Part shown: positions 1-64,000 of the stretch, one piece after another
Layout: each line of letters begins with the position of its first letter
Position numbering within the stretch: the stretch's first letter is position 1
NCBI GenBank assembly: GCA_000002445.1
Contig: CP000068.1
Span: 608,001 to 672,000 of the forward strand
Direction: 5' to 3'
DNA from: Trypanosoma brucei
Lineage: Eukaryota
Length of the DNA stretch: 64,000 nt
Translations under genes and position numbers: made by a program
The notes under the pieces: model-generated
What the model was told of the DNA's origin: nothing
Databases searched by the model: none
The model's input: only the letters and a program-made list of their open reading frames with translations

Positions 1-671
1 TGACAGAAATACCCCATTCAGAGGAGGATGGTAGCGAAGGGGATTTGCAATATGATTTCATCAATAGGGGTGATGTCTTCTCAGAACTTGGTGGCGCATT
101 GGCAACAGAAGGAATAAGCACCAGATCCAGTGGTTTTGTACCGGCTGTGGAATCGGAAGGTGATTGGTCTCCCACATTACCACCGCATCGTGCCGCTCTT
201 TCCATGGATCGTATGGATGGTATTTCTGAGCCCCAACTGCGGATGGAGCGCGTGGCACCACACCGCACCCTCACACCAGAGGAAGTTCGCGAGCTCTTAA
301 ATAAGAGAAATGAAGCCATAAAGAAAGAAAGAGCGTTTCCTCTTAGGGGTGGATCGCGTTACACTTATCATCAGCAGCGGCAATACCGACCTGTGCGACG
401 TGCAGGAGGCCAAATGCGGCACTACACGCACACGAGTGGGCAAACGGAAAATCTCGTGCTTTTGGTTCCTCATGGAACTGCAGCGACGGCTACGGTGGTT
501 CCAGACGCGTGTATGCAACAACCGCAATTTATTGGTGTTCAGGCGGTGGTATTAAACGCTGGGCAGCGGCCATTTGGTCTGCCGTCATCCCCGCAACAAC
601 ATGTGTGCATGCATCTGCAACCGTCTCAACTGCAGCCGCATCATGGGATTGGGCAGTTTTACTATTTTTAA
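1..671 (+). CDS. hypothetical protein, C-terminal portion (5' end lies outside the window)
   Basis: The reading frame is open from nt 3 to the stop at 669-671. The ORF track begins at an internal Met at 45. Composition is coding-like, in contrast to the AT-rich low-complexity DNA downstream. No recognisable domain. Confidence 0.4.
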   Translation, partial: TEIPHSEEDGSEGDLQYDFINRGDVFSELGGALATEGISTRSSGFVPAVESEGDWSPTLPPHRAALSMDRMDGISEPQLRMERVAPHRTLTPEEVRELLNKRNEAIKKERAFPLRGGSRYTYHQQRQYRPVRRAGGQMRHYTHTSGQTENLVLLVPHGTAATATVVPDACMQQPQFIGVQAVVLNAGQRPFGLPSSPQQHVCMHLQPSQLQPHHGIGQFYYF

Positions 672-977
672 GTCTTTGCAGTATTGCCTTCAGTGAATTC
701 CACCACATGTGGTGAAGAAAAGTACAAGAATAAAGCAGAAAAGAGGAAGTGAGAAGTAATGTGGAATTTTTGACGGATGGTAGTTCATGTTCATAATAGA
801 AAAGTGTGTGCATATTTTGTTTTTTTTTTAAAGACGAGGTCTATCATATGTGTAAACATATACATATATATATATATAAATAAATGCATTACCTTTTCAT
901 TTGTTCTCACAGAAACACGCTTAAAATATACGCATATGCATGCATAGATATATTTATCCAAACTCCATACAGAAGTA

Positions 978-1044
978 CATATATATATATATATATATAT
1001 ATGAACACATTTTTTTTATAAATTATATATATATATATATTTAC
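978..1044. repeat. (TA)n microsatellites, one example of dozens in the window
   Basis: acatatatatatatatatatatatatatg and ttatatatatatatatatatt are read directly. Similar (TA)n runs occur at about 1903-1930, 3117-3160, 8841-8870, 14350-14390, 14820-14840, 47639-47658 and 58009-58030. Confidence 0.9.
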
Positions 1045-3126
1045 ATGTGTTTTTGTTATATACACAGTTATTTGGTTATGCGTGTGTGTTGGTGTTGGTG
1101 GTGATTTGGAATGGGTTTATCCTGTTTTTAGGTTGTTGTTGTTGCTGTTGTTGTTGTTGTTTACTCCTCTTTTCTTTTGGTATTCCAAATACTTATCTTT
1201 TCACTGCGTGCATGATATCGCGGTGTGTAGAGGAAGTGATTTTCGTATTAACGCATACACTCACGTCTATATTTCATTTTGAAAGCTTTTCTATATATTT
1301 ATCCGCATTCGTGTTTATGTTTGTGTTCATTTATGTTTTTTTTTTACCTCTTTCACAGTAACGGTGCGATTTGCTGCTTCCATTACTTCGTCATGTCATG
1401 TTATCCGGCGTCCGCCTCTCTGTGCCTGTGCCTGTGCGAATGGTGGGAATTTGAGCGGCATGACATGTCAGTTGGTTTTATTTATGTTTTTTTTTCTTGT
1501 TTTATTATTTACTCCTACCCTTTATTGTTTTTTCCTCTTTTTATTTTATTTTATTGCTTGCTTTTGAGGATAATTGATTTGAAATAATCGTTTTCCCCGC
1601 CCACCCCTCCCTTCTTTTTTTTTGTTTTTTCGTCTTTTTGAAACTGTGACTTGGCACTCATCGTCTTCAAGCTTCAACGCTTTCATTGTTACATGCGTTT
1701 TGATATTATAACTAAGTAAATAAAATTGCTTTTATATGTTGTGTTTTGATTAATTTGAATAATAGTCAAGCGGTGAGAGAAAAAAAATAATAACCCAAGG
1801 AGGGTGTAAACAACAACAAAAAAAGAGAGAGATATGGAGACACCGAATAGTGATAAAAATAAAAATAACAAAAATGAAAATGAAAATGTTGTTGTCAAAC
1901 ACACACACATATATATATATTTATATATATATATATATATACATCCATTCCAAGGTAACTATACGTGTTTTGTTTGAATGTAAATAAACACATGTGTGCA
2001 TTTGTTCAAGTATGATAACATGAGCGTGAGGAGCAGATGCAACATTAATAATAATAATAATAATAATAACAGTGATAATAATTTTCATTGTTTAATATAT
2101 ATATATATATGTTTTGTGTGCTTGTGTGTTTGTTTTATTTCACCCCCTTATTAGTCACTTACTAATTTACTTCCTACAATGGAAAGGATAGTTGTCACCC
2201 ACATGTAATATGTGTCCTTTTTTGTGTTTTTTCTTTCTTTTTTTTTTCTTTTACGTTTATGCCCTTCTGTTTGTGCTTTTTTTTTTACTTATTTTCATTT
2301 GTTTTGCTTTATTTTCTTCCCTTTTATTTCCTTTTCCCCCTCCTCTCTTACTACTGTTCTTATTTATTCTAATTGCAACAAAAGCAACAATAGTTATAAT
2401 AACAAAATAATAATAATAGTGATTTTCTTTTTCTTTTTTGATTTGTGTGCATCGGAATGGATGGATGCAAATTCATGGAGGTGAGAGGAGGAATGGAAGG
2501 AAGTTTTCTTTTCTTTTTTGAAAAGAAAGAAAGAATTTCAATGGTGATTTGCACCGATTATTTCACAATATAAAAACATCACACCAACAGACAAGATATT
2601 ATTGTTTGTTGTTTTTTCCTTTTATTTAATGTGCGGCAAATGTGTGTGGTGTGTTTGTGTGTGTGGAAAAAGAAAAAAAGTGGGGGGAGGGGGAAAATAT
2701 TTTATTTATTTTTTTTTAAAAAAAAGAAAGACGAGGAAGCAGGGGGAAAAGAGGGGGGGGTGTACAAAGGAATAATATTTTTGCTTTAGTGGGGGAAAGT
2801 CATACGAATGCACAGACCGGAAGAAAAGAAAGTAAAATGAATTAGTCGAAGCAAAAAAAAAAGATAGGAAAGGAAAGGAAGATTAGGGTTTGGGAAAGAT
2901 GAGACTGCGGCAAAATAAAGCCGAGTGGAGTTAAGACCCTTTCTTCTTTTTTTTCTTTTCTTTTTTTTTCTTTTTCCTTCTGTTTCTGTTTCCATTTCTG
3001 TTTTTCTTTTCTTTTATTTTTCATTTTTTGTCTTTTGTGCACCCGTCCGTCGCAGGTGGGGGGAAGCTACCTTTCCTCAACAGCCATTCAGGGGGGAGGG
3101 GGGGGGGATATTTATATTGCAACATA

Positions 3127-3159
<33 letters not shown>

Positions 3160-3235
3160 GATTTTGTGTGAGACTGAGGTGAAGCCACTGATGGATTCCC
3201 TCTTTGCTCAACTTTTCTTTTCCTCATATTTAATA

Positions 3236-3300
3236 TGCCCTTGTTTTGCTATTCTCATTGCTTTTTTCTTGTAACATCTTTTCTTTTATTCCATCGCAGC
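3236..3300 (+). promoter_or_regulatory. polypyrimidine tract plus AG, candidate trans-splice acceptor region for the downstream kelch gene
   Basis: A T/C-rich run (ttgttttgctattctcattgcttttttcttgtaacatcttttcttttattccatcgcag) ends in AG about 100 nt upstream of the ATG at 3407. This is the usual kinetoplastid arrangement. Similar tracts precede the other genes but are not listed individually. Confidence 0.35.
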
Positions 3301-3406
3301 AGCTGGCACAGCTGCCGAAAAGAAAAAGGAAAAAAGAAGTTTAAGAAGTCCCAAACAACTGTGTATTTGGATATACACATCTACCGATTGTATACTCTCG
3401 GTAGCA

Positions 3407-5356
3407 ATGATACCGAGGCATTATGTAGCAATGCATCGGTTGCACGATCACGGAGTCAACAAAGTAGCCATTAGTTCCAGTTCCACTGATGCGGCATTGA
3501 AGTCCTTATATACACCAGAGGAATTAAACCAACCCCTGCAACAAACCCCTCAAGCGCGCAGTGGACATTTATTGCTTTCCTGTCCACAACGCCGAAGTAT
3601 TATACTACACGGTGGACTTAGCAATGGCCCTTTAGGGCTCATGAATGACACATGGGAGTTCTTAGTTGATTATCACCGGTGGGTGCGGTTGATATGCCGC
3701 GGTGAGCCACGTAAGGAGTTAAACTCATCGGAATACGCGACACTTCAAAGCGAACGCAACACGACGCACTCCTCCATATTTAGAGATGATTATTATGATG
3801 ACAATGACAGCGACGATGCGGAAGCGTCAGTAGCGGGAGGATTAATGCCACCGAGGGCGTTCGGTCAATGTGGCGTCCTGTATGGTGAAGGGCGTTTTCT
3901 TTTTGTGCATGGTGGTGTCACAACATTAGGGCGTACAACTTCTGATGCTTTTCGACTTGATATTGAGAGGAGGTCGTGGGCGCGGATACCTCTTCTGCAG
4001 CCGATGCCCTCCATGTGGGGTTCTGCTGCGCAGGTTGTGCGGCTTCCAGTAAAAGCGCTCGTCGCCGCCGGACAGATCAGCACAACCGGTAATAGTTGTG
4101 AAGAAGAAGAACAAGAAGGCCGCGTTGTGGAGGTCGTCGTTCTCTTTGGTGGTATGCATCAGGCCAACGCCTTCAACGACACATACTTTTTGTACCTCAC
4201 GCAACCGCCGCCATCAGAAGGTCGTACATCGTATAAGGAAGGTGAAGGACGTGTCGTGGTGAAGCTGCCACCAGTACCAAAGAAGATCTTTCCCGGGCGG
4301 CGTCGGGCTTGCTCTGTTGTTTGTAACAACTACTTCCTTTTTATCTTTGGTGGACGGGACGAGAATTACTTCTATAATGATATGTGGATCCTAAACACCT
4401 TAACGAGGCAGTGGGTGATGGTACGGGGTGAAGTCCCGCAGCTTTACATGCAGGAGTTTTTTCGCTTTCCCTGCAGAACCGCACCAGGGATACGCATTAT
4501 GGGACTTGTAGAAGAGATACTTCGCTTCCGGCGCAAGGCGGTAGGCACAGACGGTAAAGATAATCCGCATAAGTCACGTCGTTACAACAGTTCCGCGTAT
4601 TGGCGGACGGGCGCCACAATGGTCAATTATGGAACTGAGGTATTTGTGTTTGGAGGTTTCACCATGGATCAGTTCGGCTACATCATAACGCATCGGGACG
4701 TGCACGCGTATGATTATGTGCATCACGTGTGGCGGGAAGTAGAGGTGGAGGAGGGTCGCTCGCTTCCGCCATTTCCACCGGGTTATTTTCGATCTTCTTG
4801 TTTGGCTGGTGAGGAGCCACAACCCCAGTGGGAGTTGCTGCGGGGAATTCCCTCAATGTTTTCAGAGGGCCGCACGATGGCGGCGATGTGTCGTGATCCC
4901 ATACGACCCTCCTTACGCTTCTTTATGTTTGGTGGTCGTATGGAAGATGATCCCTGTGGTGACCTTTTCGACGTACGTATTCGTGTAGAATTCCAAGGGC
5001 CACCACCTGCTAAGGATCAAATGTTGGAACGTCAACGGCAGTTGGCTCGTTTATACTTCACCACACCGCAAGCGCGAGCGCCATGGGAAATGTCACCGTG
5101 GGGTAGGCGAAGCCTTTTGCTTCAATTGCTTGATTGGACGCGAGCAGTAGTAACGGAAGGAGAGGCGCTTAATGCAATTCAAAATATGAGGCCTCGGACA
5201 TCTCGGGAGGTGCCACCATTACATAAGGAATGTGCGGCTCATGCAACTGAAGTGGAATCGACGTTACGCAATAAATTGAGTATTTTGCCGAAAGTAGTGA
5301 ATGAACAGGTGTTGTTGCCTCAACCATTTGTGTTGCCCGAGGAACTGAGGGGTTAA
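3407..5356 (+). CDS. kelch-repeat (beta-propeller) domain protein
   Basis: 649 aa ORF. Six spaced kelch-type blades are visible by eye: ILHGGLSNGP, FLFVHGGVT, VLFGGMHQAN...DTYFL, FLFIFGGRDENYFYNDMWIL, VFVFGGFTMD, FFMFGGRMED. Moderate GC and coding-like. Confidence 0.7.
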   Translation: MIPRHYVAMHRLHDHGVNKVAISSSSTDAALKSLYTPEELNQPLQQTPQARSGHLLLSCPQRRSIILHGGLSNGPLGLMNDTWEFLVDYHRWVRLICRGEPRKELNSSEYATLQSERNTTHSSIFRDDYYDDNDSDDAEASVAGGLMPPRAFGQCGVLYGEGRFLFVHGGVTTLGRTTSDAFRLDIERRSWARIPLLQPMPSMWGSAAQVVRLPVKALVAAGQISTTGNSCEEEEQEGRVVEVVVLFGGMHQANAFNDTYFLYLTQPPPSEGRTSYKEGEGRVVVKLPPVPKKIFPGRRRACSVVCNNYFLFIFGGRDENYFYNDMWILNTLTRQWVMVRGEVPQLYMQEFFRFPCRTAPGIRIMGLVEEILRFRRKAVGTDGKDNPHKSRRYNSSAYWRTGATMVNYGTEVFVFGGFTMDQFGYIITHRDVHAYDYVHHVWREVEVEEGRSLPPFPPGYFRSSCLAGEEPQPQWELLRGIPSMFSEGRTMAAMCRDPIRPSLRFFMFGGRMEDDPCGDLFDVRIRVEFQGPPPAKDQMLERQRQLARLYFTTPQARAPWEMSPWGRRSLLLQLLDWTRAVVTEGEALNAIQNMRPRTSREVPPLHKECAAHATEVESTLRNKLSILPKVVNEQVLLPQPFVLPEELRG

Positions 5357-8010
5357 TCGGAGTGACGTACTGGAAATTAGATCCTCCTACATACACATAC
5401 AGAAGCACGTCTGGCGTTTTATTTTTATTTTTTTTTATTAAAAAAAAAATTGTTCACCGTATTTTTGCCGCTGAGGTGCCGTCACTCGGAGTGGATATGT
5501 TGATACATGAGGAAGGAGTGCTCGAAACGTCTTTTTTTCTTTTTTCTTAAGCGCTGACTATTATGGCTGCTTAATAATTGTGTTCCACTCCCTTACTTAT
5601 TCCGAGAAAAAGAAAAAAAGGAAGACAGGGGGAAAAGAGCCTCCAGCACTGTGTCGTCCACACGCTCCTGCAAAAGAAGAAATAATAAAAAATACGGATA
5701 CGTGCAAGTTGTTGTATGTGGAGGAGGATGAGGAGGAAGTGAATACGTCTGGGTTGCTTTTTTTTTTTCAAAAAAAAAAATATTATTATTATTATTACTT
5801 TATTCTCGTTTTCTGTGTCGTCTACTACTCAACATGATCCTTTATATATATATATATTCATACCAACCCATATCCTTCCCTCATTTCCTTTTCTTCCTTT
5901 TTAGGAACAAGTGGTGGGCCTCATTAGCGGAAGTTTGAACGGCGCGGAAATCGACTAAAGGCGCCGAATGGAGGAATGAACCGGAAAGTAAAAGTAAAAA
6001 CAAAACAAAACAAAATAAGGCAGAAGGAAATAGAAGAGTATTTATTTTATTTTTATGTTTATATATTTTTGTAGTAGAGTGAAGTATTGTGTGTTGTGAA
6101 GCGTAACGAGTTCGAAGGCTACCGCGTGATGCAGTGAAATGAAATGCACGTTTGGAAGCTTTTGCGGGAAAAATAAGGTTGGAGGAGGAGGAAAGAAAGA
6201 GATTAGAAAAGAAGGAAAGGGTAGGGGGGGGAAGGGAACAGTATTTTTGTTGTTTCATTTGTTAAATTTGATTACTTCCCTTTCAACTGCTGCTCTTTTT
6301 CTTCTTCCGTCTTTGTGCATTTCCTCTGTAAATCTATTTTAGCTCCCATTTTCTTTTTATTCTTTTTATTTTGGGGGAAGAAAAGGGAGGTGTTTACTTT
6401 GCTTGTCTGTCCAGAGGAAGATGTACCCTGGAAATATTCATATATACTAATATATACATATATATGCATGTATGATTTGGTACGAGTGTATCATATCTTT
6501 ATGCGCGTTTAGTTATTTGATTTTTAGGGAGCATAATTTCGTTTTCTGACGCGGGAATTTGTGGATAAATATGCTTTTGTTTTATTTCATTTCATTTCAT
6601 TTTATCTTATTTTATTTTATTTTGCTCTGTTCTGTAAGAGAGCGGGAGGAGGGGGAAAAAAAAAGGGTGGGGGCATGGAATTATTTTTCAATTGTTTTGT
6701 TCAGCTTCCCGTTAAAATATTGGCCTCAATGTGGGCGCCATCGACGAGTGGAAATGACAAGTTAAGAAAAAGCAGGTAGAGAATGAGTGTTACAAACGGT
6801 AGTTTATGTTGTTTATGAGCATAAACCCAAAACGTATACGTCAAAAGAAAAGTAGAAAAAGATCGGATGGCATCTCTAACGTGTGGAGGAAATGGAATGA
6901 AATGAAGTGGTTTCTTCCCTTCATCACTTTTGTTGTTGTTGTTGTTGTTTTTGCAACGAGTGGCGGCTTCCGTTTGTCCGCGTTTTTTGATAGTTTGTAT
7001 GCTCCAAAGTAAACAAAGTAAATAAATGTGGTTTGTATTTGTTTCTACTTTCCTTTCCTTTTCCATGCAAACACATTGCACCGTACTACATTGATCTGTT
7101 GATTGTACACCTCCCTTCCGCGTGTTATTGTTATAATTGTGATTTTGCGATGTGGAAAAGAAAAAAAAATTAAGAGGAAGATGAAGAGGAAATATACGAA
7201 CAACCCTTATTGATATTTTACTCAATGAAATGCATGTTATCGCCTGTGTTCCCCCCTCTTTTTTTTTTTAATGTTTCCCATTCTCTTCTGTTGTTGGTTG
7301 TGTTCCTGTATTGTTATTTTTTAGTATCCATTTCCATTTCAATATCTGCCCCACTGTATTGCCGCATTTCTTGTGAGTCTTCCCATATTTTTCTACTTTT
7401 CAGCATTTTATGGGAGGCGAGTTGTGTTGATGTTATTTTTATTTTTTGAAAAGGGATTCCTTTCTTACGCTTAGATTGTCAGGTGAAGAACCGAGTTATT
7501 GAACTGTTTTTTTGTGTGTGTGTGTGCGTGCATGTGTGTTTGCGAAAAGAGGAGAAAAGAAAGCTACAACAAAAAAAAAAAGGAAGGTGCGTTACACTGC
7601 AGGTGGTGTTAGAAATAAGCTGATGAGGGTTTTAAAAAAACCGGCGGGATTGTGAATGAAAAGTGAAAAGTATTTTTGTCTACATTTTTTTCTCGCGCCG
7701 ATGTTGTGTCCCCAAATAACTCCTGGTGGTATTTTACACATGCCTAAAACACATTCGTATACGTATAAGTTTACGTATTTGTATATTTGTGAATGTCCAT
7801 ATGTCTGTTTCGTTTTTACTCGGATGGCAATTATTTATTCTTTCCTTCCAACAATTTCTACTTACCGAATATATATATATATATATATTTCACGTATTAT
7901 TGTGTATTTACATTTGGCATAAGGAAGAATCCACAAAGAAAAAAAAAAGGAGAGAAAGAGAAAGAAAGAGAGAGAGAAAGAGAAAAGAAAAAAAAAGAAG
8001 CAAAGGAGGT

Positions 8011-8805
8011 ATGACGCAATCGCAATCGCAAGGACATCCACGGGTTGGGCCTGCGCCCCTCTGTATCGATTACCCCACGCAACAGCCCCTTTGCCCAGAG
8101 TTTACGTATACCACTGATATCATCGCGTTAATGGCGCCACCTCGCATAGCCGCTAAGTTTTCACCATGTTTTCGCAAATACAGTTGGGACCCGTATGCGG
8201 TGCTGCTCACAGATCACGATTTAGAACGTGTAAAGAAATCATACAGGCGTGCAACGGCACCTCCCGCCATCGCCTCGTCACCAACGCGGCAACCCCCTCA
8301 GCAAAATCCTGCTGATATGGATATCAATGATAGTCACCATAATCACAATATTGATCATTCGCCATCACGGCTGCCACAGCTTTGCCAACAACAACAACAA
8401 CAACAGGAACAGCAACAACAGGAACAGCAGGAGCAGGAGCAAAGCCTACAACAGCAACATCAACAACTGAAACTACAGCAACAGCAACAGCAGGAGCAAC
8501 AGCAACTAAAGCAGCAAAGCCTCCAACAACAACAACAACAACAACACCAACAGCAGCAGCAGCGACTGAAACGACAATCATTACAACAACATCAACATTA
8601 TCATCAACATCATCATCGTCGATATCACCCGTATGCTCAACTGCATCACGGCGGTGGCCATCAGAGCCGCGGGGTGCATCATCCGTCATGGCATAACCGA
8701 CAGCCGGTGACTTGGAGGGCAATGGGACCCAATCAAGATTCTGAATTCAAATCTGCAGGAGGGCGTTCAGCTGCTCGAGGTTCCAGCGCCCGCTTCAGTC
8801 GCTAA
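8011..8805 (+). CDS. Gln-rich low-complexity hypothetical protein carrying a K-Y-SWDPY motif
   Basis: The track ORF 7726-8805 begins inside an AT-rich microsatellite. The in-frame ATG at 8011 (MTQSQSQGHPRV...) marks where the composition becomes coding-like. The protein has a long poly-Q/E/L tract and the motif FRKYSWDPY, which is shared with the gene at 13052. Confidence 0.5.
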   Translation: MTQSQSQGHPRVGPAPLCIDYPTQQPLCPEFTYTTDIIALMAPPRIAAKFSPCFRKYSWDPYAVLLTDHDLERVKKSYRRATAPPAIASSPTRQPPQQNPADMDINDSHHNHNIDHSPSRLPQLCQQQQQQQEQQQQEQQEQEQSLQQQHQQLKLQQQQQQEQQQLKQQSLQQQQQQQHQQQQQRLKRQSLQQHQHYHQHHHRRYHPYAQLHHGGGHQSRGVHHPSWHNRQPVTWRAMGPNQDSEFKSAGGRSAARGSSARFSR

Positions 8806-10294
8806 GCGGTGCACGAGGTTTCAAAACAATACAAATAAATATATATATATATATATATATATATTTGTATATATACATATATATCTACATTTATAAATAA
8901 ATATATAAATAAATATATAAATATTTATTTATACAAACAAAAAAACAAACAAGTAAATAAATAACTGACAACAGCGAGAAGAAAAGAAGAAACAGGAAAA
9001 AAAAAGTGATGAAATGAAATGAAATAAAATAAATAAATAAATAAAAGGCGGTAGTGTTACGTGAAGAGGGAGCGTAAACGGGAGGGGAAGGAAGAGAAGA
9101 GCAAAAGGAAAAAAAAATGAGACGATGATGATTTTTTAAAATATTGGATGAAATAAGGGTTTCGTATATGCGCGTAACAAAGTAAATGAGTAAATCAAAT
9201 TGCATTCATAAATATTTATACTTTCTATGATATTTATACTCATGTAATTTATACATTCATTTAATGTAATTGATTTTTTTTTTAAAAAGAAAGAAAAGAA
9301 AAAAATCGGATAAATTTTTGTCAAATCAGGGAAAAGAGGAAAAAGAAAGAAAAAATAGTAATTTTTGAAGTCTGGTAAATAAATAAATAAATAAATAAGT
9401 GTATAAGTTCAGAAATAATTTAAGTAACAAAGCAAGAACAAAGAAAAGAAGTGCAGAGGTAGGGGAGAAGGGAGGAAAAGTAAAACAAAAACACACACAC
9501 ACACAAAAAAAAAAAAGAAAGAAACAAAACAACACGTAATTAAAGGATTGGAGGAGGAGGAAGAAAAAAAAAAAGGGAAACAACCCTTGCAGCTGGTTCT
9601 GCATCTGGAAGCAAAAAAGAAAAAAAGAAAAAAAGAAAAAAGATAAGCTCGAAAGAGAGAAAGAAAATAGTTGCAGTGTTTCTATTAAGTAATTCTTTTT
9701 TGCTTTTGTTTGTATTTTTGTTTTGCCCAGCATAACCTGATCATTTGGCATTTTACTGGAGCTGACAGAAGAGGAAAAAAAAAAAAAGAAGAACACACAA
9801 AGGTGTGCTTTGCTTTTTGATTTTTTTAAAAAAAATTAATAATTGCCATGACCATCATAATTACTACTAATATTATCTTTATTGTTATTTTCATCATCAC
9901 TACTATTATTATTATTGTTGTTGTTATAACTATTACAGTTGTAGTTGTTATTACTATTGTTATTGTTTCATTTGCTTTGAACAGTGCATGTGTGTATACG
10001 AATCCCTTCATTTATTCATCCATTTCATTTTATTAACAAGTTTTTAAAAAAAAAACGAACCGCAACAAAAAGAAAACGAAAAAAAACAGAAGAACAACTG
10101 GTCCGTTGAGAACTTCTCGAGCCTTTGTCTTTTTTTTTTTTAGTTTGCTTTTCTTCTCTTTCCCCCCCCCCCGCATTATCTTCATATTTGTACACGTGAA
10201 CAATTTTTTAAAAAAAAAAGAAAAAAAAACATTTATTTGCTATTTCTTTCCTCCCGCTTTTTCCCACCAATTTTCTATTCGCTTGCCCTTACCC

Positions 10295-10298
<4 letters not shown>

Positions 10299-10331
<33 letters not shown>
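10299..10331. repeat. (ATT)n microsatellite
   Basis: attattattattattattattattattattc is read directly. Related (TAA)n lies at 2044-2076, (GTT)n at 1128-1160 and 6926-6946, and (AAATA)n at 9030-9050. Confidence 0.9.
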
Positions 10332-13051
10332 CCATTCCTATCTTTGTCTCTTCTCTTTTTTTTTCTTCTCTTTTCTTTTCGTTTCCTTTCTTTTTTTCAC
10401 TTTTAATTTACCTTTTCACCCCCAAAAAAAAAACAACAAAAAAAATCATCTTCGCATATATCCCTTCACATATTTTAACTTCACCGCAGTGTTTGTTTTT
10501 TGCTTTTGTTTTTAATGAAAGGAAAAAAAATATGCCACCTTCATAATAAATTTGCCGTTTTAGTGTTGGAGGTTGTGTTGCATGAGGGAGAAAAAAAGGG
10601 GGGGTATTTTTTTTTTTTACACAAAAAAGAAAAGAAAAATAAGCCTGCGAGTTGATAACGAAGCGGAAATAAGAATCTTTTTTTTTTTCAAAAAGAAGAA
10701 AAGGGGAAAAAAAGTAAAAAAAAAGTGAGGAAATATATATATAATATATAAAAGTAAGGAATGTGAGATGGAAATGATGTATAAATGATAGTTTTTATAT
10801 TTGAAATGTATGATCATGTGTGCTTTAATTTTTTCTTCTGTTTCTTTTCTTTTTTTTAAAGTTATGTTTTATTTTATTGTGTGTTGAATCTACGATTCTT
10901 TGCTCATTTTTGCTTTTCTTGTTGTTGTTGTTGTTGTCGTTGTTGTTTCTTTCTTTTCCTCTATTGTCAGTTTTTGTTTGTTTGTTTTTGTTTTTGGAGG
11001 TGTTTTATTGTCATTGTCCCTCTTTTTGTTGTTGTGTTGTTTGCTTGTGTGTGTGTTCTTTGTTTGTTTGTTTGTTTGTTTTTTCCCTTCTTTTTTTTTT
11101 TTAATATCTTTTTATGCATTCGCGCTTTGTGTTTGCGCCATCAGAAGTGAGTATGGGAACTCCGTCTCATATGGCGGCTGTTTTCATTTCTCCTTTCATT
11201 TCTTTATTCCCTTTTCAAAACGAAACAAAACAAAAAAAAACATACACAAGTTCAAAAAAAAAAAACCTCCCCAAACAAAACAAAAAAAAATGGAAAGAAA
11301 AAACGCCCAGACAACTCGCAGAAATCGTCGCGTTCCCGCGTTGGTTGATTGAATCTTTTTGTTTTTGTTTTTGTTTTTCCTCCTTGATTTATTTTATTTT
11401 ATTTTATTTTGGTGTTTGTTTGTTTGTTTGCTTGCTTTCATTTTGTTATCACATCACGATAACCGAAAAAAGAAAACAAAAAAAAAAAGCAACTGCCGGG
11501 CCTTTTTGATGACAAGTTGAACTTTTCATTTTTGTTGCGGCACCGTCATCTTTTCACATCCGCGCTGTGTTGTTTGATTGCTTGATTGATTGATTGTTTA
11601 TTTGATTGTGATTTCTTTTTTTTTTCTTTTTTTCTCCTCATTTTCTGTTTTTTTTTTGTTTTTTTTTGTTGTTGTTGGGTTTCAGGTGCCTGACGCCATT
11701 CGTGTGCTTCTGTTCAGTTGGTACTATTTGCTGCTTTGTTATTGTTATTATTATTATTGTTATTATTATACCACTTTCTTTTTTTTTGTTGTTGTTGTTT
11801 TTCCTGTCTATCTTTTCCATTATATAATTCTTAATACTCTGTCGTCACTAATTTTTTTACTTCCTCTTTTCTTTTCTTTTTTTCTTCTTCTTTATATAAT
11901 AAAATGAATAAAAAAAAGATTAAAAAAATTTTTTTCCTTTTCACCTTTCTTTTGTTACCTTATGGATCTCCGTGTCGTTTGGCCAAGGGCAAAAGGTGGG
12001 ACTGCCAGTTTGAAATTCATTAAATTAACGAAAGAAAAAGTTTTTTTTTAAAAAAAAAGAAAAATGGCGTAACAAAAAAGGAAAATAAAGGAAAAGGGGG
12101 GGAAAAAGAGAAGAAGTGAAAAAAAAGGGGGAGTGAGTTGAGGGAAAATTTGGGCAAATGAAACGATGAATTAATGAGTGAAGAAGGAGGATGAACAAAA
12201 AAAAAAAGAAGAAAAGGAAATGATGGAAATGTGACATTATCTATCAAGTCGCCTCCAAGTTGTGTCGTTTCTTTCTTTTTTTTTTTCTTTTTTCTTTTCC
12301 CCCCTTCCCTCCCCCTTTAAAAAAAAAAAAATTCGCCTCTCAATTCCCGTCACATTTGCTCTGCGTCTTTCGTTGTCGTTATAATTGTTTTCAGTGATAT
12401 GTTGCAACCTCCAATTTCATCTTAACTCCTTCTCTCCTTTCCATTTTTGATTAATTTTCTTTTTTCCTTTTTCTTTTTCTTTTATATTTATTCACTCCTA
12501 TTTGTTTGGACGTATCGTCTTCTCTAAAATCCGGCACCAAAAACCGAAGGAAAAAAAGAAGTGATAAAACGTACAAGGAAGGAGAGAGGACGAAGGGGAA
12601 AAAAAAAAGAAAAGAAGGAAAATACATAGCTGGAACGCGCCTCCAAAAGACCGGGGCAAAAAAAAAAAAGAAGCGAAAGACGAGGCGAAGCGAAGAAATT
12701 AAAGAAAATAGGGACAGCGCGGTCGTAGCATTACGAGATTTATACGAGCGAGAAAATACAATCAGTCAATAACCTCAACGTGGACAAAAGGGGGGAGCAA
12801 AGAAAACAACAACAACAACAGCAACGAAGGAATAGAAGATTAAAACCAAATTCAGGCGGCACAAGTTTGAATCAAAGGAAGAATTGGTGGAAGAGTTCGC
12901 CGTAGTGAAGGGAAACTAAGGGGTTAGGGGGAAAAGAAAACTATATAAAATAGCGAAAAGCCACCGCGCCAAGGAAAGAGGAAAAGGATTTTAAAAAAAT
13001 AAAAAGCGGTCAATTCTGGTAACGACAGGAGGAACCAGCTCGATTCAGCGT

Positions 13052-14161
13052 TTGTTTTCACGGAGTCCACGAATAATGCGCCCCACCGGAGTACGCTGTC
13101 TTGCTTCACCCCTCAGCTTAATGAGAGTTACCGGAACCCCCAACACCGGCCCCCGTGTGTTGTCGCCTGATGGTACGAAATTTTCATGGGATCCCTACAG
13201 CGGTGCATCCGTTGATGGAAGTGAAGTTTTCACCCAGTCACCTCATCTCGCCGCGCAGTTCCCCGGTCACGCGTCTCCTATTCAACTCCCTCCGCCCAAT
13301 GTGGCGTCGGATGGTGTCTCTTTTGCATCGACACTTAATTGGCAATCTCAAGGGGATGGCGGAGCAGCATATGATTCCTCAGTTGTTGGGTACTGGGAAG
13401 AAACCGGTCCCAACCGTGGCGCACTGCGACTTGGTTCCGATGAACAACAACAACAGCAACAGCAACAACATCAGTTATATCGGACAGGCCCACTCGCGCA
13501 AACGTTCTTCCAGACGACCGGCAGCGGTGCACCTCCCTTCGACAACGCCGTTGTTACGCATGGTGATGCTAACTTTAATTCAGGTTTTGGTGTGGTGGCA
13601 TCGCCGCATCGCCCATCATCGCGAGCGGGACGTTACGGCACTTCACGTGGTGTTTCTTTATCCGCCTCTCGAGGAAGATCTTTTGAATCCACTCCATTAT
13701 GGGGCCACGGGCAATCCGGAGCCGCAGAGAGAAAGCTTCCATTTAGACGTATGATCCCTCCGCCCGTCCCTTATGAACTTGCATTGCGTCAACTCTCCCG
13801 TTCGGGTCTTGCCGATCCCGAAAGGGTTCTCGAAGGAATTCTTCGTCACTGGCACAGGTCTACACAAGTTGCAGTCGGTGTACTTCGTAGCGAAGCTGCT
13901 TCTTCAGTTGAGGAAAGTTGCCCGTCCCCTCCTTCAGGAAATGACCGCGAAGCAATAGTCGAATGGGTGACACGTTGCGAGGGATGGTGGCAACAGAATT
14001 TTGGAACCCAACCCCGCAGCGGTGCTGACCGGCAAAATGCGGCTCATACGTTTAATGGAAATCGGGGACACAGATCCAATGATGGAAGGCGTCCTCATAC
14101 ATCAGGGGCTGCAAGTAGGAATAATCATGCATTCGCCGGCATGAACGGAAGAAGGGGGTGA
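13052..14161 (+). CDS. hypothetical protein carrying a K-F-SWDPY motif and a poly-Q tract (possible paralogue of 8011-8805)
   Basis: 369 aa ORF on the cluster strand. The N-terminal GTKFSWDPY motif and a (Q)9 tract mirror the architecture of the 8011 gene. This is the last gene before the strand-switch region. Confidence 0.5.
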   Translation: MFSRSPRIMRPTGVRCLASPLSLMRVTGTPNTGPRVLSPDGTKFSWDPYSGASVDGSEVFTQSPHLAAQFPGHASPIQLPPPNVASDGVSFASTLNWQSQGDGGAAYDSSVVGYWEETGPNRGALRLGSDEQQQQQQQQHQLYRTGPLAQTFFQTTGSGAPPFDNAVVTHGDANFNSGFGVVASPHRPSSRAGRYGTSRGVSLSASRGRSFESTPLWGHGQSGAAERKLPFRRMIPPPVPYELALRQLSRSGLADPERVLEGILRHWHRSTQVAVGVLRSEAASSVEESCPSPPSGNDREAIVEWVTRCEGWWQQNFGTQPRSGADRQNAAHTFNGNRGHRSNDGRRPHTSGAASRNNHAFAGMNGRRG

Positions 14162-17100
14162 GAACAGAAGATTAAAAATGAAAAAGAAAAAGAAAAAAAA
14201 GGGGGGAGAATCAACAAGGTGGACATGTTGATTTCCCCCCCCCTTTTTTTTTCTTTTTCTTTTTTTGTTCTTCTTTTTCGACATGTGTCTGTTGTGCCCC
14301 TTCCTTCTATTCTCTCTTCACTCCACGCCTCCCCTCTCCACACACACATATATATATATAATATAATATATGATATATATATATATATATACATTTCTCC
14401 GCACCGGCTTTTTGTCGTGTGTTTATTTTTCATTTTTCTCTTTTTATTTAATTTCCTTTGTGAAGTTTCAACCAAAACAACACCAAACCATTTAAAAAGA
14501 AAAAAGATTTTTCTACCTTTTTTTGTTTTAACCTTGCGCGTGTGTCTTTTCCATTTTGGTTCTACCTGTACCTGTTGGTTCGTTTTTTTTTTTCTTTCCA
14601 CCTTTTAGACACTTTGGCGGATAATGATCTTCAGTGCTAAAATTGAAAATAACAGGAGTTGATCGAAAGTCTGATTTTTGTTTTCATTTTTTAAAAAATA
14701 TATTTTTGATATATTTCCCCTCCTTTTTTTAAAAAAGAAAAAGATGTCAGATAAGTGGGATAGAGGAACGACGGAGATAAATATAAATAAATATATATAA
14801 ATATATTAATACATGTGTTTCAACATATATATATATATATATTTACATGTACTTGTTTGTTTATATGTATTTATGCGCATAACAATAGCAGCGGAAGTGC
14901 GCTCGAGTGTGTAACTAGATGTTGTGATGGGAAAGAGAAAGGGGAAGAAGGGTGGGGGAAAAAAAGAAAGAAAGAAAAAACAGCGATCAATAAAGTTAAT
15001 AATAATTCCGCTAAGGGTTTACTCACAGGTGGCGTGTGTACGCAACCTGGGTGATGCAAGTGAAGAGGAGAAATTAATAAAATAAATTAATAAATTTATA
15101 AATATATAAATATATAAACATGTATGTATATATGTATGTATGTTTTCGACTGGGTTAGAGTAGATAAAGTGGATAAAACGGGAAAAGGTGAAAAAAAAAA
15201 ATACTGGATGACGAAGTGAAGAAGTGGAAGACTTGTTTTGTTTTTTTTTGTTTGTTTGTTTTATATCAACCATAATTTTGTTTCTTTTTTCATTTTCAAT
15301 CTGTTAGGTCAAATTAGGATGTTTTGTTTCTTCATTAGTGAAATATGTTTACTTATTTCATTTTCGTTTGTATGATCGCCTGTTTGTTTTCCATTTTGTT
15401 TTTGTTTTGGAAAAAAAAACTTTTGGTGGCGAGTTATATATTTCATATATTTTTATACTCTTTTACTACACTTCGTTTTTTTTTTCTTTGGGTGGAGGCC
15501 GCGTTTGTGTTTCACAGCAGCAAAAAAAAAAAAAAAGAATTCAATACCAAGAGCGATATAAAGTATATATATTATATACATATATATATATTATATTTTA
15601 TATTTTATATGTGTATATATGTGTGTGTGTGTGGATATGTGTGTGGATGCGTTGGGGGTTTTCCTTTTTTTGGGAGTGGTGTGTTTGTGTGTGTGTGTGG
15701 GAGAGAGAGAGAGAAAAAAAAAAATAAATAAATGGAAAATTAGGAAAAAGTGCAGGAGATTCTGTCGACTCTTTTCTAAGAAAAAAAAAATATATTCACA
15801 AGAAAGAAAAGAGAAAAAGTAAAAGATGAGGGAACAGTCCCTCTTTTTGTTTGTTTATTTTTCTTACTTTCTCTTTTTTTTTTTCATGATCTTCCTTCCC
15901 TTTTGGTTACAATCATCTTCCGTTTTTACCTCTTTTTTTAAAAAAAATTTTCCTTCTCTACTTTTTTTGGCGTCCCGCACGTCTGTCTGAGATTTCCCAT
16001 TAATTGTCCATTTAATCAATTTTTTTTAATAAAAAAAAGCGTTTTTTTTTCACTTTTTAGTAATAATAATTATTATTATTTTGTCTTTTTTTTCTTTTTC
16101 TTTTTCCTGGCTTCTTCCCATCCTTTTATTATTACTACTATTATTATTGTTATTGTTATTACCATTATTATTATTATTGTTATATTATTACCATTATTAG
16201 CATTTTTATGGTTATTATTATTATTATTATTATGTTCATTACAACACTCTTCCCCCCCCCCATATCCTCTCTCTTTTTTTTTTCCCCTCCCTCCCTCTTT
16301 CTTCTCCTCCTCCTTCCCTTTCTTTTTTTTTTCATCTCGACTTATTTTGTTACGAGATTTTTTGTTTTTGTTTTGTTTTTAATCCTTTTGGTTTTCACTC
16401 CCCAAATTAGGGCGGTTACGTAAAAAAAAAAACAAAATTTTTTTTTTCTTTTTATTTCCCCCTTTTTTGTTTTTTTTTTGGGTTTCTCTTTTCTTTTGTT
16501 TCTTTGTTGTTGTTTTTTTGTATTTTTCTTCTTATGAGGAGCGAAAAGGGCAGGGGAGAGGATTAAGGGGGAAAATAGGAAGAAGAAAAAATAAAAATAA
16601 AGAAACGAAACAAAAGGAAAGAAAATTAATAAATGGATAGATGAAAATAATCAACAACGATTTTTTTTTTTCCCCCTCCCCTTCCTAACAAAAAAAGAAA
16701 AAGGGGGTGCGGATTATTGTAATGACGACAGCGATAATAATCGCAATAAAAAGAATAAAATGTATAAATATATATATATATATATGTCTAAGCGCTCACG
16801 TTCGCAGTGTATCCCGTGATAATTTTACCTAAAAGAAGGTACGTTAAATAGGAGGAAAAGAAACAAACGAACATACACACACGCAAAAAACAAATAACAA
16901 ATAAGAAACAAACGAAAAGAGAAAAAGCGGAAATAATGAATGATAATACTTCTTGAGTTTGGCTTGTGTTGTGTGGTGCCTCACTTGTCAAAACACGACA
17001 AAACAAAGCAAAGAACTGTAAAAAACAAAAAAAAAGAAAAGAAAAGAAAAGAAGAACGGAAGAGGCGCGGTATAACAATGAAGAGCAAACGGATGTGGTT

Positions 17101-19859
17101 TGTTTTTTTTTTTTTGTGTGTGTGTGTTTGTTTGCCGCTGCTTCCCACGTTTCTTTATCTTTTTTTTTTAGAGGTAATAATAGTGTTGTTTTTGTTGTTG
17201 TTGTTGTTTTTTTTAATGCGAGAAAAGCGGAAGGAAAATTAGGAAGGAATGCGTTTAATTTCTTTTTTTAAAAAAAAAAAATAATAATAATCGTCATTAT
17301 TAATTTTTTTTGTCCCCGATGATTCCCATCCGTCACCATTTTTTTTTCTTTCCTTTTTTCTTTTTTTTTTTTGTTTATGTATTATTCGATTCGGTAAGTG
17401 CACAAAAAGACACCTTCGGGAACCGAAACCCTTAGTGGTAACCTGTTGTGGATTTTCCTTTTTTTTTCTTTTTTTTTTTGAAAGGAAAAGACAAAAATAA
17501 AAATAAAGGACAGAGCGGTGATTAAGTGAGCGATTAAAAAAAAAAAATAGAAGAAAAATATATACGAAGACATAGGAAAGAAACAAACATATATATATTA
17601 ATATGTTATATTTATATTATATTTATATATTATACAAGTTTCAATATGTATTCCAATCCTAAACAAGAGATGATAATGCACACACCGAAACGCAGAAACG
17701 GGTGCAATAATAATAAAAATAAAAGTAAAATAACAATAATAATAATAATAATGGTGGTGGTGATGGTGATGATTATGGAAATTGTTGTAAGACATTTATT
17801 ATTACAATAATTATTATGATCATCACAAGGCCCAATGAAGGGAGGGGGAAAAAAAAAGAAATAAAGTGAAACTTATAAAAACTCATTCCTTCCTATTCGA
17901 TCTTCCTACGAACATCTTTCAACGTAAGTGATAAAATTTGAGAAGTGAAAAAAAAACGAAAAGGAGACGCCAGTTAACACTTTCATGAAGTGGAGTTACT
18001 ATCTTGTTGTTACGAACCCGTGTTTTGTTTTTCCTCTTTCCTTCTCTATCTCTCTTTATTTTTATTTTTGTAACAAAACAGAAATAAATAAATAAGTGAG
18101 GTTTTTTAAATTTTAATTTTATTCATTGATGGATATATTTATATATTTATTTATATATGTTTATATTTATTTTTATTTTTCTCCCCCTTTCTTCCATTTC
18201 TTGAATTAGCAGCGGTTCCCACAAATACAAATACAAATACACCTCAACCTTAAATGATTATTTGGTGATGGTGATGATGATTAGAGTGGTACGAGTGACA
18301 CAACAACAACAAAAAAGAAAAAAAAGAAAAACACATAACATGACATAACATAAAATAAAATAAAATGCAGAAAAGGAAAAAGAAAAAGAATGCAAAGATA
18401 GAAAAGAAATAAAGCGAAGTGGCCGCCACTTTTGTTATCGATAAACGGAACCAATGCAAAAGCACAGGGTGAAAGGGACAGGAAAAAAAAAAAGGGAAAA
18501 GCGAAAACGAAAAAGGAAAAAAAAAAGTGACTAAAGGTATGTTTTTACATATTTCTCTGTATAGGAACTTATGTCGCGAATCGCCTGAAGAAAAAAAAAA
18601 GGGGCTAAAGAAAAATAGAAAGAAAGAACACAAAATGAACGAGGGAAATGAAAAGGTTTTTTTTTAAAAAAAAAGAAGCAGCAATCCGCTTCACTGTCAT
18701 CAGCTTTTTTTTTGTTTCTATTATTATTATTATTATTATTATGTTGTCTTTTACTGTTGTTGTTGTTGTTTCTTTCCCGTTTCTCCTACCTTATTTTCCT
18801 GGTCGTCGCTGATGCTGGAAATTCAAGAAAACACACACACAATTGAAAAAAAAAAAGCAAAAGCAATTAAATCAAAGGTGGTCACGGTTTCGCCAGGGTG
18901 ATGATCATATTTACAATAATTTTATCTTAGAAAGCTCTGGTGGTTAAATACAAGATGGAAGAGGGGATGGGAAAAAAAAAAAAGGAATACCGTGAACATA
19001 TATTACAGAGACCGGCTACTTGTGTAAATAAAAAGTGAAAAAAAAATCTTTTTTTTTTGGGGGGGGGTGGAGGGAGGGGGTTTCTCCCTATATTTATTTA
19101 TATTTGATATTTTTGTACCTTAAGATGCGGTATCGGTTGGGAGAATGGAGAGAGTTGGTGGGGAAAAAAATTGGGTCAAACATCAGAAAATGGAATGTGG
19201 GAAATTCGTATCAAACACTTAAGCGAAATTATCCAAATTTAACAAAGAAAAAAGGGAAAGTACTTTTTATAAATTTGTGATAGTACAAATGTTAACATGA
19301 ATAATTAATGAACCATAAACAAATGAATTTTAAATTCATTGGTGTTTGTACTTATATATATCTATATATTTACGGGTTTGCCATGTAGGCACTTTCTTGA
19401 GTTGAAAGGATGAAATTTCAGGGGTGGGGAGAAACAGCCGTTAAGGAGGAGTAAATAAAATGAATGAAAACAAAAACAGATGTATATAAACGTGCGTGTA
19501 AGCATAGCTGCATATTTATATTTGTGTGTTTTTGTTTTGTTTAAGTTCCTCCCCCTTTTTTGGCGGCGTACACCACGTAATTTTTCTCTTTTCCTCCGAT
19601 TTGTGTTGTGCGTGCGTATGTATGTGTATGTGTATGTGTGTGGTGGGGAGCAAAGCAAACGGAGGAGACGGGGAAATGGAAGGAAAATATTTAAAAAAAA
19701 AAGAAAAGACAAAGTAGAAGTGAGAGAAAGTAAAGAAACATAAATATAATGACACACCACCTTCCCATCTACCGGCTCCGTTTGAATTCTTTCAACTTTT
19801 CCATCCCTCGTTATTTTCAGGGAGCAGCTGTTGTTATCATTGTTATTACCTGTGATTGA

Positions 19860-19893
<34 letters not shown>

Positions 19894-22058
19894 GATGTTA
19901 TTCGTGTTCCCCTCCCTTTCTGTCCCACTTTCCCTCCTCTCTCTCTTTTTTTTTTTTTACCTCCGGTATTTCTGGTTTTCCGCTTATGTTTTTTCTTTCG
20001 AATTTCACTAAAGTAAACCACAACATCACAGTTATTTGATGTTGAACACCACCACCACCCCTTCCAAAAAAAAAAAAAAAAATCGAAAGCGGAGATAATG
20101 ACGATGAATGCGAGGAGAAGGTGTGATCGACGTTGCGATGGAAATGAATAGGAAAAAAAAAGGGGAACAATGATGTTAAGGAAAAAAAGCAGAAGAGAAA
20201 GAAAATGATGTCCTTCAGAGTGAAAACAACAGCAATAGTGACGATATGATAATAATTAACAAAAACAAGGATGGTGATGGCAATGATGATGTGAGAGAAA
20301 AGGAGAGAGAAAGAGTAGTGGAAATAAAGCGAGAGCCCGTGTACGAAAAAGAAGAGAAAAATTATATATGTATGCGAGAATATGTGCCTGTTTTCCCCCT
20401 ACAAGCTTTTTTTCCTTCTGCGCTTATCACTATTATTCATTTTTTTTATTTTTGCGCCATGGTGGTAGCGGATTTTAGTTAATGAAACGGGAAAAGAATA
20501 TATTGTTGTTTCTTCCGCTCCACCGACCTTACTTTTTTTTCATTTTTTTAAATTATTTTTGAAAATGCCATCGTTCGTTCTTTGATTAATCCGTCTTTTT
20601 TCCCCCGTCGTTTCGTTTGTCTTGTTTTGTTTTTCACTCGGTTTCTGTTTAACTTATTTCGTAGTGCAGGGTGAGGAGGTGGTCTGGGCCAATGAATAAT
20701 AATGACCATGCTAATGATAATAACGACAATACCAATTGGGGCAGTGGAACGCCGCTCCGGGAACATATAGCGAAGGACGAGGGCGGATAAGCGCAAGCAG
20801 AAGCAAAACTAGGGAAGGAACGTGGCGAGGCGGGCATATTCAAAAAAAACACATGAGAGTGCGCACAATGCCGTTTGCACGCATGAGGATACATGCATAT
20901 ATTTTTATATGTATGTTGTTTCACTTAAAATATATATTTACATATACGTATATATTTTTAAAAGAATGCGTGTGTCCCGTCATCTCGTCGTCACACGTAG
21001 CCACCGGCTCGTGGACATGCGAGTGAAAACGGGTGCGGATGAGCATGCATGTGCGGTTGTGCGCGCGGGCGCGACTGCGTATGAATGTTTGCGACCGCCT
21101 GAACATGTTCGCAAATGTGTGTCCGGTGCCGGCGCACATTTGTGTGATATGATCATGGGTGATGGTGCGCGAGCAAAAGCATTCATCCAGCAACATGTAT
21201 GGTGCGTCGGTGGAAATACCGAGTTCCTCCAAGGGAACGTGAGCAGGGTCTCATGTTTTTTGAGGAAACCGGCCCGCCGGCGCCCGCGCTCCGGCGGGTG
21301 CACACTCGCATCATGGGATCACGCTTTAGTGTGCGTTTTTGAATATGCCTGCCACAACCCCGATCCAGTAGTTTTGTCTTTTCCTAAGCGTTGTAGCGTG
21401 CGCGGGGCGGGTCCCGTCATATACACGAGGACGTGCGCCTTCGCGGATGGAAATGGGTGGGGGTTTTGTGTGTGTCGTTTCCTTTAGCGATTAGCATTTG
21501 GTGGGCTTCGCTGAGGATGCAAAACGTCAGCACACCCCCCGCTTATTCCTATCTTGGAATGAGAAGAAAAGCACGCGCGCGTTTCGATCGCGGCCCTTTG
21601 GCGGTTGTTTGCCCTGTATCGGCCCTTCGATGCGATCGTGTCTTGTTCCTTTCACGAAGCACGCCGCTCATCCCCCCTTTGAAATTTGGGCTCAAATCGC
21701 CGTGTCGGTTTCCGGTTCGCGGTAGTCCCTTCTTTTCCCACCCCAAGAGGAGTCCCCAAGCTTTTTACCCCTTTTTAAAATTAAAATAATAATTTTCGGC
21801 CCTGGCGATCCCCGACCCTCGACTTCAGTAATCACCGAGTCCCATCGACCTGCTTTCTTCCACATCAAATTTTGAGCACCCCCCCCCTTTCTGCTGCTTT
21901 TTGCTGATACGCCCCCCCGGCCGCCCGCCGCTTTCTCCTCCGTCTCTTAACATCACCCCCCTCCCCCCATTCCTCCTTTTCTTTCATAGCATAGGTTATG
22001 CCCGCCCGGCCCCGCGCCCTTCCGCCACCACCCCCCCCCCGAACCGGCGCCCGTCACG

Positions 22059-24566
22059 GCCGCCCGACTTGCCACGGAAACATTCCTTCGCAACAGACGT
22101 CTCCCCCCCCCCCCCAACCCGGACACCCGACGGCGACCCCATTGAAACGCGCCCCTCTCGTTCTTACCGGTGAACAAGCTGTCCCCGCTCGGCACTCAAC
22201 CCTTCTGTTGCCCCACCTGCTTTTCTTTCACCTTTCTCGCCAAAAAATAAAATAAAATAAGGGAAAGCCACGCCGCGCGGTCGCGACGAGCGCGTTTTCA
22301 AAAGAAAAAAAGATTAGCTCAGGCGGAACCGTATCTCTCGTTTCGGAGAGGTTCTTTTTTATCATCTTTTAGAGAAAATTCGCCCAACGCCCGAAATCAT
22401 GGCGGGTTTCAATATCGACGGAAGGGTCGGACACCCCGGCCGGCTCTCGGGTCCGCCGGGGCGTGTACCGGTGCCTCAAAGTGGCCACCCGAACCCGGTG
22501 GCGGTTTATTGGCAGGCCGCGCCCTTCCCCGTGACCGCGGCATTCGCTGCCCCCCAACTCGTCGGGCCACCCCCCGTCTTTTTTTACCGAAGGGGGGCAA
22601 ACCACCCGGGTCCCGCCCCCCGACCACCAGCACCACCCCCTCGCCGTCATTTGGGAGTCGGCCCGAGCCCGCCGCCGCCTCGCTTTCGCGAAAACCGCAA
22701 TTTGTTTTCGGCGGGGGAGGTGGTTGGTTTCATTCGGTTGGCCCGGCGATGGGATGAAAAGGTAGCGGGGAGAGGGGCCGCCCATCACGCCCGCGGACCT
22801 CCGAATTTCGAATGGCCGCCGGAACCCGAGGACCCCTGGAAGGTTTTGGAGGATTGGTCGGAAACCCGAGCACGGTGGTGGCGCACCAGTCGGGCGGATC
22901 ATCGGGCACCGCGGCGCCGCCGGCCCTCAGGACCCCGCAGCAAAAAAAAAAATTTAAGACCTTTGGAAAAGGGGGTCGAGGTGCCTCGTCACTGATCCCC
23001 CCTCGCCCACGGTGTTTGAAAAAGCGACGACGCTGCCCGCCCACCCGCATTTTTTAAAAACGCGGTTCTTTTCGAAAACTCTAACATATCCTTTCCTGTT
23101 CGAAAAAACGTGCCGCTGTTCACAAACAGCCGCCACCCCTTTGCTACTCCAAAAAGCGTGAAGCTTTTTTGAATACAGGATATTGTCCCTTTTCCCTTCC
23201 CTTCGAAACAAATGGTGACTGTTCAGCACCGGTCCCCCGCTGCCCGTGTTCGGAAGGGGGCCTCGCCTTGCCTTACCTTGCCTCACCCAGCCCCACCTTG
23301 CCTCACCCAGCCCCACCTTGCCTTGCCTTTAAACGGAATACAAAAAACCTCATTCCCCCCGCACAAAAGTTCGCCCCTGGCGCGGTTAAGAGGTCCGGCG
23401 CAACGCTCCGCTTGCGTGGAGGGGGGCGAAGGTGGCCCGGGTGGAACCCGTCAGATTTTTTCCTTAGGAATTAGCCACGGGGCGGCATCGCCTTTGGGCC
23501 CGGCTACTCGCCGCCGGCAAGGAGAGTGGCCCCGCGACACACCCCCGATGAGGGCGGCTGCGATGACCGCCACGCCCTGGCGACGCCGGCCACCTCCACG
23601 TGGTGCCAGGGTCCAGTACCCCGCATCATCGGGGGAAGCCAAGAGCCAGCAGAGTTCCTTTCATGGGGAACACTGCTGTGCTCTGGCCTCGGCATCATAC
23701 AGCACAGGGATCAGCAGCGTCTTGCTGGGACACCGTTTTTCATTTGTCGGTCCCTGGGTCCGTGCCAGCGTGCCATCAGCAGTATCATCCGCACTAAGAT
23801 GCTGCTGTCCGGTGATGTGGAACTCCAAAAAAAAGGATTGCCAATTGACATCTTTTGGAGAGTCCGGGGTGGGAGGCCTCTCGCCCCATCTGCTGTATTC
23901 CGTTCAAATGCGGAAATACAACAAAAAATTATAGAGGGTGTGTTAGGATGAATGAAAAAGGGAGACTCTGCCACAGTCGCCAGACCGATAGCATCTCAGG
24001 GCTCTACGGTGATGGCTGATGGCCGCGCCAGTGGGGGGAAACTCTCACGAAGGCACGAAGAAAATTTCAAAAAAAAAAAAATGACCGTCACGGTGTTTGC
24101 GGCCGCCAACACGCCCGCGCATGGGTTTTTGGCTGCGTTTTCAAGGAGGATGAAGGGACACACGAGTTGGACGGCGGGGGATCAGGAACCCGCGGCGCCG
24201 GAAAAATGCGTTCGAATGTTTTGTTTGAGGGCGCCAAAGCACGCCTCGGGGGGTCGGGATGGCGGACGCCGATTTGCCCACTGCATCGGCGCTATGGGGA
24301 CGCGTGCTGGGGGCCCTAAGGCGGGTGAAAGTTCTGGGGAAACGGAAAGTTTGGCCTTCCGAAAAATGAAAGACGGCGGCGCCGGCGCCCCGGGTTTGCC
24401 ATAAGAAAACATCGAACCTTTATTTTTCTTTTAACCCCCGCATCATTGAGGGCGTTTCGCCGCACGACACCACCGGGGCGGCGCCGTGTCGGACAAAAAC
24501 CGGGCTAAGGGGGCGAGGCACCCCCATCGCTTTCGTCGAGACCCGGGAACCCCCCTTCCGTACGGC
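22059..24566. repeat. repeat unit 1 (2508 bp); carries an extra 20 bp internal duplication
   Basis: cctcacccagccccaccttg is present twice at 23281-23320 and once in units 2 and 3. This accounts for most of the period difference. Several SNPs and A-run length differences separate unit 1 from units 2 and 3. Confidence 0.9.
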
Positions 24567-27053
24567 GCCGCCCGACTTGCCACGGAAACATTCCTTCGCA
24601 ACAGACGTCTCCCCCCCCCCCCAACCCGGACACCCGACGGCGACCCCATTGAAACGCGCCCCTCTCGTTCTTACCGGTGAACAAGCTGTCCCCGCTCGGC
24701 ACTCAACCCTTCTGTTGCCCCACCTGCTTTTCTTTCACCTTTCTCGCCAAAAAATAAAATAAAATAAGGGAAAGCCACGCCGCGCGGTCGCGACGAGCGC
24801 GTTTTCAAAAGAAAAAAAGATTAGCTCAGGCGGAACCGTATCTCTCGTTTCGGAGAGGTTCTTTTTTATCATCTTTTAGAGAAAATTCGCCCAACGCCCG
24901 AAATCATGGCGGGTTTCAATATCGACGGAAGGGTCGGACACCCCGGCCGGCTCTCGGGTCCGCCGGGGCGTGTACCGGTGCCTCAAAGTGGCCACCCGAA
25001 CCCGGTGGCGGTTTATTGGCAGGCCGCGCCCTTCCCCGTGACCGCGGCATTCGCTGCCCCCCAACTCGTCGGGCCACCCCCCGTCTTTTTTTACCGAAGG
25101 GGGGCAAACCACCCGGGTCCCGCCCCCCGACCACCAGCACCACCCCCTCGCCGTCATTTGGGAGTCGGCCCGAGCCCGCCGCCGCCTCGCTTTCGCGAAA
25201 ACCGCAATTTGTTTTCGGCGGGGGAGGTGGTTGGTTTCATTCGGTTGGCCCGGCGATGGGATGAAAAGGTAGCGGGGAGAGGGGCCGCCCATCACGCCCG
25301 CGGACCTCCGAATTTCGAATGGCCGCCGGAACCCGAGGACCCCTGGAAGGTTTTGGAGGATTGGTCGGAAACCCGAGCACGGTGGTGGCGCACCAGTCGG
25401 GCGGATCATCGGGCACCGCGGCGCCGCCGGCCCTCAGGACCCCGCAGCAAAAAAAAAAATTTAAGACCTTTGGAAAAGGGGGTCGAGGTGCCTCGTCACT
25501 GATCCCCCCTCGCCCACGGTGTTTGAAAAAGCGACGACGCTGCCCGCCCACCCGCATTTTTTAAAAACGCGGTTCTTTTCGAAAACTCTAACATATCCTT
25601 TCCTGTTCGAAAAAACGTGCCGCTGTTCACAAACAGCCGCCACCCCTTTGCTACTCCAAAAAGCGTGAAGCTTTTTTGAATACAGGATATTGTCCCTTTT
25701 CCCTTCCCTTCGAAACAAATGGTGACTGTTCAGCGCCGGTCCCCCGCTGCCCGTGTTCGGAAGGGGGCCTCGCCTTGCCTTACCTTGCCTCACCCAGCCC
25801 CACCTTGCCTTGCCTTTAAACGGAATACAAAAAACCTCATTCCCCCCGCACAAAAGTTCGCCCCTGGCGCGGTTAAGAGGTCCGGCGCAACGCTCCGCTT
25901 GCGTGGAGGGGGGCGAAGGTGGCCCGGGTGGAACCCGTCAGATTTTTTCCTTAGGAATTAGCCACGGGGCGGCATCGCCTTTGGGCCCGGCTACTCGCCG
26001 CCGGCAAGGAGAGTGGCCCCGCGACACACCCCCGATGAGGGCGGCTGCGATGACCGCCACGCCCTGGCGGCGCCGGCCACCTCCACGTGGTGCCAGGGTC
26101 CAGTACCCCGCATCATCGGGGGAAGCCAAGAGCCAGCAGAGTTCCTTTCATGGGGAACACTGCTGTGCTCTGGCCTCGGCATCATACAGCACAGGGATCA
26201 ACGGCGCCTTGCTGGGACACCGTTTTTCATTTGTCGGTCCCTGGGCACGTGCCAGCGTGCCATCAGCAGTATCATCCGCGCTAAGATGCTGCTGTCCGGT
26301 GATGTGGAACTCCAAAAAAAAAGGATTGCCAATTGACATCTTTTGGAGAGTCCGGGGTGGGAGGCTTCTCGCCCCATCTGCTGTATTCCGTTCAACTGCG
26401 GAAATACAACAAAAAATTATAGAGGGTGTGTTAGGATGAATGAAAAAGGGAGACTCTGCCACAGTCGCCAGACCGATAGCATCTCAGGGCTCTACGGTGA
26501 TGGCTGATGGCCGCGCCAGTGGGGGGAAACTCTCACGAAGGCACGAAGAAAATTTCAAAAAAAAAAAATGACCGCCACGGTGTTTGCGGCCGCCAACACG
26601 CCCGCGCATGGGTTTTTGGCTGCGTTTTCAAGGAGGATGAAGGGACACACGAGTTGGACGGCGGGGGATCAGGAACCCGCGGCGCCGGAAAAATGCGTTC
26701 GAATGTTTTGTTTGAGGGCGCCAAAGCACGCCTCGGGGGGTCGGGATGGCGGACGCCGATTTGCCCACTGCATCGGCGCTATGGGGACGCGTGCTGGGGG
26801 CCCTAAGGCGGGTGAAAGTTCTGGGGAAACGGAAAGTTTGGCCTTCCGAAAAATGAAAGACGGCGGCGCCGGCGCCCCGGGTTTGCCATAAGAAAACATC
26901 GAACCTTTATTTTTCTTTTAACCCCCGCATCATTGAGGGCGTTTCGCCGCACGACACCACCGGGGCGGCGCCGTGTCGGACAAAAACCGGGCTAAGGGGG
27001 CGAGGCACCCCCATCGCTTTCGTCGAGACCCGGGAACCCCCCTTCCGTACGGC
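24567..27053. repeat. repeat unit 2 (2487 bp)
   Basis: Aligned by eye to unit 1 and unit 3. It differs from unit 3 at only a handful of positions, for example catcatacagc versus catcgtacagc. Confidence 0.9.
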
Positions 27054-29467
27054 GCCGCCCGACTTGCCACGGAAACATTCCTTCGCAACAGACGTCTCCC
27101 CCCCCCCCCCAACCCGGACACCCGACGGCGACCCCATTGAAACGCGCCCCTCTCGTTCTTACCGGTGAACAAGCTGTCCCCGCTCGGCACTCAACCCTTC
27201 TGTTGCCCCACCTGCTTTTCTTTCACCTTTCTCGCCAAAAAATAAAATAAAATAAGGGAAAGCCACGCCGCGCGGTCGCGACGAGCGCGTTTTCAAAAGA
27301 AAAAAAGATTAGCTCAGGCGGAACCGTATCTCTCGTTTCGGAGAGGTTCTTTTTTATCATCTTTTAGAGAAAATTCGCCCAACGCCCGAAATCATGGCGG
27401 GTTTCAATATCGACGGAAGGGTCGGACACCCCGGCCGGCTCTCGGGTCCGCCGGGGCGTGTACCGGTGCCTCAAAGTGGCCACCCGAACCCGGTGGCGGT
27501 TTATTGGCAGGCCGCGCCCTTCCCCGTGACCGCGGCATTCGCTGCCCCCCAACTCGTCGGGCCACCCCCCGTCTTTTTTTACCGAAGGGGGGCAAACCAC
27601 CCGGGTCCCGCCCCCCGACCACCAGCACCACCCCCTCGCCGTCATTTGGGAGTCGGCCCGAGCCCGCCGCCGCCTCGCTTTCGCGAAAACCGCAATTTGT
27701 TTTCGGCGGGGGAGGTGGTTGGTTTCATTCGGTTGGCCCGGCGATGGGATGAAAAGGTAGCGGGGAGAGGGGCCGCCCATCACGCCCGCGGACCTCCGAA
27801 TTTCGAATGGCCGCCGGAACCCGAGGACCCCTGGAAGGTTTTGGAGGATTGGTCGGAAACCCGAGCACGGTGGTGGCGCACCAGTCGGGCGGATCATCGG
27901 GCACCGCGGCGCCGCCGGCCCTCAGGACCCCGCAGCAAAAAAAAAAATTTAAGACCTTTGGAAAAGGGGGTCGAGGTGCCTCGTCACTGATCCCCCCTCG
28001 CCCACGGTGTTTGAAAAAGCGACGACGCTGCCCGCCCACCCGCATTTTTTAAAAACGCGGTTCTTTTCGAAAACTCTAACATATCCTTTCCTGTTCGAAA
28101 AAACGTGCCGCTGTTCACAAACAGCCGCCACCCCTTTGCTACTCCAAAAAGCGTGAAGCTTTTTTGAATACAGGATATTGTCCCTTTTCCCTTCCCTTCG
28201 AAACAAATGGTGACTGTTCAGCGCCGGTCCCCCGCTGCCCGTGTTCGGAAGGGGGCCTCGCCTTGCCTTACCTTGCCTCACCCAGCCCCACCTTGCCTTG
28301 CCTTTAAACGGAATACAAAAAACCTCATTCCCCCCGCACAAAAGTTCGCCCCTGGCGCGGTTAAGAGGTCCGGCGCAACGCTCCGCTTGCGTGGAGGGGG
28401 GCGAAGGTGGCCCGGGTGGAACCCGTCAGATTTTTTCCTTAGGAATTAGCCACGGGGCGGCATCGCCTTTGGGCCCGGCTACTCGCCGCCGGCAAGGAGA
28501 GTGGCCCCGCGACACACCCCCGATGAGGGCGGCTGCGATGACCGCCACGCCCTGGCGGCGCCGGCCACCTCCACGTGGTGCCAGGGTCCAGTACCCCGCA
28601 TCATCGGGGGAAGCCAAGAGCCAGCAGAGTTCCTTTCATGGGGAACACTGCTGTGCTCTGGCCTCGGCATCGTACAGCACAGGGATCAACGGCGTCTTGC
28701 TGGGACACCGTTTTTCATTTGTCGGTCCCTGGGCACGTGCCAGCGTGCCATCAGCAGTATCATCCGCGCTAAGATGCTGCTGTCCGGTGATGTGGAACTC
28801 CAAAAAAAAAGGATTGCCAATTGACATCTTTTGGAGAGTCCGGGGTGGGAGGCTTCTCGCCCCATCTGCTGTATTCCGTTCAACTGCGGAAATACAACAA
28901 AAAATTATAGAGGGTGTGTTAGGATGAATGAAAAAGGGAGACTCTGCCACAGTCGCCAGACCGATAGCATCTCAGGGCTCTACGGTGATGGCTGATGGCC
29001 GCGCCAGTGGGGGGAAACTCTCACGAAGGCACGAAGAAAATTTCAAAAAAAAAAAATGACCGCCACGGTGTTTGCGGCCGCCAACACGCCCGCGCATGGG
29101 TTTTTGGCTGCGTTTTCAAGGAGGATGAAGGGACACACGAGTTGGACGGCGGGGGATCAGGAACCCGCGGCGCCGGAAAAATGCGTTCGAATGTTTTGTT
29201 TGAGGGCGCCAAAGCACGCCTCGGGGGGTCGGGATGGCGGACGCCGATTTGCCCACTGCATCGGCGCTATGGGGACGCGTGCTGGGGGCCCTAAGGCGGG
29301 TGAAAGTTCTGGGGAAACGGAAAGTTTGGCCTTCCGAAAAATGAAAGACGGCGGCGCCGGCGCCCCGGGTTTGCCATAAGAAAACATCGAACCTTTATTT
29401 TTCTTTTAACCCCCGCATCATTGAGGGCGTTTCGCCGCACGACACCACCGGGGCGGCGCCGTGTCGG
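27054..29467. repeat. repeat unit 3, truncated (2414 bp)
   Basis: Identity with unit 2 ends after gtgtcgg at 29467. Unique sequence follows (tggtgaaatgttagtgggg...). Confidence 0.9.
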
Positions 29468-32400
29468 TGGTGAAATGTTAGTGGGGCGTTTAGCGCGTGC
29501 CAAGTGGGGTGAGGTTATCCAATTTGGAAAGGTGCATACCTGGTGGGGTGGGGTTGGCGATAGGTAGTCCTCGGAGGGTCTCGTTGTCCGCATCAGTCGT
29601 TGCGTATGATGGTCTTTTTGCGCAATTTCATTGTGAAATTGTCGTCGTTGGTCTTGTTTATGGAATTGCTGAAGTGTTCGGTAAATGCCCTAATTGTCTC
29701 CTGTTGTTGGTGGTGGTGGGGAGGGAAGATTCGACTCTCCCTTTTTCCCAAGCCCCCACAATAATTTACGACGGATGATGTAATCTTTTACTGGAAGTGG
29801 GGCTGTCGCCGAAAGCTTTGTCCTAACACCCCTCAATTTGTTCGCATTCCCTCTTGTCCTCGCCTTGCTTCTTGCGGTGGTGTGTGTTATGTAGGTTTCT
29901 GAACGCTACGGTTTCAAACAGCCGCATTTCCGTTCAAACATGTTTAGTGTCGGATAATTTCCGACACCGCATATCTGTTTCCTTAGCTTCTCCACTCTAA
30001 ATGTCCGGTTTAAAATATACTTTTATACTTAGCCATTGAACTTCTCTGCTGCGTTTCTGATTCTTCATGCTCCTCCACTGGTTTGTGGCCTTTGGTAGTG
30101 GGAATTTTTGAGGGAAAGTAACACCAACTCCCGTAACGTCGTCGCTATGGAATTCAGGCCTGTGGTTGCTATGTCGCTGGATTAGCGCTACGGTAACGAA
30201 AAAGCACGATGCCCCATTTTTTAATCCACATTGCTCAAATCTTCCCACATGCTCACGGGGATGTGAAGGAGACGGACATAGAAGACTTTTTATCGTTCTT
30301 TCCCAAATTTTAACCAAATTTCCTCCTCCACCAATTATTGAAGATCCTTTGGAAGAGACCCCCCTCCAGCCCTTTACATCACCCAATTTTCTTGGAAACT
30401 TCTTGCTTGATTCTCTGACGAGGAGCATCCTCTACCGAGATAAGTTTCGCCTCCTCCATTGCCAACAAACACAAGCGTCCCGGGGACTATCGGAAAGCGT
30501 TGATATTCTTGTTGGATTAATAAAGCTGAAAAAAAAAAGCCCAACCTTCCTGCGACAAGCCCTGCTGTCCCTACGGCCGTGTATCCAATGTATCTCAACC
30601 TTTTCAACTCTCCTCTTCACTTTATTCCCCACGCGCTTCAAAAATATCGTAATTCCTTTGTGAAAGGCTCGGATATTAACGTCCTCCTCCTTTCTTCTAA
30701 CCCTCAAAATTCTCAACTCCATCAACTTGACAGTACCTTCACTCTCTCACTTTCTCTGTTTCGCATTTCGTTTCCGCATGGGTGAAGGCGTACAGCGATT
30801 TCGACCCTTTTTTGCCGCACCAAAAAGTGCGTGTTCACCGTCGCTAAAACTCAACCTTTCGCCGTCTACGGCCACAGAACTTCCAAAGAGAAGGAACACA
30901 GCCACCGACACTCTCGTATCCGCATATGAAATACGCGTGTTTCCGCGGAGTCGAGGGGAAAAGCCGTGACAGCCATTTTAGGGAGTACGCGAAGGGTGGG
31001 GCGGCTTCAACGAGAATGGATATTCTCCTTTGTTGACTGTTATTTTCTGCTTATTGGGCAACACCGGGGTGGAAGTGATGACGATTGATGGGAGAAGGGA
31101 AAGTGATACGAACAGGAACGTTTATATTTAACTTTCCCCGAATAACATGGCTAGGAAGATGGGCTGAACCGCGTCGATGAGACGTACCAATCGGGGCGCC
31201 AGGAGACCCACGTAGAAATGCGAGCATGGATGCGGGTGTGACCGTGGTGTGGGGCTTTTGCTCTGGGGAGGTGAAGGAACTGCGCGAAACTGCCAGGAGT
31301 TCGCCTCGTCCTCCCAGCTGTTGCCTGCGTGAGGGAAGTTTTTATGGCCAACTGAAATGGAGAGTCATAACCACATTCTATTTGGCGAATGAGCACAATA
31401 ATGGCAGGGATTCGTTTAGGACAACAGCGGTGACGAGAGCGGGGAGCATACTCACGGCGCGAATGTTAGTTGGGAAGCTTCAATATTCTATGGAAGAACG
31501 GCAAAAAGTACAGTTGTCTGTTTTCTGCCAACAAAGGTTCACCACCAGCCCCACCGCACAACTAATGATGCGAGCAAGGTGTGTGCAAATACAAAATAGG
31601 AACTGAACGGTGGGAATTACACCATTTTGCGCATGGACTATTGGTGAACACTTGAAAACATCATTTGGGGACAACCCTCTACCGTTACAAAGTCTAAAGG
31701 GGAAAAAGCAAAGAAACGCAACGCGACCGCGTTGTGACACAAGTTCCATGTGCGTTGAAAGTTGAATCTGGAAAATCGGCTCTGTCAAGCACCGGTGACG
31801 AGCACACGGCGATGGAAGTAAAGGAACTGGCAACCATTCGAAGTCGGAAATGTCAAGGTTCACTTGTTCTCTCTTGCATGTTTCGCGGTGAGCGGGCTCC
31901 AAGGAGAAATGAGACTATTGGACGCAACGTATTAGCCAACCTTGAAGGTGAGAGACGCACAACAACGGGGAACATTGGGACATTTTCAGTTCGCACACCC
32001 ATTAACACCCAGCACGCACCCTCTGTGGCTAGTTGAAGGATGGGTAGATACGCACAGTTTCTTAAACGCAAACTCCGCCGTCTTCCTCATTCGAAACCGT
32101 TGACGGCAATCGACCTCATTCACCACACTTCCAATAACGCAGAGTTTTTATTGCGGGAAAGATCAAGCACCTTCAGGTTGCACCTTCTTCCTCCTTCAAT
32201 ACCACCAATGCGCATCGGCGATTTCCCTGCTGCCCACGCGCTGTTCCCAGGTTTGTGCATTCGCGACGGCGTCGCCTGCTGTCGCCACGATGCGCACGAA
32301 ACCATTTGGCGGAAGCACACCCTCAATGTCACTTCCCCTTTCCCCTGCGAATTCTCACTACACGCACAGGACGACGGTGCCATCGATCCGACACTAATCA

Positions 32401-33496
32401 AAACGGGGAAACGGAGCTGCCCACTAGGTCGCTTCTTCACCCACGGAAATTTCGAAAACCCTGGCAGATTCCCGCAGCCCCACAAAAATACCTAATAAGG
32501 TGCTGAGTTTCTGGTCCCATTCATGGGCAAACATTTTGGGTGGCATTAGTAAGGTATGGGGAATGAATGATTAGTAACAGTATGGGAGGTGCCGGAACAC
32601 TTCCTATTTTCGACGCCGCGTCCACAACCTTTGCCAATGGTTCAGTTTCGATCCCAAGGTTTTGGGGTATTTAGGAGGAGCCGTCCCGGTTACACGGCTG
32701 GGCACATCCGTCGCCCCACCGAGGGTGCAAGTCTAATTTCCCCACTCAGGGTTTTTCAGAGTGGGAGATTCGATCAAATAGGAGAGTGTCGGCACCCCAA
32801 CCCCGGTGCGTGGCACTTTTCCTTCCCTTCCTGACCGCACGCTTGTCCGGCAGCTGTTAAATAAACTCGTCGGGGCTCATCAAAGTAACCCGTTCCCCTT
32901 GGACAGAAGCGTAGTCGGTCCCCTTTTTAGATTGTGCTCGTGCGCGCCGCCACGTTGAATCGCACTTCGCCACACGAGGTTCGCCTCCTACGTGTTGTTG
33001 TTCTCTCCCGCAGCGCGAGTCAGCATGCACTGCTGGGGGCACGTTTCTCCAATGTCTTCGTCCTCGCACCAAGGGGTGGGGAGCGTTTCACCATTGCGTG
33101 AAAACTGACCTTCCGCCAAAAACCTCTACACATTAACATCTTCATGAGGGCTTCCGGTCATAACCGCCCGCCCACCCGAAACGCTGAGAAGGGATTGGGA
33201 TCGAGCATATCTCTGGACCGAGGGTCGATTCTGGTGCACTCTGCCCTTAAATATGTAGAAAAAAAAAACGCGCACAAAATAAAATTAGCAAAGTTGGCGT
33301 CGCACGAACCGTTTCCGTGACATTATTTCGACATCGGCGCGCATCACTGCGCAGTTTATTCCGCACGGAGAAAAACAAGGAGGAGGAAGCATGCGAAAAG
33401 CCATCGGCTCGCTGCGCTGTTGCAATGTGAGTTATGGCAAACACCAACGTGCACGTATAGAGGATCGAAAGGGACATGCAATACCGGTTTGTTCAT

Positions 33497-36106
33497 TTAA
33501 CCTTCGCGGCGCCGGACTACGGCAAAAGACGGCCTTCCATGAGAACAGACGCTGTACTGGCCCACGGCCCTCAATGAATCAACTAACAGTTTTGCGTGCT
33601 CATCCTTGATGCGGTCCCCAAACATTATGGCACCGCGGCAAGAGCGAGTGACGAAGAACTGCAATACAGCCGATGGTATTACTCTGAATTCGTGGTGGCG
33701 CCGGTGTCGTTCACAATTATCGCCCTCCGGGGTGTTCGTGGCGCGGAGGGCGGAAACATGTGATGCAGGGAAAACTGCTGCAATCTCTTCCAGCGTTTGG
33801 CGAAGAGCACAAACGGTGTCTAGCACAAGCCGGTGCCCCTCCAAAGTGAGACAGGGCCATTGTGTAATGGTATCAAAGAGTTTCCTCGGACATGGGGTGT
33901 CCGGAAAATCGATGGTAGCTTCTGGAAAGCAAGCCAAATTTGGTTGCGGTGTGTTGTGTGAGAAGCGCCAGCCCCAACGCTTGAGAGCACCCTCATAAGC
34001 AGCAACGCAATGCCGCATGTCATGAGGTATTTTTACGGGGAAGGTTGTTAAAGACGGTTGCGGCTCCACATACGACTCTGCGTGGGCCAGGAAGTATTCG
34101 AGGCGCAAGCGCTCATGAATAGCGTGCTGATCTGTGATGAACAACTTGGGGGGGATAGGCGAATGTCGACTTTCGGTTGCTGTTGCTCGTGCGGATGGGA
34201 GCCGCTGTTCATTGCACTCTGTCGACGCAGTGTCGTTCAATCCCGCTGCATCGCCCGTGTCAAGCAAGAGAAACTTACGATCCCACTGCGCCAAAAAATG
34301 ATTACCACGAAACGGACAAATAATCGGCTCGTTCTCGTCCGGAGCTTCCCCTCCCCTCCAAACAACGGGGCAACGGAATATCCGGGGCACAATGCACGAC
34401 GGTTTCGGTGCAACTGGCATGGCGGTACGGGCCCGCGGGAGGGTATCAGCCGAGGGCACTGGCTTCATCAACGTATATGGACAGAAGGGCGTCCGGCGGG
34501 GGACCGAGGCAGCGGCGGCATTGATTCCCCCGATTGCGCGACTTGTTGCCGGGACGGAAACTGTGGACGCGAGCTGTCTGGCCAAAAATGACACTCGCAC
34601 CCCAGTGGCCACTGCATTGTGAGACTCTTTACCTTCGGTTTTTGTGAGAACTTTTCTGACGGTGGGGAGGTCATCTTCATCCGAGCCGCGTTTGGGGTTA
34701 TTCCCGTTTGCTCTATGGGGAATCCGACCGACACCTGGAACGTGCTGCTGCACGACCGCCTGAAACATCCGTTTGAGCTGGGCATCCCTTCCCTCCAACA
34801 GCTTCCCGTCCACGAAGACAAATAGGGGATGCAGTGATTTAGGGAGCGTTGCCAAATGACGGTACACGCGGTGCCGTTCATCAACAACGTAACATTCACC
34901 GGAGACCGGGTCCGCGGACAAAATAAGTACGGAACCAAGGCAATTGTAAGCGTGTCTGCAGAGACCGGTACCGACGTGCGTTTCACAATGCGGCGCATGA
35001 TACACCATAGCAAACTTGGCACGTGCTACAACAACTTCTCGAAGGCACAAAGTTTCCGCGTTGTTTCCAAGTCCCAACGCCACGGCCAACTGGCTGAGGT
35101 GCGGCAGGAAAGCTTGCAACAAACGGTAAACGGTAGAAAGGGTTTCCGATTCCCCACCTGCGTGGGCGTACTCGCGCTTCCGTTTGACCAACGAATCTAC
35201 CCCCGCCCCATCGCCCGATCTTGAAGCCCCTATGAACACTACACTGGCTGTATCGTATGCTGCTCTTCCCCCCTCGGCGATGACATCGCTTAGGCGAAGG
35301 TACACTGAGGTGGCCCGACGCCCCCCTCCCTGTGGTAAGAGATAAAAAGGTGCCAAGATCCGCTCCGCGGCCACGCGATACGCAACCATAACCACTGCCT
35401 GCCGTTCGCTTCGCATCCGATTGTTGAAACCCCCGCGTGATTGGAGTGCAATGCGGCGTCGCACAGGCATGTTGCAGAAGAGGCCGATAACCTCACACTG
35501 TAACTTGATCAGTGAGGAACATTTGGCGATGCGGTCGGCACACGAACATCGACACCACTGTTCAGCTCGTTCTCCAATGGGGATAAGAACTTCCGACAAA
35601 ACGTCTTTCCCTTTCAGTGGTGAACAAGAGGTCCAGCGACCTTCGTAGAGCACGCATGCGTGATGCGGGGGCGAGGGGACTCCAGCACGCGAGCGCTCTG
35701 CTAGAACTTCGACATTAACTCGCAACTTAACCTCTTGACTTACCACTGTCAAATGCGCGAGGGAAGCGGCATCGATTGCGTCGTCGCCCTCGAGCGATAT
35801 TTGTTTAACATTTTCGACTCTACTACAGCATGGGGGGAGCTCAAACAGCAGATCCAGCAGAAAGTTTAGGTCGCGCGGGTCCGCCACAACCCGAATGTGA
35901 CGCGCCACACTCCCTACACCGAGCAAGCGAAGGAATTGATACGCAGCTTCCACAGCAACAGCGAACGTCGGCAAATAGTGCGCAGCGCGTACTCTCGCTG
36001 CGTCAAATGCACCCAATGGCTCAATGGTGGTACATATACCGCGTTCCGGTGTGCATGCAGACGGAGGAAATGGGGATCCTCCGCGAAATTTCGTTTCCAT
36101 CAGCAT
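33497..36106 (-). CDS. MLH3: MutL-family mismatch-repair/crossover endonuclease, MLH3-like (C-terminal endonuclease domain); the N-terminal ATPase is not recognisable
   Basis: 869 aa ORF. The metal-binding endonuclease motif DQHAIHERLRLE matches the MutL DQHA(X)2E(X)4E motif and closely resembles human MLH3 DQHAAHERIRLE. Downstream, SCRGAIMFGD matches MLH3 ACHGAIKFND, and the C-terminal CSHGRPSF matches the MutL CxHGRP motif. Confidence 0.75.
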   Translation of the reverse strand: MLMETKFRGGSPFPPSACTPERGICTTIEPLGAFDAARVRAAHYLPTFAVAVEAAYQFLRLLGVGSVARHIRVVADPRDLNFLLDLLFELPPCCSRVENVKQISLEGDDAIDAASLAHLTVVSQEVKLRVNVEVLAERSRAGVPSPPHHACVLYEGRWTSCSPLKGKDVLSEVLIPIGERAEQWCRCSCADRIAKCSSLIKLQCEVIGLFCNMPVRRRIALQSRGGFNNRMRSERQAVVMVAYRVAAERILAPFYLLPQGGGRRATSVYLRLSDVIAEGGRAAYDTASVVFIGASRSGDGAGVDSLVKRKREYAHAGGESETLSTVYRLLQAFLPHLSQLAVALGLGNNAETLCLREVVVARAKFAMVYHAPHCETHVGTGLCRHAYNCLGSVLILSADPVSGECYVVDERHRVYRHLATLPKSLHPLFVFVDGKLLEGRDAQLKRMFQAVVQQHVPGVGRIPHRANGNNPKRGSDEDDLPTVRKVLTKTEGKESHNAVATGVRVSFLARQLASTVSVPATSRAIGGINAAAASVPRRTPFCPYTLMKPVPSADTLPRARTAMPVAPKPSCIVPRIFRCPVVWRGGEAPDENEPIICPFRGNHFLAQWDRKFLLLDTGDAAGLNDTASTECNEQRLPSARATATESRHSPIPPKLFITDQHAIHERLRLEYFLAHAESYVEPQPSLTTFPVKIPHDMRHCVAAYEGALKRWGWRFSHNTPQPNLACFPEATIDFPDTPCPRKLFDTITQWPCLTLEGHRLVLDTVCALRQTLEEIAAVFPASHVSALRATNTPEGDNCERHRRHHEFRVIPSAVLQFFVTRSCRGAIMFGDRIKDEHAKLLVDSLRAVGQYSVCSHGRPSFAVVRRREG

Positions 36107-37465
36107 GCTATCCTGTAATAATGTGCCTGGGGATGGAATTTAACAGTGAAATTGGGGTGAGAATGCGAGTACAAACACCAAGGCGGAACGATTACTTATT
36201 TAGGAGGCAGAAGGAGCAAGTCATCCGGTGATGTGACCCTTCCCCCTATTAACCCTTCACCGCTTTCATTCCCAGTAGGGGAAGGATTGTGCCGGTAGCA
36301 GCTTCACGCCGACCACACTTTCGCACTCACCCACTAAAAACTCCATATACTGAAGGGGTGCGGGGCTGATTGAAAAAAATCGCTATTGCCCCCATATCGC
36401 AGTAATGCGTTCCGGAACAGTTTTACTAGAGAAAAATCTAATATCGATAATACCACGCCGAACTCTAGCGAAAACAATAATCATAAAACACGGCTCGACC
36501 ACCGCAACGCGCGGCCCGACGCTCCGCCAAGAGGGGTGCAAGTTCCCAGGAGACGAACGGGGCCCAGGAACCACCGGAACAAATGGAAAGCCCACCCCCC
36601 AAATATCCAATGTAGCCCAAGCTCCCCCAAACTACATGGATACGCGTTTCCTCGGCGACCAATCATGCGTCCACCCCGGCGTCCGCCTTGAGGCGTGGGT
36701 CTTGATCACGAGGCTCGCCTGGCAGTTTAGCCAGCGCTGCGGGATCCTTGTTCTCCCAGCTTCCGGGAAAGAAAAAACGGACACCGAAGATGGTGAGGAA
36801 ACCCGTTCCCCTCAGTGTCAGAGAATGAAAACAACGCTTTGGTACGTGTGACAAGTGATCCTTTTGGTAAAACACGAAGGAGAGGGCGGTCGTGGCGTTT
36901 TGTCTGCTGCGACCCGGGCCCCCTCGCCTGTCTCGAACTGTGTCGGGCTTGGGAAGGAGGAAGGGCCAAATGAAGCGAGACGACCCAATTTGTTAGCGGG
37001 TTCTTCTGGGGTTGGCCAGATGATGTTTCTGGTCCAAGTCGCGCAACCACAGTGGCATCAATGCTGTGAGCCTTGCTTTAGACAGTTTGTCAACGATTGG
37101 CACGTGTTAGATCGGATCAGGTACGGCAGATACAGCGTTTTTCCTAGGGGCTAGTATCTCATCTTCCTAGAATGCCCCAATTTGTCGCAGCCGTCTACAG
37201 AGGGTAGGCTCTCACCAAGGGTTTTAACGGGGTGGATTGAGGAAGGAGTTTGAGCCCAAATGCAAAAAAGCAGAGGATGTGAGGTAGGGATGGATTTCTA
37301 CGGAGAGTAGGGAACCGAAGGAAGACGACCTGCAACGGTAAGCATTTGTTGCTTCGCTGAGTATAACAATCAAAGCGCAGAAAACGTTTGGAAAAGAGGT
37401 GAAGCGCAATGTTGCGCAGTTTGCCCGCGCTCCGTTCACTCGCGTCGGTCGGCTACCCATGCCCT

Positions 37466-38719
37466 TCAACCGCCGTCGTGGCCCCGTCTCTTGCGCCGCC
37501 GATCGTTTTCCCTTAGCTGCAATTCATCAAAGTGGCGCTCCGCCACCTCATCGGCCGAGGGCCCCACATCATCCTCTTTGAAAGCCAGAGTTGCTGGGGG
37601 AGCCACGCCATCACTCTCACCATCTCCCCGTTCCCTCAGCTCCCGCTCCTTCCGCCTCGTTCGCGCTATGTTCAACTTTTTCTTCAGTCTTTCTGCCTCA
37701 TGCTCCGCTTCTTCCACGCTGTCAAAAAGCCCCGTACGGTTAAGCAAGCGGTGTAGACGGACGTTGCATTCGTAATCGAGCGCCTTCTTTTGGGTCTGCC
37801 ACATATGGCGCCGCTCTTCCACATCAACGCCTGTAAAGGCGAGTCGATACTCATGAACTTCGGCAGTGCACGTCGCCCCATGTTTGCCGTGACTCGGCGG
37901 GTAGTCCTGAATGCGAAAGAGCGCGCGCATGGGCGCCGTGTGGTTCACCAGAATGCTTTTGCACAAGCTCGTTATGCTTATGCCCAACCAGGTGGGTGCT
38001 ACATGTGGTGGGAGAAAGCCAGCAAAACTTGTGACAAACTGCGCGGAGAGGGTAATGACTGTAAAAACACCCCACGCTCCAGTCACATATCCCTTTCCTC
38101 GCCGAATCCAGGCGTCCAATCCGTCACTGAAGCCCATGCGTCGCTGCAAGTGGTCCCGTATGCTGATGAGTGTGAGGGTGGCAGCGAAACAAAGAGTGGG
38201 GTCAACCACTGTGCCCATTAGTCGGAATGACAGAGGAGATGTAACGGAAACGACGGCGAGGTGGTCACTGAGTTGTTGCGCGGGAGAACAGAAACTGTAC
38301 CACGTCATCAAAACTGCGACAGCATGGGGAAGGACAAGGCGAACGTTATCAACATGATGGCTACGAAATATGCGATTACGATCATTTTTTAGTTTCTGCG
38401 CCGCAACCTTCTTCTCCCAAAAAATAGCACGCGGGTGATCAACGATGGTTTTGTACTGCTCGTGTGCCTCCTGCAACTCGGGAAGCGCACACGCCGCGCG
38501 GGCAACGCAGCGGTCACCGTATATGCTGGCTGCGAGAGAAATGAATCGAAACACGACACCGCCAACCAATAACACACCGAACACATCGTGTATACTCAAG
38601 GCGTTCGCCGCGAAGAGAGCTAAGTTAGCCAGAATAGTAGACGTTGTTCCTATGCGACGCCTCACAGTGCAGCGAAACATTTGTAATCCACTATTCGACG
38701 CGCCCCGTGAGTTGTCCAC
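37466..38719 (-). CDS. hypothetical multi-pass membrane protein with a charged/coiled-coil C-terminus
   Basis: 417 aa ORF. It has several hydrophobic segments of 20-23 aa (LANLALFAANALSI..., AVAVLMTWYSF..., AWGVFTVITLSAQFVTSFAGFL, WLGISITSLC) and a Lys/Arg/Glu-rich tail. Same strand as its neighbours. Confidence 0.5.
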   Translation of the reverse strand: MDNSRGASNSGLQMFRCTVRRRIGTTSTILANLALFAANALSIHDVFGVLLVGGVVFRFISLAASIYGDRCVARAACALPELQEAHEQYKTIVDHPRAIFWEKKVAAQKLKNDRNRIFRSHHVDNVRLVLPHAVAVLMTWYSFCSPAQQLSDHLAVVSVTSPLSFRLMGTVVDPTLCFAATLTLISIRDHLQRRMGFSDGLDAWIRRGKGYVTGAWGVFTVITLSAQFVTSFAGFLPPHVAPTWLGISITSLCKSILVNHTAPMRALFRIQDYPPSHGKHGATCTAEVHEYRLAFTGVDVEERRHMWQTQKKALDYECNVRLHRLLNRTGLFDSVEEAEHEAERLKKKLNIARTRRKERELRERGDGESDGVAPPATLAFKEDDVGPSADEVAERHFDELQLRENDRRRKRRGHDGG

Positions 38720-39809
38720 TTATGGCTGCAACGGAACGTTCTCCCCGTACCCGTTACTTTCTCTCGACCGTGCCGAGAACACCCTACACCACCGAGAATT
38801 GTTTTGATTGACGGTAGAAAGCGAGTCAAAAGATAAGAGGACGGAGGTTTATAATGACATACGGGCGCGGCAAAACACACTACCGGTGCACAATTCCCCT
38901 TACCAACAATAGAGATGGGAGTTCATATAACGAACTGTACGCAGTGGCGAAGCAATACCTGGAATCTCGAGACCAATGAATGTGAGAACATTTGTCTATA
39001 CACAAACCGACACATTAATGGGCGCGTGGAAAGGGAAAGTTGAACACAAAACAAATGGATATATGGGGGAGTAGGTGATTTGACACATTTTCGTGGGAGG
39101 AGAAAGAACTTGGGTAGAATGGGAAAAAATACAAATGGAAATCAGTGTACGAATCGATCAAGTTTCACTGTTTTCAATCGCAGGGTCCCTGCGTCCAAAG
39201 GTGTCCTAAGCTTAAAATTCATCACATCAAACTGTTAGCTGCAGCAAAAAGCATCGTATATGCTGAGGTAGACAGCCGTTCAAAGGGGGGAAAAAGGAGC
39301 GAAGGTCATTCTGGAGCAACGTCGCCGACATTAGGACCATGCATCAGATCCCATAATTTCTCACACACTGTTGTGAGGTGTCGGAAATGGAGGTTCAAGA
39401 AAGTTTCAAATGTAAAATAACTAGGGGAACTGCCGTAAAGAAACTAGATAGGATTGAAAAAGAGCACCATTGTTGTTGCATATTGCAAAGCACTGCAAAG
39501 CGGAGAGGGCGCCAGTTCAATAAATCATTTGGCGGTGAACACAAGTAGGCGGAAGTATAGAGGGCCTTACGGTAAAGGGGGGGGTGAAACTTCACAAGCC
39601 CGCGGTAAGAGTGGGCAAAAAGCCATACCGCCGTGCCCCATGATAGTGTATTTGTACCGTCTCCGAAGAAAAAAGAGAAAAAAAACGTATTTTCCTGTTG
39701 GAAACAGAACCGACAAGATTCGTGCTGGTGTGAGTTCCTCCCTACCGTACAACCCACCGTGTCCTTTTCCATCAGGGAAGAAATGAGAGAACCCGATGTT
39801 TTGTTTCCG

Positions 39810-40793
39810 TTAAATGCGGTTAAGTAAACAACGGTTGAGACCTTCGTGTAGAAGCCGCTCCCTCTGCTTCATATTGTCCCGCCATCGACAGCGCTCGTTA
39901 GCCGATACACTACTGCCAACACTACCGCACTCGCTCGCCGCCTCAACGAGCTCTTTTCCAAAAGGGTCGCTCAAACCGCTTGGCGTCGCGTTTCCCGGTC
40001 CAGAAGTAAGCAGCTCATCCAGCACAACTCGAGTGTCGGACGTCGGCAACGTGTCTATGCCACACGTGCCCATGCTGCGCCTCGTCATGTCTTTCGCGTA
40101 AAAGAATCGCATGGCTTCATCATCGCTTTCACTACCCTCCAGTGAGCAACAATTCCTCTCAACGCTCAGCTCCTGCGACAGGTTTTTCATCTCGTTGCTT
40201 AGCAACTCCAATGGTTCTGACAACAGCTTCCGCACATCCTCCAACTCCTTTGCGATCATTTGCCGAGCTTCAGCATTAATCGTTCTTTTCTCCTCTGCTA
40301 CCTCATCACTGGTTGGATCCCTCAGCCCCGCCGCCTTCGCTAGGGTGTCTGCACCGTGCAATATTTTTCGCGCCTCATCAGCAAAACTCTGGCGCTTGCG
40401 TGACCAATGGCAAATCGCTGCAACACGCCTCTGCTCAACAGCGTTCAGTTCCTTGTCTATGAGCAACACGTCGCGCCTGAGTTCCTGCAGCCCCTTCAAC
40501 TTCTGTTCTCGCTGCTGCTTCAGGTGCTCCAGCGCCCTGCCAAGGGCCAGCATGTGCTCTGCCCTTGGTTGCTCATATTCATCCCGTAAACGTTGAAGGA
40601 GGGTGTTTGCATTACGAAGAAGCGCGGAGGGAAAGTATTGCGTTGCCAGAGAAAGCGGAATGCGACTGTGCCCGGTGTGTGGTCCAACCAAGAGGGACAA
40701 GGCACTACAAGAGGTGTGGCAGTTTGTGCAATAAAAATCCTCAACTTCACCGGGGAATAACGGGCACGGGAAATAGCGTAGTGCCGCCATCAA
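39810..40793 (-). CDS. hypothetical protein with an N-terminal B-box-like Cys/His zinc-finger signature and a coiled-coil
   Basis: 327 aa. The N-terminus CPLFPGEVEDFYCTNCHTSCSALSLLVGPHTGH follows a C-x11-C-x2-CH-x2-C-x9-H-x2-H pattern. A long heptad-like charged region follows (LKQQREQKLKGLQELRRDVLLIDKELNAVEQRR). Confidence 0.45.
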   Translation of the reverse strand: MMAALRYFPCPLFPGEVEDFYCTNCHTSCSALSLLVGPHTGHSRIPLSLATQYFPSALLRNANTLLQRLRDEYEQPRAEHMLALGRALEHLKQQREQKLKGLQELRRDVLLIDKELNAVEQRRVAAICHWSRKRQSFADEARKILHGADTLAKAAGLRDPTSDEVAEEKRTINAEARQMIAKELEDVRKLLSEPLELLSNEMKNLSQELSVERNCCSLEGSESDDEAMRFFYAKDMTRRSMGTCGIDTLPTSDTRVVLDELLTSGPGNATPSGLSDPFGKELVEAASECGSVGSSVSANERCRWRDNMKQRERLLHEGLNRCLLNRI

Positions 40794-41180
40794 CGCCGCC
40801 TTTAAAGAGAGTATCTAGGTGCGCGTGTATATGTGCGCGTGGGTTTATAGGCTTAAATCTATCTTTTTTCTATGATTCCAACAGCCAGCGCCGTTGTTCC
40901 TCTCGAATCTAACGAATGTAAGGCCTCGAAAGTTAAGTAGGAGAGAAAAATTAAACAACAGCTATAATAAGGGCAGTGAAGTAAATTAAAGTGAGGTGTC
41001 AACCTAAGTGGACGTTGCGTTGGCACGTGGGTAACGGATACAAAGGGTTGCATGCACGCTCAGCTACAGCGCAAACGCTATAAGCGCCAGGTTACTGCGG
41101 TCAGTTGTTAACACCTCTCTTTCTCTTGCACTCTTTCAGGTTTTAGACGACAGTCTTCACCGAAGCAGCTAAGTAAAAAA

Positions 41181-42290
41181 CTATCGAGTCCGCTCTCGCT
41201 TACGCCCCCCACTTTTCCTCCCTAAATCGGCACCATCAACAACCACATCACGCGAGGCGGTGGAAGCACCTGTCCCCCATTTTCCACTACGATGCACCCA
41301 ACTAATGCGTGTTACTCGGACGGGCATACCCAAATCGCTCGGTCCCTCCCCAACGACTTCTGTTGACGTCGACCATTTGTATGACCCCCGCATCCGCAAT
41401 AGCGCTTCCTCCATTGTTTCGTTTCCCTCTGGTCCCACCGCACTGTTGGCAGGTGGTGGCAACTTCGCATTCTCCTGCTGGAGGAGATTCAAGAAATCCC
41501 CTTCCACATCATCCACTCGTTGCTCACAAAAGTTTATCACTTCACAACGAGGGTTCGCTGCTAGTATTTCCGACAACGTATATAACAACTGTGGCCAGCT
41601 TTTCGGGTTTCCGTAGAGGGCGTCACAGAGTACAACAAGGTCTACATGATCGAGCAACCGCTGCATTTCGACGAATGCGGGAGAGGGTAAGAGGTACGGT
41701 GAGCGCCCTCTCTCGTTTTGTGCGCTCGGCACGTCTGCATTTGAAGAATGTTGCCGCGCATTATTAATTTTGACCCGCTTAGCATTATGCTTTTGCTTCA
41801 CCAGAGGCGGCGGACCCCACCTCCAGGTCATTGCAACACAACTTCCCTTTCCATTGCTTCGTGAGAGAATTCTCTCCTTATTTAACTCAATATTCTTTTC
41901 CATGAGTGGCACAAGTTCCTTCATGTCAGTGATTACCACGCGCGCACCCGCCATCGCGAGCCCAATACCCAAACAGCCGACCCCCGCCCCGAGCTCCACC
42001 ACATGACACGCCTTGTCGTGGTTCTGGAGGACGTGTTTCTGCAGGTGGCCCATCGCAACTGAGTTGCTGTTCCACAACACGGCACCGAGTTGGTCTTCTG
42101 CATCTTCCAGGAGGTGCTGCAATTCGGGTTGGACTTTCCCGCCTTGTCCCACCTTGTGGTGCAGTTTCTGAGACTCCGCGGTGTTGTCGCTGCTCTCACC
42201 GTCGTCCTGCCCTTCTGGCACGGCCCAATGTATAGTGGCTATATTGCCAAACGGCCCTTCCACCTCTTTCACGACCCATTGGAGCATCAA
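41181..42290 (-). CDS. class I SAM-dependent methyltransferase, METTL21/FAM86-like putative protein-lysine methyltransferase
   Basis: 369 aa. The motif HVVELGAGVGCLGIGLAMAGARVVITDM is the motif I/post-I signature of seven-beta-strand lysine methyltransferases, and the upstream WNSNSVAMGHLQKH is typical of that family. Confidence 0.7.
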   Translation of the reverse strand: MMLQWVVKEVEGPFGNIATIHWAVPEGQDDGESSDNTAESQKLHHKVGQGGKVQPELQHLLEDAEDQLGAVLWNSNSVAMGHLQKHVLQNHDKACHVVELGAGVGCLGIGLAMAGARVVITDMKELVPLMEKNIELNKERILSRSNGKGSCVAMTWRWGPPPLVKQKHNAKRVKINNARQHSSNADVPSAQNERGRSPYLLPSPAFVEMQRLLDHVDLVVLCDALYGNPKSWPQLLYTLSEILAANPRCEVINFCEQRVDDVEGDFLNLLQQENAKLPPPANSAVGPEGNETMEEALLRMRGSYKWSTSTEVVGEGPSDLGMPVRVTRISWVHRSGKWGTGASTASRDVVVDGADLGRKSGGRKRERTR

Positions 42291-42650
42291 CTGTGAGAAG
42301 CCTTAACGGCCTACGTAGGATAAGTACAGAGAGAGATGAGGTCAAAGGAAATACCCTTCGAACAAACTATACCCGAACATGAAGCAGCCTTTCTTCACAC
42401 GAGGAGTGTTTAGTGGTGCCGGCTGCGGGACTCGCTGACGGACTGAGGGCCTCAAAAGAAAGGACCAGTGAGTCTCTCTCAACATGCTGTTAGCAATTAA
42501 ACAACTCTTCTTTAGGCAAACCTAACTAACGAGACGGCGGATGGGTCTTAATCTACTCAGTCCACCGAACGCAACAACCAAAGGCAATGCAGCCCATTTA
42601 CACTTACATGTACCACTTCCCGCACACGAGCTTACTGCACCTGCCTTACA

Positions 42651-44843
42651 TTAGCTGACCTGTTTGTTGCGGAACTCTTCCTGCAGGGTGCGCTCCTTCT
42701 GCTCCACTGCCTCCAACTGGCTAGCGACACACTCAAGCCGCCTCTTCATTTCCCTTTGTTCTGCCCTGCGCACCTCAGTGTAAAAGATGAGCTTTCTCTG
42801 TGCTTCCCGCAGCCGTTCACTCCAAAAAAGGCAAATGCTCTGGACCAACCGATGTATGCCGCAGCCGTAACCCTTGGCACCGTACTTCGCTGCAGTGCCG
42901 GACGCAGTGGGGCAAACATACGTATAACCGGAGCGGGGCGAGAAGCAAACACTTATTATACGTTCAGGGCATTTTACCCCCGGCTTTCCTGACCCCACCG
43001 ACTCCGAACACTCCGAGACGAGCGCTTCGACCTGCCCCCTTTGCTGGTGCAACTGATTGTCAAGTTGGATGATGGCTTCACTCGCTTTCACGGATCTCCA
43101 TAGATCAGGGTCAGACTCCTCTTGGCATTCTGCAACTTTAGAGACCTGCTCATCCAGCACACCTCCACCCCTTCGCAACCCCAGGGAGGCAGCACCAACG
43201 CCCTTCCTTTGTTGCGTGATCGCTCCAGGACCATTCACACACCCTTTTCGAGCAGCACTCCCATGCAGCAGCAGTTGTGTTGTTATACCGAGCTGATTCG
43301 CAATGAGGGCGTACACAAGTTGCCTTGTGGTTCCATCGCCCAAATCATCATTCACCACCTCGTTCACACCTTGGCACTGCTCATAACTGTCGCCACGGCT
43401 CCTTTTGCTGTGAAGAAACATGTGGCGTCCTACGGCCGCGACGCGCCGTTTTGCTTCACCAAGAAGGGTGCGACCACTCGGTGAGGTGAAGTCCAAAAGA
43501 ACTGGCGTGTCGCCGACTGATCCCACTGAGGGGCGCGACGAGGACCTCCCAAAGTCTTCACTAGCAGGAGCCGATGGTACCTCCTTGAGCCCCTCCTCTG
43601 CTTCATGGTTGCCAGGAAATGGGTCTGGAAGGTCACCGAACAAAGTATCGATGTTTGTTTCTGTTCCAGCGACGAGCTTGCGCGATTCATCAACCACACG
43701 TGGCAAGGAGGCAAAAAGATCGTCAAGATCCACACGCTCGTGACCAACGGAAGACGGGTCAGCATCACTTCTAGGTTCACCAACACTGCAGCCGCTGCCG
43801 GTGCTCTTAGACACCCACTCGAGTGAAGCCACAACCTTATTATTTTCCAACTGTGGTGTGAGGGAAGCTGCACCGGCGCTTGCAACACGCAACAAGTTCA
43901 AGTTTAAACCGGTAGACGACGCACCTTTCGGCGGCGGTAGGCCTGCATCTGAGTCAACGGTGCTGCGAAGCTCCTTGACAAGAACGCGCTGTTTCGGCTG
44001 TATCCCAGCAGCCCTTTTGTCTGTGCCAAGATCGATTGGCTGAAATTTTCCTTTTGTCGAGGCAATTGACTCTTCACCTTCACCGCCTTCCCCGATGTCC
44101 TCCGTAATGCTGTCCACAAGATATGCCTCACTCGGTCCGGAACGATCCTCCATCATGGCTCGTTCCATCCGCTTCTTCGCCCTGGCCGACAACGTGCCGG
44201 ATTCGATAGCCTCGCGGTTACTTTGGAGTTTAGCCAGGAAGCTTGTGTGCTCCAGCTGTTTCCTGCGCTCTTTGCGCAGCCCCTTTTTCCCATCTTGATT
44301 GGCCAATCGGCTCATGGCAAACTCGACCATCTCCTTCTCAGACGCTTCCATGTTTACAGCGTCTGGACGAGCGGTGCGCGTCTCGATACCCCTGTGGACC
44401 CCGCGCTGCCGCTTGCGCTCCTCAAGAAACTCTCCTAAGGTAAGGGAAGCACTGTTTCTGGACTCGCTGGACTCCTGCTGCCGCCTATACTCTAGTGCGT
44501 CAAGCAGGGAGTGATATTGCTCCTCGCACAACCACGCCGGCCTGTTCATACCACAACGACGTGACACTTCTTGAGATATCAGACTCCATTGGTTTGGAAA
44601 GAGCGACTGCAGTTGGACAAGGTTCTCCTCTTCCTCCGCCGTCCACGCTTCGTTAATGTTTAGCCGAGGGTCGAGAAAATTTTCCCAGCGCTCCCGGCAC
44701 TGGGTTGCAGTTTTTTTTACCAGCGTTGAGGCCACGCGTTCCCAGTTCTGCAGTCCATACACCGTAAGAGACGCACGGAGTACCTGATCTTCACTGTTTG
44801 TCCACGCACCTCCCTTGAAGTGTAGGCGCGTCATTTCCTCCAA
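42651..44843 (-). CDS. CDC5: CDC5/Cef1-like Myb-domain pre-mRNA splicing factor (PRP19/NTC complex component)
   Basis: 730 aa. The N-terminus carries two tandem Myb/SANT repeats with CDC5-specific spacing: KGGAWTNSEDQVLRASLTVYGLQNWERVASTLVKKTATQCRERWENFLDP followed by EAWTAEEEENLVQLQSLFPNQWSLISQEV. Confidence 0.8.
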   Translation of the reverse strand: MEEMTRLHFKGGAWTNSEDQVLRASLTVYGLQNWERVASTLVKKTATQCRERWENFLDPRLNINEAWTAEEEENLVQLQSLFPNQWSLISQEVSRRCGMNRPAWLCEEQYHSLLDALEYRRQQESSESRNSASLTLGEFLEERKRQRGVHRGIETRTARPDAVNMEASEKEMVEFAMSRLANQDGKKGLRKERRKQLEHTSFLAKLQSNREAIESGTLSARAKKRMERAMMEDRSGPSEAYLVDSITEDIGEGGEGEESIASTKGKFQPIDLGTDKRAAGIQPKQRVLVKELRSTVDSDAGLPPPKGASSTGLNLNLLRVASAGAASLTPQLENNKVVASLEWVSKSTGSGCSVGEPRSDADPSSVGHERVDLDDLFASLPRVVDESRKLVAGTETNIDTLFGDLPDPFPGNHEAEEGLKEVPSAPASEDFGRSSSRPSVGSVGDTPVLLDFTSPSGRTLLGEAKRRVAAVGRHMFLHSKRSRGDSYEQCQGVNEVVNDDLGDGTTRQLVYALIANQLGITTQLLLHGSAARKGCVNGPGAITQQRKGVGAASLGLRRGGGVLDEQVSKVAECQEESDPDLWRSVKASEAIIQLDNQLHQQRGQVEALVSECSESVGSGKPGVKCPERIISVCFSPRSGYTYVCPTASGTAAKYGAKGYGCGIHRLVQSICLFWSERLREAQRKLIFYTEVRRAEQREMKRRLECVASQLEAVEQKERTLQEEFRNKQVS

Positions 44844-45288
44844 GCCAATCCTCCACGGTACAACCCCCTGCTTCTTCCCGTCGTAGGACCGCCACCATCA
44901 ATGCCACAACCGCATGACGAAGAGAGAGGGAGATGCAAAGGGGAAGAGGAAAGAAGGAAGAAAAAGAAGTGTGATATGGGAAGATTGGTCTCATGCATAA
45001 TGGATAAGGGGAAAAAAACTCTCAACAGAGGCATCGCAGTAGTTTTTGAAGGACGTAAGTGGTACGATAATTAACTTAACACCACAGCATCTCGTCGGGG
45101 GAAAAAAGTAACGGCACAAGGTAGACGGTGGCCATTTGGGAACATGAATATGTACCGAAATACTGACACGTTCACCCTCCGTTTCCTGGGAGCTGTTTGC
45201 CACCCATTATTACTCTCATCTCTTCCCATACCCCTCCCTCACAACACACACACACACACACACCGTCGAGACCTACATCAGGAAGCAC

Positions 45289-47193
45289 CTACACTACCGG
45301 CACCCCAACCTCGTTCGTTATTTTGCGCAGACTCGCGACAGCCTCAACACATGCCGATAATTCAGGTGGAACTTGTAGCGAGGGGTCGTGGACAAGACGC
45401 AACATGCGATGAACATCTTCCTCACGGAGAACCATATCATTCCCATCATTCACACCACCCTCACCGTGGGACTTCGCAGCACGTAGCCTCCGCAACTCTT
45501 TACTCCACTCACGCATAATGCGTCCATAAAAGTAGTAAATAGCCTCAGACTGGCAGAGGCCTAGACGGAGACAGAGATCAAATATTTCGTAGTCAATGGG
45601 GGGAATCTCTGGGGCACGCGGTGATGTGTTTGGGATGCGAGCGAGGGCACTGGCGCTAATAAGTTGGTTGCACTCTTGCTGGGCACGTTGAAGTGCCGGA
45701 GCATCGTGCTTGCCAAATACACTTGGTGCAAGACGGGTTGATCTCCCCTCAGCCTCATCTGCCAGCATTGGGGACCGCGGGCGGGTGGACGCGAGCGTGC
45801 CCACTTTAACTGGAAGAGGAGGTTTAATAATGGGCGGTGGAGCAACAAAAGGGGCGCTTCCATTTGTACAAACACAGCCCTCTTCTCCCCACACAGCCTC
45901 AGTGCCCTTTTGCTGTAGCGCGTCGCTTCCGTCAGTCGCATCGCCTTTTGGATGCGGGGATATACCACTGAGGCACTTGATATGGCGACGTACATGCCCC
46001 TCCAGTGGTACGACGTAATTTGTGTACAAACGTGCCTTTTCACGCAAATCCTCCTTGAGTTCATCGGAAAGTGTCAACGAAATGGTAACCTCAACGTCAC
46101 ACTCGCCTGTACCGGTTGGATTGCCGTCGGCGGCGCACCCCGTGTTAGAGGCCCAAACCACCCCACCATGGGTGCAACGACATTCCCTTAGGGCGCTTCT
46201 TATACTATCTCGCAACAGGTTCCGCCTTGTCTCCAACACATAACGAACGTTCTCGTTTCCCCTCCCCACGCCCTCGGGTGTCGCTGTATATCTCCTGCTG
46301 TCCTCGATACCTTTGTTTCTTTCTCTACTGCTACCGCAGCCAACCTGTTGGTCTCTTTGCTCACAGTCGGGAAATGGGTCAAGGTAGGAGTGGGACTGAA
46401 CTGCAAACGTGACCGTGGGAGATTCCAACTCACCATCAGGGAAGAAGCGGGAAATATCGTAGCCCTCTAACGAAAGCTGCAGTCGTCTCTGTCGCAGCTC
46501 GCTGAAGGATGGTGTGTCCGCCGCAGGTGGCTCCACAGGGGCGATAAAGGCGATGTCGATAGGCTGGCGAATAGCCCCGCTCCAAAAGCACAGCCCCTGT
46601 GCCGCGGACTCAGGACTCATGACGAACAGCATGCCCGGGATAATGGAAGCGCCAAGAGTTGAGCACTGTGGACCGCTCACAAAATCAGCAGCCGTACCGG
46701 TGGTTGGGTCAGTTACCACTCCAAGTGAGTCTTCCACTTCTTTCCACCCCTTAGTCGCAACCGCGCTCCCACCGTCGACGGCCCCCCCACTGCCGCCAAG
46801 TCCGTGTCGCACACCGACCTCCCCAAGCACGCTTCCACCATTTCCCGGAGGCTCGAGCACACTCATGGAGAGCCCGCGTTGCACTTCCCAGGGAAGCACC
46901 GCTGACCACAGCAACAATCGAACGCGCTTCGTGTAGCTAAGCGACGCGGCCTCTCCTGGTCGACGACAGACTTCCCCACTCATTTTGGGGTCACCTTGAG
47001 TGTAAACACGTGACATCGATTTAACTGAGGGGTGCACCGTGATGCATAGCTCCGCGGGGAAGGCTGGTTTCGCTTGAAGTGACTGGCATTCCGTGTAGTC
47101 CAGCCAGTCCTTCAGCACCCGCCGTAACGCTGTGCCGTCCCTCGAAACAGGAAACGTGACATGACTTCTGGCAATATCAAACACAGATTTCAT
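45289..47193 (-). CDS. hypothetical protein (634 aa), no domain recognised by eye
   Basis: Long ORF on the cluster strand with coding-like composition. The overlapping '+' ORFs are shorter and low in complexity. Confidence 0.5.
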   Translation of the reverse strand: MKSVFDIARSHVTFPVSRDGTALRRVLKDWLDYTECQSLQAKPAFPAELCITVHPSVKSMSRVYTQGDPKMSGEVCRRPGEAASLSYTKRVRLLLWSAVLPWEVQRGLSMSVLEPPGNGGSVLGEVGVRHGLGGSGGAVDGGSAVATKGWKEVEDSLGVVTDPTTGTAADFVSGPQCSTLGASIIPGMLFVMSPESAAQGLCFWSGAIRQPIDIAFIAPVEPPAADTPSFSELRQRRLQLSLEGYDISRFFPDGELESPTVTFAVQSHSYLDPFPDCEQRDQQVGCGSSRERNKGIEDSRRYTATPEGVGRGNENVRYVLETRRNLLRDSIRSALRECRCTHGGVVWASNTGCAADGNPTGTGECDVEVTISLTLSDELKEDLREKARLYTNYVVPLEGHVRRHIKCLSGISPHPKGDATDGSDALQQKGTEAVWGEEGCVCTNGSAPFVAPPPIIKPPLPVKVGTLASTRPRSPMLADEAEGRSTRLAPSVFGKHDAPALQRAQQECNQLISASALARIPNTSPRAPEIPPIDYEIFDLCLRLGLCQSEAIYYFYGRIMREWSKELRRLRAAKSHGEGGVNDGNDMVLREEDVHRMLRLVHDPSLQVPPELSACVEAVASLRKITNEVGVPVV

Positions 47194-48343
47194 TCTGCCA
47201 GTCTGGTAGCCGGTGTTTAATCAACGTCTCTTCTCCCTTGGAAAACCGCATTGCTGTCACTGGAACTCGTGGACTTGCCAGCTAGAAACAAATAAGAGAA
47301 TGCAGAAGACGAAAAAGAGCAAAGGCGAGAAAAGAACGAAAGGAAGGGGAAACCACGAGAAACAACCTGCGCCAGACCGACAGCTTGTGCATAAGGTTGT
47401 GGATGCCTTTCTTTATTTGATTTTGACATACCTCACCCGGCCGCTCCGGCAAAAGCCACGTCCGACACCGAGATGATTCGGAATACTCCGAGGTTTCCAA
47501 CTTTAAACTCTCTATACCATGATCGCTATATCTGTCCTTCGTTCAACAATCCTATTACTTTCTCGTTCATGTTTTCCTCCCTGTCTACCCCTGATCTTTT
47601 TTTTTAAAGGAACAATTTCCCGCATATGATTGTGTAATATATATATATATATATATATGTAAAGCTACATTGAATAAGTTCTCCTTAGCTGAACATTAAA
47701 TGAAGGTGGTCGCTATTTTCCTTGTTTTTCTTCTTTTCCCCAGCCTTCCGGTGCAAAGTGTCACTAACCGGTGGTAGCTGTGGTCCAGCACCGTAACGAA
47801 CGACCACAGAATACAGGAAAAAACAGGGGGATAAATCGCAACGTACGGGCACACATCCTCCGTAAGCCGAATTTCACCACCCACGCATCAACAAATGGTA
47901 CACAACCCAAAACCGCAGTAGAAAAGTTGAAACATAAAAAGGTTGGAAAGCGCTAATTATAGGGCAGGTAAGAAGGGAAGAAAGAAAATCCACGACCCTC
48001 ATCTAGAGGATTTTTCTTCGTCTCCATATGTTCTTTTTCCCTTTCCCTTCGTTTTACCTTACTAACTGCTGGGTGACAACAGGCGGATTCACCACCCTCC
48101 AATCCAGTGCGTGTTGCCAGAGGGGTAGGATATCGTTTCAGGAAAATTTATAGCACACCAACCGCATATTTACGTAATCACAGAAAATGGAAAGAGAAAA
48201 CTTACGCTTCCTAATAACCACTAACGCCACAACGTATTGCAAGTACGGGGAAAAACAAACAAAGTACCAAGTTTTTTTTTTTAACCGCATATCCGACGAT
48301 CGTGCTGAAACGGCGACCACAAAGTGAATAGGTTTATGCACGT

Positions 48344-49819
48344 TTAAAGTTTGGCAACACCGTGACTTCCACTCTCACGCAGACCAGCGCCCGTCATGCG
48401 CACGAAACGCGTCCTCCGCTGCATCTCCTCGATCGACTTGGCACCGCTGTATGACATACCGGAGCGCAAACCACCTACCAGCTGTCGAACGATTGGCCCA
48501 ACGGGCCCTTTGCACGCCACACTCCCCTCCACACCCTCAGGGACCAAAGATGAGAAGACATCTTCATCCTGAGTTCGTTCCCGCTCGGCCTTGCTTAGGT
48601 TGGCACCGAATCCCGCCATCCCCCGAATGATCTTGACCTTCTGCCCATCCTTAACGAGCACACGACCCGGAGCTTCGTCCGTTCCAGCGAGCATATTTCC
48701 CAACATCACAGTGTCAGCACCAGCACCAATCGCCTTGCTGATATCCCCGGACGTCCGCAGTCCACCATCGGCAATACAAGGTACACCCCTGCGACGTGCC
48801 ACCCGCGTGCATGCCAACACAGCGCTTAGTTGAGGCACACCGGCGCCAGCAACGAGGCGGGTAATGCAAATACTCCCAGGACCGACACCAATTTTCAGCC
48901 CATCGGCACCAGCATCAATTAACGCCTCCGCAGCCTCGGCTGACGCGATGTTCCCGGCGATAATATCCACACTAGCGGTGCGCGGGTCCCCCTTAAGGCG
49001 CTTTACCATATTGATACACAGATCGCTGTGTCCGTGTGCAATATCGACCACAAGAACATCGGCACCAGCCTCCACGAGTCTGATGGCGCGGTTCATGTCG
49101 TCTTTCTTCACACCCACGGCAGCCCCGACAAGAAGGCGACCACGGGAGTCAAGCGACGCCTGTTTGTTCTTTCTCAACTTCACAACATCAGAGAGAGTCA
49201 CAAGGTACAGCAACTGACCGTTTTGCCCAACGATAGGAACGTTTGCCGTGCGCCCCTTCCGCATCAAGTGCGTTACCTCCTCCAGCGATATGGATGTATT
49301 CGTCGAAACCACCATTTTGTCTACGGGCGTCATTAGTGATTCCACTGTCGTGCTCTCGTCAGCGAGTTTAAGATCGTGTCTGGTGATTATGCCCAACAGT
49401 TTGCGCTCATTCTTGCAGTTCACAACCAATAGGCAACCCACGCCACCCACGCGCCCCTTCCAGTTCAACCCCTCCCATGCCTCACGAGCCGTTTCGTGAG
49501 GCAAAATTATGCGGGGGCTCTCAATAAGGAAGGACTGTGCGCGCTTCACCTCCCGCAGCATCGCGCACTGCTCCTCAATGCTGCAAAAGCGATGTAAAAT
49601 ACCAATACCCCCCTCACGAGCCATGGCGACCGCCATCCGCTGTTCACACACCGTGTCCATGTTACTGGCAACGATAGGAATGCTGAGTTTTACATTACGC
49701 GAGAGTCGAGTGGTGGTATTCACCTCCTTGCGGGAGGTCACCCGGCTGTGCTGCGGGATTATGAGGACATCATCGTACGTGAGACCTGTGGGAATGGATG
49801 CCGATTCATTGAAGGACAT
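48344..49819 (-). CDS. GMPR: GMP reductase / IMP dehydrogenase family enzyme with a CBS-pair insertion and a C-terminal PTS1 (AKL); probable glycosomal GMP reductase
   Basis: 491 aa. It has the TIM-barrel IMPDH/GMPR signatures [32 protein letters not shown] and the catalytic-loop region [11 protein letters not shown]. The CBS pair is marked by [11 protein letters not shown]...[11 protein letters not shown]. The protein ends in -AKL. Confidence 0.88.
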
Positions 49820-51614
49820 TTAAGCGATATGCAGTTAACGTATGTATATATACGTATTAATAGACCGATCTTCGACAAAGTTTGCGATAAATCCTTTTTT
49901 AAAAAACTTAAACAAGGGGGAAAATACAAATTGAATAAAAAGGGAAAGTTTCGAAAGTGCTACACACGGGATATGCGCTCAAGTAGTATAGTGCAGACAA
50001 GTGAGGGCATTGTGTGCGTAGCAAAATGACGCAGAAGGGCGAATAAGAGAAAAACACCTACAGCAGTTTGTGGTGTTGCTCCGCGCTAGGAAAACAAGAG
50101 AGAAAAAAGCGAATGATTCCTCGTGTACAGCCCAGCAGTAACGCTCACAAGTGTGTGTGTGGGAACCGGCTGGCGCATGCCCGCGCAACTTTCTCTTGAC
50201 AAGGCGCTATAAGGTGCAATTTGGTACACGTATAGGGCAGCAAAAGGGGGGAAATAAAAAAACAGTTAGTGCAACATAAGCAACAACGGAATCAAATCGA
50301 AACAAACAGAAAAAAGAAAAATGTGGTGGAGGGAACGGCGGAAATGGTGCAGGGGCAAAAGTTGACGCCCAACACTAGGAAGCAATAAAAGAAGGAAGCA
50401 AATGCGTGACGGCTCCCCCCCCCCTCCTCCTCCTCCAAATAGGCAAAAAATACACACAGACGGAAACCGTCTAATGCACATAAATGAGCAACGAACCCAA
50501 ATACGCCTGTGACAAGTGTGGCGTGACCCCCGTCGCGTTCCCTTCGATCCCTCACCTCCCCGTTCCCACAGACGGACTGAGAAAACGTTGAAAGGAGCAA
50601 ATTAATAGTAACTAAAGGGAATAAGTGTTGATCGTGGGACCAAGGAGAAACCATATATATGTTGCACAATCGGTTAGAGGGAAAAAAAGGAACCCTCCTT
50701 TGCAGCTGTGTGTTTGTGGAGGCGGAGGGGGGGACTCATGTCGCGAATCGAAAGAATGAGGATAGGGCCAAGGTAACAGCAAAAAAATGTTCATAACAAC
50801 AACCACAAAAACAAAAGCAGCATCGCAATAATTGTGTTCCCCCGTCATCCTGTGCTGCCGCTTCCTACTTCCCCAGTTCCTCCAGTGCAAAGATAAGCAC
50901 AACAGTACACGCTCATCTGTCCACTTTTTCGCTCCACTTCGCTCGCCATTCCTCATTTTTATTTTTATTATTTACCGTGCTGAGTGCTGGACGGTGGTGT
51001 TCTTGCGTTCGCCACACAGACAAAAAAGGAAAATATGTAGGGATAGGGGTATATTGATAACAGAAATATGTTGTGGGGGCGAAATAAAAAATGTGCAACC
51101 CTTAGCCTCCCTTACACACACATATATATATATATATATCCTTCACTTGTACATGCACATCCAAGCGCAGACACACACACACACAGTTATTTTGCTTTCC
51201 TTCCCTTTGCGTTTACATATTTGATATCGTCTTATATCTATCTGCCACCACCATCCCCGCTTGCTTGCGCAGTTTCCAACAGAAGAGAATGGAGCATAAC
51301 CCCAATTTCCACGTATCAACGAAAAAAGTCAATGAAAACGAAGGTAAACAAACGCAAAAAAAAAAAAAAGAACGGCACAATGGGGAATTGGTAGGAAGCG
51401 CTGCTAATATATAAACGACTCCACAAGTCGTGGTGTAGAGCCAAAAGGCAGAGAAGGAAAAGGAGAATAAGCGGGGGGAAAGAAAGTAAAACATATATAC
51501 ATGCGCGGCTGCAATACGTGTATGCCACATTCTTGAAAAATGCCGCAGCATTGTGTACACTCTTAGTCAACCACCTCGGTCAGGCTCAACCACGCGGACC
51601 ACTGTCCCCCTCCC

Positions 51615-54600
51615 TTAGAAATCAGCTCTTCGGACGTTCTCCACTTCACCAAGAGCAAATAGATCCTTCTTGCGCCGCCGCTCCTCCTTTGCGCGTTCGA
51701 GCGCATTTTGTATTTGTTCCTTCTTCTCATACACTTGCGCCTCTTCCGCCGTCTGTCCCATTCGCCGCAGCAACCGCATGTGGTCCACCTTGTGCTCTTC
51801 AACGGCATTGCGCAGTTCTTCACATTCACAAACTTTTCGGTCGTAGTCTTCTTTGCATTTGTCCACCTCCATTTCCATTTTCTTGATCTTCTTCTTTAGC
51901 TTCTTCATTTTCGCCTCGATCTGCTCGGTCTCATCGCGGTGATTTTGTGTGGATTCCTGTAGGCGTTGGTTAAGCACGCGTTGGAAGTTCTCATCCCGTT
52001 CCTGGATCTTTTGGCGGTACTGCATCTCTTTCTCCTGCCATTCTGCCATTCCGTCGCGTAGTTTCTGCTGCAACGCCTCTGATTTTTGATTGCTTCGCAC
52101 AATTAGTGCTTTCTGCTTCTCAAGAAGCCCTCGCATTTGCTCAACTTGCTCCCCTCGCTCCTTTAACCGAGAGGTGAGATTAGCAATTTCGTCTGCGCCC
52201 CCTTGCGAATTCTCCAACCGTCGCTCGTACTCACTCATTGTTTCGCGCATCTTACCTTGAAGTTCAACATACCGCTTCTCCGCCTCAGCCGCCTCTGCAC
52301 GCAGCGCCTTGACTTCCTCTTGCAGGGATACTCTTGCCTGCGCGAGTGCCGCATTTCGCTCCCGCTCTTCCTCTAACTCAACGCGAATGTCGTCAGCGTC
52401 TGCAAGCAATGAGGAGCCACGCTTCAGACCAGTGGCTGCGGTATCACCGGCGTTCTTCGAGTGTTTGTCCCGCCTTGTTGGTGAATTCGCGGTCTTGGCG
52501 ACCTCGTTACGCAGCTCTGCCGTCGCCTGTAGACGAAGGTTTTCTACCTCAGCGGTGAGTTGTGAGGACCTCTGGCGTAACTCGTTATTCTCTTGCACTA
52601 CCCTGCGAAGCTCCTCTCTTAGATCTACTGGGGCTTCGGAGGATTCAGTAAGCGCTTCGAGAATACGATTACGTTGACCGTGGGCCTTGTTTACGTTATC
52701 GTGTAAACTTGATAGAGCATTAGCGTACACCTGAGCCTCTGATGCATCCACAGCCTTCAGCTTCTTCAATGCCTTTTGTGAGGCAGCTGCGTCTCCGTTC
52801 AGGGCTACCATTGGCACAATTTGGGCTTCACGCACGACAGCAACCAAATCCGTTGTGATATTCTGCATGGTCTTCATGTGTTCCACTGCAATATTATACG
52901 TTTTGTCATCCTCCTTAAGAATGTTTCTGAGTTGTTTCACAACAGCTGAGTCACTCTCGCCAGGAGTGCTTAGTATCTCTCGCGCCTGCTTCATCTGCTC
53001 CAAGTATGCGCGAGTTGTCTCATCCTGAGTTTTCTGAATCTCTTGCAGCTTGGCCTCCACATTCGCCATAGCACCTCTACCTTCCAATTCTTTCTGGGCG
53101 CTCTCCAGAGCAATCCGCAGCTTCGCCACCTCCTTCTCGCTGGCCGCCGATCCCCCGTCCTCTGAGTTTGATGAAACCGCCGCGGAACTTGCTGCATTCT
53201 TTAGTGCTTCCTTTGCCTCGCTTAACTTCTTCTCGTACTTCTTAAGCTTGCTCTCTGCTGACTTCAGAGCAGCTTTACTCTCCTGCATCTTCTCACTCAT
53301 TTCCTTTTTCATTGCTTCACGTTCCTGTAGAGACTGCTTCAGCTCCATCTGGACCTTTTGAAGCTCATTCTGCACCCCTACCATCTCCGAGCTGTGTCTT
53401 TCATGCGCCCTCCCACGCAATACAGCCTCGAGCTCTGTGGCATTGTTAATCTTTTCCTCCCCACCCTCCGTGCGCAGGTAGTGGGAGCAGAGACGGAGTA
53501 TCTCTTCCCTCTGCAGCCGCTCCGCGTTGATATTCGATTCCGCGAGTTGCTGATCACTCTGCAGCGTGGCAATCCGCTCCTCCAGTTCTGCAATCGTTGC
53601 AGTGAGGTTTTGTCGCTCCTGTTCCATCATCGCTTTGATGTTCTCAAAGTCCGCGCGATCAGCCTCGCGTGCCTTTACAGCATTGTCGAGACTCACCTGC
53701 ATCTCCCCCATCTTTTCCGTCAGATCATCTACATCTTGCTCCAGCGCCCCAGTCCCTCCTGCGTCGTACTTCTTCAACTTCTCCCGCAGTTCGTGCACTA
53801 ATTCCGTCAACTCAACAATCTTCTGATCTTTGGTATCCAAGTTCACAACAGGCTTGTTTTTGATTTGCTTTGCACGATCCGCGAAACGCAGGGTGCTTAT
53901 TGTCTCAGACACGTTGTGTTCGCTGGGGTTAATGTTCGCAAACATCACCGTCTTGCTGGAACCACCGAGGGAATCCTTCAATATCATCGTGAGAGGACTG
54001 CTACGGAACGGCACGTGCCCTTTACCCTTAACAATTGTGTCGATTACGGTGCCGAGTGCACTAAGTGAGAGGTTGATATTACATCCTTCCTTCAGCGTAT
54101 CGCCTAGTGCACCCGTTTTGCTCTGACGCTCGGAACCAGCAAGGTCGACAAGGTTAAGCTTGCTTGTTACCGAACGGGAATCACCGTCTTCAGACACTTC
54201 CGTGCACTCAATAATGAGAGTGAAAACGGAGTGTGAACGAGAGCTGTCAGCATTAAGTTCCGTTGCGGCGACACGGCGGCGCTCCGTTCCCTCCTCCATT
54301 TGGTGGAAAATATCGTCAATACACTTTACCTGGGGGATATGTGCCCCCTGCACGAAGAATGACTTGTCTTTATTCTCTTTCAGGGCCAATGGCACTTGCT
54401 GGCGCGCAAGTAAGTCGTGGACCTTGCCGTTGTATAACTCAATGAATGAAACGTAGAGGGAAAACTGTTTATTCGGCTCCGTTGCCTTCATCGAGCTTAT
54501 GCGGTCGAACACGTGCTCGAAGCTGCGCGGTGTTAGACCCTTCAGATCTTCATCTCCCAGTTTCCCAGTCATCGTGTGCGTCTTACCGGACCCTGACTGC

Positions 54601-54881
54601 CCGTAAGCGAAGACGGTGGCGTTGAAGCCATCCAGAACGGAGTCCACAAGGGGCATGATAAACTGCTGAAAGACATCCTTTTGGGTAAAGGTGTTGTTGA
54701 TGACGGCGTCAAACGTCCAACGGTCGGGCTCCCCAACAACGCTCTGCACGGTGACGGTATTTTCTGTGAGGTCCAAGTCTACTGATGTTTTGTACCCCTG
54801 ACTCTTTTCCTTGTCATTGAGTGGACGGCAACGGACCAACACTTTTATATTCTCCGCTGCGCTGTTGGTTTTCTTCCCCAT
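51615..54881 (-). CDS. kinesin motor protein with an N-terminal motor, kinesin-2-like (KIN2A-like), and a ~700 aa coiled-coil tail
   Basis: 1088 aa. Motor signatures: KVLVRCRPLNDKE, P-loop FAYGQSGSGKTHTM, switch I NADSSRSHSVF, switch II LVDLAGSERQ, and neck KNKPVVNLDTKDQ. The rest is heptad-rich E/K/L/Q sequence. Confidence 0.9.
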   Translation of the reverse strand: MGKKTNSAAENIKVLVRCRPLNDKEKSQGYKTSVDLDLTENTVTVQSVVGEPDRWTFDAVINNTFTQKDVFQQFIMPLVDSVLDGFNATVFAYGQSGSGKTHTMTGKLGDEDLKGLTPRSFEHVFDRISSMKATEPNKQFSLYVSFIELYNGKVHDLLARQQVPLALKENKDKSFFVQGAHIPQVKCIDDIFHQMEEGTERRRVAATELNADSSRSHSVFTLIIECTEVSEDGDSRSVTSKLNLVDLAGSERQSKTGALGDTLKEGCNINLSLSALGTVIDTIVKGKGHVPFRSSPLTMILKDSLGGSSKTVMFANINPSEHNVSETISTLRFADRAKQIKNKPVVNLDTKDQKIVELTELVHELREKLKKYDAGGTGALEQDVDDLTEKMGEMQVSLDNAVKAREADRADFENIKAMMEQERQNLTATIAELEERIATLQSDQQLAESNINAERLQREEILRLCSHYLRTEGGEEKINNATELEAVLRGRAHERHSSEMVGVQNELQKVQMELKQSLQEREAMKKEMSEKMQESKAALKSAESKLKKYEKKLSEAKEALKNAASSAAVSSNSEDGGSAASEKEVAKLRIALESAQKELEGRGAMANVEAKLQEIQKTQDETTRAYLEQMKQAREILSTPGESDSAVVKQLRNILKEDDKTYNIAVEHMKTMQNITTDLVAVVREAQIVPMVALNGDAAASQKALKKLKAVDASEAQVYANALSSLHDNVNKAHGQRNRILEALTESSEAPVDLREELRRVVQENNELRQRSSQLTAEVENLRLQATAELRNEVAKTANSPTRRDKHSKNAGDTAATGLKRGSSLLADADDIRVELEEERERNAALAQARVSLQEEVKALRAEAAEAEKRYVELQGKMRETMSEYERRLENSQGGADEIANLTSRLKERGEQVEQMRGLLEKQKALIVRSNQKSEALQQKLRDGMAEWQEKEMQYRQKIQERDENFQRVLNQRLQESTQNHRDETEQIEAKMKKLKKKIKKMEMEVDKCKEDYDRKVCECEELRNAVEEHKVDHMRLLRRMGQTAEEAQVYEKKEQIQNALERAKEERRRKKDLFALGEVENVRRADF

Positions 54882-55433
54882 GATTATCGTCCGTAAACTA
54901 TTTCGTGGGTACCAACAGCTCAGTAGTCGCGTAATAAGAGCAAAACGTATACGAATTTACCTCTGCGCAGACAATATATATGTACTTCCCTACACACAGA
55001 AAATATGTCACTACTTTTTCCCGTATGTGAAACTACACGCTTCGTGACCTAATATATTTCGTGATTTTGCCTTACTTGTTGAAAAGCCTCTTGAGCCTCC
55101 ACTAACTCTAGAAAGGACAAAAGTGCACGTGTGCACGGTAAGTTTGTGGGTGAGAGCAAAAAATAGCGAGGCGAAGTAACACACCATGAAACGAAGATGC
55201 TAAACCACCTTGCATTAGTAACAGGAACCGAACTGTCGAATCACGTCGAACAATGCATACCGCATGCGGTCACGTTATTCGAAAGCGATTGCAAACGGAC
55301 GCCACAAGGGAAAAGGGTGAGAAATAATTGCGCTTGCCCATAAGGATGGCTAAGTTAAGGGAAGTGCCCCAGCGCTGCTTTAATAAAAATGAAAGATAGA
55401 AACAAATGCGGTAGCTTAAAAGCCACACCGTGT

Positions 55434-56831
55434 TCATTTCTTTTCTGATTCCCTCTCCAACTCCTGCACCGCAGTGAGAATGTCAACGGAGACCGAGGGC
55501 ACGACGGAAAGTACGCAATCACCCTGAAGCTGATACCCATCGAGTTCTAACACTGCTCTCACTGCATGCTCCACGGCGAGAAACGTTACCTCAAAGGTCC
55601 GCTCCCGCTTTCCCAACACACTTGTACAAGATGTGGAGGACTCCTGCTTGCTAGTCTGCTCCTTGTCCCCCTCCTCCTCCTCGTGCTGTTGCGACCTATA
55701 ACGAGCACCTCGAAGACTGGTCTCGCCACTCGCCACTGAAGTCGGTCTTAAAACGCATGAAAGTACGGGACCTACGCGAGAGAACATGTCGCGAACCTCC
55801 GAGGCACCGACGTTCACTGGGATCCCGCGAACAACCACTTTTTGACTACCGATGCGTGTCACACCCGCATTATCCTTAAAAGGAAACGCCCCCGTGTTCC
55901 GTAACAGGGCAGAAAGAGACTTCGCCGACACCGGGCTACCAGCCGATTCGTTACCGTTCACACCAGCATCTTTCACCGCCTTAGAAGCTGCACGGGAAAC
56001 AGCCGCCGACGCCACATCAACTTTCGCTGACTTAAGATGGGGTTGAACAACGTTTGTAACCAGTTTCTCTGCCGTCAGCTGTTCCATGCGCGCCTGCAGA
56101 GCCTCCAGACGGGTGCTTAGTACTGAGACTCGCCTCCCGATATCCGAAATAACGGTTGATGGCGGATGCGAAGGACTCGACGAGGATATGGTTACATGCA
56201 GCGGAGTCAACGACCCCGCATGCACATCAGAAGCGACGCTGGGCGCCCCCGGTTGTCTCTCCCCCACGCTTAAATTTACCCCTCCGCTCTCCGTTGTATG
56301 GTCCTCATCGGCGCTTAAAGAGTTGGAAGATCCGTTGCCGTTTTCAGATATCGACGGCGAAAGGGCTTTCAGTACAAGTTTTTCCATTTGGCGGACCAGC
56401 GCGTCCACGTTGTGGTGTTGAAGAGACACATCCGATGCTATCCGTGTTGATTCCGCTATTTGTTGTTGCGTCCGCGCTGCCTCCTCCTCCAACGCCACAA
56501 TACGGCGTTCCAGCACTGCCTGCTGCCGTTGCATAAGTGAAACCTGTGCCACTTGCTGCTGGATTGTACCTTCGATTACGGCGCTCTTCCCTGTTACTCT
56601 TTCTAACTGGTCGTTCAAGCGCGCGAGAAGCTCACCGAGTTCACCCCCATGTGGCGGCTGTTGGCTTCGTTGCTCTTGCGGGGCAGCCGACGAAGCAAGA
56701 GGCGTCGGGGGTGATGGTGTAGAAGTTGTGCTGAGATGAAGCAACCTCGTGCAGTACATCGGTGCCCTTGCCGCGGGTGTAACCAGAAAGAGACGGCGGC
56801 CCGTCCGTGAGAAAAGACAAACAAAACGCAT
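55434..56831 (-). CDS. hypothetical RNA-binding protein with a central coiled-coil, a C-terminal RRM-like domain and a possible N-terminal organellar presequence
   Basis: 465 aa. The C-terminus KVVVRGIPVNVGASEVRDMFSRVGPV ... RTFEVTFLAVEHAVRAVLELDGYQLQGDCVLSV has RNP-type beta-alpha-beta spacing. The N-terminus MRFVCLFSRTGRRLFLVTPAARAP is Arg/hydrophobic-rich. A second ATG (MYCTRLL) lies 24 codons in. Confidence 0.55.
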   Translation of the reverse strand: MRFVCLFSRTGRRLFLVTPAARAPMYCTRLLHLSTTSTPSPPTPLASSAAPQEQRSQQPPHGGELGELLARLNDQLERVTGKSAVIEGTIQQQVAQVSLMQRQQAVLERRIVALEEEAARTQQQIAESTRIASDVSLQHHNVDALVRQMEKLVLKALSPSISENGNGSSNSLSADEDHTTESGGVNLSVGERQPGAPSVASDVHAGSLTPLHVTISSSSPSHPPSTVISDIGRRVSVLSTRLEALQARMEQLTAEKLVTNVVQPHLKSAKVDVASAAVSRAASKAVKDAGVNGNESAGSPVSAKSLSALLRNTGAFPFKDNAGVTRIGSQKVVVRGIPVNVGASEVRDMFSRVGPVLSCVLRPTSVASGETSLRGARYRSQQHEEEEGDKEQTSKQESSTSCTSVLGKRERTFEVTFLAVEHAVRAVLELDGYQLQGDCVLSVVPSVSVDILTAVQELERESEKK

Positions 56832-57206
56832 GTGTATAAATATATGCTTTGTGAGGGTAGCCTCTTTACAGCAAAAACCCTTATGTAGAACCTTGTCTTA
56901 CTTCTCCGCTAAGACACACCACCCCCTCTGTCCTGCAGCGCCGTGCATTCAATAAAGGGGCGCACGCATCAAGTATATGAAGGATAAAGCGCGGAGTCAC
57001 GAAAGACACACACAATCAGGACCTGAATCATCCATGGTGTGAGGAAGCACAGGTTTTCTTTAAGCAGGTGAATTACCCCTCTGTTACTTGTGGTTCGGGT
57101 TGCTTCGCAACATTCAACAACCTTTAGCATTTGCTTTCACAACAATCCTCAGTAATTACGCAGCGAAACTAGCCCTGCTGCTGACAAAACGAACAAAGTC
57201 ATGACC

Positions 57207-57755
57207 TCAGTGGCCGCGGTGTGATTCTTCAATTCGGCGGAGCTTCCCGTTGAAGAAACGGTGACGACCAGCCCGTCCCAAGCGCACTCCGCCGCACCGC
57301 TCCAGCAATTCCTTGTCCGACATCCGCAATATATCAACTTCCTTACCTTCGTCAGAGCTACTACTGCCACTGGTGCTGCTGCAATTACTGGCGCAGTCGT
57401 CAGTGGCGCTGCTACTGTCGTCGCTGGGACCACGCGTCCTCTTCTCTCCCTTTACTTCAACGCTGGCCTGACGTGTCTTTCCTCTTTCATCATCCACATC
57501 GCATTCCTGGTCCTTCTTACTCATCTTAGTCTTCGCTTTCCGTTCGCTGGACGCGAGGCTGGAATAGACGGCGTCGAGTTCCACTTCAAAGGATGAGGTC
57601 TGTCCCATTTCAGCGGCGTGGCCAAGTCCCGTTGCCACTCCGGGATCACGGCGGTTGACCTTAATGTACGTCTTCACACCTTGTCCGTTTTTCCCAAGCC
57701 CTGAGCCCTCCTTCCAGCCTTGCCGCTCGAGCATTCGTTTGGCAATCGATGACAT
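57207..57755 (-). CDS. G-patch domain protein
   Basis: 182 aa. The N-terminus AKRMLERQGWKEGSGLGKNGQGVKTYIKVNRRDPGVATGLG is a G-patch with the conserved aromatic and spaced glycines. An acidic/Ser-rich tail follows. Confidence 0.65.
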   Translation of the reverse strand: MSSIAKRMLERQGWKEGSGLGKNGQGVKTYIKVNRRDPGVATGLGHAAEMGQTSSFEVELDAVYSSLASSERKAKTKMSKKDQECDVDDERGKTRQASVEVKGEKRTRGPSDDSSSATDDCASNCSSTSGSSSSDEGKEVDILRMSDKELLERCGGVRLGRAGRHRFFNGKLRRIEESHRGH

Positions 57756-60700
57756 TTCCCTTTTTGTAACCTTCTTCCTCCTTCACCGATCACCTCAAGT
57801 CTCCTCGAACGCCCAAAGCAATAAGTTCGCTCCCTACTGAAGCGGTGCCGCCGCACTCTCTTTCGGACCTTTGTTCAACCTACAAATTCTTCTTGACCCC
57901 GCAACAGTAGTACGAAAGAAGAAGGCAAATTTACTTGGTGGTCACAGTTTTCACGGTAGTCGTACTTCCCGCGAGTTTCGCATCTGTATGAAAAAGAGGT
58001 GATCAAACATATATATATATATATATATATTCAAAAAAAAAGTCTCTCCTTCGCACATTTCACGTGTAACACTTTCCTGACGTTTGGATTAGGGTTCTCT
58101 TTCATTGTTTCTTTTTTTTTTTTGCTTCTTTTGCGCATCTGCGTGGGTGCGGGCGGGTGCCAACAGTCCTTTCCTTTCATTTCACGTCCGTCCGCTCTTG
58201 TTCCTACCGTTTTTATAGTTTACTTCTTATTTCACGTGTCTGTTTCCTGCAAGTTATCCCCATGCACGCCACAAACACATACACTCTGTGGCATAGTCAA
58301 AAACCAACAAACAAAATAATAAAATGAAAATTATGATAGATGGGAAGTAGGATTAGATATATGTAACATACAGAGGCACAAACAGAAAAGATCAAATATA
58401 TATGTGTATGACCACATTTGGCAACCCCAGTCCCCGCTTCCACACAATCTTTCCCGAACATATATATATATATATGTTCTCTTTGTCAGCCCTCCTTCCC
58501 AACACCGCACACTCCTTGCTCCCTCTACTCGCTTCACCTCTTTTTCTTTATTTTCACTTTCATTTCGCTACTACCACACGTTTGTTAGTGTTCCACATAC
58601 GTAGGTAAAGACGTTCTAGTGATAGTCCACCCCTGCCTTCGTAATTTCACAACACACCCTCGACGATGATGGCAAGGAACGGTAACGGAAGAAAACAAAA
58701 GGGGGGAAGGAAAAGGGTGAAAGAAAGAAAATTAGTCCGGGAGAAGCGGTGCCACGTTGGCACTAATTACATATGCCACATCAGCAAAAACTTGGCGAAA
58801 ACAGCGACGGTGGTGGTAGTAGTATTAGTAGGGTCTTACCGAACAAAACGAATGGATGGAGATATATATGGATATACATATCGGTAAATAGATACACAAA
58901 AAAGGACACAGGTTAAAAAAAAAAGCAACTTGACGGGAAGCAGCTAGAAAGGAAGGGAAAGTAAAAAGCAATCGGAAAAAAAAAACGACAACAGCAATAA
59001 CAATAATAGCACCAGGGCCCACTACCCTCACAATATTCAAACTCACCTTTAGGCGCCCTTACGCCTCGCATCATTGTTTTCCTACTTCCCCTTAAGGTAT
59101 TTTCTCTCCATCACCGCAGAATTACGTGGGGTTCCCTTTCGAGTTGCATTCATTTGCCCACCCACGTTTTGGCCACATCTCCCACTCCTCTTATTTCCTT
59201 TTTTCCCCTGGCGTTGCTCTCTCACTTTTCATTTCTTTTTGTCCAGTAAAACGAGTGCACATAACAAAAATGAGCGACAAGTAAAGGAGAGGATGGGATA
59301 TGGGATAAAATATACAGAGGGACGTGGTATGTGGGTGCATGCAAATGCTCCATATCCGCGCATGCGGTGTGGACAAGTAGGAAGGCAACTAAGCATGCAG
59401 AAGAGTACAAGGAAATATATACATACCTTCCCCTTTACTGCACTGCACTATCGCTTCACGCCTTACATGCACACACCCAGAAAGCTTAGACCTCTAGCGG
59501 AGATGAAGAAGGGAAGTGAACTTAACGGGTAAAACAGGACAAAACAATACAAAAAAAAACAGGAACATCTTCTAGTCCATGCATTTAATGTGCAATCAAA
59601 AAAAACATCCACGAACGCCTTTGCGTCTCTCTCTCTCTCTCCTCCTTGCAACCACTTTGTACATCCTCTACACATTACTGCCCGCTTATAGGCCCTCATA
59701 AACACGTGGTGTGGAAGGCGTGTCTACACGGACGCACGCAGCTGTCGGAGAGTAGGAAGACCCGAAGAAAGAAAAAAAAGTACGTGAGAGAGTGAGGGAA
59801 AGCACCGTCAGTTGAAAGTGAGAAAGTAATAATGATAGTGGTTGTGGAACAAAAGGGAGAAACTGCACTAACCACATGGGTAAGAAGAATGAAAACAGTG
59901 CGTCGGCAAGCCAGGTGCAGTTGTTCAACACATCGCTTCCCGTGGAGCGGGGTACCCGTGGTGAGGGAAAGAAAAAAAAACGCAAACGGATGTTCAGAAA
60001 GTTAGGCACGGGCGATCTCAAAAAGAAATTTCGTTTCAACGAGAAATGAGTCGAACAAAACGAAAGGCCGAAAAAGATAGCAGAATAAAAGGGGTACAAA
60101 AAAGCAAGGGACTTTCATTCACATTCCGTTCTATTGATGTTATGGATGGAGACCCTCATCTGAAGGCAAAGTGGGAGTGGCGAGTGTCGTGCCAACCGCC
60201 GTCAATCGGATACCATAACATCCCGTATGCAAAGGGTAGCGGTTACCCGTTAATACTTACATACTCTTCCTTCACACATATTTGCTCGTTAGTCCCTTTT
60301 CATCACTTTCCTTCCTTTTGTTTTCAGGCACGTACTATAAACGACAACAGTACCAGCTACTTTTCCGTCACTTTCTAGTGCGCAATCTCATCCGCTTCCA
60401 TTATTTCCCCCCTCCCCCAAGTTCTACCCCAGTTTCCCTTAGCGACGCCTGCTCACCGTCTACCTCTTCTCTTCCAATCATGTATCGCTCGCCTCCTTTT
60501 GCTCCCAGTTTTTCCTTTTCAACTCGCCCCCACCTTTCCTTCCTAACTTATACCAACAACAATACGCATAACCACCGCTACACACTACTTGCTAATGATG
60601 CTGCTACCACTGCTCTTTGCTGTCGGCCGCACGTAGAAAAGCTTAAGGCGCCAAAGCGCTGCAGCCCAAGGGCACTCGCCCAGATCTCATTCGACCGGCC

Positions 60701-60857
60701 TTCCCCGTTTTGTGTACATGCATTCTCTACAAATCGGCGTTCTCCATTACATCAAGCCCTTGTTTTGACGTTGTTGTCTTCTCTTCCCCACATGCAAATA
60801 CTCCCGCCACCCGAAAAAAACTCACACACACAAACAGGTTCTGCGACCCATGCCCCC

Positions 60858-61913
60858 CTACTTCATCATGGTATTTGTTCCAGCGGTAGTGCGGGATATC
60901 AAGCTGCTCACCTCGCCAGTGTCACCGGCGGAGCACTCCGAAAAAGCAGAGCTGGCGGAGCGCAGCACCTTTTTAGTACTTGTTGTCACTTGGCGCCGAT
61001 CTATGGGATCACGTGCGGAGTTGCGCGGGTGCTGCGGCTGTGGCCGCAGCACCCCTGTACCGGAAAGTCGCTTGTTCAGAGAAGTAGCAGTAAGAACCGC
61101 ACTATTCACTGCTTGTGATGTACTGGACCCCTCCATAACAGAGGTTGTGGGGCGTCCATTGTTGGCACCGCTGCCGTTGCCATTGCTGTTTACCCCAGCG
61201 CTTGCAACCGTGGGCGGTGTGCTGCGCCATAAGTGCGGCTGCTGCACCTGTCCCTGCCCCTGCGCTTGCGTTTGCATCCCGTTCCCCGTGGAAAATGCCG
61301 TTGCGCGCGGACTAATGTTCACAGCGCCGCCGCAACCTCTACCTGCATATGGGTGGTGCGGTCTCGGGATGTCAGTGCCCGGCGCTGGCCCCTCACGACC
61401 GTTCCTCAAGGAGAGCACTACTTCTTTATCGATTGTCAAGCGGCCGTCTCCCCCACTTGGCATGCCACCGTGAGGCTGCATGTTGGTGCGGTGTAACTCC
61501 TCAACGAACTGCAGTATCAGCTGCCGCTCGTACTCCTCACTGAGTTTCTCCGGTTGCTGCTCCACGTGATCGGATATATAGCGAAGAATAACTCGTGCCA
61601 CGTCCCTTGTCATACAGCGTGCCGTCTGCGGGTTACTCATCGTGGCCGAAAGGCAGCTGGAGGCGGTAGCCACAGACGAGAAGATCTCAGCGGAAGGTAC
61701 TACAGTTGGAGAAGGGGGTAACGCCTGGGCACCAGGAAAAGCAACGCCGAAGGGATTAGGAACGTTTGCGCAGTCCTTAAGCAACTGCAGGTCGAACATA
61801 TCGAGTCCATCTGAGACCCTCTCTTCCGTTGCTACCACTGGTGCTGGGCTCTGCCGCGATAAAGGTGTCTGCCGCGTACTGCCGTGTTGAGGTGGGGGTG
61901 CCTGATTCTCCAT
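60858..61913 (-). CDS. hypothetical protein (351 aa), Ser/Thr/Gly/Gln-rich C-terminal half
   Basis: Longest ORF in this interval, on the cluster strand. The N-terminal 140 aa are of normal complexity (CMTRDVARVILRYISDHVEQQPEKLSEEYERQLILQFVEELH). The '+' strand ORFs that overlap it are pyrimidine-tract artefacts. Confidence 0.45.
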   Translation of the reverse strand: MENQAPPPQHGSTRQTPLSRQSPAPVVATEERVSDGLDMFDLQLLKDCANVPNPFGVAFPGAQALPPSPTVVPSAEIFSSVATASSCLSATMSNPQTARCMTRDVARVILRYISDHVEQQPEKLSEEYERQLILQFVEELHRTNMQPHGGMPSGGDGRLTIDKEVVLSLRNGREGPAPGTDIPRPHHPYAGRGCGGAVNISPRATAFSTGNGMQTQAQGQGQVQQPHLWRSTPPTVASAGVNSNGNGSGANNGRPTTSVMEGSSTSQAVNSAVLTATSLNKRLSGTGVLRPQPQHPRNSARDPIDRRQVTTSTKKVLRSASSAFSECSAGDTGEVSSLISRTTAGTNTMMK

Positions 61914-63844
61914 CGTTTACCCACGCTAAATCGACCAGCAAGAACAAAAAATCTGTTTCCTCACGGCCTCGTCCACCCCGAAAACAGAAAATTAAAAATA
62001 AAACACAAGCACACAAAGCGACAAAAACCCGGCTTTACTCCTCAACAACCTTTGAAAACAAGCCAAAGAGCGTCCTAGTACCAAAAAAAGATAATGATCA
62101 CAAATTCACAAGAAAATATGCAAACTCTCTGCTCTCACCTTTTTATCCTCAATATTTCTTTTTGTTACCCCCTTCCGGTTCGGACAGAGTTGTCACCACA
62201 CGCGAGAGCTTGACAAAGTCCTCTTCTCTTCGCTACCCCACCAACTAGGGATAATGAAGCGGCACAAGCGATCGCGCAAGTGGAGGATCGCTCTGTACAA
62301 GAGCCAGAATGATGCAACAAAAAAAGAGGAAAAGTTCCTGTGGTCCTACAGGAGAAAGCGAAACAGCCGATCAAACAACCTACGGATAACGAAAGAATTC
62401 AGTGTACCGATTCTCAGGGCGCGAGCCGTCCTGGTACTGTCGCTTTCTACCACTATACCCCAATATCCTTCCTCTATTTCTCTCTCTGCAGAAACCAAAA
62501 GACACGTACAGATCCAAAGAAAAAAAAGGCGCGAACAAACCGACCTTCTTAATCCAATGTTAGCTTGCGTCACAGGTTTTTTTGTGATCCTTCCCTCCTC
62601 GTACCTTTTGCTTCCTTCCCTTCCCCTATTTGCACCTTCCCGACCTTTGCTTTGCTGCCAAGCACTCCTTCTTTCCTGATCTTCAACAAAAGGCGCTCGC
62701 ACCCACTGCAAAAGGAAATGGAGATATAAATGGACAAGCGAAAATACACCACGCGCCCCTCGTGCTTGTACTTTACTATGGTTGTACGGCCGTGACGGTC
62801 CGCCAGTCAGGAAGACCACCAATAGGACGGTAGAGGGGACAAGGAAAAAGTAGAAAGATATTTTATTCCCTTTGGGCAGCCGGGAAGGAGGAGGATTGCG
62901 AATGAGAGGGCGAGGAGAGATAATAAAAAAAGTGTATATGGAGGTTGCGAAGCTGCCTCAACAAAGTCAAAAGAATACTAGCACAGAAAAATGCCAATGT
63001 GGGTCCTCCTCTTCACTTCCCTCCTCTTTTCTATTTTTTCTTCTTCCCTGGTTTATCGACCTTTGTTGACTCGCCCCCGTTCCTCTTCTTTTATTCCTCC
63101 CTGTCGCCAGTCCGCTTCTTAAGTTAAACAAAAAAAATAGAACTGAACTTCTGGTACGAAAAAAAAAAAGGCTGAGGAAAGGAAAAACCAAACCAAACTA
63201 AACAGGGGGGTCTTTCGTTCTGTGTTGCCTTGTTCGGTTCTCGACACAAAAAGAAAGAGGACAAGCGATGCTTCAGTTGTTTTTTTTTTTCGTTTTTAGT
63301 TATTAATCTTTTCTCTAATCCTTTCCTTTCCTTCACTTCCTTCCCTACCAGTGCACCCCTGCTACACACAGAATGCTCTATAAGCTGGGGTTTAACTGGC
63401 AGACTAAAAAGGGCGCCAGAAAGCACAAAATAAGCTTGAGAGAAAGCAAAGAAAAGAGAAGAGAAAACCAACATAGAATGGTGCAGAGGTGAAAAGCAAG
63501 CTGAGATGTGGCCAGAAGGAAATCAACGTATATATATATGTATGAGGTACAGCTGTGGGATGAGATTTCTCGCTTTCTTCCCAATATATGCGACAATGAA
63601 AAGGGGACACATAAGGGGACCAAATACAAACCAGTCCAACACCTTCCAATATGGGCACAAACTACTGGTCTTTGCAGAACCTCGGGAGGGGGGGAAACAC
63701 ATGACGTTGTCACGGGAACTCGTGCGCTTCACTAGGAAGAATAAATAGCGCTAGCGCCAAAGAACCGGCCTTATCAAGGCAACTTGTTGCACCCCAACCT
63801 CTTTCTCAAATCCGCCCTCACCTCCCCCCCCTTACTTTTCATCA

Positions 63845-64000
63845 CACATCCCCTACGGCATCCTCCACCCACGGCAAATCGTTCCCAGCGTCAACACCAT
63901 CTTCAGTGCGAGCGCCGTTCCAATCAGCCGGCCTCGTTGCTACCGATGAGCAGTTGGCATCCGGCGCTCCCGCCTTATCGTCCAGTTTCGCATGCCCACT
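63845..64000 (-). CDS. possible 3' end of a further '-' strand gene; the body lies beyond the window
   Basis: The '-' strand frame anchored at 64000 reads 52 sense codons (SGHAKLDDKAGAPDANCSSVATRPADWNGARTEDGVDAGNDLPWVEDAVGDV) to a TGA whose complement is at 63842-63844. The stretch is GC-rich relative to the flanking spacer. It is too short to judge. Confidence 0.2.

What the first reader, a model, noticed from the sequence alone, without database searches (positions are those of the whole stretch)
672..22040. Compositional asymmetry: the '+' cluster has 2.7-8 kb homopolymer/microsatellite spacers, the '-' cluster is compact
Spacers between credible '+' genes are 2.7 kb (672-3406), 2.65 kb (5357-8010) and 4.2 kb (8806-13051). 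After the last '+' gene there is about 7.9 kb of homopolymer and microsatellite DNA. These tracts are full of poly(T), poly(A), poly(G)/poly(C), (TA)n, (ATT)n, (GTT)n, (GT)n and (AAAG)n.

Most '-' side spacers, in contrast, are 0.35-1.8 kb.

This looks like two different chromatin or compositional compartments abutting at the strand-switch region. It could also be a lineage-specific expansion of simple-sequence DNA. Such tracts are prime sites for replication slippage, and may influence termination or nucleosome depletion.
Basis: seen in the sequence. Interest (0 to 1): 0.5.

Follow-up and report, generated by a model that had tools for sequence, protein, structure and literature searches.

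The report
Long untranslated regions between trypanosome genes
The long A/T-rich, repeat-filled gaps are real, but they lie inside a continuously transcribed gene array of Trypanosoma brucei chromosome 5 and are best read as the unusually long untranslated ends of a few regulator mRNAs, which is a known feature of this parasite.

Summary
The window is T. brucei TREU927 chromosome 5, 608,001-672,000, where two polycistronic units converge. The asymmetry is real. '+' spacers are 2.7, 2.65, 4.27 and 6.5 kb, with GC 31-36% and 4-9% long homopolymers. '-' spacers are 0.36-1.8 kb (one of 3.1 kb), with GC 43-53%. The final 1.4 kb of the reported range (20,651-22,040) is GC-rich, not simple sequence.

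The compartment reading fails:
- Coding GC is the same on both sides.
- Spacers upstream in the same '+' unit are short.
- The composition break at 20.65 kb lies inside the '+' unit. '+' transcripts continue to at least 29.0 kb, through three 2.49-kb GC-rich repeats that each carry a RIME-like retroposon.

Published splice sites land exactly on AG dinucleotides in the window. Of spacer 2, 79% is the 2.1-kb 5'UTR of Tb927.5.1990, with 25 uORFs, RNA coverage and almost no ribosome footprints.

The spacers upstream of the Kelch gene and downstream of Tb927.5.2000 are also long in other trypanosomes. The two middle spacers expanded in the T. brucei lineage. Indels between subspecies are frequent and sit mostly in simple tracts.

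Best reading: long regulatory UTRs. This kind is already known. Mature mRNA ends are mapped for only about 2.4 of 16 kb.

The parts
1..671 (+). C-terminal part of the Tb927.5.1970 CDS (275 aa in full)
   Evidence: 100% match to P0037, named Tb927.5.1970
672..3299 (+). Spacer 1. Presumed 3'UTR of Tb927.5.1970 plus the processing region. GC 0.32, with (AT)n, (GTT)n, (TAA)n and a 90-nt polypyrimidine tract at 2940-3027
   Evidence: Composition, TRF, candidate internal acceptor sites at 1569 and 3056. The mature 3' end is not mapped here.
3300..3406 (+). 5'UTR of Tb927.5.1980; spliced-leader acceptor AG at 3298-3299
   Evidence: Vasquez 2014 Table S4 gives Tb927_05_v4:611300 as the 5' end. This lands directly after a polypyrimidine tract and AG in the window.
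3407..5356 (+). Tb927.5.1980, a Kelch-repeat protein listed as a client adaptor of cullin TbCul-E
   Evidence: Pfam Kelch, exact protein match, PMC12816148
5357..5904 (+). 3'UTR of Tb927.5.1980 plus the inter-mRNA gap
   Evidence: Bounded by the CDS stop and by the mapped acceptor site of the next mRNA at 5905
5905..8010 (+). 5'UTR of Tb927.5.1990. It is 1,895 nt to the annotated ATG at 7801 and about 2,106 nt to the ATG actually used at 8011. It carries 25 uORFs.
   Evidence: Table S4 of PMC3973304: 5'UTR RNA 31.7 RPKM (bloodstream form) and 13.2 (procyclic form); footprints 2.7 and 0.1, against 346 and 20 in the CDS. Translation starts at the second AUG. AG lies at 5903-5904.
8011..8805 (+). 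Tb927.5.1990 CDS, a poly(Q) protein that interacts with MKT1
   Evidence: PMC3985637; ortholog search
8806..9008 (+). Annotated 203-nt 3'UTR of Tb927.5.1990. It ends 3 nt after a genomic A9 run, so this poly(A) site may be unreliable.
   Evidence: Transcript end 617008 in Table S7 of PMC3973304; sequence
9009..13075 (+). Rest of spacer 3, not assigned to a mature mRNA. It is either a longer 1990 3'UTR or the 5'UTR of Tb927.5.2000. An A/G-rich block runs to about 9,840, then a T/C-rich block to about 11,900.
   Evidence: Skew switch at 9877 with four A8 runs upstream and two T8 runs downstream; candidate acceptor site at 10862; no conserved ORF
13076..14161 (+). Tb927.5.2000 CDS, described as essential and of unknown function. 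It has a conserved FSW(D/N)PY motif and a conserved C-terminal region.
   Evidence: Exact match, PMC11260167, alignment with syntenic orthologs
14162..20664 (+). Spacer 4, 6.5 kb. Presumed long 3'UTR of Tb927.5.2000 with six internal acceptor-like sites. Alternating A-rich and T-rich blocks.
   Evidence: Composition; bounded by the mapped acceptor site at 20665; internal candidates at 14466, 14609, 16357, 16539, 17172 and 18210; no ORF with non-repetitive sequence and no conservation; spacers of 4.2-6.3 kb in the same position in T. vivax, T. cruzi and T. theileri
20665..21487 (+). Tb927.5.2010 transcript. It is trans-spliced and shows RNA of 48 (bloodstream) and 24 (procyclic) RPKM, with essentially no footprints. 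The GC-rich block starts here.
   Evidence: Table S4 of PMC3973304; composition
22045..29470 (+). Three tandem copies of a 2.49-kb, 60%-GC unit. Each holds a 506-bp RIME-like retroposon (23575-24080, 26062-26567, 28550-29055) flanked by the 12-bp duplication ATGACCGCCACG. The block is transcribed on the '+' strand.
   Evidence: Repeat families; target-site duplications, 6 matches against 0.14 expected; Kolev transcripts Tb5.NT.46-52 at window 21,990-29,044
33497..62822 (-). Compact '-' unit of 12 CDSs: Tb927.5.2020 MutL-C-like, a methyltransferase, a Myb protein, GMP reductase, a kinesin, an RRM protein, a G-patch protein and others
   Evidence: ORFs, Pfam, exact matches, spacer statistics

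Best explanation
The '+' spacers are not empty intergenic DNA and not a chromatin compartment. They lie inside one RNA polymerase II polycistronic unit. They are mostly the very long 5' and 3' untranslated regions of the unit's last few genes:
- Tb927.5.1970.
- Tb927.5.1980, a Kelch adaptor of a cullin ligase.
- Tb927.5.1990, an MKT1-binding poly(Q) protein.
- Tb927.5.2000, described as essential.

Trypanosomes have no gene-specific promoters, so these mRNAs are controlled after transcription. Three routes are available. The choice of splice-acceptor and poly(A) site sets how much UTR is kept. uORFs act in the 5'UTR. Proteins bind U-rich, AU-repeat and polypyrimidine elements. The simple-sequence tracts are the raw material of such elements, and replication slippage keeps remodelling them.

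Shown:
- Transcription runs through and beyond the spacers.
- 79% of spacer 2 is a mapped, untranslated 5'UTR.
- In procyclic forms the RNA level of that 5'UTR equals the CDS level (13 vs 11 RPKM). In bloodstream forms it is one third of the CDS level (32 vs 92 RPKM).

Inferred:
- Those RNA levels reflect stage-dependent acceptor-site choice.
- The remaining roughly 13.7 kb is retained in mature mRNAs, notably as a roughly 6-kb 3'UTR on Tb927.5.2000.
- The tracts act as regulatory elements.
For: Identity: exact protein matches place the window on TREU927 chromosome 5. Four published acceptor-site coordinates, shifted by 608,000, each fall directly after a polypyrimidine tract and AG.

Tb927.5.1990:
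- The 5'UTR is 1,895 nt with 25 uORFs, among the 16 highest uORF counts in the table.
- It has RNA coverage but footprints are about 100 times lower than in the CDS.
- The mRNA is 8-fold higher in bloodstream forms.

Transcription continues downstream. Tb927.5.2010 is trans-spliced at 20,665, and Kolev transcripts cover 21,990-29,044 on '+'. The same catalogue has no independent novel transcript inside the AT-rich spacers.

No hidden genes were found. There are only low-complexity ORFs, and no six-frame conservation with T. vivax, T. cruzi or T. theileri.

Long spacers occur at the same gene positions in other trypanosomes and are equally simple in T. cruzi and T. theileri.

Literature:
- T. 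brucei 3'UTRs reach 5-8.5 kb, hold many low-complexity sequences, and are longest for RNA-binding proteins and kinases. Database poly(A) sites often under-call them.
- DRBD18 masks internal polypyrimidine tracts and sets the 3'UTR length of more than 1,500 mRNAs. Tb927.5.2000 is a top marker of DRBD18-depleted cells.
Against: Mature mRNA ends are documented for only about 2.4 of the 16 kb. The one annotated 3'UTR here, for Tb927.5.1990, is just 203 nt. That leaves 4.07 kb of spacer 3 and all of spacer 4 unassigned.

Substitution density between subspecies is about the same in '+' spacers (16-25 per kb) as in a '-' spacer sample (about 21 per kb). There is therefore no sign of broad sequence constraint.

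Polypurine and polypyrimidine tracts are about equally common on both strands. That is not what splice signals alone would give.

The '-' unit also encodes likely regulators (Myb, RRM and G-patch proteins) with short spacers. 'Regulators have long UTRs' is therefore only a tendency.
Confidence: 0.7

Rival explanations
1. Neutral simple-sequence bloat. The spacers are transcribed but functionally inert. Their length and composition are set only by replication slippage and weak selection. Whether or not they end up in mature mRNA has no consequence.
For: Indel density is high, at 7-14 per kb, with 82% in homopolymer or microsatellite context. Substitution density is like that of other spacers. 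Two of the four spacers are 2-10 times longer in T. brucei than in T. vivax or T. cruzi. There is no nucleotide conservation with other species beyond short low-complexity matches.
Against: Total lengths hold within about 4% across three Trypanozoon assemblies despite the indel flux. The spacers upstream of the Kelch gene and downstream of the 2000 gene are long in species that diverged long ago. The 1990 5'UTR shows stage-dependent inclusion and carries 25 uORFs. Comparable UTRs, such as that of RBP10, have been shown experimentally to hold many regulatory elements.
Confidence: 0.2
2. One reading: two chromatin or compositional compartments, one per transcription unit, meet at the strand-switch region.
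For: The difference in spacer GC and length between the two sides is clear-cut within the window.
Against: CDS GC does not differ between the sides. Upstream spacers of the same '+' unit are ordinary: 0.45-2.2 kb with GC 0.38-0.45. The composition boundary at 20.65 kb lies inside the '+' unit, 9-12 kb before the switch, and is followed by 60%-GC repeats also transcribed on '+'. The '-' side has a 3.1-kb spacer.
Confidence: 0.03
3. Replication initiation zone. The alternating A-rich and T-rich blocks exist because the region hosts DNA replication origins. In T. brucei, origins map to intergenic sites with poly(dA) upstream and poly(dT) downstream.
For: Four A-to-T polarity switches have A8 upstream and T8 downstream within 0.5 kb, at 9877, 15231, 17063 and 18684. 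This pattern is found at 37% of SNS-seq origins against 9% of intergenic controls. Origins cluster, lie near poly(A) sites and have low nucleosome occupancy.
Against: No origin coordinates were available to check. The same A-to-T polarity is expected at any junction between a poly(A) site and a polypyrimidine tract, so it does not discriminate. Origins are spread over all intergenic DNA, so one falling in 16 kb of spacer would be unremarkable.
Confidence: 0.1
4. Hidden genes. The spacers contain unannotated small or fast-evolving protein genes, or independent long non-coding RNA genes.
For: Gene callers do miss genes here. T. cruzi has an unannotated Tb927.5.1990 ortholog inside a '2.4-kb spacer'. 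Spacer 4 has six strong acceptor-like sites. DRBD18 depletion is known to release trans-spliced RNAs derived from 3'UTRs. The gambiense annotation places short ORF models in these spacers.
Against: ORFs in the spacers are low-complexity and mostly antisense. There is no six-frame conservation with three other trypanosomes. Footprints in spacer 2 are about 1% of the CDS level. No Kolev novel transcript lies between chr5 564,959 and 629,990.
Confidence: 0.08

Closest known systems
Very long regulatory 3'UTRs of T. brucei regulator mRNAs: RBP10 (7.3-8.5 kb), DRBD12 (8.4-kb mRNA), ZC3H22 (over 5 kb)
   Same: They are kilobase-scale and AT-rich, and full of (AU)n, U-runs and internal polypyrimidine tracts. 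They lie within a polycistronic unit and belong to genes with regulatory roles. Their internal processing sites depend on DRBD18. Tb927.5.2000 responds to DRBD18 depletion.
   Different: Four consecutive genes are affected here, and one of the long regions is a 5'UTR (2.1 kb, 25 uORFs) rather than a 3'UTR. The 3' ends of the 1970, 1990 and 2000 mRNAs have not been verified, and no regulatory element has been mapped.
T. brucei replication origins defined by stranded SNS-seq (poly(dA) upstream, poly(dT) downstream)
   Same: Intergenic location, an A-to-T (and G-to-C) polarity switch, and A8/T8 runs within 0.5 kb at four sites.
   Different: There is only a sequence resemblance. No nascent-strand, nucleosome or R-loop data were examined for this locus.
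Convergent strand-switch regions (transcription termination regions) of trypanosomatids, often with retroposons
   Same: Two units converge in the window, and RIME-like elements sit near the junction.
   Different: The AT-rich spacers are not the termination region. '+' transcripts continue 8-9 kb past them. No tRNA or Rfam RNA gene is present.
Genome compartments of trypanosomes (core versus subtelomeric or 'disruptive' regions), and isochores in general
   Same: A sharp change of base composition along the chromosome.
   Different: Both sides are core, syntenic, single-copy genes with the same coding GC. The contrast is limited to the non-coding parts of four or five genes.

Membership tests
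Long untranslated regions within a trypanosome polycistronic unit | Lies between co-directional CDSs of one transcription unit, with expressed genes further downstream on the same strand | tested here: met
   There are '+' CDSs at 3407, 8011 and 13076. Trans-spliced '+' RNAs occur at 20,665 and from 21,990 to 29,044.
Long untranslated regions within a trypanosome polycistronic unit | Mapped spliced-leader and poly(A) sites place the sequence inside a mature mRNA | tested here: inconclusive
   Met for 5905-8010 (5'UTR of 1990), 3300-3406 and 8806-9008. No mapping data were obtained for 672-3299, 9009-13075 or 14162-20664.
Long untranslated regions within a trypanosome polycistronic unit | RNA coverage without translation; no conserved coding potential | tested here: met
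   Spacer 2 has RNA of 13-32 RPKM and footprints of 0.1-2.7. All spacers lack six-frame conservation and hold only low-complexity ORFs. Footprint data were seen for spacer 2 only.
Long untranslated regions within a trypanosome polycistronic unit | Low-complexity content typical of characterised long UTRs: (AU)n, U-runs, internal polypyrimidine tracts | tested here: met
   compared with the descriptions in PMC8982893 and PMC9380746
Long untranslated regions within a trypanosome polycistronic unit | Demonstrated effect on mRNA stability or translation | not testable with these tools
   This needs reporter or deletion experiments. The only support is correlative: stage-dependent expression of 1990.
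SNS-seq replication origin of T. brucei | Intergenic site with poly(dA) upstream and poly(dT) downstream (A8/T8 within 0.5 kb) | tested here: met
   Sites at 9877, 15231, 17063 and 18684; criterion
SNS-seq replication origin of T. brucei | Divergent short nascent strand peaks; low nucleosome occupancy; R-loop overlap | not testable with these tools
   Origin coordinates are not among the held supplements.
Transcription termination region at a convergent strand switch | Transcription of the unit ends within the region | tested here: not met
   '+' transcripts are recorded up to 29,044, well past 20,650. The switch lies between about 29.0 and 33.5 kb.
Compositional compartment or isochore | The composition shift affects coding and non-coding DNA over the whole domain or unit | tested here: not met
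   CDS GC is 0.51-0.54 ('+') against 0.48-0.58 ('-'). Upstream spacers of the same unit have GC 0.38-0.45 and are short.
RIME (ingi-related non-autonomous retroposon); applies to the elements at 23575-24080 and their copies | About 500 bp, A-rich 3' tail, 12-bp target-site duplication, conserved 5' signature of about 77-79 nt | tested here: inconclusive
   A length of 506 bp, the A-run tail and the 12-bp duplication are met. The 5' signature match rests on my recollection of the ingi/RIME/L1Tc 'Pr77' sequence, and a literature search for the string found nothing.

The most novel reading that the evidence does not exclude
The spacers may be more than long UTRs. They are built from alternating A/G-rich and T/C-rich blocks of 0.5-1.5 kb.
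- The A-to-T switches match the sequence topology of mapped T. brucei replication origins.
- The T-to-A switches are marked by abrupt T(n)A(n) junctions. These outnumber A(n)T(n) junctions 15 to 1.
- The junctions are positionally conserved among Trypanozoon subspecies.
- They are absent from the equally A/T-run-rich syntenic spacers of T. cruzi and T. theileri.

The region could therefore be a DNA-level element, such as an initiation/termination zone for replication or a structural element, placed at the 3' end of a transcription unit. T(n)A(n) would then be a Trypanozoon-specific signal.
Probability: 0.1. Interest if true: 0.55.

Novelty: already known. Interest (0 to 1): 0.22.

Why it matters
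For the scan: kilobase-long AT-rich, homopolymer-laden gaps between same-strand ORFs in a trypanosome window are expected. They should be read as UTRs, not as anomalies or compartments.

For trypanosome biology the locus has modest value. It is a compact example of four neighbouring genes that all carry very long untranslated regions, including one of the most uORF-rich 5'UTRs in the genome. Two spacers are ancient and two expanded recently. That makes it a natural test case for whether UTR length itself is selected.

The work also corrects annotation:
- Tb927.5.2000 is labelled 'T. brucei spp.-specific'. It has a syntenic ortholog in T. vivax and syntenic homologs in T. cruzi and T. theileri.
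- Tb927.5.1990 shares a conserved W(D/N)PY motif with Tb927.5.2000, and T. cruzi has an unannotated 1990 ortholog.

Tried and rejected
- Rfam and tRNA scans of the whole window found nothing. No small RNA genes explain the spacers or mark the strand switch.
- I looked for documented UTR lengths of Tb927.5.1970, 1980, 1990 and 2000 in the supplements of five papers (PMC11260167, PMC8982893, PMC9380746, PMC10090614, PMC4845500). Files were not held, the genes were absent, or there were only unlabelled read counts. Only the Vasquez 2014 tables were informative, and two of them were truncated when stored.
- TREU927 gene positions are not in the contig look-up. I used T. b. gambiense for the upstream part of the unit.
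- The T. congolense ortholog has no contig on record, so the closest outgroup could not be compared.
- A literature search for the retroposon 5' signature string found nothing relevant.
- Paralogy of 1990 and 2000 by BLASTP is limited to the short motif region, E=0.001. I do not claim they are paralogs, only that they share the motif.
- Counts of the RBP10 motif UA(U)6 and of (UAU)n are unremarkable or not strand-consistent, so no specific binding protein is proposed.
- A marginal hit of a T. cruzi spacer segment to the 1970 C-terminus (E=6e-4 in a tiny database) was judged too weak to call an ortholog.

Full report
**What the window is.**
Exact protein look-ups place the window on Trypanosoma brucei brucei TREU927 chromosome 5. 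The matches are:
- Tb927.5.2000 at 13076-14161 (+).
- A Kelch protein at 3407-5356 (+).
- A MutL-C-like protein at 33497-36106 (-).
- GMP reductase at 48344-49819 (-).
- A kinesin and an RRM protein further on.

The first ORF is the C-terminus of Tb927.5.1970. Published transcript coordinates fix the offset at 608,000. The 5' ends given for Tb927.5.1980, 1990, 2010 and 2020 each fall on the base after a polypyrimidine tract plus AG. The window is therefore chr5:608,001-672,000. It holds the converging ends of two RNA polymerase II polycistronic units. No tRNA or Rfam RNA gene is present.

| Feature | '+' spacers | '-' spacers |
|---|---|---|
| Length | 2,735, 2,654, 4,270 and about 6,490 nt | 360-1,795 nt, plus one of 3,102 nt |
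| GC | 0.31-0.36 | 0.43-0.53 |
| Bases in homopolymers of 8 nt or more | 4-9% | 0-2.4% |
| Bases in microsatellites | 6-10% | 0-4.5% |

The differences are significant, at p=0.006 for length and p=0.005 for GC. The simple sequence is far above first-order Markov expectation.

One correction is needed. Simple sequence stops at about 20,650. The stretch 20,651-22,040 has GC 0.53 and belongs to a different, GC-rich block.

Two further assemblies, T. b. gambiense and T. b. equiperdum, show the same spacers within about 4%. Assembly collapse or expansion is therefore excluded.

**What the spacers are.**
Ribosome-profiling supplements (Vasquez et al. 2014) give direct data for part of the region.
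- The Tb927.5.1990 mRNA starts at window 5905. Of spacer 2, 2,106 of 2,654 nt is its 5'UTR.
- That 5'UTR carries 25 uORFs, among the 16 highest uORF counts in that table.
- RNA covers it at 32 RPKM in bloodstream forms and 13 RPKM in procyclic forms.
- Ribosome footprints are 2.7 and 0.1, against 346 and 20 in the CDS.
- Translation starts at the second AUG, at 8011.
- In procyclic forms, 5'UTR and CDS RNA levels are equal. In bloodstream forms the CDS level is three times higher. This suggests added use of a proximal acceptor site in the stage where the mRNA is 8-fold more abundant and better translated. That last step is my inference.

Downstream of the 6.5-kb spacer, Tb927.5.2010 is trans-spliced at 20,665. 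It is present as RNA but not translated. Kolev novel transcripts Tb5.NT.46-52 cover 21,990-29,044 on the '+' strand. The whole AT-rich region is thus transcribed through, and the strand switch lies between about 29.0 and 33.5 kb.

The same catalogue lists no independent novel transcript between chr5 564,959 and 629,990, so none lies in the AT-rich spacers.

ORFs in the spacers are low-complexity runs. Six-frame comparison with the syntenic loci of T. vivax, T. cruzi and T. theileri finds no conserved coding segment.

What I could not document are the mature 3' ends of the 1970, 1990 and 2000 mRNAs. The only annotated 3'UTR, 203 nt for Tb927.5.1990, ends three bases after a genomic A9 run. The literature warns that database poly(A) sites are often too proximal.

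**Comparative evidence.**
Gene order is conserved in the three other trypanosomes: Kelch gene, then a 1990-like gene, then a 2000-like gene. All 1990-like and 2000-like proteins carry a [YF][ST]W[DN]PY motif.

| Spacer | T. brucei | T. vivax | T. cruzi | T. theileri |
|---|---|---|---|---|
| Upstream of Kelch | 2.7 kb | 0.67 kb | 3.7 kb | 3.5 kb |
| Kelch to 1990 | 2.65 kb | 0.67 kb | about 0.4 kb | 2.1 kb |
| 1990 to 2000 | 4.27 kb | 0.97 kb | 1.4 kb | 0.9 kb (assembly gaps) |
| After 2000 | 6.5 kb | 6.3 kb | 4.8 kb | at least 4.2 kb |

T. vivax lacks a 1970-like gene upstream of its Kelch gene. In T. cruzi and T. theileri the long spacers are just as rich in homopolymers and microsatellites. 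The T. vivax 6.3-kb spacer is not, with GC 0.50 and 1.2% homopolymer.

Two long spacers are therefore ancestral and tied to particular genes. Two expanded in the T. brucei lineage.

Upstream in the same '+' unit (T. b. gambiense), spacers are 0.45, 0.85, 1.4, 2.2 and 0.77 kb with GC 0.42-0.38. The feature is local to the last four or five genes and is not a property of the whole unit.

**Turnover.**
Between TREU927 and the two other Trypanozoon assemblies the '+' spacers carry 7-14 indel events per kb. Of these, 82% lie in homopolymer or microsatellite context. Substitutions run at 16-25 per kb. A '-' side spacer sample has about 21 substitutions but only about 0.6 indels per kb. Slippage is clearly active. 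I saw no overall sequence constraint.

- The compartment idea fails. Coding GC is equal on both sides. The boundary lies inside a transcription unit, 9-12 kb from the switch. Other spacers of the same unit are ordinary.
- An influence on termination is not supported, because transcripts continue beyond the tracts.
- Lineage-specific expansion holds for two of four spacers.
- Slippage is supported.
- Nucleosome depletion was not tested here. It is plausible from published work on trans-splice sites and origins.

**Most likely mechanism.**
Established trypanosome biology provides the frame. Transcription is polycistronic, and mRNAs are cut out by trans-splicing coupled to upstream polyadenylation. 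Regulation is post-transcriptional, and 3'UTRs reach 5-8.5 kb. These long UTRs are dense in low-complexity sequence, and the longest belong to RNA-binding proteins and kinases.

The genes here fit that frame:
- Tb927.5.1990 is an MKT1 interactor.
- Tb927.5.1980 is a Kelch adaptor of a cullin ligase.
- Tb927.5.2000 is described as essential and is a top marker of DRBD18-depleted cells.

DRBD18 masks internal polypyrimidine tracts and promotes distal poly(A) sites. Spacer 4 contains six strong acceptor-like sites.

I therefore read the spacers as long UTRs whose retained length is regulated, with confidence about 0.7. A purely neutral origin of their length and composition remains a serious partial rival (0.2).

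**A less ordinary reading that is not excluded.**
The spacers consist of alternating A/G-rich and T/C-rich blocks. Four A-to-T switches carry A8 upstream and T8 downstream. This matches the topology reported for T. brucei SNS-seq origins.

T(n>=5)A(n>=5) junctions outnumber A(n)T(n) junctions 15 to 1 in the window (p=5e-4). They are positionally conserved among subspecies, with sliding boundaries. They are absent from the T. cruzi and T. theileri spacers despite many A and T runs there. I have no explanation for this bias.

**Comparison with known systems and novelty.**
The closest known cases are the RBP10, DRBD12 and ZC3H22 long UTRs. This is the same kind of feature, so it is already known as a kind. 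The particulars here are a cluster of four genes, a 2.1-kb uORF-laden 5'UTR, and a mix of ancestral and recently expanded spacers. Interest is low to moderate.

**Dead ends.**
Several supplement searches, the TREU927 and T. congolense contig look-ups and a sequence-string literature search gave nothing.

Noticed in passing
window 22045-29470: There are three tandem copies of a 2.49-kb, 60%-GC unit, 98-100% identical. Each contains a 506-bp RIME-like retroposon (23575-24080, 26062-26567, 28550-29055) flanked by the 12-bp duplication ATGACCGCCACG. The retroposon therefore inserted before the unit was amplified. The block is transcribed on '+' (Kolev transcripts Tb5.NT.46-52). The nature of the remaining roughly 2 kb of the unit is unknown; it has no Pfam hit.
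   Followed up: partly
window 8011-8805 and 13076-14161; L004 12541-12897 and 13867-14946; L005 14575-15885; L006 14627-15499 and 17142-18380: Tb927.5.1990 and Tb927.5.2000 share a conserved N-terminal [YF][ST]W[DN]PY motif with their syntenic counterparts in T. vivax, T. cruzi and T. theileri. The 2000 family also has a conserved C-terminal region (LRFxKMLPPPV...RWY...CPSPP...CxxWW). The motif resembles the MKT1-binding consensus (H/N)(D/E/N/Q)PY. The MKT1 interaction of 1990 was attributed to its poly(Q) tract, so W(D/N)PY might be the real or an additional contact. Tb927.5.2000 is labelled 'T. brucei spp.-specific', which is not correct.
   Followed up: partly
L005 (T. cruzi JABDHM010000046.1) about 12586-13188, +: An unannotated ortholog of Tb927.5.1990 (FSPCFTKFSWDPYAPV; tblastn E=2e-11) lies inside what the gene calls show as a 2.4-kb spacer.
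   Followed up: yes
window 672-20650 (15 sites, e.g. 2709, 5758, 9274, 10204, 12041, 17263, 18657): T(n>=5)A(n>=5) junctions outnumber A(n>=5)T(n>=5) junctions 15:1 in the window and 12:0, 12:1 and 5:0 in related Trypanozoon loci. The sites are conserved in position, but the T/A boundary and run lengths differ between subspecies. The bias is absent from the syntenic T. cruzi and T. theileri spacers. No explanation was found.
   Followed up: partly
window 9877, 15231, 17063, 18684: These are A/G-rich to T/C-rich polarity switches with A8 runs upstream and T8 runs downstream. They match the sequence pattern published for T. brucei SNS-seq replication origins. The strongest opposite switch, at 16539, is a 540-nt pyrimidine block followed by AG and purine-rich sequence, which looks like a strong splice-acceptor site with no ORF behind it.
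   Followed up: partly
window 20665-21487: The annotated gene Tb927.5.2010 is trans-spliced and present as RNA (48 RPKM in bloodstream forms, 24 in procyclic forms). It has essentially zero ribosome footprints, so it is probably a non-coding transcript rather than a protein gene.
   Followed up: partly
window 5905-8010: RNA over the 1990 5'UTR equals CDS RNA in procyclic forms (13 vs 11 RPKM). In bloodstream forms it is one third of CDS RNA (32 vs 92 RPKM). This suggests stage-dependent choice between a distal and a proximal splice-acceptor site.
   Followed up: no
window 3407 vs 3641: The Kelch gene Tb927.5.1980 is annotated as 571 aa in TREU927 (ATG at 3641). It is 649 aa in T. b. gambiense and T. 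equiperdum (ATG at 3407). The mapped acceptor site at 3300 is compatible with either start.
   Followed up: no
window 29471-33496: This roughly 4-kb stretch has GC 0.50 and no ORF over about 165 aa and no Pfam hit. It lies between the last '+' transcript end (29,044) and the last '-' CDS, so it must contain the actual convergence point and the 3'UTR of Tb927.5.2020.
   Followed up: no
window 57756-60857: This is the one long spacer on the '-' side (3.1 kb, GC 0.45, 2.4% homopolymer). It is long but not AT-rich, which shows that length and composition are separable.
   Followed up: no
window 8386-8561: The poly(Q)-coding CAA/CAG array of Tb927.5.1990 differs by three in-frame indels (18 nt) between TREU927 and each of the other two Trypanozoon assemblies.
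   Followed up: no

What the first reader, a model, noticed from the sequence alone, without database searches (positions are those of the whole stretch)
14162..33496. Convergent strand-switch region about 19 kb long, without an obvious tRNA cluster
All credible genes left of 14161 are on '+' and all right of 33497 are on '-'. The interval between them must therefore hold the termination zones of both polycistronic units.

In trypanosomes, convergent strand-switch regions are usually short and often carry tRNA or other Pol III genes. These features are thought to help termination along with base J and H3.V.

This one is unusually long. It consists of about 7 kb of homopolymer/microsatellite DNA, then the GC island with the tandem array, then about 4 kb of ORF-poor unique sequence. 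I could find no tRNA-like T-arm in the interval.
Basis: partly seen in the sequence, partly recalled or inferred. Interest (0 to 1): 0.6.

Follow-up and report, generated by a model that had tools for sequence, protein, structure and literature searches.

The report
Long retroposon-bearing convergent strand-switch region
This is the annotated gene-free zone on Trypanosoma brucei chromosome 5 where two gene trains run head-on into each other; it is real and long, but ordinary in kind, and much of its length comes from AT-rich spacer plus a strain-variable tandem repeat that carries a RIME mobile element in every copy.

Summary
The window is T. b. brucei TREU927 chromosome 5. The interval lies between Tb927.5.2000 (+, ends 14161) and Tb927.5.2020 (-, ends 33497), and the convergent arrangement is confirmed.

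No tRNA, Rfam family, B box, C/D snoRNA or Pfam domain lies inside. The reference annotation places one ORF there, Tb927.5.2010 (20909-21487, +). It is broken in two sister subspecies, so it is not credible.

The "GC island array" has three 2.49-kb units. Each unit is about 2.0 kb of non-coding 61% GC DNA plus a 507-bp RIME retroposon with a poly(A) tail and a 12-bp target-site duplication. T. b. gambiense and T. b. equiperdum have fewer units and keep the empty RIME site, so the region measures 19.3, 16.1 and 13.9 kb in the three assemblies.

Lacking tRNAs is the norm for T. brucei convergent regions: about 9 of 26 tRNA loci sit in them, and 72 such regions are listed. They are not short either, with a median of 7.3 kb.

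Published small-RNA tables list what is very probably this locus as a source of DCL2-dependent siRNA.

Verdict: a known kind of feature in a reference genome, long mainly because of retroposon and repeat content. Low novelty. Where transcription actually stops cannot be read from sequence.

The parts
13076..14161 (+). Tb927.5.2000 (361 aa), the last credible gene of the + polycistronic unit
   Evidence: Exact match to AAZ11315.1. Syntenic weak homologues lie after the Kelch gene in T. vivax, T. cruzi and T. theileri (tblastn E 1e-17 to 1e-7).
14165..14282 (.). About 118-nt purine-run/pyrimidine-run hairpin starting 4 nt after the stop codon
   Evidence: MFE -49 kcal/mol, z = -6.5 on + and -7.1 on -. 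This is the source of all the spurious miRNA-like Rfam hits. The core is conserved in T. b. gambiense and T. b. equiperdum.
14162..20908 (.). AT-rich low-complexity spacer (homopolymers, TA/TTA microsatellites)
   Evidence: GC is 29-38% per kb. For 14162-21000, GC is 31.8% and 11% of bases lie in homopolymers of 6 or more, the same style as this unit's other spacers (8806-13051: 30.7% GC, 14%). TRF arrays at 16126-16233 and 16443-16535.
20909..21487 (+). Annotated ORF Tb927.5.2010 (192 aa, 'T. brucei spp.-specific'); probably not a gene
   Evidence: Exact match to AAZ11316.1. It has a premature stop in T. b. gambiense and a 4-nt deletion in T. b. equiperdum. No Pfam hit.
21000..29600 (.). GC island (55-63% GC)
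   Evidence: Composition profile. Six-frame Pfam scan of 20700-24600 is empty.
22055..29467 (+). Tandem array of 2.97 units of about 2.49 kb (units start near 22059, 24567 and 27054). Each unit is about 2.0 kb of 61% GC non-coding DNA plus one RIME.
   Evidence: Spacings are 2507 and 2488 nt, and copies are 98-100% identical. The ORFs are non-coding: substitutions peak at codon position 2 and T. b. equiperdum has frameshifts. No Pfam hits. No C/D boxes.
23575..24082 (+). RIME retroposon, copy 1 (508 nt, 54% GC). It starts CCCTGGCG, ends in A13, and is flanked by the 12-bp duplication ATGACCGCCACG / ATGACCGTCACG.
   Evidence: 89-100% identity to T. brucei 'ORF 1' AAA30234.1 (P0073). It shares an N-terminal stretch with CBH15208, which continues into the DVEENPGP peptide and what I recognise as the ingi N-terminus. 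The empty site is present in T. b. gambiense and T. b. equiperdum.
26062..26568 (+). RIME retroposon, copy 2
   Evidence: 98% identical to copy 1, with the same target-site duplication.
28550..29056 (+). RIME retroposon, copy 3
   Evidence: 98% identical to copy 1, with the same target-site duplication.
22103..22128 (-). C12-13 tract plus G-quadruplex-type motif on the - strand, at the start of each unit (also 24611-24635 and 27098-27123)
   Evidence: Regex scan.
29468..33496 (.). Unique ORF-poor sequence (46-53% GC) downstream of Tb927.5.2020; probably its 3' UTR or trailing region
   Evidence: No Pfam hit in six frames. From 30 kb on, divergence from the sister subspecies is 0.3-0.7% per kb, like the neighbouring - unit. 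No tblastx relic of genes from other species.
33497..36106 (-). Tb927.5.2020 (869 aa, MutL_C-like), the last gene of the - polycistronic unit
   Evidence: Exact match to AAZ11317.1. Orthologues are present in T. cruzi and T. theileri.

Best explanation
The interval is the convergent strand-switch region of T. b. brucei TREU927 chromosome 5, between Tb927.5.2000 (or the doubtful Tb927.5.2010) and Tb927.5.2020. I take it to be an ordinary T. brucei RNA polymerase II termination zone of the Pol III-free type.

How it most likely works (inferred from published genome-wide work, not shown for this locus). The two polycistronic units run into a gene-free stretch, where elongation is damped by H3.V/H4.V chromatin and base J. 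Residual overlapping transcripts are processed by DCL2 into siRNAs or removed by RNA surveillance.

Why it is long (shown here). The length has structural, not functional, causes:
1. About 6.7 kb of the AT-rich low-complexity spacer typical of the left unit.
2. An 8.5-kb GC island in which a 2.0-kb non-coding segment acquired a RIME insertion and was then triplicated in the TREU927 lineage. This adds about 5.5 kb relative to T. b. equiperdum.
3. About 4 kb of unique trailing sequence of Tb927.5.2020.

The region behaves as a tolerant landing and expansion site for retroposons and repeats. The junction of the two units is not shared with the more distant trypanosomes I could inspect.
For: Identity of the locus and orientation of the units.

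No Pol III or RNA genes.

No coding capacity inside.

RIME in each unit, with poly(A), a 12-bp target-site duplication and an empty allele.

Copy-number and length differences between three assemblies (19.3, 16.1 and 13.9 kb).

The 3' end of an ingi, with C2H2 fingers, lies at the same array in T. b. gambiense.

The array and GC island diverge 2.8-5% between subspecies, against 0.1-0.7% for coding sequence and for 30-46 kb. This argues against constraint.

Literature:
- Convergent regions carry H3.V and base J and yield DCL2-dependent siRNAs (PMC4721609; PMC3447711).
- RBP33 depletion unmasks transcripts from convergent regions and from ingi/RIME (PMC4162612).
- Mobile elements accumulate in strand-switch regions (PMC4035085).
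- The only chromosome 5 convergent region listed between 459 and 964 kb is 632018-645237 (333 RPM small RNA). Tschudi's CTU13 (630600-639800) gave 2401 reads on both strands and fell to about 1% in dcl2-/-. These coordinates fit this locus, which lies at 576-592 kb in T. b. gambiense and 672-686 kb in T. b. equiperdum.
Against: No transcript, histone or base J data were examined for this locus itself.

The match to the published coordinates rests on position and on elimination of alternatives, not on sequence.

Small-RNA counts there could be inflated by multi-mapping ingi/RIME siRNAs. Reynolds et al. used Bowtie2 -a.

The origin of the 2.0-kb GC-rich part of the unit remains unknown.

The RIME 5' ends carry a Pr77-type sequence, which is reported as an internal promoter. 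Some transcription may therefore start inside the interval rather than only end there.
Confidence: 0.8

Rival explanations
1. Compound region. The interval is not purely a termination zone. It also contains internal transcription start sites that feed sense and antisense RNA into the zone. Candidates are the Pr77-type 5' ends of the three RIME copies on the + strand, and the G12-13 tracts on the - strand at each unit start.
For: Three RIME 5' ends start CCCTGGCG. Pr77 is reported as an internal Pol II promoter in the L1Tc/ingi clade (PMC4035085; PMC3383444, abstract listed). C12-13 tracts and G4-type motifs recur once per unit. The probable locus gives fairly high small-RNA counts on both strands.
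Against: In the text I read, promoter activity is stated for the shared Pr77 hallmark of L1Tc/NARTc and ingi/RIME; I did not check which elements were assayed. ingi/RIME RNAs are kept low by RNAi. No initiation marks or capped transcripts could be checked here. This reading is compatible with the main explanation rather than exclusive of it.
Confidence: 0.15
2. Rearrangement scar. The GC island marks a lineage-specific junction of two ancestral gene blocks. It could even be the relic of a GC-rich, retroelement-bearing centromere of the T. cruzi type that was inactivated when chromosomes fused.
For: In T. theileri the left and right units lie in the interior of different scaffolds (NBCO01000018 and NBCO01000020). 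In T. vivax the Tb927.5.2000 orthologue is followed 6.3 kb later by a + strand LRR gene, not by the MutL_C gene. T. cruzi centromeres are GC-rich, lie near strand-switch regions, and are enriched in L1Tc and VIPER (PMC13508446 abstract). This locus combines a GC island, retroposons and a strand switch.
Against: No reverse transcriptase, endonuclease or VIPER remnants were found in six-frame Pfam scans. The RIME is a young, polymorphic insertion, not an ancient relic. There are no telomeric or 147-bp repeats. The visible T. cruzi sequence beyond the MutL_C orthologue is not GC-rich. T. congolense, and the T. cruzi far flanks, could not be inspected.
Confidence: 0.07
3. The array encodes something functional, either a protein family or a structured non-coding RNA such as a snoRNA cluster.
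For: ORFs of 150-240 aa recur in each unit. Tandem repetition is typical of trypanosome snoRNA clusters (my own knowledge).
Against: Substitutions peak at codon position 2, and T. b. equiperdum has frameshifts. No Pfam hits. There is no C box on either strand and no Rfam hit at E<=5. Divergence is 3-5% and copy number varies. The only database relatives are the orthologous T. b. gambiense ORF at this locus and RIME/ingi-derived ORFs elsewhere.
Confidence: 0.03
4. Assembly artefact. The three copies, and so part of the length, come from mis-assembly of a repeat.
For: Two other assemblies show fewer copies, and one of them has a 100-N gap at this spot.
Against: The copies are not identical. Unit 1 differs from units 2 and 3 by about 1.5-2% and by one extra 20-bp motif. 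The junctions are clean. All copies share one RIME insertion with the same target-site duplication.
Confidence: 0.03

Closest known systems
T. brucei convergent strand-switch regions / Pol II transcription termination regions (Siegel 2009; Reynolds 2016, PMC4721609; Schulz 2016, PMC4721952)
   Same: Two polycistronic units converge on a gene-free stretch with no Pol III gene. It is very probably the listed region chr5:632018-645237, which gives siRNA-size small RNAs.
   Different: It is longer than all but one of the 72 listed regions when measured from the last credible gene. It also contains a GC-rich tandem array. Chromatin marks and termination points were not verified for this locus.
tRNA-associated convergent regions (L. 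major chromosome 3 paradigm; Padilla-Mejia 2009, PMC2695483)
   Same: Convergent gene clusters.
   Different: No tRNA, B box or other Pol III gene is present. Termination cannot rely on a Pol III unit here.
RIME, the non-autonomous ingi-derived retroposon of T. brucei
   Same: About 0.5 kb, a conserved 5' start, a poly(A) tail, and a 12-bp target-site duplication. 89-100% identity to the deposited T. brucei 'ORF 1' sequence. The 5' half is shared with an ingi-type ORF that carries DVEENPGP.
   Different: Nothing essential. This one was copied three times as a passenger of a 2.49-kb tandem duplication, not by three separate insertions.
siRNA-producing convergent transcription units (Tschudi 2012, PMC3447711; CTU13)
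   Same: The position fits CTU13. Reads come from both strands and depend on DCL2.
   Different: Identity with CTU13 is inferred from coordinates only. Part of the signal could come from RIME.
T. cruzi GC-rich centromeric strand-switch domains (PMC13508446)
   Same: A GC-rich island with retroposons at a strand switch.
   Different: No degenerate L1Tc- or VIPER-type coding remnants. T. brucei centromeres are AT-rich 147-bp arrays, absent here. No kinetochore data were examined.

Membership tests
Convergent strand-switch region (Pol II termination region) of trypanosomatids | The flanking polycistronic units point towards each other | tested here: met
   All supported genes left of 14161 are on + and all right of 33497 are on -.
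Convergent strand-switch region (Pol II termination region) of trypanosomatids | No credible protein-coding gene between the two units | tested here: met
   No Pfam signal. The array ORFs and Tb927.5.2010 fail comparative tests.
Convergent strand-switch region (Pol II termination region) of trypanosomatids | Enrichment of H3.V, H4.V and base J; loss of Pol II and transcript signal | not testable with these tools
   Known genome-wide (PMC4721609), but no track for this locus could be read.
Convergent strand-switch region (Pol II termination region) of trypanosomatids | DCL2-dependent siRNAs from overlapping transcription | tested here: inconclusive
   The published tables list chr5 630.6-639.8 kb and 632.0-645.2 kb with such reads. 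Identity with this window is inferred from position.
tRNA/Pol III-marked convergent region | At least one tRNA or other Pol III gene inside | tested here: not met
   ARAGORN finds none. Rfam finds none. B box absent.
RIME retroposon | About 500 bp with the conserved ingi-clade 5' end and the ingi 3' end | tested here: met
   507-508 nt starting CCCTGGCG. 89-100% protein-level identity to T. brucei ORF 1 (AAA30234.1). The 5' half is shared with the ingi-type ORF CBH15208.
RIME retroposon | 3' poly(A) and a target-site duplication, with an empty site in relatives | tested here: met
   A12-13 tail, a 12-bp duplication ATGACCGCCACG, and empty sites in T. b. gambiense and T. b. equiperdum.
Trypanosome snoRNA cluster | C/D or H/ACA-like snoRNAs within tandem units | tested here: not met
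   No RUGAUGA...CUGA pair on either strand. No Rfam hit.
T. brucei centromere | AT-rich arrays of about 147 bp (CIR147-type) | tested here: not met
   TRF finds only three short arrays of period 3, 40 and 20.
T. cruzi-type GC-rich centromere | KKT2/KKT3 binding; degenerate L1Tc/VIPER content | tested here: not met
   No RT, endonuclease or recombinase remnants. Kinetochore binding is not testable here.

The most novel reading that the evidence does not exclude
The GC-rich, RIME-bearing array is more than a passenger. It may be a T. brucei-clade insertion at a synteny breakpoint. Its Pr77-type 5' ends and G-tracts would start transcription inside the termination zone. That would make the region a self-contained dsRNA/siRNA source, or a heterochromatin nucleation site that helps stop both converging units. 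Copy number would then tune the effect between strains.
Probability: 0.1. Interest if true: 0.45.

Novelty: already known. Interest (0 to 1): 0.18.

Why it matters
It matters little as a discovery. The locus is an annotated convergent strand-switch region of the T. brucei reference genome, and the class has been profiled genome-wide.

The useful outcomes are corrective:
- tRNA-free and multi-kilobase is the normal state of these regions in T. brucei.
- The extra length here is explained by spacer DNA plus a retroposon-carrying tandem duplication that differs between subspecies.
- Tb927.5.2010 is probably not a gene.

The locus could serve as a natural test case. It exists in alleles with one, about two, or three units, with or without RIME. 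That allows a test of whether repeat and retroposon load in a termination zone changes read-through or siRNA output.

Tried and rejected
- tRNA, tmRNA and Rfam scans of the window, and ARAGORN tRNA scans of seven related loci: nothing.
- B-box pattern: absent.
- C/D snoRNA box search in a unit: none.
- Pfam on ten array ORFs, and on six-frame translations of 20700-24600 and 29400-33500: nothing credible. The only hit was a sub-threshold DUF6238.
- Bacterial or plasmid origin of the GC-rich unit: no blastn match in 72,556 plasmids.
- Relics of genes that neighbour the orthologues in T. cruzi or T. theileri (a 303-aa gene and a protein kinase): no tblastn or tblastx signal in the interval.
- Polypyrimidine-tract strand bias as a proxy for where each unit ends: uninformative.
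- CpG-driven hypermutation as the cause of the faster divergence of the GC island: rejected. CpG observed/expected is 1.06, and only 5 of 30 transitions are at CpG.
- Exact look-up of the 869-aa protein's contig failed, and the first homology search returned only the T. brucei cluster. Synteny was therefore reached through the Kelch and Tb927.5.2030 proteins instead.
- The 10-kb flank limit prevented seeing what lies beyond the MutL_C orthologue in T. cruzi and T. theileri.
- TREU927 coordinates of the window could not be obtained directly.
Full report
**What the window is**

Exact protein look-ups place the window on chromosome 5 of Trypanosoma brucei brucei TREU927.
- The 869-aa MutL_C-like protein (33497-36106, -) equals AAZ11317.
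- The GMP reductase equals AAZ11323, and mt-LAF8 equals AAZ11322.
- The 334-aa protein at 7801-8805 equals AAZ11314. That sequence is on record only for TREU927.

From the accession order, and from the names returned for Tb927.5.2000 and Tb927.5.2010, the gene map is as follows.
- Plus strand: Tb927.5.1980 Kelch (3407-5356), .1990 (7801-8805), .2000 (13076-14161) and .2010 (20909-21487).
- Minus strand.2020 (33497-36106).2030 (37466-38677).2040.2050 (Methyltransf_16).2060 (Myb/CDC5).2070 (mt-LAF8).2080 (GMP reductase), then a kinesin, an RRM-like protein and a G-patch protein.

**Checking the observation**

The convergent arrangement is real. ARAGORN finds no tRNA in the window. Rfam finds no family at gathering score. 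A permissive Rfam search of 13.5-34 kb returns only sub-threshold chance hits, mostly miRNA-like and mostly piled on one hairpin. The tRNA B-box consensus does not occur anywhere in the 64 kb.

- 14.2-21 kb is 29-38% GC, and 11% of its bases are in homopolymers of 6 or more.
- 21-29.5 kb is 55-63% GC.
- 29.5-33.5 kb is 46-53% GC and unique.

Its N-terminus is a translated TA microsatellite. It has no Pfam hit. The orthologous sequence carries a premature stop in T. b. gambiense and a 4-nt frameshifting deletion in T. b. equiperdum. The annotated strand-switch region is 12.0 kb and the credible one is 19.3 kb.

**What the GC island and the array are**

The array runs from about 22055 to 29467. 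It holds 2.97 units with spacings of 2507 and 2488 nt.

Its ORFs are not genes.
- They have no Pfam domains, either as ORFs or in six frames.
- Between subspecies, substitutions in the 198-aa ORF fall mostly on codon position 2.
- T. b. equiperdum has frameshifts.

There are no C boxes, so it is not a C/D snoRNA cluster.

An exhaustive HMMER search with the ORF at 23212-23934 found five relatives, four of them from T. brucei.
- One is the orthologous 'unlikely' ORF of T. b. gambiense.
- One is 'ORF 1 [Trypanosoma brucei]' (AAA30234.1). It matches 23605-24016 at 89-100% identity.
- One is CBH15208, from another chromosome. Its shared stretch runs straight into DVEENPGP and MQWNCAGLSQGKRLALH. 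From my own knowledge, these are the 2A-like peptide and the endonuclease N-terminus of ingi.

The DNA confirms a RIME element in each unit.
- The copies lie at 23575-24082, 26062-26568 and 28550-29056, all on +.
- Each is 507-508 nt, begins CCCTGGCG and ends in A12-13.
- Each is flanked by a 12-bp direct duplication, ATGACCGCCACG.

The last unit of T. b. gambiense and the only unit of T. b. equiperdum have the empty site, with one copy of the 12-mer. So the insertion is young and polymorphic. Because all three TREU927 units share it, the triplication followed the insertion.

In T. b. gambiense an upstream unit is interrupted. It contains a 100-N gap and the 3' end of an ingi-type element with C2H2 zinc fingers.

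The remaining 2.0 kb of each unit (61% GC) has no detectable relative and no coding or RNA signature. Its origin is unknown.

**Why the region is long, and how unusual that is**

Measured between the same two genes, the region is 19.3 kb in TREU927, 16.1 kb in T. b. gambiense (with a gap) and 13.9 kb in T. b. equiperdum. The difference is the array copy number plus the RIME.

The 6.7-kb AT-rich part looks like the other spacers of the left unit. For example, 8806-13051 is 30.7% GC with 14% homopolymer. The spacers of the right unit are 45-53% GC.

I used the 72 convergent regions tabulated by Reynolds et al. (PMC4721609, S2 Table, Lister 427 coordinates) as a yardstick. Their median is 7.3 kb, the interquartile range is 4.9-10.7 kb and the maximum is 52.8 kb. 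A length of 19.3 kb is exceeded once, and 12.0 kb is exceeded 14 times. The region is therefore genuinely long. However, such regions in T. brucei are not 'usually short'.

**tRNAs**

T. brucei has 66 tRNA genes at 26 loci. Of these loci, 34.6% (about nine) lie in convergent regions (PMC2695483). Briggs et al. noted tRNAs in 2 of 15 convergent regions analysed (PMC6294496). Most convergent regions therefore lack tRNAs, and this one is typical in that respect.

**How it most likely works**

Shown here:
- two units converge on a stretch without genes or Pol III units;
- the stretch tolerates retroposon insertion, tandem duplication and fast sequence change. The GC island and array diverge 2.8-5% between subspecies, against 0.1-0.7% for coding sequence and for 30-46 kb.

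Inferred from the literature:
- in T. brucei such zones carry H3.V, H4.V and base J;
- loss of H3.V raises dual-strand transcription and siRNAs;
- the siRNAs depend on DCL2;
- RBP33 depletion unmasks transcripts from convergent regions and from ingi/RIME (PMC4721609, PMC3447711, PMC4162612).

The published tables list a chromosome 5 convergent region at 632018-645237, with 333 RPM of small RNA in wild type. They also list CTU13 at 630600-639800, with 2401 reads split evenly between strands and about 1% remaining in dcl2-/-. It is the only convergent region listed on chromosome 5 between about 459 and 964 kb. Our locus sits at 576-592 kb in T. b. gambiense and 672-686 kb in T. b. equiperdum. 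I therefore take it to be this locus, but that is an inference from position. Some of those reads may be multi-mapping ingi/RIME siRNAs.

**Comparative context**

The left-hand order, Kelch then .1990 then .2000, is conserved in T. vivax, T. cruzi and T. theileri. The right-hand order is conserved in T. cruzi, T. theileri and Leishmania. There, two extra genes (about 303-365 aa, and a protein kinase) lie between the .2030 and .2020 orthologues in T. cruzi and T. theileri.

In T. theileri the two blocks lie deep inside different scaffolds. In T. vivax the .2000 orthologue is followed by a + strand LRR gene. The convergent junction is therefore probably specific to the T. brucei lineage or its close relatives. 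T. congolense could not be examined.

This, together with the GC island and the retroposons, prompted the 'rearrangement scar or relic centromere' idea. The absence of degenerate retroelement coding remnants and the youth of the RIME argue against it.

**Verdict**

The feature is a known kind of element in a reference genome. Its length is explained mostly by spacer, a retroposon-carrying tandem duplication and trailing sequence. Novelty is low.

Two questions remain open: where transcription actually stops, and whether the RIME 5' ends or G-tracts start any transcription inside. Public ChIP-seq and RNA-seq data could answer both.

Noticed in passing
window 14165-14282: A near-perfect hairpin of about 118 nt, made of a purine run and a pyrimidine run, starts 4 nt after the Tb927.5.2000 stop codon (MFE -49 kcal/mol, z about -6.5 to -7). 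Its core is conserved in T. b. gambiense and T. b. equiperdum. It is the cause of all the spurious miRNA-like Rfam hits.
   Followed up: partly
window 20909-21487: The annotated gene Tb927.5.2010 ('T. brucei spp.-specific protein') has a premature stop in T. b. gambiense and a 4-nt frameshift in T. b. equiperdum. Its N-terminus is a translated TA repeat. It is probably a mis-annotation.
   Followed up: yes
window 1-21000 versus 29500-64000: There is a compositional domain boundary. Spacers of the left unit are 31-37% GC with 7-14% homopolymer, and genes are sparse. Spacers of the right unit are 45-53% GC with 2-6% homopolymer, and genes are dense.
   Followed up: partly
window 21000-29500: The GC island and array diverge 2.8-5% from the sister subspecies, with transitions about equal to transversions. 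Coding sequence and 30-46 kb diverge 0.1-0.7%, and the adjacent AT-rich part diverges 1.5% and is transition-dominated. The excess is not CpG-driven.
   Followed up: partly
L001 (T. b. gambiense FN554968.1), locus 19301-20780: At the array, T. b. gambiense carries a 100-N gap and the 3' end of an ingi-type element with C2H2 zinc fingers. About 600 nt of sequence after the point equivalent to window 22021 is unrelated to TREU927.
   Followed up: partly
window 23275-23323: The 20-bp motif ACCTTGCCTCACCCAGCCCC is present 2.5 times in unit 1. Units 2 and 3 appear to have one copy fewer, which accounts for the 2507 versus 2488 nt spacing.
   Followed up: no
L008 (T. cruzi) 11429-15348; L009 (T. theileri) 11639-16134: T. 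cruzi and T. theileri have two genes (about 303-365 aa, and a protein kinase) between the orthologues of Tb927.5.2030 and Tb927.5.2020. These are absent from this position in T. brucei, and no relic was found in the window.
   Followed up: partly
window 13076-14161: Tb927.5.2000 is labelled 'T. brucei spp.-specific'. However, it has weak, syntenic homologues after the Kelch gene in T. vivax (E 1.6e-17), T. theileri (7e-11) and T. cruzi (two paralogues, about 1e-7).
   Followed up: partly
protein P0071 (XP_018644080.1): A 67-aa 'Schistosoma mansoni hypothetical protein Smp_186500' falls in the same 90% identity cluster as T. brucei RIME ORF 1. It is probably trypanosome DNA contaminating that assembly.
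   Followed up: no

What the first reader, a model, noticed from the sequence alone, without database searches (positions are those of the whole stretch)
22040..29467. High-identity GC-rich 2.5 kb tandem array sitting at the convergence point of two polycistronic units
Three head-to-tail copies of a ~2.49-2.51 kb unit, about 98-99% identical, form the centre of a ~12 kb island of higher GC. That island lies between a '+' gene cluster and a '-' gene cluster.

The array is unlikely to be protein-coding. The unit yields Pro/Arg/Gly-rich ORFs on both strands, which is typical of GC-rich non-coding DNA. These ORFs change frame between copies where A-runs differ in length: A8 at 23824-23831 versus A9 at 26314-26322.

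I see no tRNA B-box, no spliced-leader sequence and no rRNA-like stretch. The unit length and composition do not match repeat families I know from trypanosomes, which are SL RNA arrays, 5S arrays, the 177 bp and 147 bp satellites, the 195 bp satellite and the 50/70 bp repeats.

Candidate roles are a Pol II termination or chromatin-boundary element, a centromere-associated repeat (centromeres in trypanosomes map to strand-switch regions), a replication origin, or a tandemly amplified ncRNA locus.
Basis: partly seen in the sequence, partly recalled or inferred. Interest (0 to 1): 0.85.

Follow-up and report, generated by a model that had tools for sequence, protein, structure and literature searches.

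The report
RIME-bearing non-coding tandem repeat, trypanosome
The three-copy 2.5 kb repeat is real, but it is non-coding DNA in a gene-free transcription-termination zone of Trypanosoma brucei chromosome 5, each copy carries a known mobile element (RIME), and nothing points to a centromere or a dedicated RNA gene.

Summary
The array is real. It spans window 22059-29467 in three head-to-tail units of 2508, 2487 and 2414 bp.

The window is T. brucei brucei TREU927 chromosome 5. The array lies between the last + gene (ends 14161) and the last - gene (ends 33497), about 19 kb upstream of GMP reductase (Tb927.5.2080).

It has the Pr77/79-bp signature, a poly(A) tail and a 12-bp target-site duplication. 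In two other strains the rightmost unit has the empty site.

The other 1.98 kb of each unit is 61% GC and looks non-coding:
- It has no codon periodicity.
- It matches no Pfam or Rfam family and no protein family.
- It shows no excess RNA structure.

Copy number and retroposon content differ between strains. The block is 3-5% diverged between subspecies, against 0.2-0.8% in adjacent non-coding DNA.

The chromosome 5 centromere was mapped elsewhere, at Tb927.5.600-610. Published small-RNA data show a strong siRNA locus at what is probably this strand-switch region; that link rests on position only.

Verdict: a retroposon-invaded tandem duplication kept uniform by concerted evolution, tolerated in a termination zone. 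It is of modest interest. The origin of the GC-rich part is unexplained.

The parts
22059..29467 (.). Whole tandem array, about 2.97 units
   Evidence: Self-BLAST pairs 22059-26979 / 24567-29467 at 99.25% and 22059-24492 / 27054-29467 at 98.65%. Repeat families have spacings of 2507 and 2488.
22059..24566 (.). Unit 1 (2508 bp, including the 74-bp linker at 24493-24566). It carries one extra 20-bp minisatellite copy.
24567..27053 (.). Unit 2 (2487 bp, including the 74-bp linker at 26980-27053)
27054..29467 (.). Unit 3 (2414 bp, no linker after it). Its non-RIME part is 100% identical to that of unit 2 apart from one poly-C length difference.
23575..24081 (+). RIME retroposon copy 1 (507 bp). 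Pr77/79-bp signature at 23575-23652 and A13 tail at 24069-24081.
   Evidence: nhmmer Pr77 hit with E=1e-20. 94% identity to nt 11-45 of L1Tc Pr77 (Pr77 sequence from PMC1874656). Boundaries.
26062..26568 (+). RIME retroposon copy 2 (507 bp)
28550..29056 (+). RIME retroposon copy 3 (507 bp). The site is empty in the rightmost unit of T. b. gambiense DAL972 and T. b. equiperdum IVM-t1.
23563..23574 (+). Upstream copy of the 12-bp target-site duplication ATGACCGCCACG. It also occurs at 26050-26061 and 28538-28549.
   Evidence: The empty sites hold a single copy of the 12-mer.
24081..24092 (+). Downstream copy of the target-site duplication, (A)TGACCGTCACG. It also occurs at 26568-26579 and 29056-29067, where it reads (A)TGACCGCCACG.
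24493..24566 (.). 74-bp inter-unit linker (second copy at 26980-27053). It is absent after unit 3 and is not derived from either flank.
   Evidence: The same linker joins two units in DAL972.
23260..23323 (.). 10/20-bp minisatellite (GCCTCACCTT / ACCTTGCCTCACCCAGCCCC). Unit 1 has one extra 20-bp copy, which explains the 2508 versus 2487 bp unit lengths. Shorter versions lie at 25767-25810 and 28255-28298.
21000..22058 (.). Unique GC-rich left flank (GC about 0.54) that shares the raised between-strain divergence of the array
13076..14161 (+). Last convincing gene of the + transcription unit (361 aa)
   Evidence: It shows period-3 signal.
33497..36106 (-). Last gene of the - transcription unit (869 aa). 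It is identical to T. b. brucei TREU927 XP_844876.1.

Best explanation
The feature is a strain-variable tandem duplication of non-coding DNA in the gene-free zone where two RNA polymerase II polycistronic units converge on T. brucei chromosome 5.

Each TREU927 unit has two parts. One is about 1.98 kb of GC-rich sequence of unknown origin. The other is a 507-bp RIME retroposon on the + strand.

Steps shown:
1. The GC-rich segment sits at this locus in every Trypanozoon assembly examined.
2. It was already duplicated in tandem, with a 74-bp filler at the junction, before T. b. brucei and T. b. gambiense split.
3. An ingi-clade element inserted into one unit by target-primed reverse transcription. 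The evidence is a 12-bp target-site duplication, a poly(A) tail, and empty sites that persist elsewhere.

Steps inferred:
4. Unequal crossing-over or gene conversion homogenised the TREU927 array. All three units now carry the RIME, and their non-RIME parts are 99.9-100% identical.
5. The RIMEs later exchanged sequence with dispersed RIME/ingi copies.
6. The array has no sequence-specific function of its own. It persists because a termination zone tolerates insertions and duplications.
7. Read-through from both transcription units, together with the RIME copies, probably makes it a source of DCL2-dependent siRNAs in H3.V/base-J chromatin.
For: Locus identity:
- The 869-aa protein is identical to TREU927 XP_844876.1.
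- GMP reductase lies at 48344-49819 on the - strand. The literature gives it as Tb927.5.2080 (PMC4701174).

RIME:
- Length is 507 bp.
- The Pr77 signature is 75% identical to L1Tc Pr77 over 77 nt, and 94% over nt 11-45.
- There is an A12-13 tail and a 12-bp TSD.
- Empty sites with one copy of the 12-mer exist in DAL972 and IVM-t1.
- In DAL972 the RIME 3' half follows directly on a C2H2 zinc-finger ORF, which I take to be ingi coding sequence.
- These features fit published descriptions. RIME is ingi with its central 4.7 kb deleted (PMC2323293). The 12-bp TSD is typical of Tbingi/TbRIME (PMC3820030).

Non-coding:
- Period-3 signal is 1.1-3.1 across the array, mostly 1.1-1.8, against about 4-10 in most flanking genes sampled.
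- No Pfam family is hit in any of six frames.
- No protein relative exists apart from the same ORF called in another Trypanozoon sequence.
- Substitutions show no third-codon-position excess.

No structured RNA:
- Rfam gives no credible match and there is no tRNA.
- No C-box-like motif has a D box at snoRNA spacing.
- Folding z-scores are -1.1 and +0.9.

Concerted evolution and turnover:
- Within-array identity of the non-RIME parts is 99.9-100%, against about 97% to DAL972 and IVM-t1.
- 12 of the 15 differences among units lie in the RIME.
- Between-strain divergence is 3-5% over 21000-29600, against 0.2-0.8% over 30000-33500.
- Copy number and retroposon content differ between assemblies.

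siRNA, linked by position only:
- Tb927_05 CTU13 (630.6-639.8 kb) gave 2401 AGO1-bound small RNAs from both strands, falling to about 1% in dcl2-/- cells (PMC3447711 supplementary file 3).
- The Lister 427 chromosome 5 region 632018-645237 has the highest small-RNA RPM of the chromosome 5 regions in that table (PMC4721609 S2 Table).
Against: - The 61% GC of the non-RIME part is far above T. brucei non-coding DNA (41% for the rest of the genome, PMC2323293). It also exceeds every T. brucei retroposon family (RIME 53.8%, ingi 52.3%, DIRE 48.7%). Its origin is unexplained, so 'neutral by-product' is a default rather than a demonstration.
- Among polarised single-lineage changes, S>W and W>S are roughly balanced per site (16 against 10). 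The GC content is therefore not obviously decaying, which leaves room for biased gene conversion or selection.
- The link to the published siRNA and cSSR coordinates rests on position only.
- No expression, chromatin or replication data could be examined for the array itself.
- The IVM-t1 single-copy state may be an assembly collapse.
Confidence: 0.62

Rival explanations
1. The GC-rich unit is a functional Pol II termination or chromatin-boundary element. It would nucleate H3.V/H4.V/base J or stall polymerase, for example through its C/G runs, and its copy number would tune that effect.
For: - It sits where the two transcription units converge.
- Each unit has a C12-13 run and one G-quadruplex-type motif on the - strand.
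- The GC-skew sign changes near 21000.
- Published work places H3.V and J at T. brucei convergent strand-switch regions, and small RNAs at this probable region change in the H3.V knockout (PMC4721609).
Against: - The block diverges 4-10 times faster between subspecies than the adjacent non-coding DNA.
- Copy number ranges from 1 to 3, and one unit is interrupted by a full ingi in DAL972.
- Termination marks are reported at T. brucei convergent strand-switch regions generally (PMC4721609). From my own knowledge, most of those regions have no comparable repeat. Position alone therefore explains any such marks.
- G-quadruplex motif density is only one per unit.
Confidence: 0.14
2. The array is a tandemly amplified gene for a long or small non-coding RNA: a lncRNA, a snoRNA cluster or another Pol II/III product.
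For: - Trypanosome snoRNA clusters and other highly expressed RNA genes are tandemly repeated (general knowledge).
- A TB5Cs1 snoRNA cluster exists somewhere on chromosome 5 (PMC9283944).
- Near-identity of the copies is compatible with a dosage role.
Against: - Rfam gives nothing at the gathering threshold. At E<=5 it gives only seven far-below-threshold matches, which I read as chance.
- No C-box-like motif has a D box at snoRNA spacing.
- Folding energy is no better than shuffled sequence on either strand.
- Between-strain divergence is high and spread along the unit. The longest invariant run is 99 columns.
Confidence: 0.07
3. The block is a recombination or gene-conversion hotspot. GC-biased gene conversion would have driven the GC content up, and mutagenic recombination would explain the fast divergence. 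The tandem array would be a consequence of this.
For: - High GC, raised divergence with a sharp edge near 29.6 kb, and concerted evolution occur together.
- The unique left flank (21000-22058) is also GC-rich and fast-evolving.
- W>S and S>W changes are about balanced per site despite 61% GC.
Against: - The substitution counts are very small (26 polarised changes) and were polarised by majority rule without an outgroup.
- 19 of 21 shared-site patterns split the strains into two old haplogroups. Deep coalescence at this locus could produce that as well.
- No recombination map was available.
Confidence: 0.1
4. The array is a centromere-associated repeat.
For: - Trypanosome centromeres map to strand-switch regions that hold retroelements.
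- T. cruzi centromeres are GC-rich strand-switch domains (PMC1868937).
Against: - The T. brucei chromosome 5 Topo-II cleavage site and its 148-bp AT-rich array lie between Tb927.5.600 and Tb927.5.610. Activity is focused at a single locus per chromosome (PMC1868937).
- This locus is near Tb927.5.2080.
- The window contains no 147/148-bp array.
Confidence: 0.01
5. The array is an assembly duplication or a contaminant.
For: The non-RIME parts of units 2 and 3 are identical.
Against: - The three RIME copies differ at 2 to 11 positions.
- DAL972 independently has the unit-linker-unit junction.
- One OVI contig ends at the left array edge. The other enters the right edge by 236 bp and then diverges.
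- An independent Logan contig (ERR7929156) carries the unit with its RIME junction.
- There is no plasmid match.
Confidence: 0.02

Closest known systems
RIME (ribosomal mobile element), the non-autonomous partner of the ingi non-LTR retroposon of T. brucei
   Same: This applies to the 507-bp segment of each unit. It has the right length, the 5' Pr77/79-bp signature, a 3' poly(A) tail and a 12-bp target-site duplication. Its 3' half is contiguous with what I take to be ingi coding sequence in another strain, and the site is filled in some units and empty in others.
   Different: It accounts for only about 20% of the unit. The remaining 1.98 kb has no retroposon hallmark: no second Pr77 and no RT, endonuclease or RNase H remnant. 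RIMEs are normally dispersed single insertions. Here one insertion has been multiplied by tandem duplication of its host sequence.
siRNA-producing convergent transcription units of T. brucei (Tschudi et al. 2012; Reynolds et al. 2016)
   Same: It is a gene-free zone between converging Pol II units. The published region at the matching chromosome 5 position gives DCL2-dependent small RNAs from both strands, and it has the highest small-RNA level of the chromosome 5 regions listed.
   Different: From my own knowledge, most such regions have no large tandem repeat. Part of the small-RNA signal may simply be multi-mapping ingi/RIME siRNAs. The coordinate match is inferred, not demonstrated.
T. cruzi centromeric GC-rich strand-switch domains with degenerate retroelements (Obado et al. 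2005, 2007)
   Same: It is a GC-rich, gene-free strand-switch domain about 9-12 kb long that contains ingi/L1Tc-clade elements.
   Different: It is a different species, and the T. brucei chromosome 5 centromere is mapped to an AT-rich 148-bp array about 140 gene positions away. There is no evidence of Topo-II or kinetochore association here.
Low-copy macrosatellites or tandem segmental duplications kept uniform by concerted evolution
   Same: It has a kilobase-scale unit and few copies. Copies within the array are far more alike than copies from different strains, and copy number differs between strains.
   Different: No coding or known regulatory content has been identified. GC content is unusually high for the host genome.

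Membership tests
RIME / ingi-clade retroposon (507-bp segment of each unit) | Conserved 77-79 nt signature (Pr77 hallmark) at the 5' end | tested here: met
   The element starts CCCTGGCG... It is 75% identical to L1Tc Pr77 over 77 nt and 94% over nt 11-45. nhmmer gives E about 1e-20. There are exactly three hits in the window, one at the 5' end of each element.
RIME / ingi-clade retroposon (507-bp segment of each unit) | About 0.5 kb long with an A-rich 3' end | tested here: met
   Each element is 507 bp and ends in A12-A13. RIME is given as 0.5 kb in PMC2323293.
RIME / ingi-clade retroposon (507-bp segment of each unit) | 12-bp target-site duplication | tested here: met
   ATGACCGCCACG flanks all three copies, with one mismatch in copy 1. 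Empty sites in DAL972 and IVM-t1 hold one copy. A 12-bp TSD is stated for Tbingi/TbRIME in PMC3820030.
RIME / ingi-clade retroposon (507-bp segment of each unit) | Made of the two ends of ingi, with the central 4.7 kb deleted | tested here: inconclusive
   In DAL972, nt 252-507 of the element follow directly on a C2H2 zinc-finger ORF, as expected if a full ingi sits at that site. The ORF's identity as ingi coding sequence rests on my own knowledge, because no reference ingi or RIME sequence was available for direct alignment. The 5' end of that ingi is hidden by a 100-N gap.
T. brucei centromeric repeat domain | AT-rich tandem array of about 30, 120 or 147 bp units | tested here: not met
   TRF finds no array scoring >=150 anywhere in the window. 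The unit here is 2.5 kb and 60% GC.
T. brucei centromeric repeat domain | Coincides with the single Topo-II cleavage or kinetochore site of the chromosome | not testable with these tools
   Published mapping puts the chromosome 5 site between Tb927.5.600 and Tb927.5.610 (PMC1868937). This locus is next to Tb927.5.2080.
Trypanosomatid snoRNA gene cluster | C/D boxes (RUGAUGA ... CUGA about 60-100 nt apart) or single-hairpin H/ACA-like (AGA box) genes within the repeat unit | tested here: not met
   For C/D boxes, none of the seven C-box-like motifs in the unit has a CTGA 45-140 nt downstream. The only Rfam snoRNA match is ceN44, at 20 bits against a threshold of 70. H/ACA-like genes were not searched for specifically.
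siRNA-producing convergent strand-switch region | Lies between the 3' ends of two converging polycistronic units | tested here: met
   ORF orientation, period-3 signal and Pfam content of the flanking genes.
siRNA-producing convergent strand-switch region | 21-27 nt, DCL2-dependent small RNAs from both strands | not testable with these tools
   The evidence is published only. CTU13 on Tb927_05 gave 1122 top-strand and 1279 bottom-strand reads, falling to 1.1% in dcl2-/- cells. The Lister 427 chromosome 5 region 632018-645237 has 333 RPM in wild type. Assignment to this locus is by position.
Protein-coding tandem gene array | Conserved ORF with codon periodicity and purifying selection | tested here: not met
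   Period-3 signal is at the non-coding level. Substitutions by codon position are 2/8/6 and 7/6/2 for the two longest ORFs. There are no relatives outside Trypanozoon.

The most novel reading that the evidence does not exclude
The 61% GC, fast-evolving block (window about 21000-29600) is not passive. It would be either a recombination or biased-gene-conversion hotspot, or a sequence that helps set up the termination, H3.V/J and siRNA domain of this strand-switch region. In either case tandem copy number would act as a strain-variable dial.
Probability: 0.12. Interest if true: 0.55.

Novelty: new member of a known kind. Interest (0 to 1): 0.25.

Why it matters
The main value is as a correction. 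An apparently orphan repeat at a strand-switch region turns out to be a known retroposon (RIME) riding on a tandemly duplicated non-coding segment, and the centromere idea is excluded by published mapping.

It also gives a compact natural record of several processes at one locus:
- retroposon insertion, with filled and empty sites in neighbouring units;
- RIME or ingi occupying the same site in different strains;
- array homogenisation;
- probable ectopic conversion of the RIMEs.

Such a locus could serve as a strain marker.

The one real oddity is the 61% GC, rapidly diverging 2-kb sequence of unknown origin in a 41% GC genome. If it proved to be a recombination hotspot or a determinant of termination chromatin, it would bear on how trypanosome transcription units are bounded. 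Nothing found here requires that.

Tried and rejected
**Searches that found nothing**
- Rfam found nothing at gathering thresholds on the whole window. At E<=5 on 20500-33500 it gave only far-below-threshold matches.
- ARAGORN found no tRNA.
- Pfam on all six frames of a unit at E<=1 found nothing, so the non-RIME part is not recognisable as DIRE, VIPER or SLACS.
- A word-seeded protein search with the five longest unit ORFs concatenated found nothing.
- Full HMMER of the 198-aa ORF against 1.84 billion representatives found only a 96%-identical 198-aa ORF. I take it to be the same ORF called in another Trypanozoon sequence.
- A C/D-box scan found no candidate.
- RNA folding of 1 kb on both strands gave z-scores of -1.1 and +0.9.
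- A sensitive self-BLAST for diverged unit copies in the flanks found none.
- The 74-bp linker shows no real similarity to either flank.
- blastn of the non-RIME part against plasmids found nothing.

**Dead ends**
- Exact-protein look-ups of the unit ORFs and of the TREU927 869-aa protein were not on record.
- A protein search with the ingi-like zinc-finger ORF gave no hits. It did not help identify the ORF and used the last search of that kind.
- A search for orthologues of the 869-aa flanking gene in other trypanosome species returned only the Trypanozoon cluster. Synteny in T. congolense, T. vivax and T. cruzi could not be examined.
- Replication-origin coordinates were not given in the text of Tiengwe et al. 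2012.
- G-quadruplex motifs occur only once per unit.

Full report
**1. Observation**

The repeat is real.
- Repeat finding and self-BLAST give one head-to-tail array at window 22059-29467. Units start at 22059, 24567 and 27054.
- Neighbouring copies are 99.2% identical, and copy 1 against copy 3 is 98.6%.
- Unit lengths are 2508, 2487 and 2414 bp.
- The first two units end in a 74-bp linker (24493-24566 and 26980-27053). It is missing after unit 3 and resembles neither flank.
- GC is 0.57-0.63 in the array, against 0.28-0.35 in the left flank.
- The raised-GC block runs from about 21000 to 30000, so it is nearer 9 kb than 12 kb. The coding region to the right is itself 0.50-0.57.
- Long ORFs are on + up to 14161 and on - from 33497, so the array lies in a convergent strand-switch region.

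**2. Where the window comes from**

- The 869-aa protein at 33497-36106 (-) is identical to XP_844876.1 of T. brucei brucei TREU927, on a 1.608-Mb record that I take to be chromosome 5.
- The IMPDH/GMP-reductase-family ORF at 48344-49819 (-) matches a T. equiperdum OVI protein exactly. The literature gives T. brucei GMP reductase as Tb927.5.2080 (PMC4701174).
- The array is therefore part of the reference genome of a well-studied organism.

**3. Anatomy: a RIME in every unit**

Comparison with T. b. gambiense DAL972 (L007) and T. b. equiperdum IVM-t1 (L008) showed that their rightmost unit lacks about 507 bp. The two BLAST segments overlap by 12 bases at the breakpoint.

In TREU927 that segment lies at 23575-24081, 26062-26568 and 28550-29056. 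Its features are:
- It begins CCCTGGCG(A/G)CGCCGGCCACCTCCACGTGGTGCCAGGGTCCAGTAC...
- It ends in A12-13.
- It is flanked by the 12-mer ATGACCGCCACG.
- The empty sites in the other two strains hold one copy of the 12-mer.
- Its first 77 nt align with the L1Tc Pr77 sequence printed in PMC1874656. Identity is 75% overall and 94% over nt 11-45. An nhmmer profile finds exactly three hits in the window, one at each element start, with E about 1e-20.

Published descriptions match these features.
- RIME is a 0.5-kb element that equals ingi with its central 4.7 kb deleted. It carries the 79-bp signature and an A-rich tail (PMC2323293).
- Tbingi and TbRIME make 12-bp target-site duplications (PMC3820030).

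In the left DAL972 unit, the 3' half of the element (nt 252-507) follows directly on an ORF with C2H2 zinc fingers. I take this to be the C-terminal part of the ingi ORF, from my own knowledge. That is what a full-length ingi at the same site would look like.

I conclude that each TREU927 unit carries a RIME on the + strand.

**4. The other 1.98 kb of each unit**

It is 60.8% GC, against 54.4% for the RIME. [quoted passage not shown]

It shows no sign of coding.
- The period-3 signal is 1.1-3.1 across the array, mostly 1.1-1.8. Most flanking genes sampled give about 4-10.
- No Pfam family is hit in any frame at E<=1.
- No protein relative exists in 5.8 billion clustered proteins.
- Full HMMER of the 198-aa ORF finds only a 96%-identical 198-aa ORF, which I take to be the same ORF called in another Trypanozoon sequence.
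- Substitutions between strains fall 2/8/6 and 7/6/2 by codon position in the two longest ORFs.

It shows no sign of a structured RNA.
- Rfam gives nothing credible and there is no tRNA.
- No C-box-like motif has a D box at snoRNA spacing.
- Folding is no better than shuffles on either strand, with z of -1.1 and +0.9.

No second Pr77 is present. Plasmids give no match. Its origin remains unexplained.

**5. Comparison between strains**

- The T. equiperdum OVI short-read assembly is disrupted at both edges. One contig ends at window 22040. The other enters unit 3 by 236 bp and then continues in unrelated sequence.
- DAL972 has one partial ingi-bearing unit, the same 74-bp linker, and one RIME-less unit. 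It also has a 100-N gap.
- IVM-t1 shows one RIME-less unit. This could be a collapse.
- An independent Logan contig (ERR7929156) has the unit with the RIME junction.

The tandem arrangement therefore predates the brucei/gambiense split, and the retroposon insertion came after it.

Within TREU927 the non-RIME parts are 99.9-100% identical, but they are only about 97% identical to DAL972 and IVM-t1. This is the pattern expected from concerted evolution. Of the 15 differences among the three TREU927 units, 12 lie in the 507-bp RIME. I read this as later exchange with dispersed RIME/ingi copies, which is an inference.

Between-strain divergence is 3-5% over 21000-29600, including the unique left flank. 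It drops sharply to 0.2-0.8% over 30000-33500. At shared variable sites, 19 of 21 patterns group TREU927 with ERR7929156 against DAL972 with IVM-t1. Two old haplogroups therefore exist at this block.

**6. Context from the literature**

- *Centromere.* Topo-II cleavage maps the T. brucei chromosome 5 centromere to a 148-bp AT-rich array between Tb927.5.600 and Tb927.5.610, with activity focused at a single locus per chromosome (PMC1868937; see also PMC3292466). The window has no such array. The centromere idea is therefore contradicted.
- *Small RNAs, procyclic forms.* Tschudi et al. list a convergent unit CTU13 at Tb927_05 630.6-639.8 kb. It gave 2401 AGO1-bound small RNAs from both strands, falling to 1.1% of wild type in dcl2-/- cells (PMC3447711 supplementary file 3).
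- *Small RNAs, bloodstream forms.* Reynolds et al. list a 13.2-kb region at Lister 427 chromosome 5 632018-645237. It has the highest small-RNA level of the chromosome 5 regions in that table: 333 RPM in wild type and 619 in the H3.V knockout (PMC4721609 S2 Table).

I assign these published regions to this locus by position only. Three things support the assignment:
- the DAL972 coordinate is about 588 kb and the IVM-t1 coordinate about 681 kb;
- interpolation from gene numbers gives a similar position;
- the region length matches.

ingi/RHS sequences are the largest siRNA source in T. brucei. The three RIMEs may therefore account for part of this signal.

**7. Explanation**

The best-supported reading is a retroposon-invaded tandem duplication of non-coding DNA in a transcription-termination zone. 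It is kept uniform within a strain by unequal exchange and has no demonstrated function of its own.
- Shown: the tandem structure and its age, the retroposon insertion with filled and empty sites, and the non-coding nature.
- Inferred: homogenisation, ectopic conversion of the RIMEs, siRNA production and the lack of function.

Rivals, in order of remaining plausibility:
1. a functional termination or boundary element;
2. a recombination or biased-gene-conversion hotspot;
3. an ncRNA array;
4. an assembly artefact;
5. a centromere.

A replication-origin role could not be tested.

**8. Limits**

- No T. brucei genome-wide search was possible. I cannot say whether the GC-rich 2-kb sequence occurs elsewhere in the genome or in other trypanosome species.
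- No expression, chromatin or replication track could be read at the locus.
- The element was not aligned to a reference RIME or ingi sequence.

Noticed in passing
L004 19450-21215 (T. equiperdum OVI contig CZPT02001483.1); breakpoint at window 29232: The OVI contig follows the right flank 236 bp into unit 3 and then continues in unrelated sequence. The first roughly 850 bp are GC-rich and the rest AT-rich. This could be a real rearrangement, another insertion or a chimeric contig.
   Followed up: partly
L007 20188-20780 (T. b. gambiense DAL972), joined at window 22021: 593 bp of unrelated sequence sit between the left flank and a 100-N gap, where the start of the array should be. It is not the RIME/ingi 5' end, so the DAL972 structure left of the ingi is unresolved.
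   Followed up: partly
window 23575-24081, 26062-26568, 28550-29056: The RIME copies hold 12 of the 15 differences among the three units: about 2% substitutions, against about 0.1% in the rest of the unit. This suggests the RIMEs exchange sequence with RIME/ingi copies elsewhere in the genome.
   Followed up: partly
window about 21000-29600, compared with 30000-33500: Divergence from DAL972 and IVM-t1 changes sharply, from 3-5% to 0.2-0.8%, near 29.6 kb. Shared variants define two haplogroups: TREU927 with ERR7929156 (the OVI flanks are near-identical to TREU927) against DAL972 with IVM-t1.
   Followed up: partly
window 7726-8805 (+) and 13076-14161 (+): The last two + strand genes both encode glutamine-run proteins with a (K)(Y/F)SWDPY motif. 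Tb927.5.1990, an 'unknown, poly(Q)' protein reported as an MKT1 interactor (PMC3985637), is probably one of them.
   Followed up: no
window 14200-20800: About 6.5 kb of very AT-rich (28-31% GC), low-complexity DNA precedes the GC-rich block. It includes (TTA)36 at 16126-16233 and several TA/AT-rich microsatellites. The gene-free zone is therefore about 19 kb in all and sharply two-part in composition.
   Followed up: no
window 20822-21487 (+): A 221-aa ORF in the GC-rich left flank overlaps a 192-aa gene call in T. equiperdum (L006 17822-18400). It has weak period-3 signal and lies in the fast-diverging block, so it is probably not a real gene.
   Followed up: no
window 37466-38680 (-): A 404-aa protein with no Pfam match. 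By gene-number counting back from GMP reductase it would be Tb927.5.2030, an identifier that occurs in a 2026 preprint on trypanosomal Oxa1 insertases. I did not read the context there, and the numbering is inferred.
   Followed up: no

What the first reader, a model, noticed from the sequence alone, without database searches (positions are those of the whole stretch)
33497..36106. MLH3-type MutL endonuclease (meiotic crossover resolvase family) with an unrecognisable ATPase half, placed as the terminal gene of its cluster
The C-terminal third carries the full MutL endonuclease signature, and specifically the MLH3 flavour of it: DQHAIHERLRLE against human MLH3 DQHAAHERIRLE; SCRGAIMFGD against ACHGAIKFND; CSHGRPSF against CAHGRPSM.

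By eye I cannot find the GHKL ATPase motifs (ELVENSxDA, DNGxGI, GFRGEAL) in the N-terminal ~500 aa. Either the ATPase domain is extremely diverged, or lost, or the gene start is mis-called.

MLH3 homologues are part of the meiotic ZMM/MutL-gamma pathway. A clear MLH3 in a trypanosome would bear on the meiosis toolkit of these parasites. The gene also sits directly beside the strand-switch region.
Basis: partly seen in the sequence, partly recalled or inferred. Interest (0 to 1): 0.65.

Follow-up and report, generated by a model that had tools for sequence, protein, structure and literature searches.

The report
Trypanosome MLH3 with a dead ATPase domain
This gene is the Trypanosoma brucei copy of MLH3, the DNA-nicking enzyme used by other organisms to make meiotic crossovers; it was already listed as such in 2008, but its ATP-using front half keeps the usual shape while lacking every residue needed to use ATP.

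Summary
The 869-aa ORF at 33497-36106 (- strand) is real. It is 100% identical to T. b. brucei TREU927 XP_844876.1, which is Tb927.5.2020. The C-terminal domain is an intact MutL endonuclease. All metal-site motifs are invariant in 14 kinetoplastid orthologues. The family profile hits the yeast MLH3 C-terminal domain at E 1e-14, against about 1e-4 for PMS1 and bacterial MutL.

The gene is the last one of its transcription unit and faces a 12-kb convergent strand-switch region.

The MLH3 identity is not new: Malik et al. 2008 list Tb927.5.2020 as Mlh3 by reciprocal BLAST. I did not find the degenerate ATPase described anywhere. A meiotic role is inferred, not shown.

The parts
33497..36106 (-). 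Complete ORF, 869 aa plus stop. It is Tb927.5.2020 (XP_844876.1 / AAZ11317.1 / UniProt Q57ZS1), the T. brucei MLH3 orthologue.
   Evidence: 100% identical to the TREU927 protein; flanked by XP_844875.1 = Tb927.5.2010 and XP_844877.1; the GMPR gene Tb927.5.2080 is XP_844882.1.
35438..36016 (-). aa 31-223: GHKL (Bergerat) ATPase-like subdomain, catalytically degenerate.
35924..36025 (-). aa 28-61, IEPLGAFDAARVRAAHYLPTFAVAVEAAYQFLRL: the remnant of the MutL N-terminal strap and motif I. The catalytic Glu position is A54, the Mg-binding Asn position is F58 and the Asp of NSxDA is L61.
   Evidence: hhalign column mapping. The same columns hold no E, N or D in any of the 14 orthologues.
35453..35497 (-). 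aa 204-218, CEVIGLFCNMPVRRR: the retained 'V.dLFyN.PVRrk' motif at the end of the GHKL subdomain. It is the only N-terminal motif still recognisable by sequence.
   Evidence: The N-terminal profile hits Aquifex MutL and yeast PMS1 N-terminal domains through this motif. V206, G208, P214 and R216 are nearly invariant.
34739..35437 (-). aa 224-456: transducer-like second half of the MutL N-terminal domain.
34322..34738 (-). aa 457-595: predicted disordered, basic linker (pI 10.35) that contains an invariant PRRTP motif (aa 536-540).
   Evidence: pLDDT below 50 over aa 457-612, composition, invariant R538 and T539.
33500..34321 (-). aa 596-869: MutL C-terminal dimerisation and endonuclease domain, MLH3 type.
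34097..34132 (-). DQHAIHERLRLE, the DQHA(X)2E(X)4E metal-binding endonuclease motif.
   Evidence: D, Q, H, A, E and E are invariant in 14 orthologues.
33614..33643 (-). SCRGAIMFGD, the counterpart of the ACR motif.
   Evidence: It aligns to 'ACRSAVMFGD' of yeast MLH3.
33524..33547 (-). CSHGRPSF, the counterpart of the C(P/N)HGRP motif.
   Evidence: It aligns to 'CAHGRPSM' of yeast MLH3.
21488..33496 (.). Convergent strand-switch region between Tb927.5.2010 (+ strand, ends 21487) and the MLH3 gene (- strand, ends 33497). It holds no convincing ORF, tRNA or Rfam RNA, and it contains three copies of a 2.49-kb GC-rich repeat.

Best explanation
The ORF encodes the T. brucei orthologue of MLH3 (Tb927.5.2020), the nuclease subunit of the MutL-gamma (MLH1-MLH3) heterodimer.

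Shown here:
1. The C-terminal domain (aa ~600-869) has the MutL endonuclease fold. Every known metal-binding motif is intact and invariant across kinetoplastids, and it is most similar to MLH3.
2. The N-terminal ~450 aa keep the MutL GHKL-plus-transducer fold. The residues that bind and hydrolyse ATP are lost in T. brucei (Glu to A54, Asn to F58, Asp to L61, DxG to L86-L87-F88, and no GFRGEAL lid) and in every kinetoplastid orthologue examined.
3. A disordered basic linker of about 140 aa joins the two halves.
4. The gene start is correct.

Inferred:
- The protein dimerises with MLH1 through its C-terminal domain and nicks DNA.
- Its main job is biased resolution of double Holliday junctions into class I crossovers, together with MSH4-MSH5, during meiosis in the tsetse salivary gland. 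It may have a minor mismatch-repair role as well.
- Because its own ATP site is dead, any nucleotide-driven clamp cycle must be supplied by MLH1 alone. The MLH3 N-terminal domain would then act as a structural, DNA-binding or partner-binding scaffold.
For: Identity and locus. Malik et al. 2008 Table S1.3 lists T. brucei Mlh3 = Tb927.5.2020.

C-terminal domain:
- PDB phmmer gives yeast MLH3 6shx_B at E 1.6e-5, against PMS1 at 0.43.
- The 14-sequence family profile gives MLH3 at 1.1e-14, B. subtilis MutL at 2.2e-4 and PMS1 at 6.4e-4, with no MLH1 hit.
- The endonuclease residues are invariant.
- Most of the top 150 relatives that carry the motif have CAHGRP; about six have CPHGRP.

N-terminal domain:
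- hhalign gives 96% probability, E 4.9e-9, co-linear over 214 columns.
- The weak sequence-profile hits to the PDB are also MutL and PMS1 N-terminal domains.
- The ATP-site columns hold no E, N, D or G in any of the 14 orthologues.
- N-terminal identity of 32-38% among Trypanosoma species shows continued constraint.

Start codon: and the shared N-terminus.

A separate MLH1 and PMS1 exist in T. brucei (PMC7176904; Malik Table 2), as do MSH4, MSH5 and MER3.
Against: - No experimental or expression evidence ties this gene to meiosis. It is absent from the held supplements of the T. brucei sexual-stage single-cell study.
- I made no phylogenetic tree, so orthology rests on best-hit logic, motif flavour and a reciprocal BLAST from 2008.
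- In yeast, mlh3-N35A is null for both crossing over and mismatch repair, and E31A is defective (PMC3538346). A functional MutL-gamma whose MLH3 cannot bind ATP therefore departs from the best-studied model.
- Loss of ATP binding is inferred from residue identities and a predicted fold. It was not measured.
- Pfam MutL_C is below its gathering threshold (20.9 against 25 bits).
Confidence: 0.8

Rival explanations
1. It is an MLH3-type nuclease, but its main role in trypanosomes is somatic rather than meiotic. Candidate roles are insertion/deletion mismatch repair with MSH2-MSH3, control of repeat instability, or recombination and repair.
For: In yeast, MLH3 also acts in mismatch repair with Msh2-Msh3 (PMC3538346). 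The gene is conserved in all Trypanosoma and Leishmania-like orthologues recovered, whatever the frequency of sex in those lineages. It does not appear among the sexual-stage marker genes in the held supplements.
Against: T. brucei keeps the whole class I crossover set, MSH4, MSH5 and MER3 (Malik Table 2), for which MutL-gamma is the expected nuclease. Trypanosome mismatch-repair studies account for that pathway with MLH1 and PMS1. Absence from marker lists is weak evidence for a gene with low expression.
Confidence: 0.2
2. It is the PMS1/PMS2-type (MutL-alpha) mismatch-repair endonuclease, or an unassignable kinetoplastid-specific MutL paralogue, rather than MLH3.
Against: The sequence profile prefers MLH3 by ten orders of magnitude. 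The motif flavour is C(S/A)HGRP plus MFGD, as in MLH3, and not CPHGRP plus MIG as in PMS1. T. brucei has a separate canonical PMS1. Reciprocal BLAST in Malik 2008 returned Mlh3.
Confidence: 0.05
3. The N-terminal domain still binds a nucleotide through non-canonical residues, so the protein is a working but highly diverged ATPase.
For: The fold, including the transducer subdomain, is retained and under constraint. The hhalign mapping has low confidence outside the first 65 columns.
Against: All four motif positions are hydrophobic or variable, and none is conserved as an acidic, amide or glycine residue across 14 orthologues. There is no glycine-rich lid anywhere in the region.
Confidence: 0.1
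4. The gene is a decaying relic, expressed or not, with no function.
For: The ATPase motifs are lost. It is annotated only as 'hypothetical protein, conserved'. It sits at the very end of a transcription unit.
Against: The full-length ORF is intact in T. brucei subspecies, T. theileri, T. grayi, T. vivax and the longer Leishmania-like orthologues. The nuclease catalytic residues are invariant. The nine intra-T. brucei substitutions all lie outside the C-terminal catalytic core.
Confidence: 0.03

Closest known systems
MLH3 of yeast, mammals and plants (MutL-gamma nuclease subunit; PDB 6shx/6rmn chain B)
   Same: The domain order is the same: MutL N-terminal fold, disordered linker, then C-terminal dimerisation and endonuclease domain. 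It has DQHA(X)2E(X)4E, the (A/S)CR..MFGD motif and C(A/S)HGRPS. It is the best sequence and structure match. The organism also has the MSH4, MSH5 and MER3 partners.
   Different: All GHKL ATP-binding and hydrolysis residues are replaced, whereas yeast Mlh3 needs N35 and E31. The motif is CSHGRP rather than CAHGRP. The N-terminal half is about 100 aa longer because of insertions. Pfam cannot detect the N-terminal domains.
PMS1 (yeast) / PMS2 (human), the MutL-alpha endonuclease subunit (PDB 4e4w/4fmn chain B, 3h4l)
   Different: The sequence profile match is ten orders of magnitude weaker than to MLH3. PMS1 has CPHGRP and a working ATPase. T. brucei has its own PMS1 elsewhere.
Bacterial endonuclease-proficient MutL (B. 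subtilis, Aquifex; PDB 9n2k, 3gab, 5b42)
   Different: Bacterial MutL is a homodimer with active ATPase sites, and it has no long basic linker.
Yeast Mlh2 / human PMS1 (MutL-beta accessory subunit)
   Same: It is another MutL paralogue that lacks one of the family's two catalytic activities. This point rests on my own knowledge and was not tested here.
   Different: It is the mirror image. Mlh2/hPMS1 lack the endonuclease motifs, whereas this protein keeps the endonuclease and has lost the ATPase.

Membership tests
MutL/MLH/PMS superfamily | C-terminal MutL dimerisation domain (Pfam MutL_C fold) | tested here: met
MutL/MLH/PMS superfamily | N-terminal GHKL plus transducer fold | tested here: met
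MutL/MLH/PMS superfamily | GHKL ATP-binding motifs I-III (E..N..DA, DxGxG, GFRGEAL) | tested here: not met
   There is no Pfam HATPase_c hit and no regex match. The aligned positions are A54, F58, L61 and L86-L87-F88, and they are not conserved as E, N, D or G in any of the 14 orthologues.
Endonuclease-proficient MutL homologues (MLH3, PMS1/PMS2, B. subtilis-type MutL) | DQHA(X)2E(X)4E motif | tested here: met
   DQHAIHERLRLE at aa 659-670, with invariant D, Q, H, A, E and E.
Endonuclease-proficient MutL homologues (MLH3, PMS1/PMS2, B. subtilis-type MutL) | ACR-type Cys-Arg motif and C(P/N/A)HGRP motif (Zn ligands) | tested here: met
   S822-C823-R824 and C854-S855-H856-G857-R858-P859. C, R, C, H, G and R are invariant.
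Endonuclease-proficient MutL homologues (MLH3, PMS1/PMS2, B. subtilis-type MutL) | FXR motif, and actual nicking activity | not tested
   I did not map the FXR motif. Nuclease activity needs biochemistry.
MLH3 orthologous group | Closer to MLH3 than to PMS1, MLH1 or MutL by sequence | tested here: met
   PDB E-values: MLH3 1.1e-14, B. subtilis MutL 2.2e-4, PMS1 6.4e-4, no MLH1 hit. The single sequence gives 1.6e-5 against 0.43. Most of the top 150 relatives that carry the motif are CAHGRP type. Reciprocal BLAST is reported in Malik 2008.
MLH3 orthologous group | Monophyly with MLH3 in a family-wide phylogeny | not tested
MLH3 orthologous group | Heterodimer with MLH1; interaction with MSH4-MSH5; role in class I crossovers | not testable with these tools
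   MLH1, MSH4 and MSH5 are reported in the genome but lie outside the window. No interaction or phenotype data were found.
MLH3 orthologous group | Functional ATP-binding site, as required in yeast Mlh3 (N35, E31) | tested here: not met
   against PMC3538346. This sets the protein apart as a variant. It does not remove it from the orthologous group.

The most novel reading that the evidence does not exclude
Kinetoplastids, and probably the related unidentified protists behind the short 'SRSCRG/CSHGRP' proteins, would run a MutL-gamma nuclease whose MLH3 subunit is a natural pseudo-ATPase. Either the MLH3 ATP cycle that is essential in yeast is dispensable for crossover resolution when MLH1 supplies it alone, or the enzyme has been rewired so that it is activated by partners or by its basic linker instead of by nucleotide.
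Probability: 0.45. Interest if true: 0.55.

Novelty: new variant of a known kind. Interest (0 to 1): 0.36.

Why it matters
1. Annotation. Tb927.5.2020 and its orthologues are still called 'hypothetical protein' or 'MutL C-terminal dimerisation domain-containing protein'. Recent trypanosome mismatch-repair and sex literature lists only MLH1 and PMS1 as MutL homologues. The evidence here justifies naming it MLH3. With MSH4, MSH5 and MER3, that name fills in the nuclease of the class I crossover pathway, the central step of meiotic recombination in a parasite whose sexual cycle is hard to study.

2. Mechanism. How ATP use by each MutL-gamma subunit relates to nicking and crossover bias is still open, and yeast genetics says Mlh3 ATP binding is essential. 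A whole lineage whose MLH3 keeps the nuclease site invariant but has lost the ATP site is a natural separation-of-function allele. It makes the question testable by complementation, chimeras and biochemistry with TbMLH1-TbMLH3.

Tried and rejected
- Word-indexed homologue searches returned only the protein itself, both with the single sequence and with the 14-sequence alignment. Low-complexity inserts probably swamped the candidate list. The exhaustive HMMER search was needed.
- Pfam and NCBIfam cannot see the N-terminal domains in this protein or in 9 orthologues.
- A mis-called start or an upstream frameshift is rejected. All three - strand frames of 36107-37465 are full of stops, with an in-frame stop 14 codons upstream of the ATG. 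The next annotated gene starts at 38680.
- I looked for tRNA, snRNA or other Rfam RNAs at the strand switch and found none. The permissive scan gave one chance-level lncRNA hit at E 0.85.
- I tested the idea that, as a cluster-terminal gene, it is silenced by base J / H3.V early termination. Tb927.5.2010, 2020 and 2030 do not occur in the held supplements of two such studies. The idea is unsupported but not excluded.
- I looked for evidence of expression in sexual stages. There is none in the held supplements of the single-cell study, and no MLH or MSH4/5 mention in its main text.
- The AFDB Foldseek library was unavailable.
- One comparison of the Kelch ORF with the target was uninformative.
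- I did not attempt a tree, because no independently labelled reference sets were available.
Full report
**Observation**

The ORF listing returns an ATG-initiated 869-aa ORF at exactly 33497..36106 on the - strand. Its product is 100% identical to T. brucei brucei TREU927 XP_844876.1 / AAZ11317.1 / Q57ZS1, which lies on the 1.608-Mb chromosome 5 record. It differs by one residue from the T. equiperdum protein.

Exact look-ups of the neighbouring ORFs give these identities:
- 13076-14158 (+) is 'hypothetical protein Tb927.5.2000' (XP_844874.1).
- 20909-21484 (+) is 'Tb927.5.2010' (XP_844875.1).
- On the - strand, the genes upstream of the target run XP_844877.1 (37469-38680), XP_844878.1, a methyltransferase, a Myb/CDC5-like protein (XP_844880.1), mt-LAF8 (XP_844881.1) and GMP reductase (XP_844882.1).

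GMP reductase is Tb927.5.2080 according to PMC4701174. The target is therefore Tb927.5.2020.

**Is it more than chance?**

An exhaustive HMMER search of 1.84 billion representatives finds 205 proteins at E <= 1e-3. These include:
- Full-length orthologues in T. theileri, T. grayi and T. vivax (800-866 aa, 36-41% identity).
- Longer proteins of 1000-1475 aa that align over the whole length and look Leishmania-like.

In a 14-sequence alignment with only 23-39% identity to T. brucei, D659, Q660, H661, A662, E665, E670, S822, C823, R824, C854, H856, G857 and R858 are invariant. This is strong purifying selection on the MutL endonuclease metal site.

**Which MutL paralogue?**

- Pfam sees only a sub-threshold MutL_C match (20.9 bits against a 25-bit cut-off).
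- Against all PDB sequences, the single protein hits the yeast MLH3 C-terminal domain best (6shx_B, E 1.6e-5), then B. subtilis MutL (5e-5) and PMS1 (0.43).
- The family profile sharpens this to MLH3 1.1e-14, B. subtilis MutL 2.2e-4 and PMS1 6.4e-4, with no MLH1 hit.
- In a regex census of the 150 best relatives, most of those that carry the C-terminal motif have (Q)CAHGRP(S/T), together with S(K/R)ACR(G/S)AIMFGD where that motif was matched. This is the form aligned in yeast MLH3. About six carry the PMS1/MutL-type CPHGRP.
- T. brucei has separate MLH1 and PMS1 genes (PMC7176904; Malik et al. 2008 Table 2).

I conclude that this is the MLH3 orthologue. I built no phylogenetic tree, and the structural preference over PMS1 is marginal.

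**The N-terminal half**

No HATPase_c or DNA_mis_repair domain is detected in this protein or in nine orthologues, and a regex search finds no GHKL motif.

The gene start is nevertheless right. The 1.36 kb upstream is full of stops in all three frames, with an in-frame stop 14 codons before the ATG. A pyrimidine-rich tract followed by AG dinucleotides lies just upstream. All orthologues begin with the same block, I-x-x-L-(x)3-D/E-A-x-x-(I/L)-R-A-x-H-x-(F/L)-P-(S/T)-(F/L), which corresponds to the extreme N-terminus of canonical MutL proteins.

Three independent lines show that the fold is kept:
2. An hhalign comparison of the kinetoplastid N-terminal profile with 18 canonical MLH3/PMS1-type N-termini (taken hits that have all three GHKL motifs) gives 96% probability, E 4.9e-9. 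With relaxed settings it is co-linear over 214 columns.
3. The plain HMM of the N-terminal alignment has MutL and PMS1 N-terminal domains as its top PDB hits, although these are not significant (E 0.14 and 0.95). They come through the retained 'V.GLF.N.PVR' motif at the expected position.

The same alignment shows what is lost:
- The general-base Glu of motif I aligns with A54.
- The Mg-binding Asn aligns with F58.
- The Asp of NSxDA aligns with L61.
- The DDG of the DxGxG motif aligns with L86-L87-F88.
- There is no GFRGEAL lid.

Across the 14 orthologues these columns read AGGAGARKTRTTAQ, FFFLFVVIAVA-VV, LSSSLQPQPPPSPP, LLLLLSRRRRRRRR, LTRASFTQSVCTRA and FSAGALCVVSVGVT, so no ATP-site residue survives in any lineage.

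The domain is still constrained. Identity among Trypanosoma species is 32-36% in the GHKL part and 26-38% in the transducer part, against 41-45% in the C-terminal domain and 25-34% in the linker. The domain is therefore best described as a pseudo-GHKL scaffold.

**Linker**

Residues 457-~600 are predicted to be disordered and are basic (pI 10.35). They carry an invariant PRRTP motif. By analogy with yeast MutL-gamma, where the ATPase and linker regions bind DNA (title and abstract of PMC5448812, listed), a role in DNA or partner binding is plausible but untested.

**Genomic setting**

All ORFs of at least 200 aa from about 62 kb down to 33.5 kb are on the - strand. The annotated genes to the left are on the + strand: a Kelch protein at 3407-5356, then the protein at 7801-8802 (+) (XP_844873.1), Tb927.5.2000 and Tb927.5.2010. 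The MLH3 gene is therefore the last gene of its polycistronic unit.

It faces a 12-kb convergent strand-switch region (21488-33496). This region has no convincing ORF, tRNA or Rfam RNA. It does contain three copies, 98-100% identical, of a 2.49-kb unit with about 60% GC.

I found no evidence that this position regulates the gene.

**Mechanism (inferred)**

The protein most likely pairs with MLH1 through its C-terminal domain to form MutL-gamma. It would nick DNA with the invariant DQHA/SCR/CSHGRP metal site. With MSH4-MSH5 and MER3, which are reported in the genome, it would resolve recombination intermediates into crossovers during meiosis in the tsetse salivary gland, possibly with a minor mismatch-repair role.

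The unusual point is that in yeast mlh3-N35A is null for both crossing over and mismatch repair, and mlh3-E31A is defective (PMC3538346). The kinetoplastid enzyme must therefore either rely on the MLH1 ATPase alone or be activated differently.

Several other proteins in the global search also lack canonical GHKL motifs while sharing the kinetoplastid-type SRSCRG/CSHGRP motifs: P0022, P0029, P0034, P0035, P0039, P0043 and P0045 (570-830 aa, from metagenomes and raw-read assemblies). P0029 sits in a run of four same-strand, closely spaced genes, an arrangement like that of kinetoplastids. The loss may therefore be older than the trypanosomatids.

**Novelty**

The MLH3 assignment is already in print. 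Malik et al. 2008 (PMC2488364) score Mlh3 as 'B' (reciprocal BLAST only) for Trypanosoma, and Table S1.3 names Tb927.5.2020.

The assignment has not propagated:
- NCBI and UniProt call the protein hypothetical.
- The trypanosome mismatch-repair literature names only MLH1 and PMS1.
- Recent trypanosomatid sex papers I checked do not mention MLH3.
- Nothing else in the searchable library discusses it.

I found no description of the retained-fold, dead-site N-terminal domain. I therefore rate the finding as a new variant of a known kind, of moderate interest. The identification is solid but not new. The pseudo-ATPase is a real and testable oddity. The meiotic role is inference.

Noticed in passing
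window 22059-29336: Three tandem copies of a 2.49-kb unit, 98-100% identical and about 60% GC in an otherwise 30-55% GC region. It has no convincing ORF and no Rfam or tRNA hit, and it sits inside the convergent strand-switch region next to the MLH3 gene. In T. equiperdum the genes on the two sides are on different contigs, consistent with an assembly break at this repeat.
   Followed up: partly
window 1-21500: This stretch is unusually AT-rich (29-38% GC in most 2-kb bins) with alternating AT skew. Its only annotated genes besides a Kelch protein (3407-5356) are XP_844873.1 (7801-8802), annotated 'hypothetical protein, conserved', and two 'T. brucei spp.-specific' hypothetical proteins, Tb927.5.2000 (13076-14158) and Tb927.5.2010 (20909-21484). 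None of the three has a Pfam domain.
   Followed up: partly
window 34487-34501 (aa 536-540 of the ORF): A PRRTP motif in the disordered basic linker, invariant at R538 and T539 and nearly so at P540, across kinetoplastid orthologues that otherwise share no linker sequence. It could be a docking or phosphorylation (Thr-Pro) site.
   Followed up: no
P0029 contig (JGI metagenome 3300059473, 10,962 bp) compared with window 3407-5356: In an environmental contig with kinetoplastid-like same-strand gene packing, a 631-aa Kelch protein lies two genes upstream of the MLH3-like gene. In T. brucei a 649-aa Kelch protein lies across the strand-switch region from MLH3. This may be an ancient linkage broken by an inversion or an insertion.
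   Followed up: no
proteins P0022, P0029, P0034, P0035, P0039, P0043, P0045; also P0046/47/80/107/126 and P0056/103/114/135: Several groups of MLH3-like proteins from unidentified organisms also lack some or all GHKL motifs while keeping the endonuclease motifs. Degeneration of the MLH3 ATPase may be recurrent among protists.
   Followed up: partly
window 33497-36106, variants among T. brucei subspecies: The nine amino-acid differences between TREU927, T. b. gambiense, T. equiperdum and other T. brucei-group sequences of this cluster (positions 13, 29, 99, 140, 242, 292, 545, 553, 635) all fall in the N-terminal half, the linker or the start of the C-terminal domain (635). None falls in the catalytic core (aa 654-869). 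The sample is too small for a test.
   Followed up: no
window 45292-47193 (-) and 37469-38680 (-): The upstream neighbours include mt-LAF8, a mitoribosome assembly factor present in PDB 7AOI chain XH, and a 404-aa protein that one source names '60Kd inner membrane protein'.
   Followed up: no
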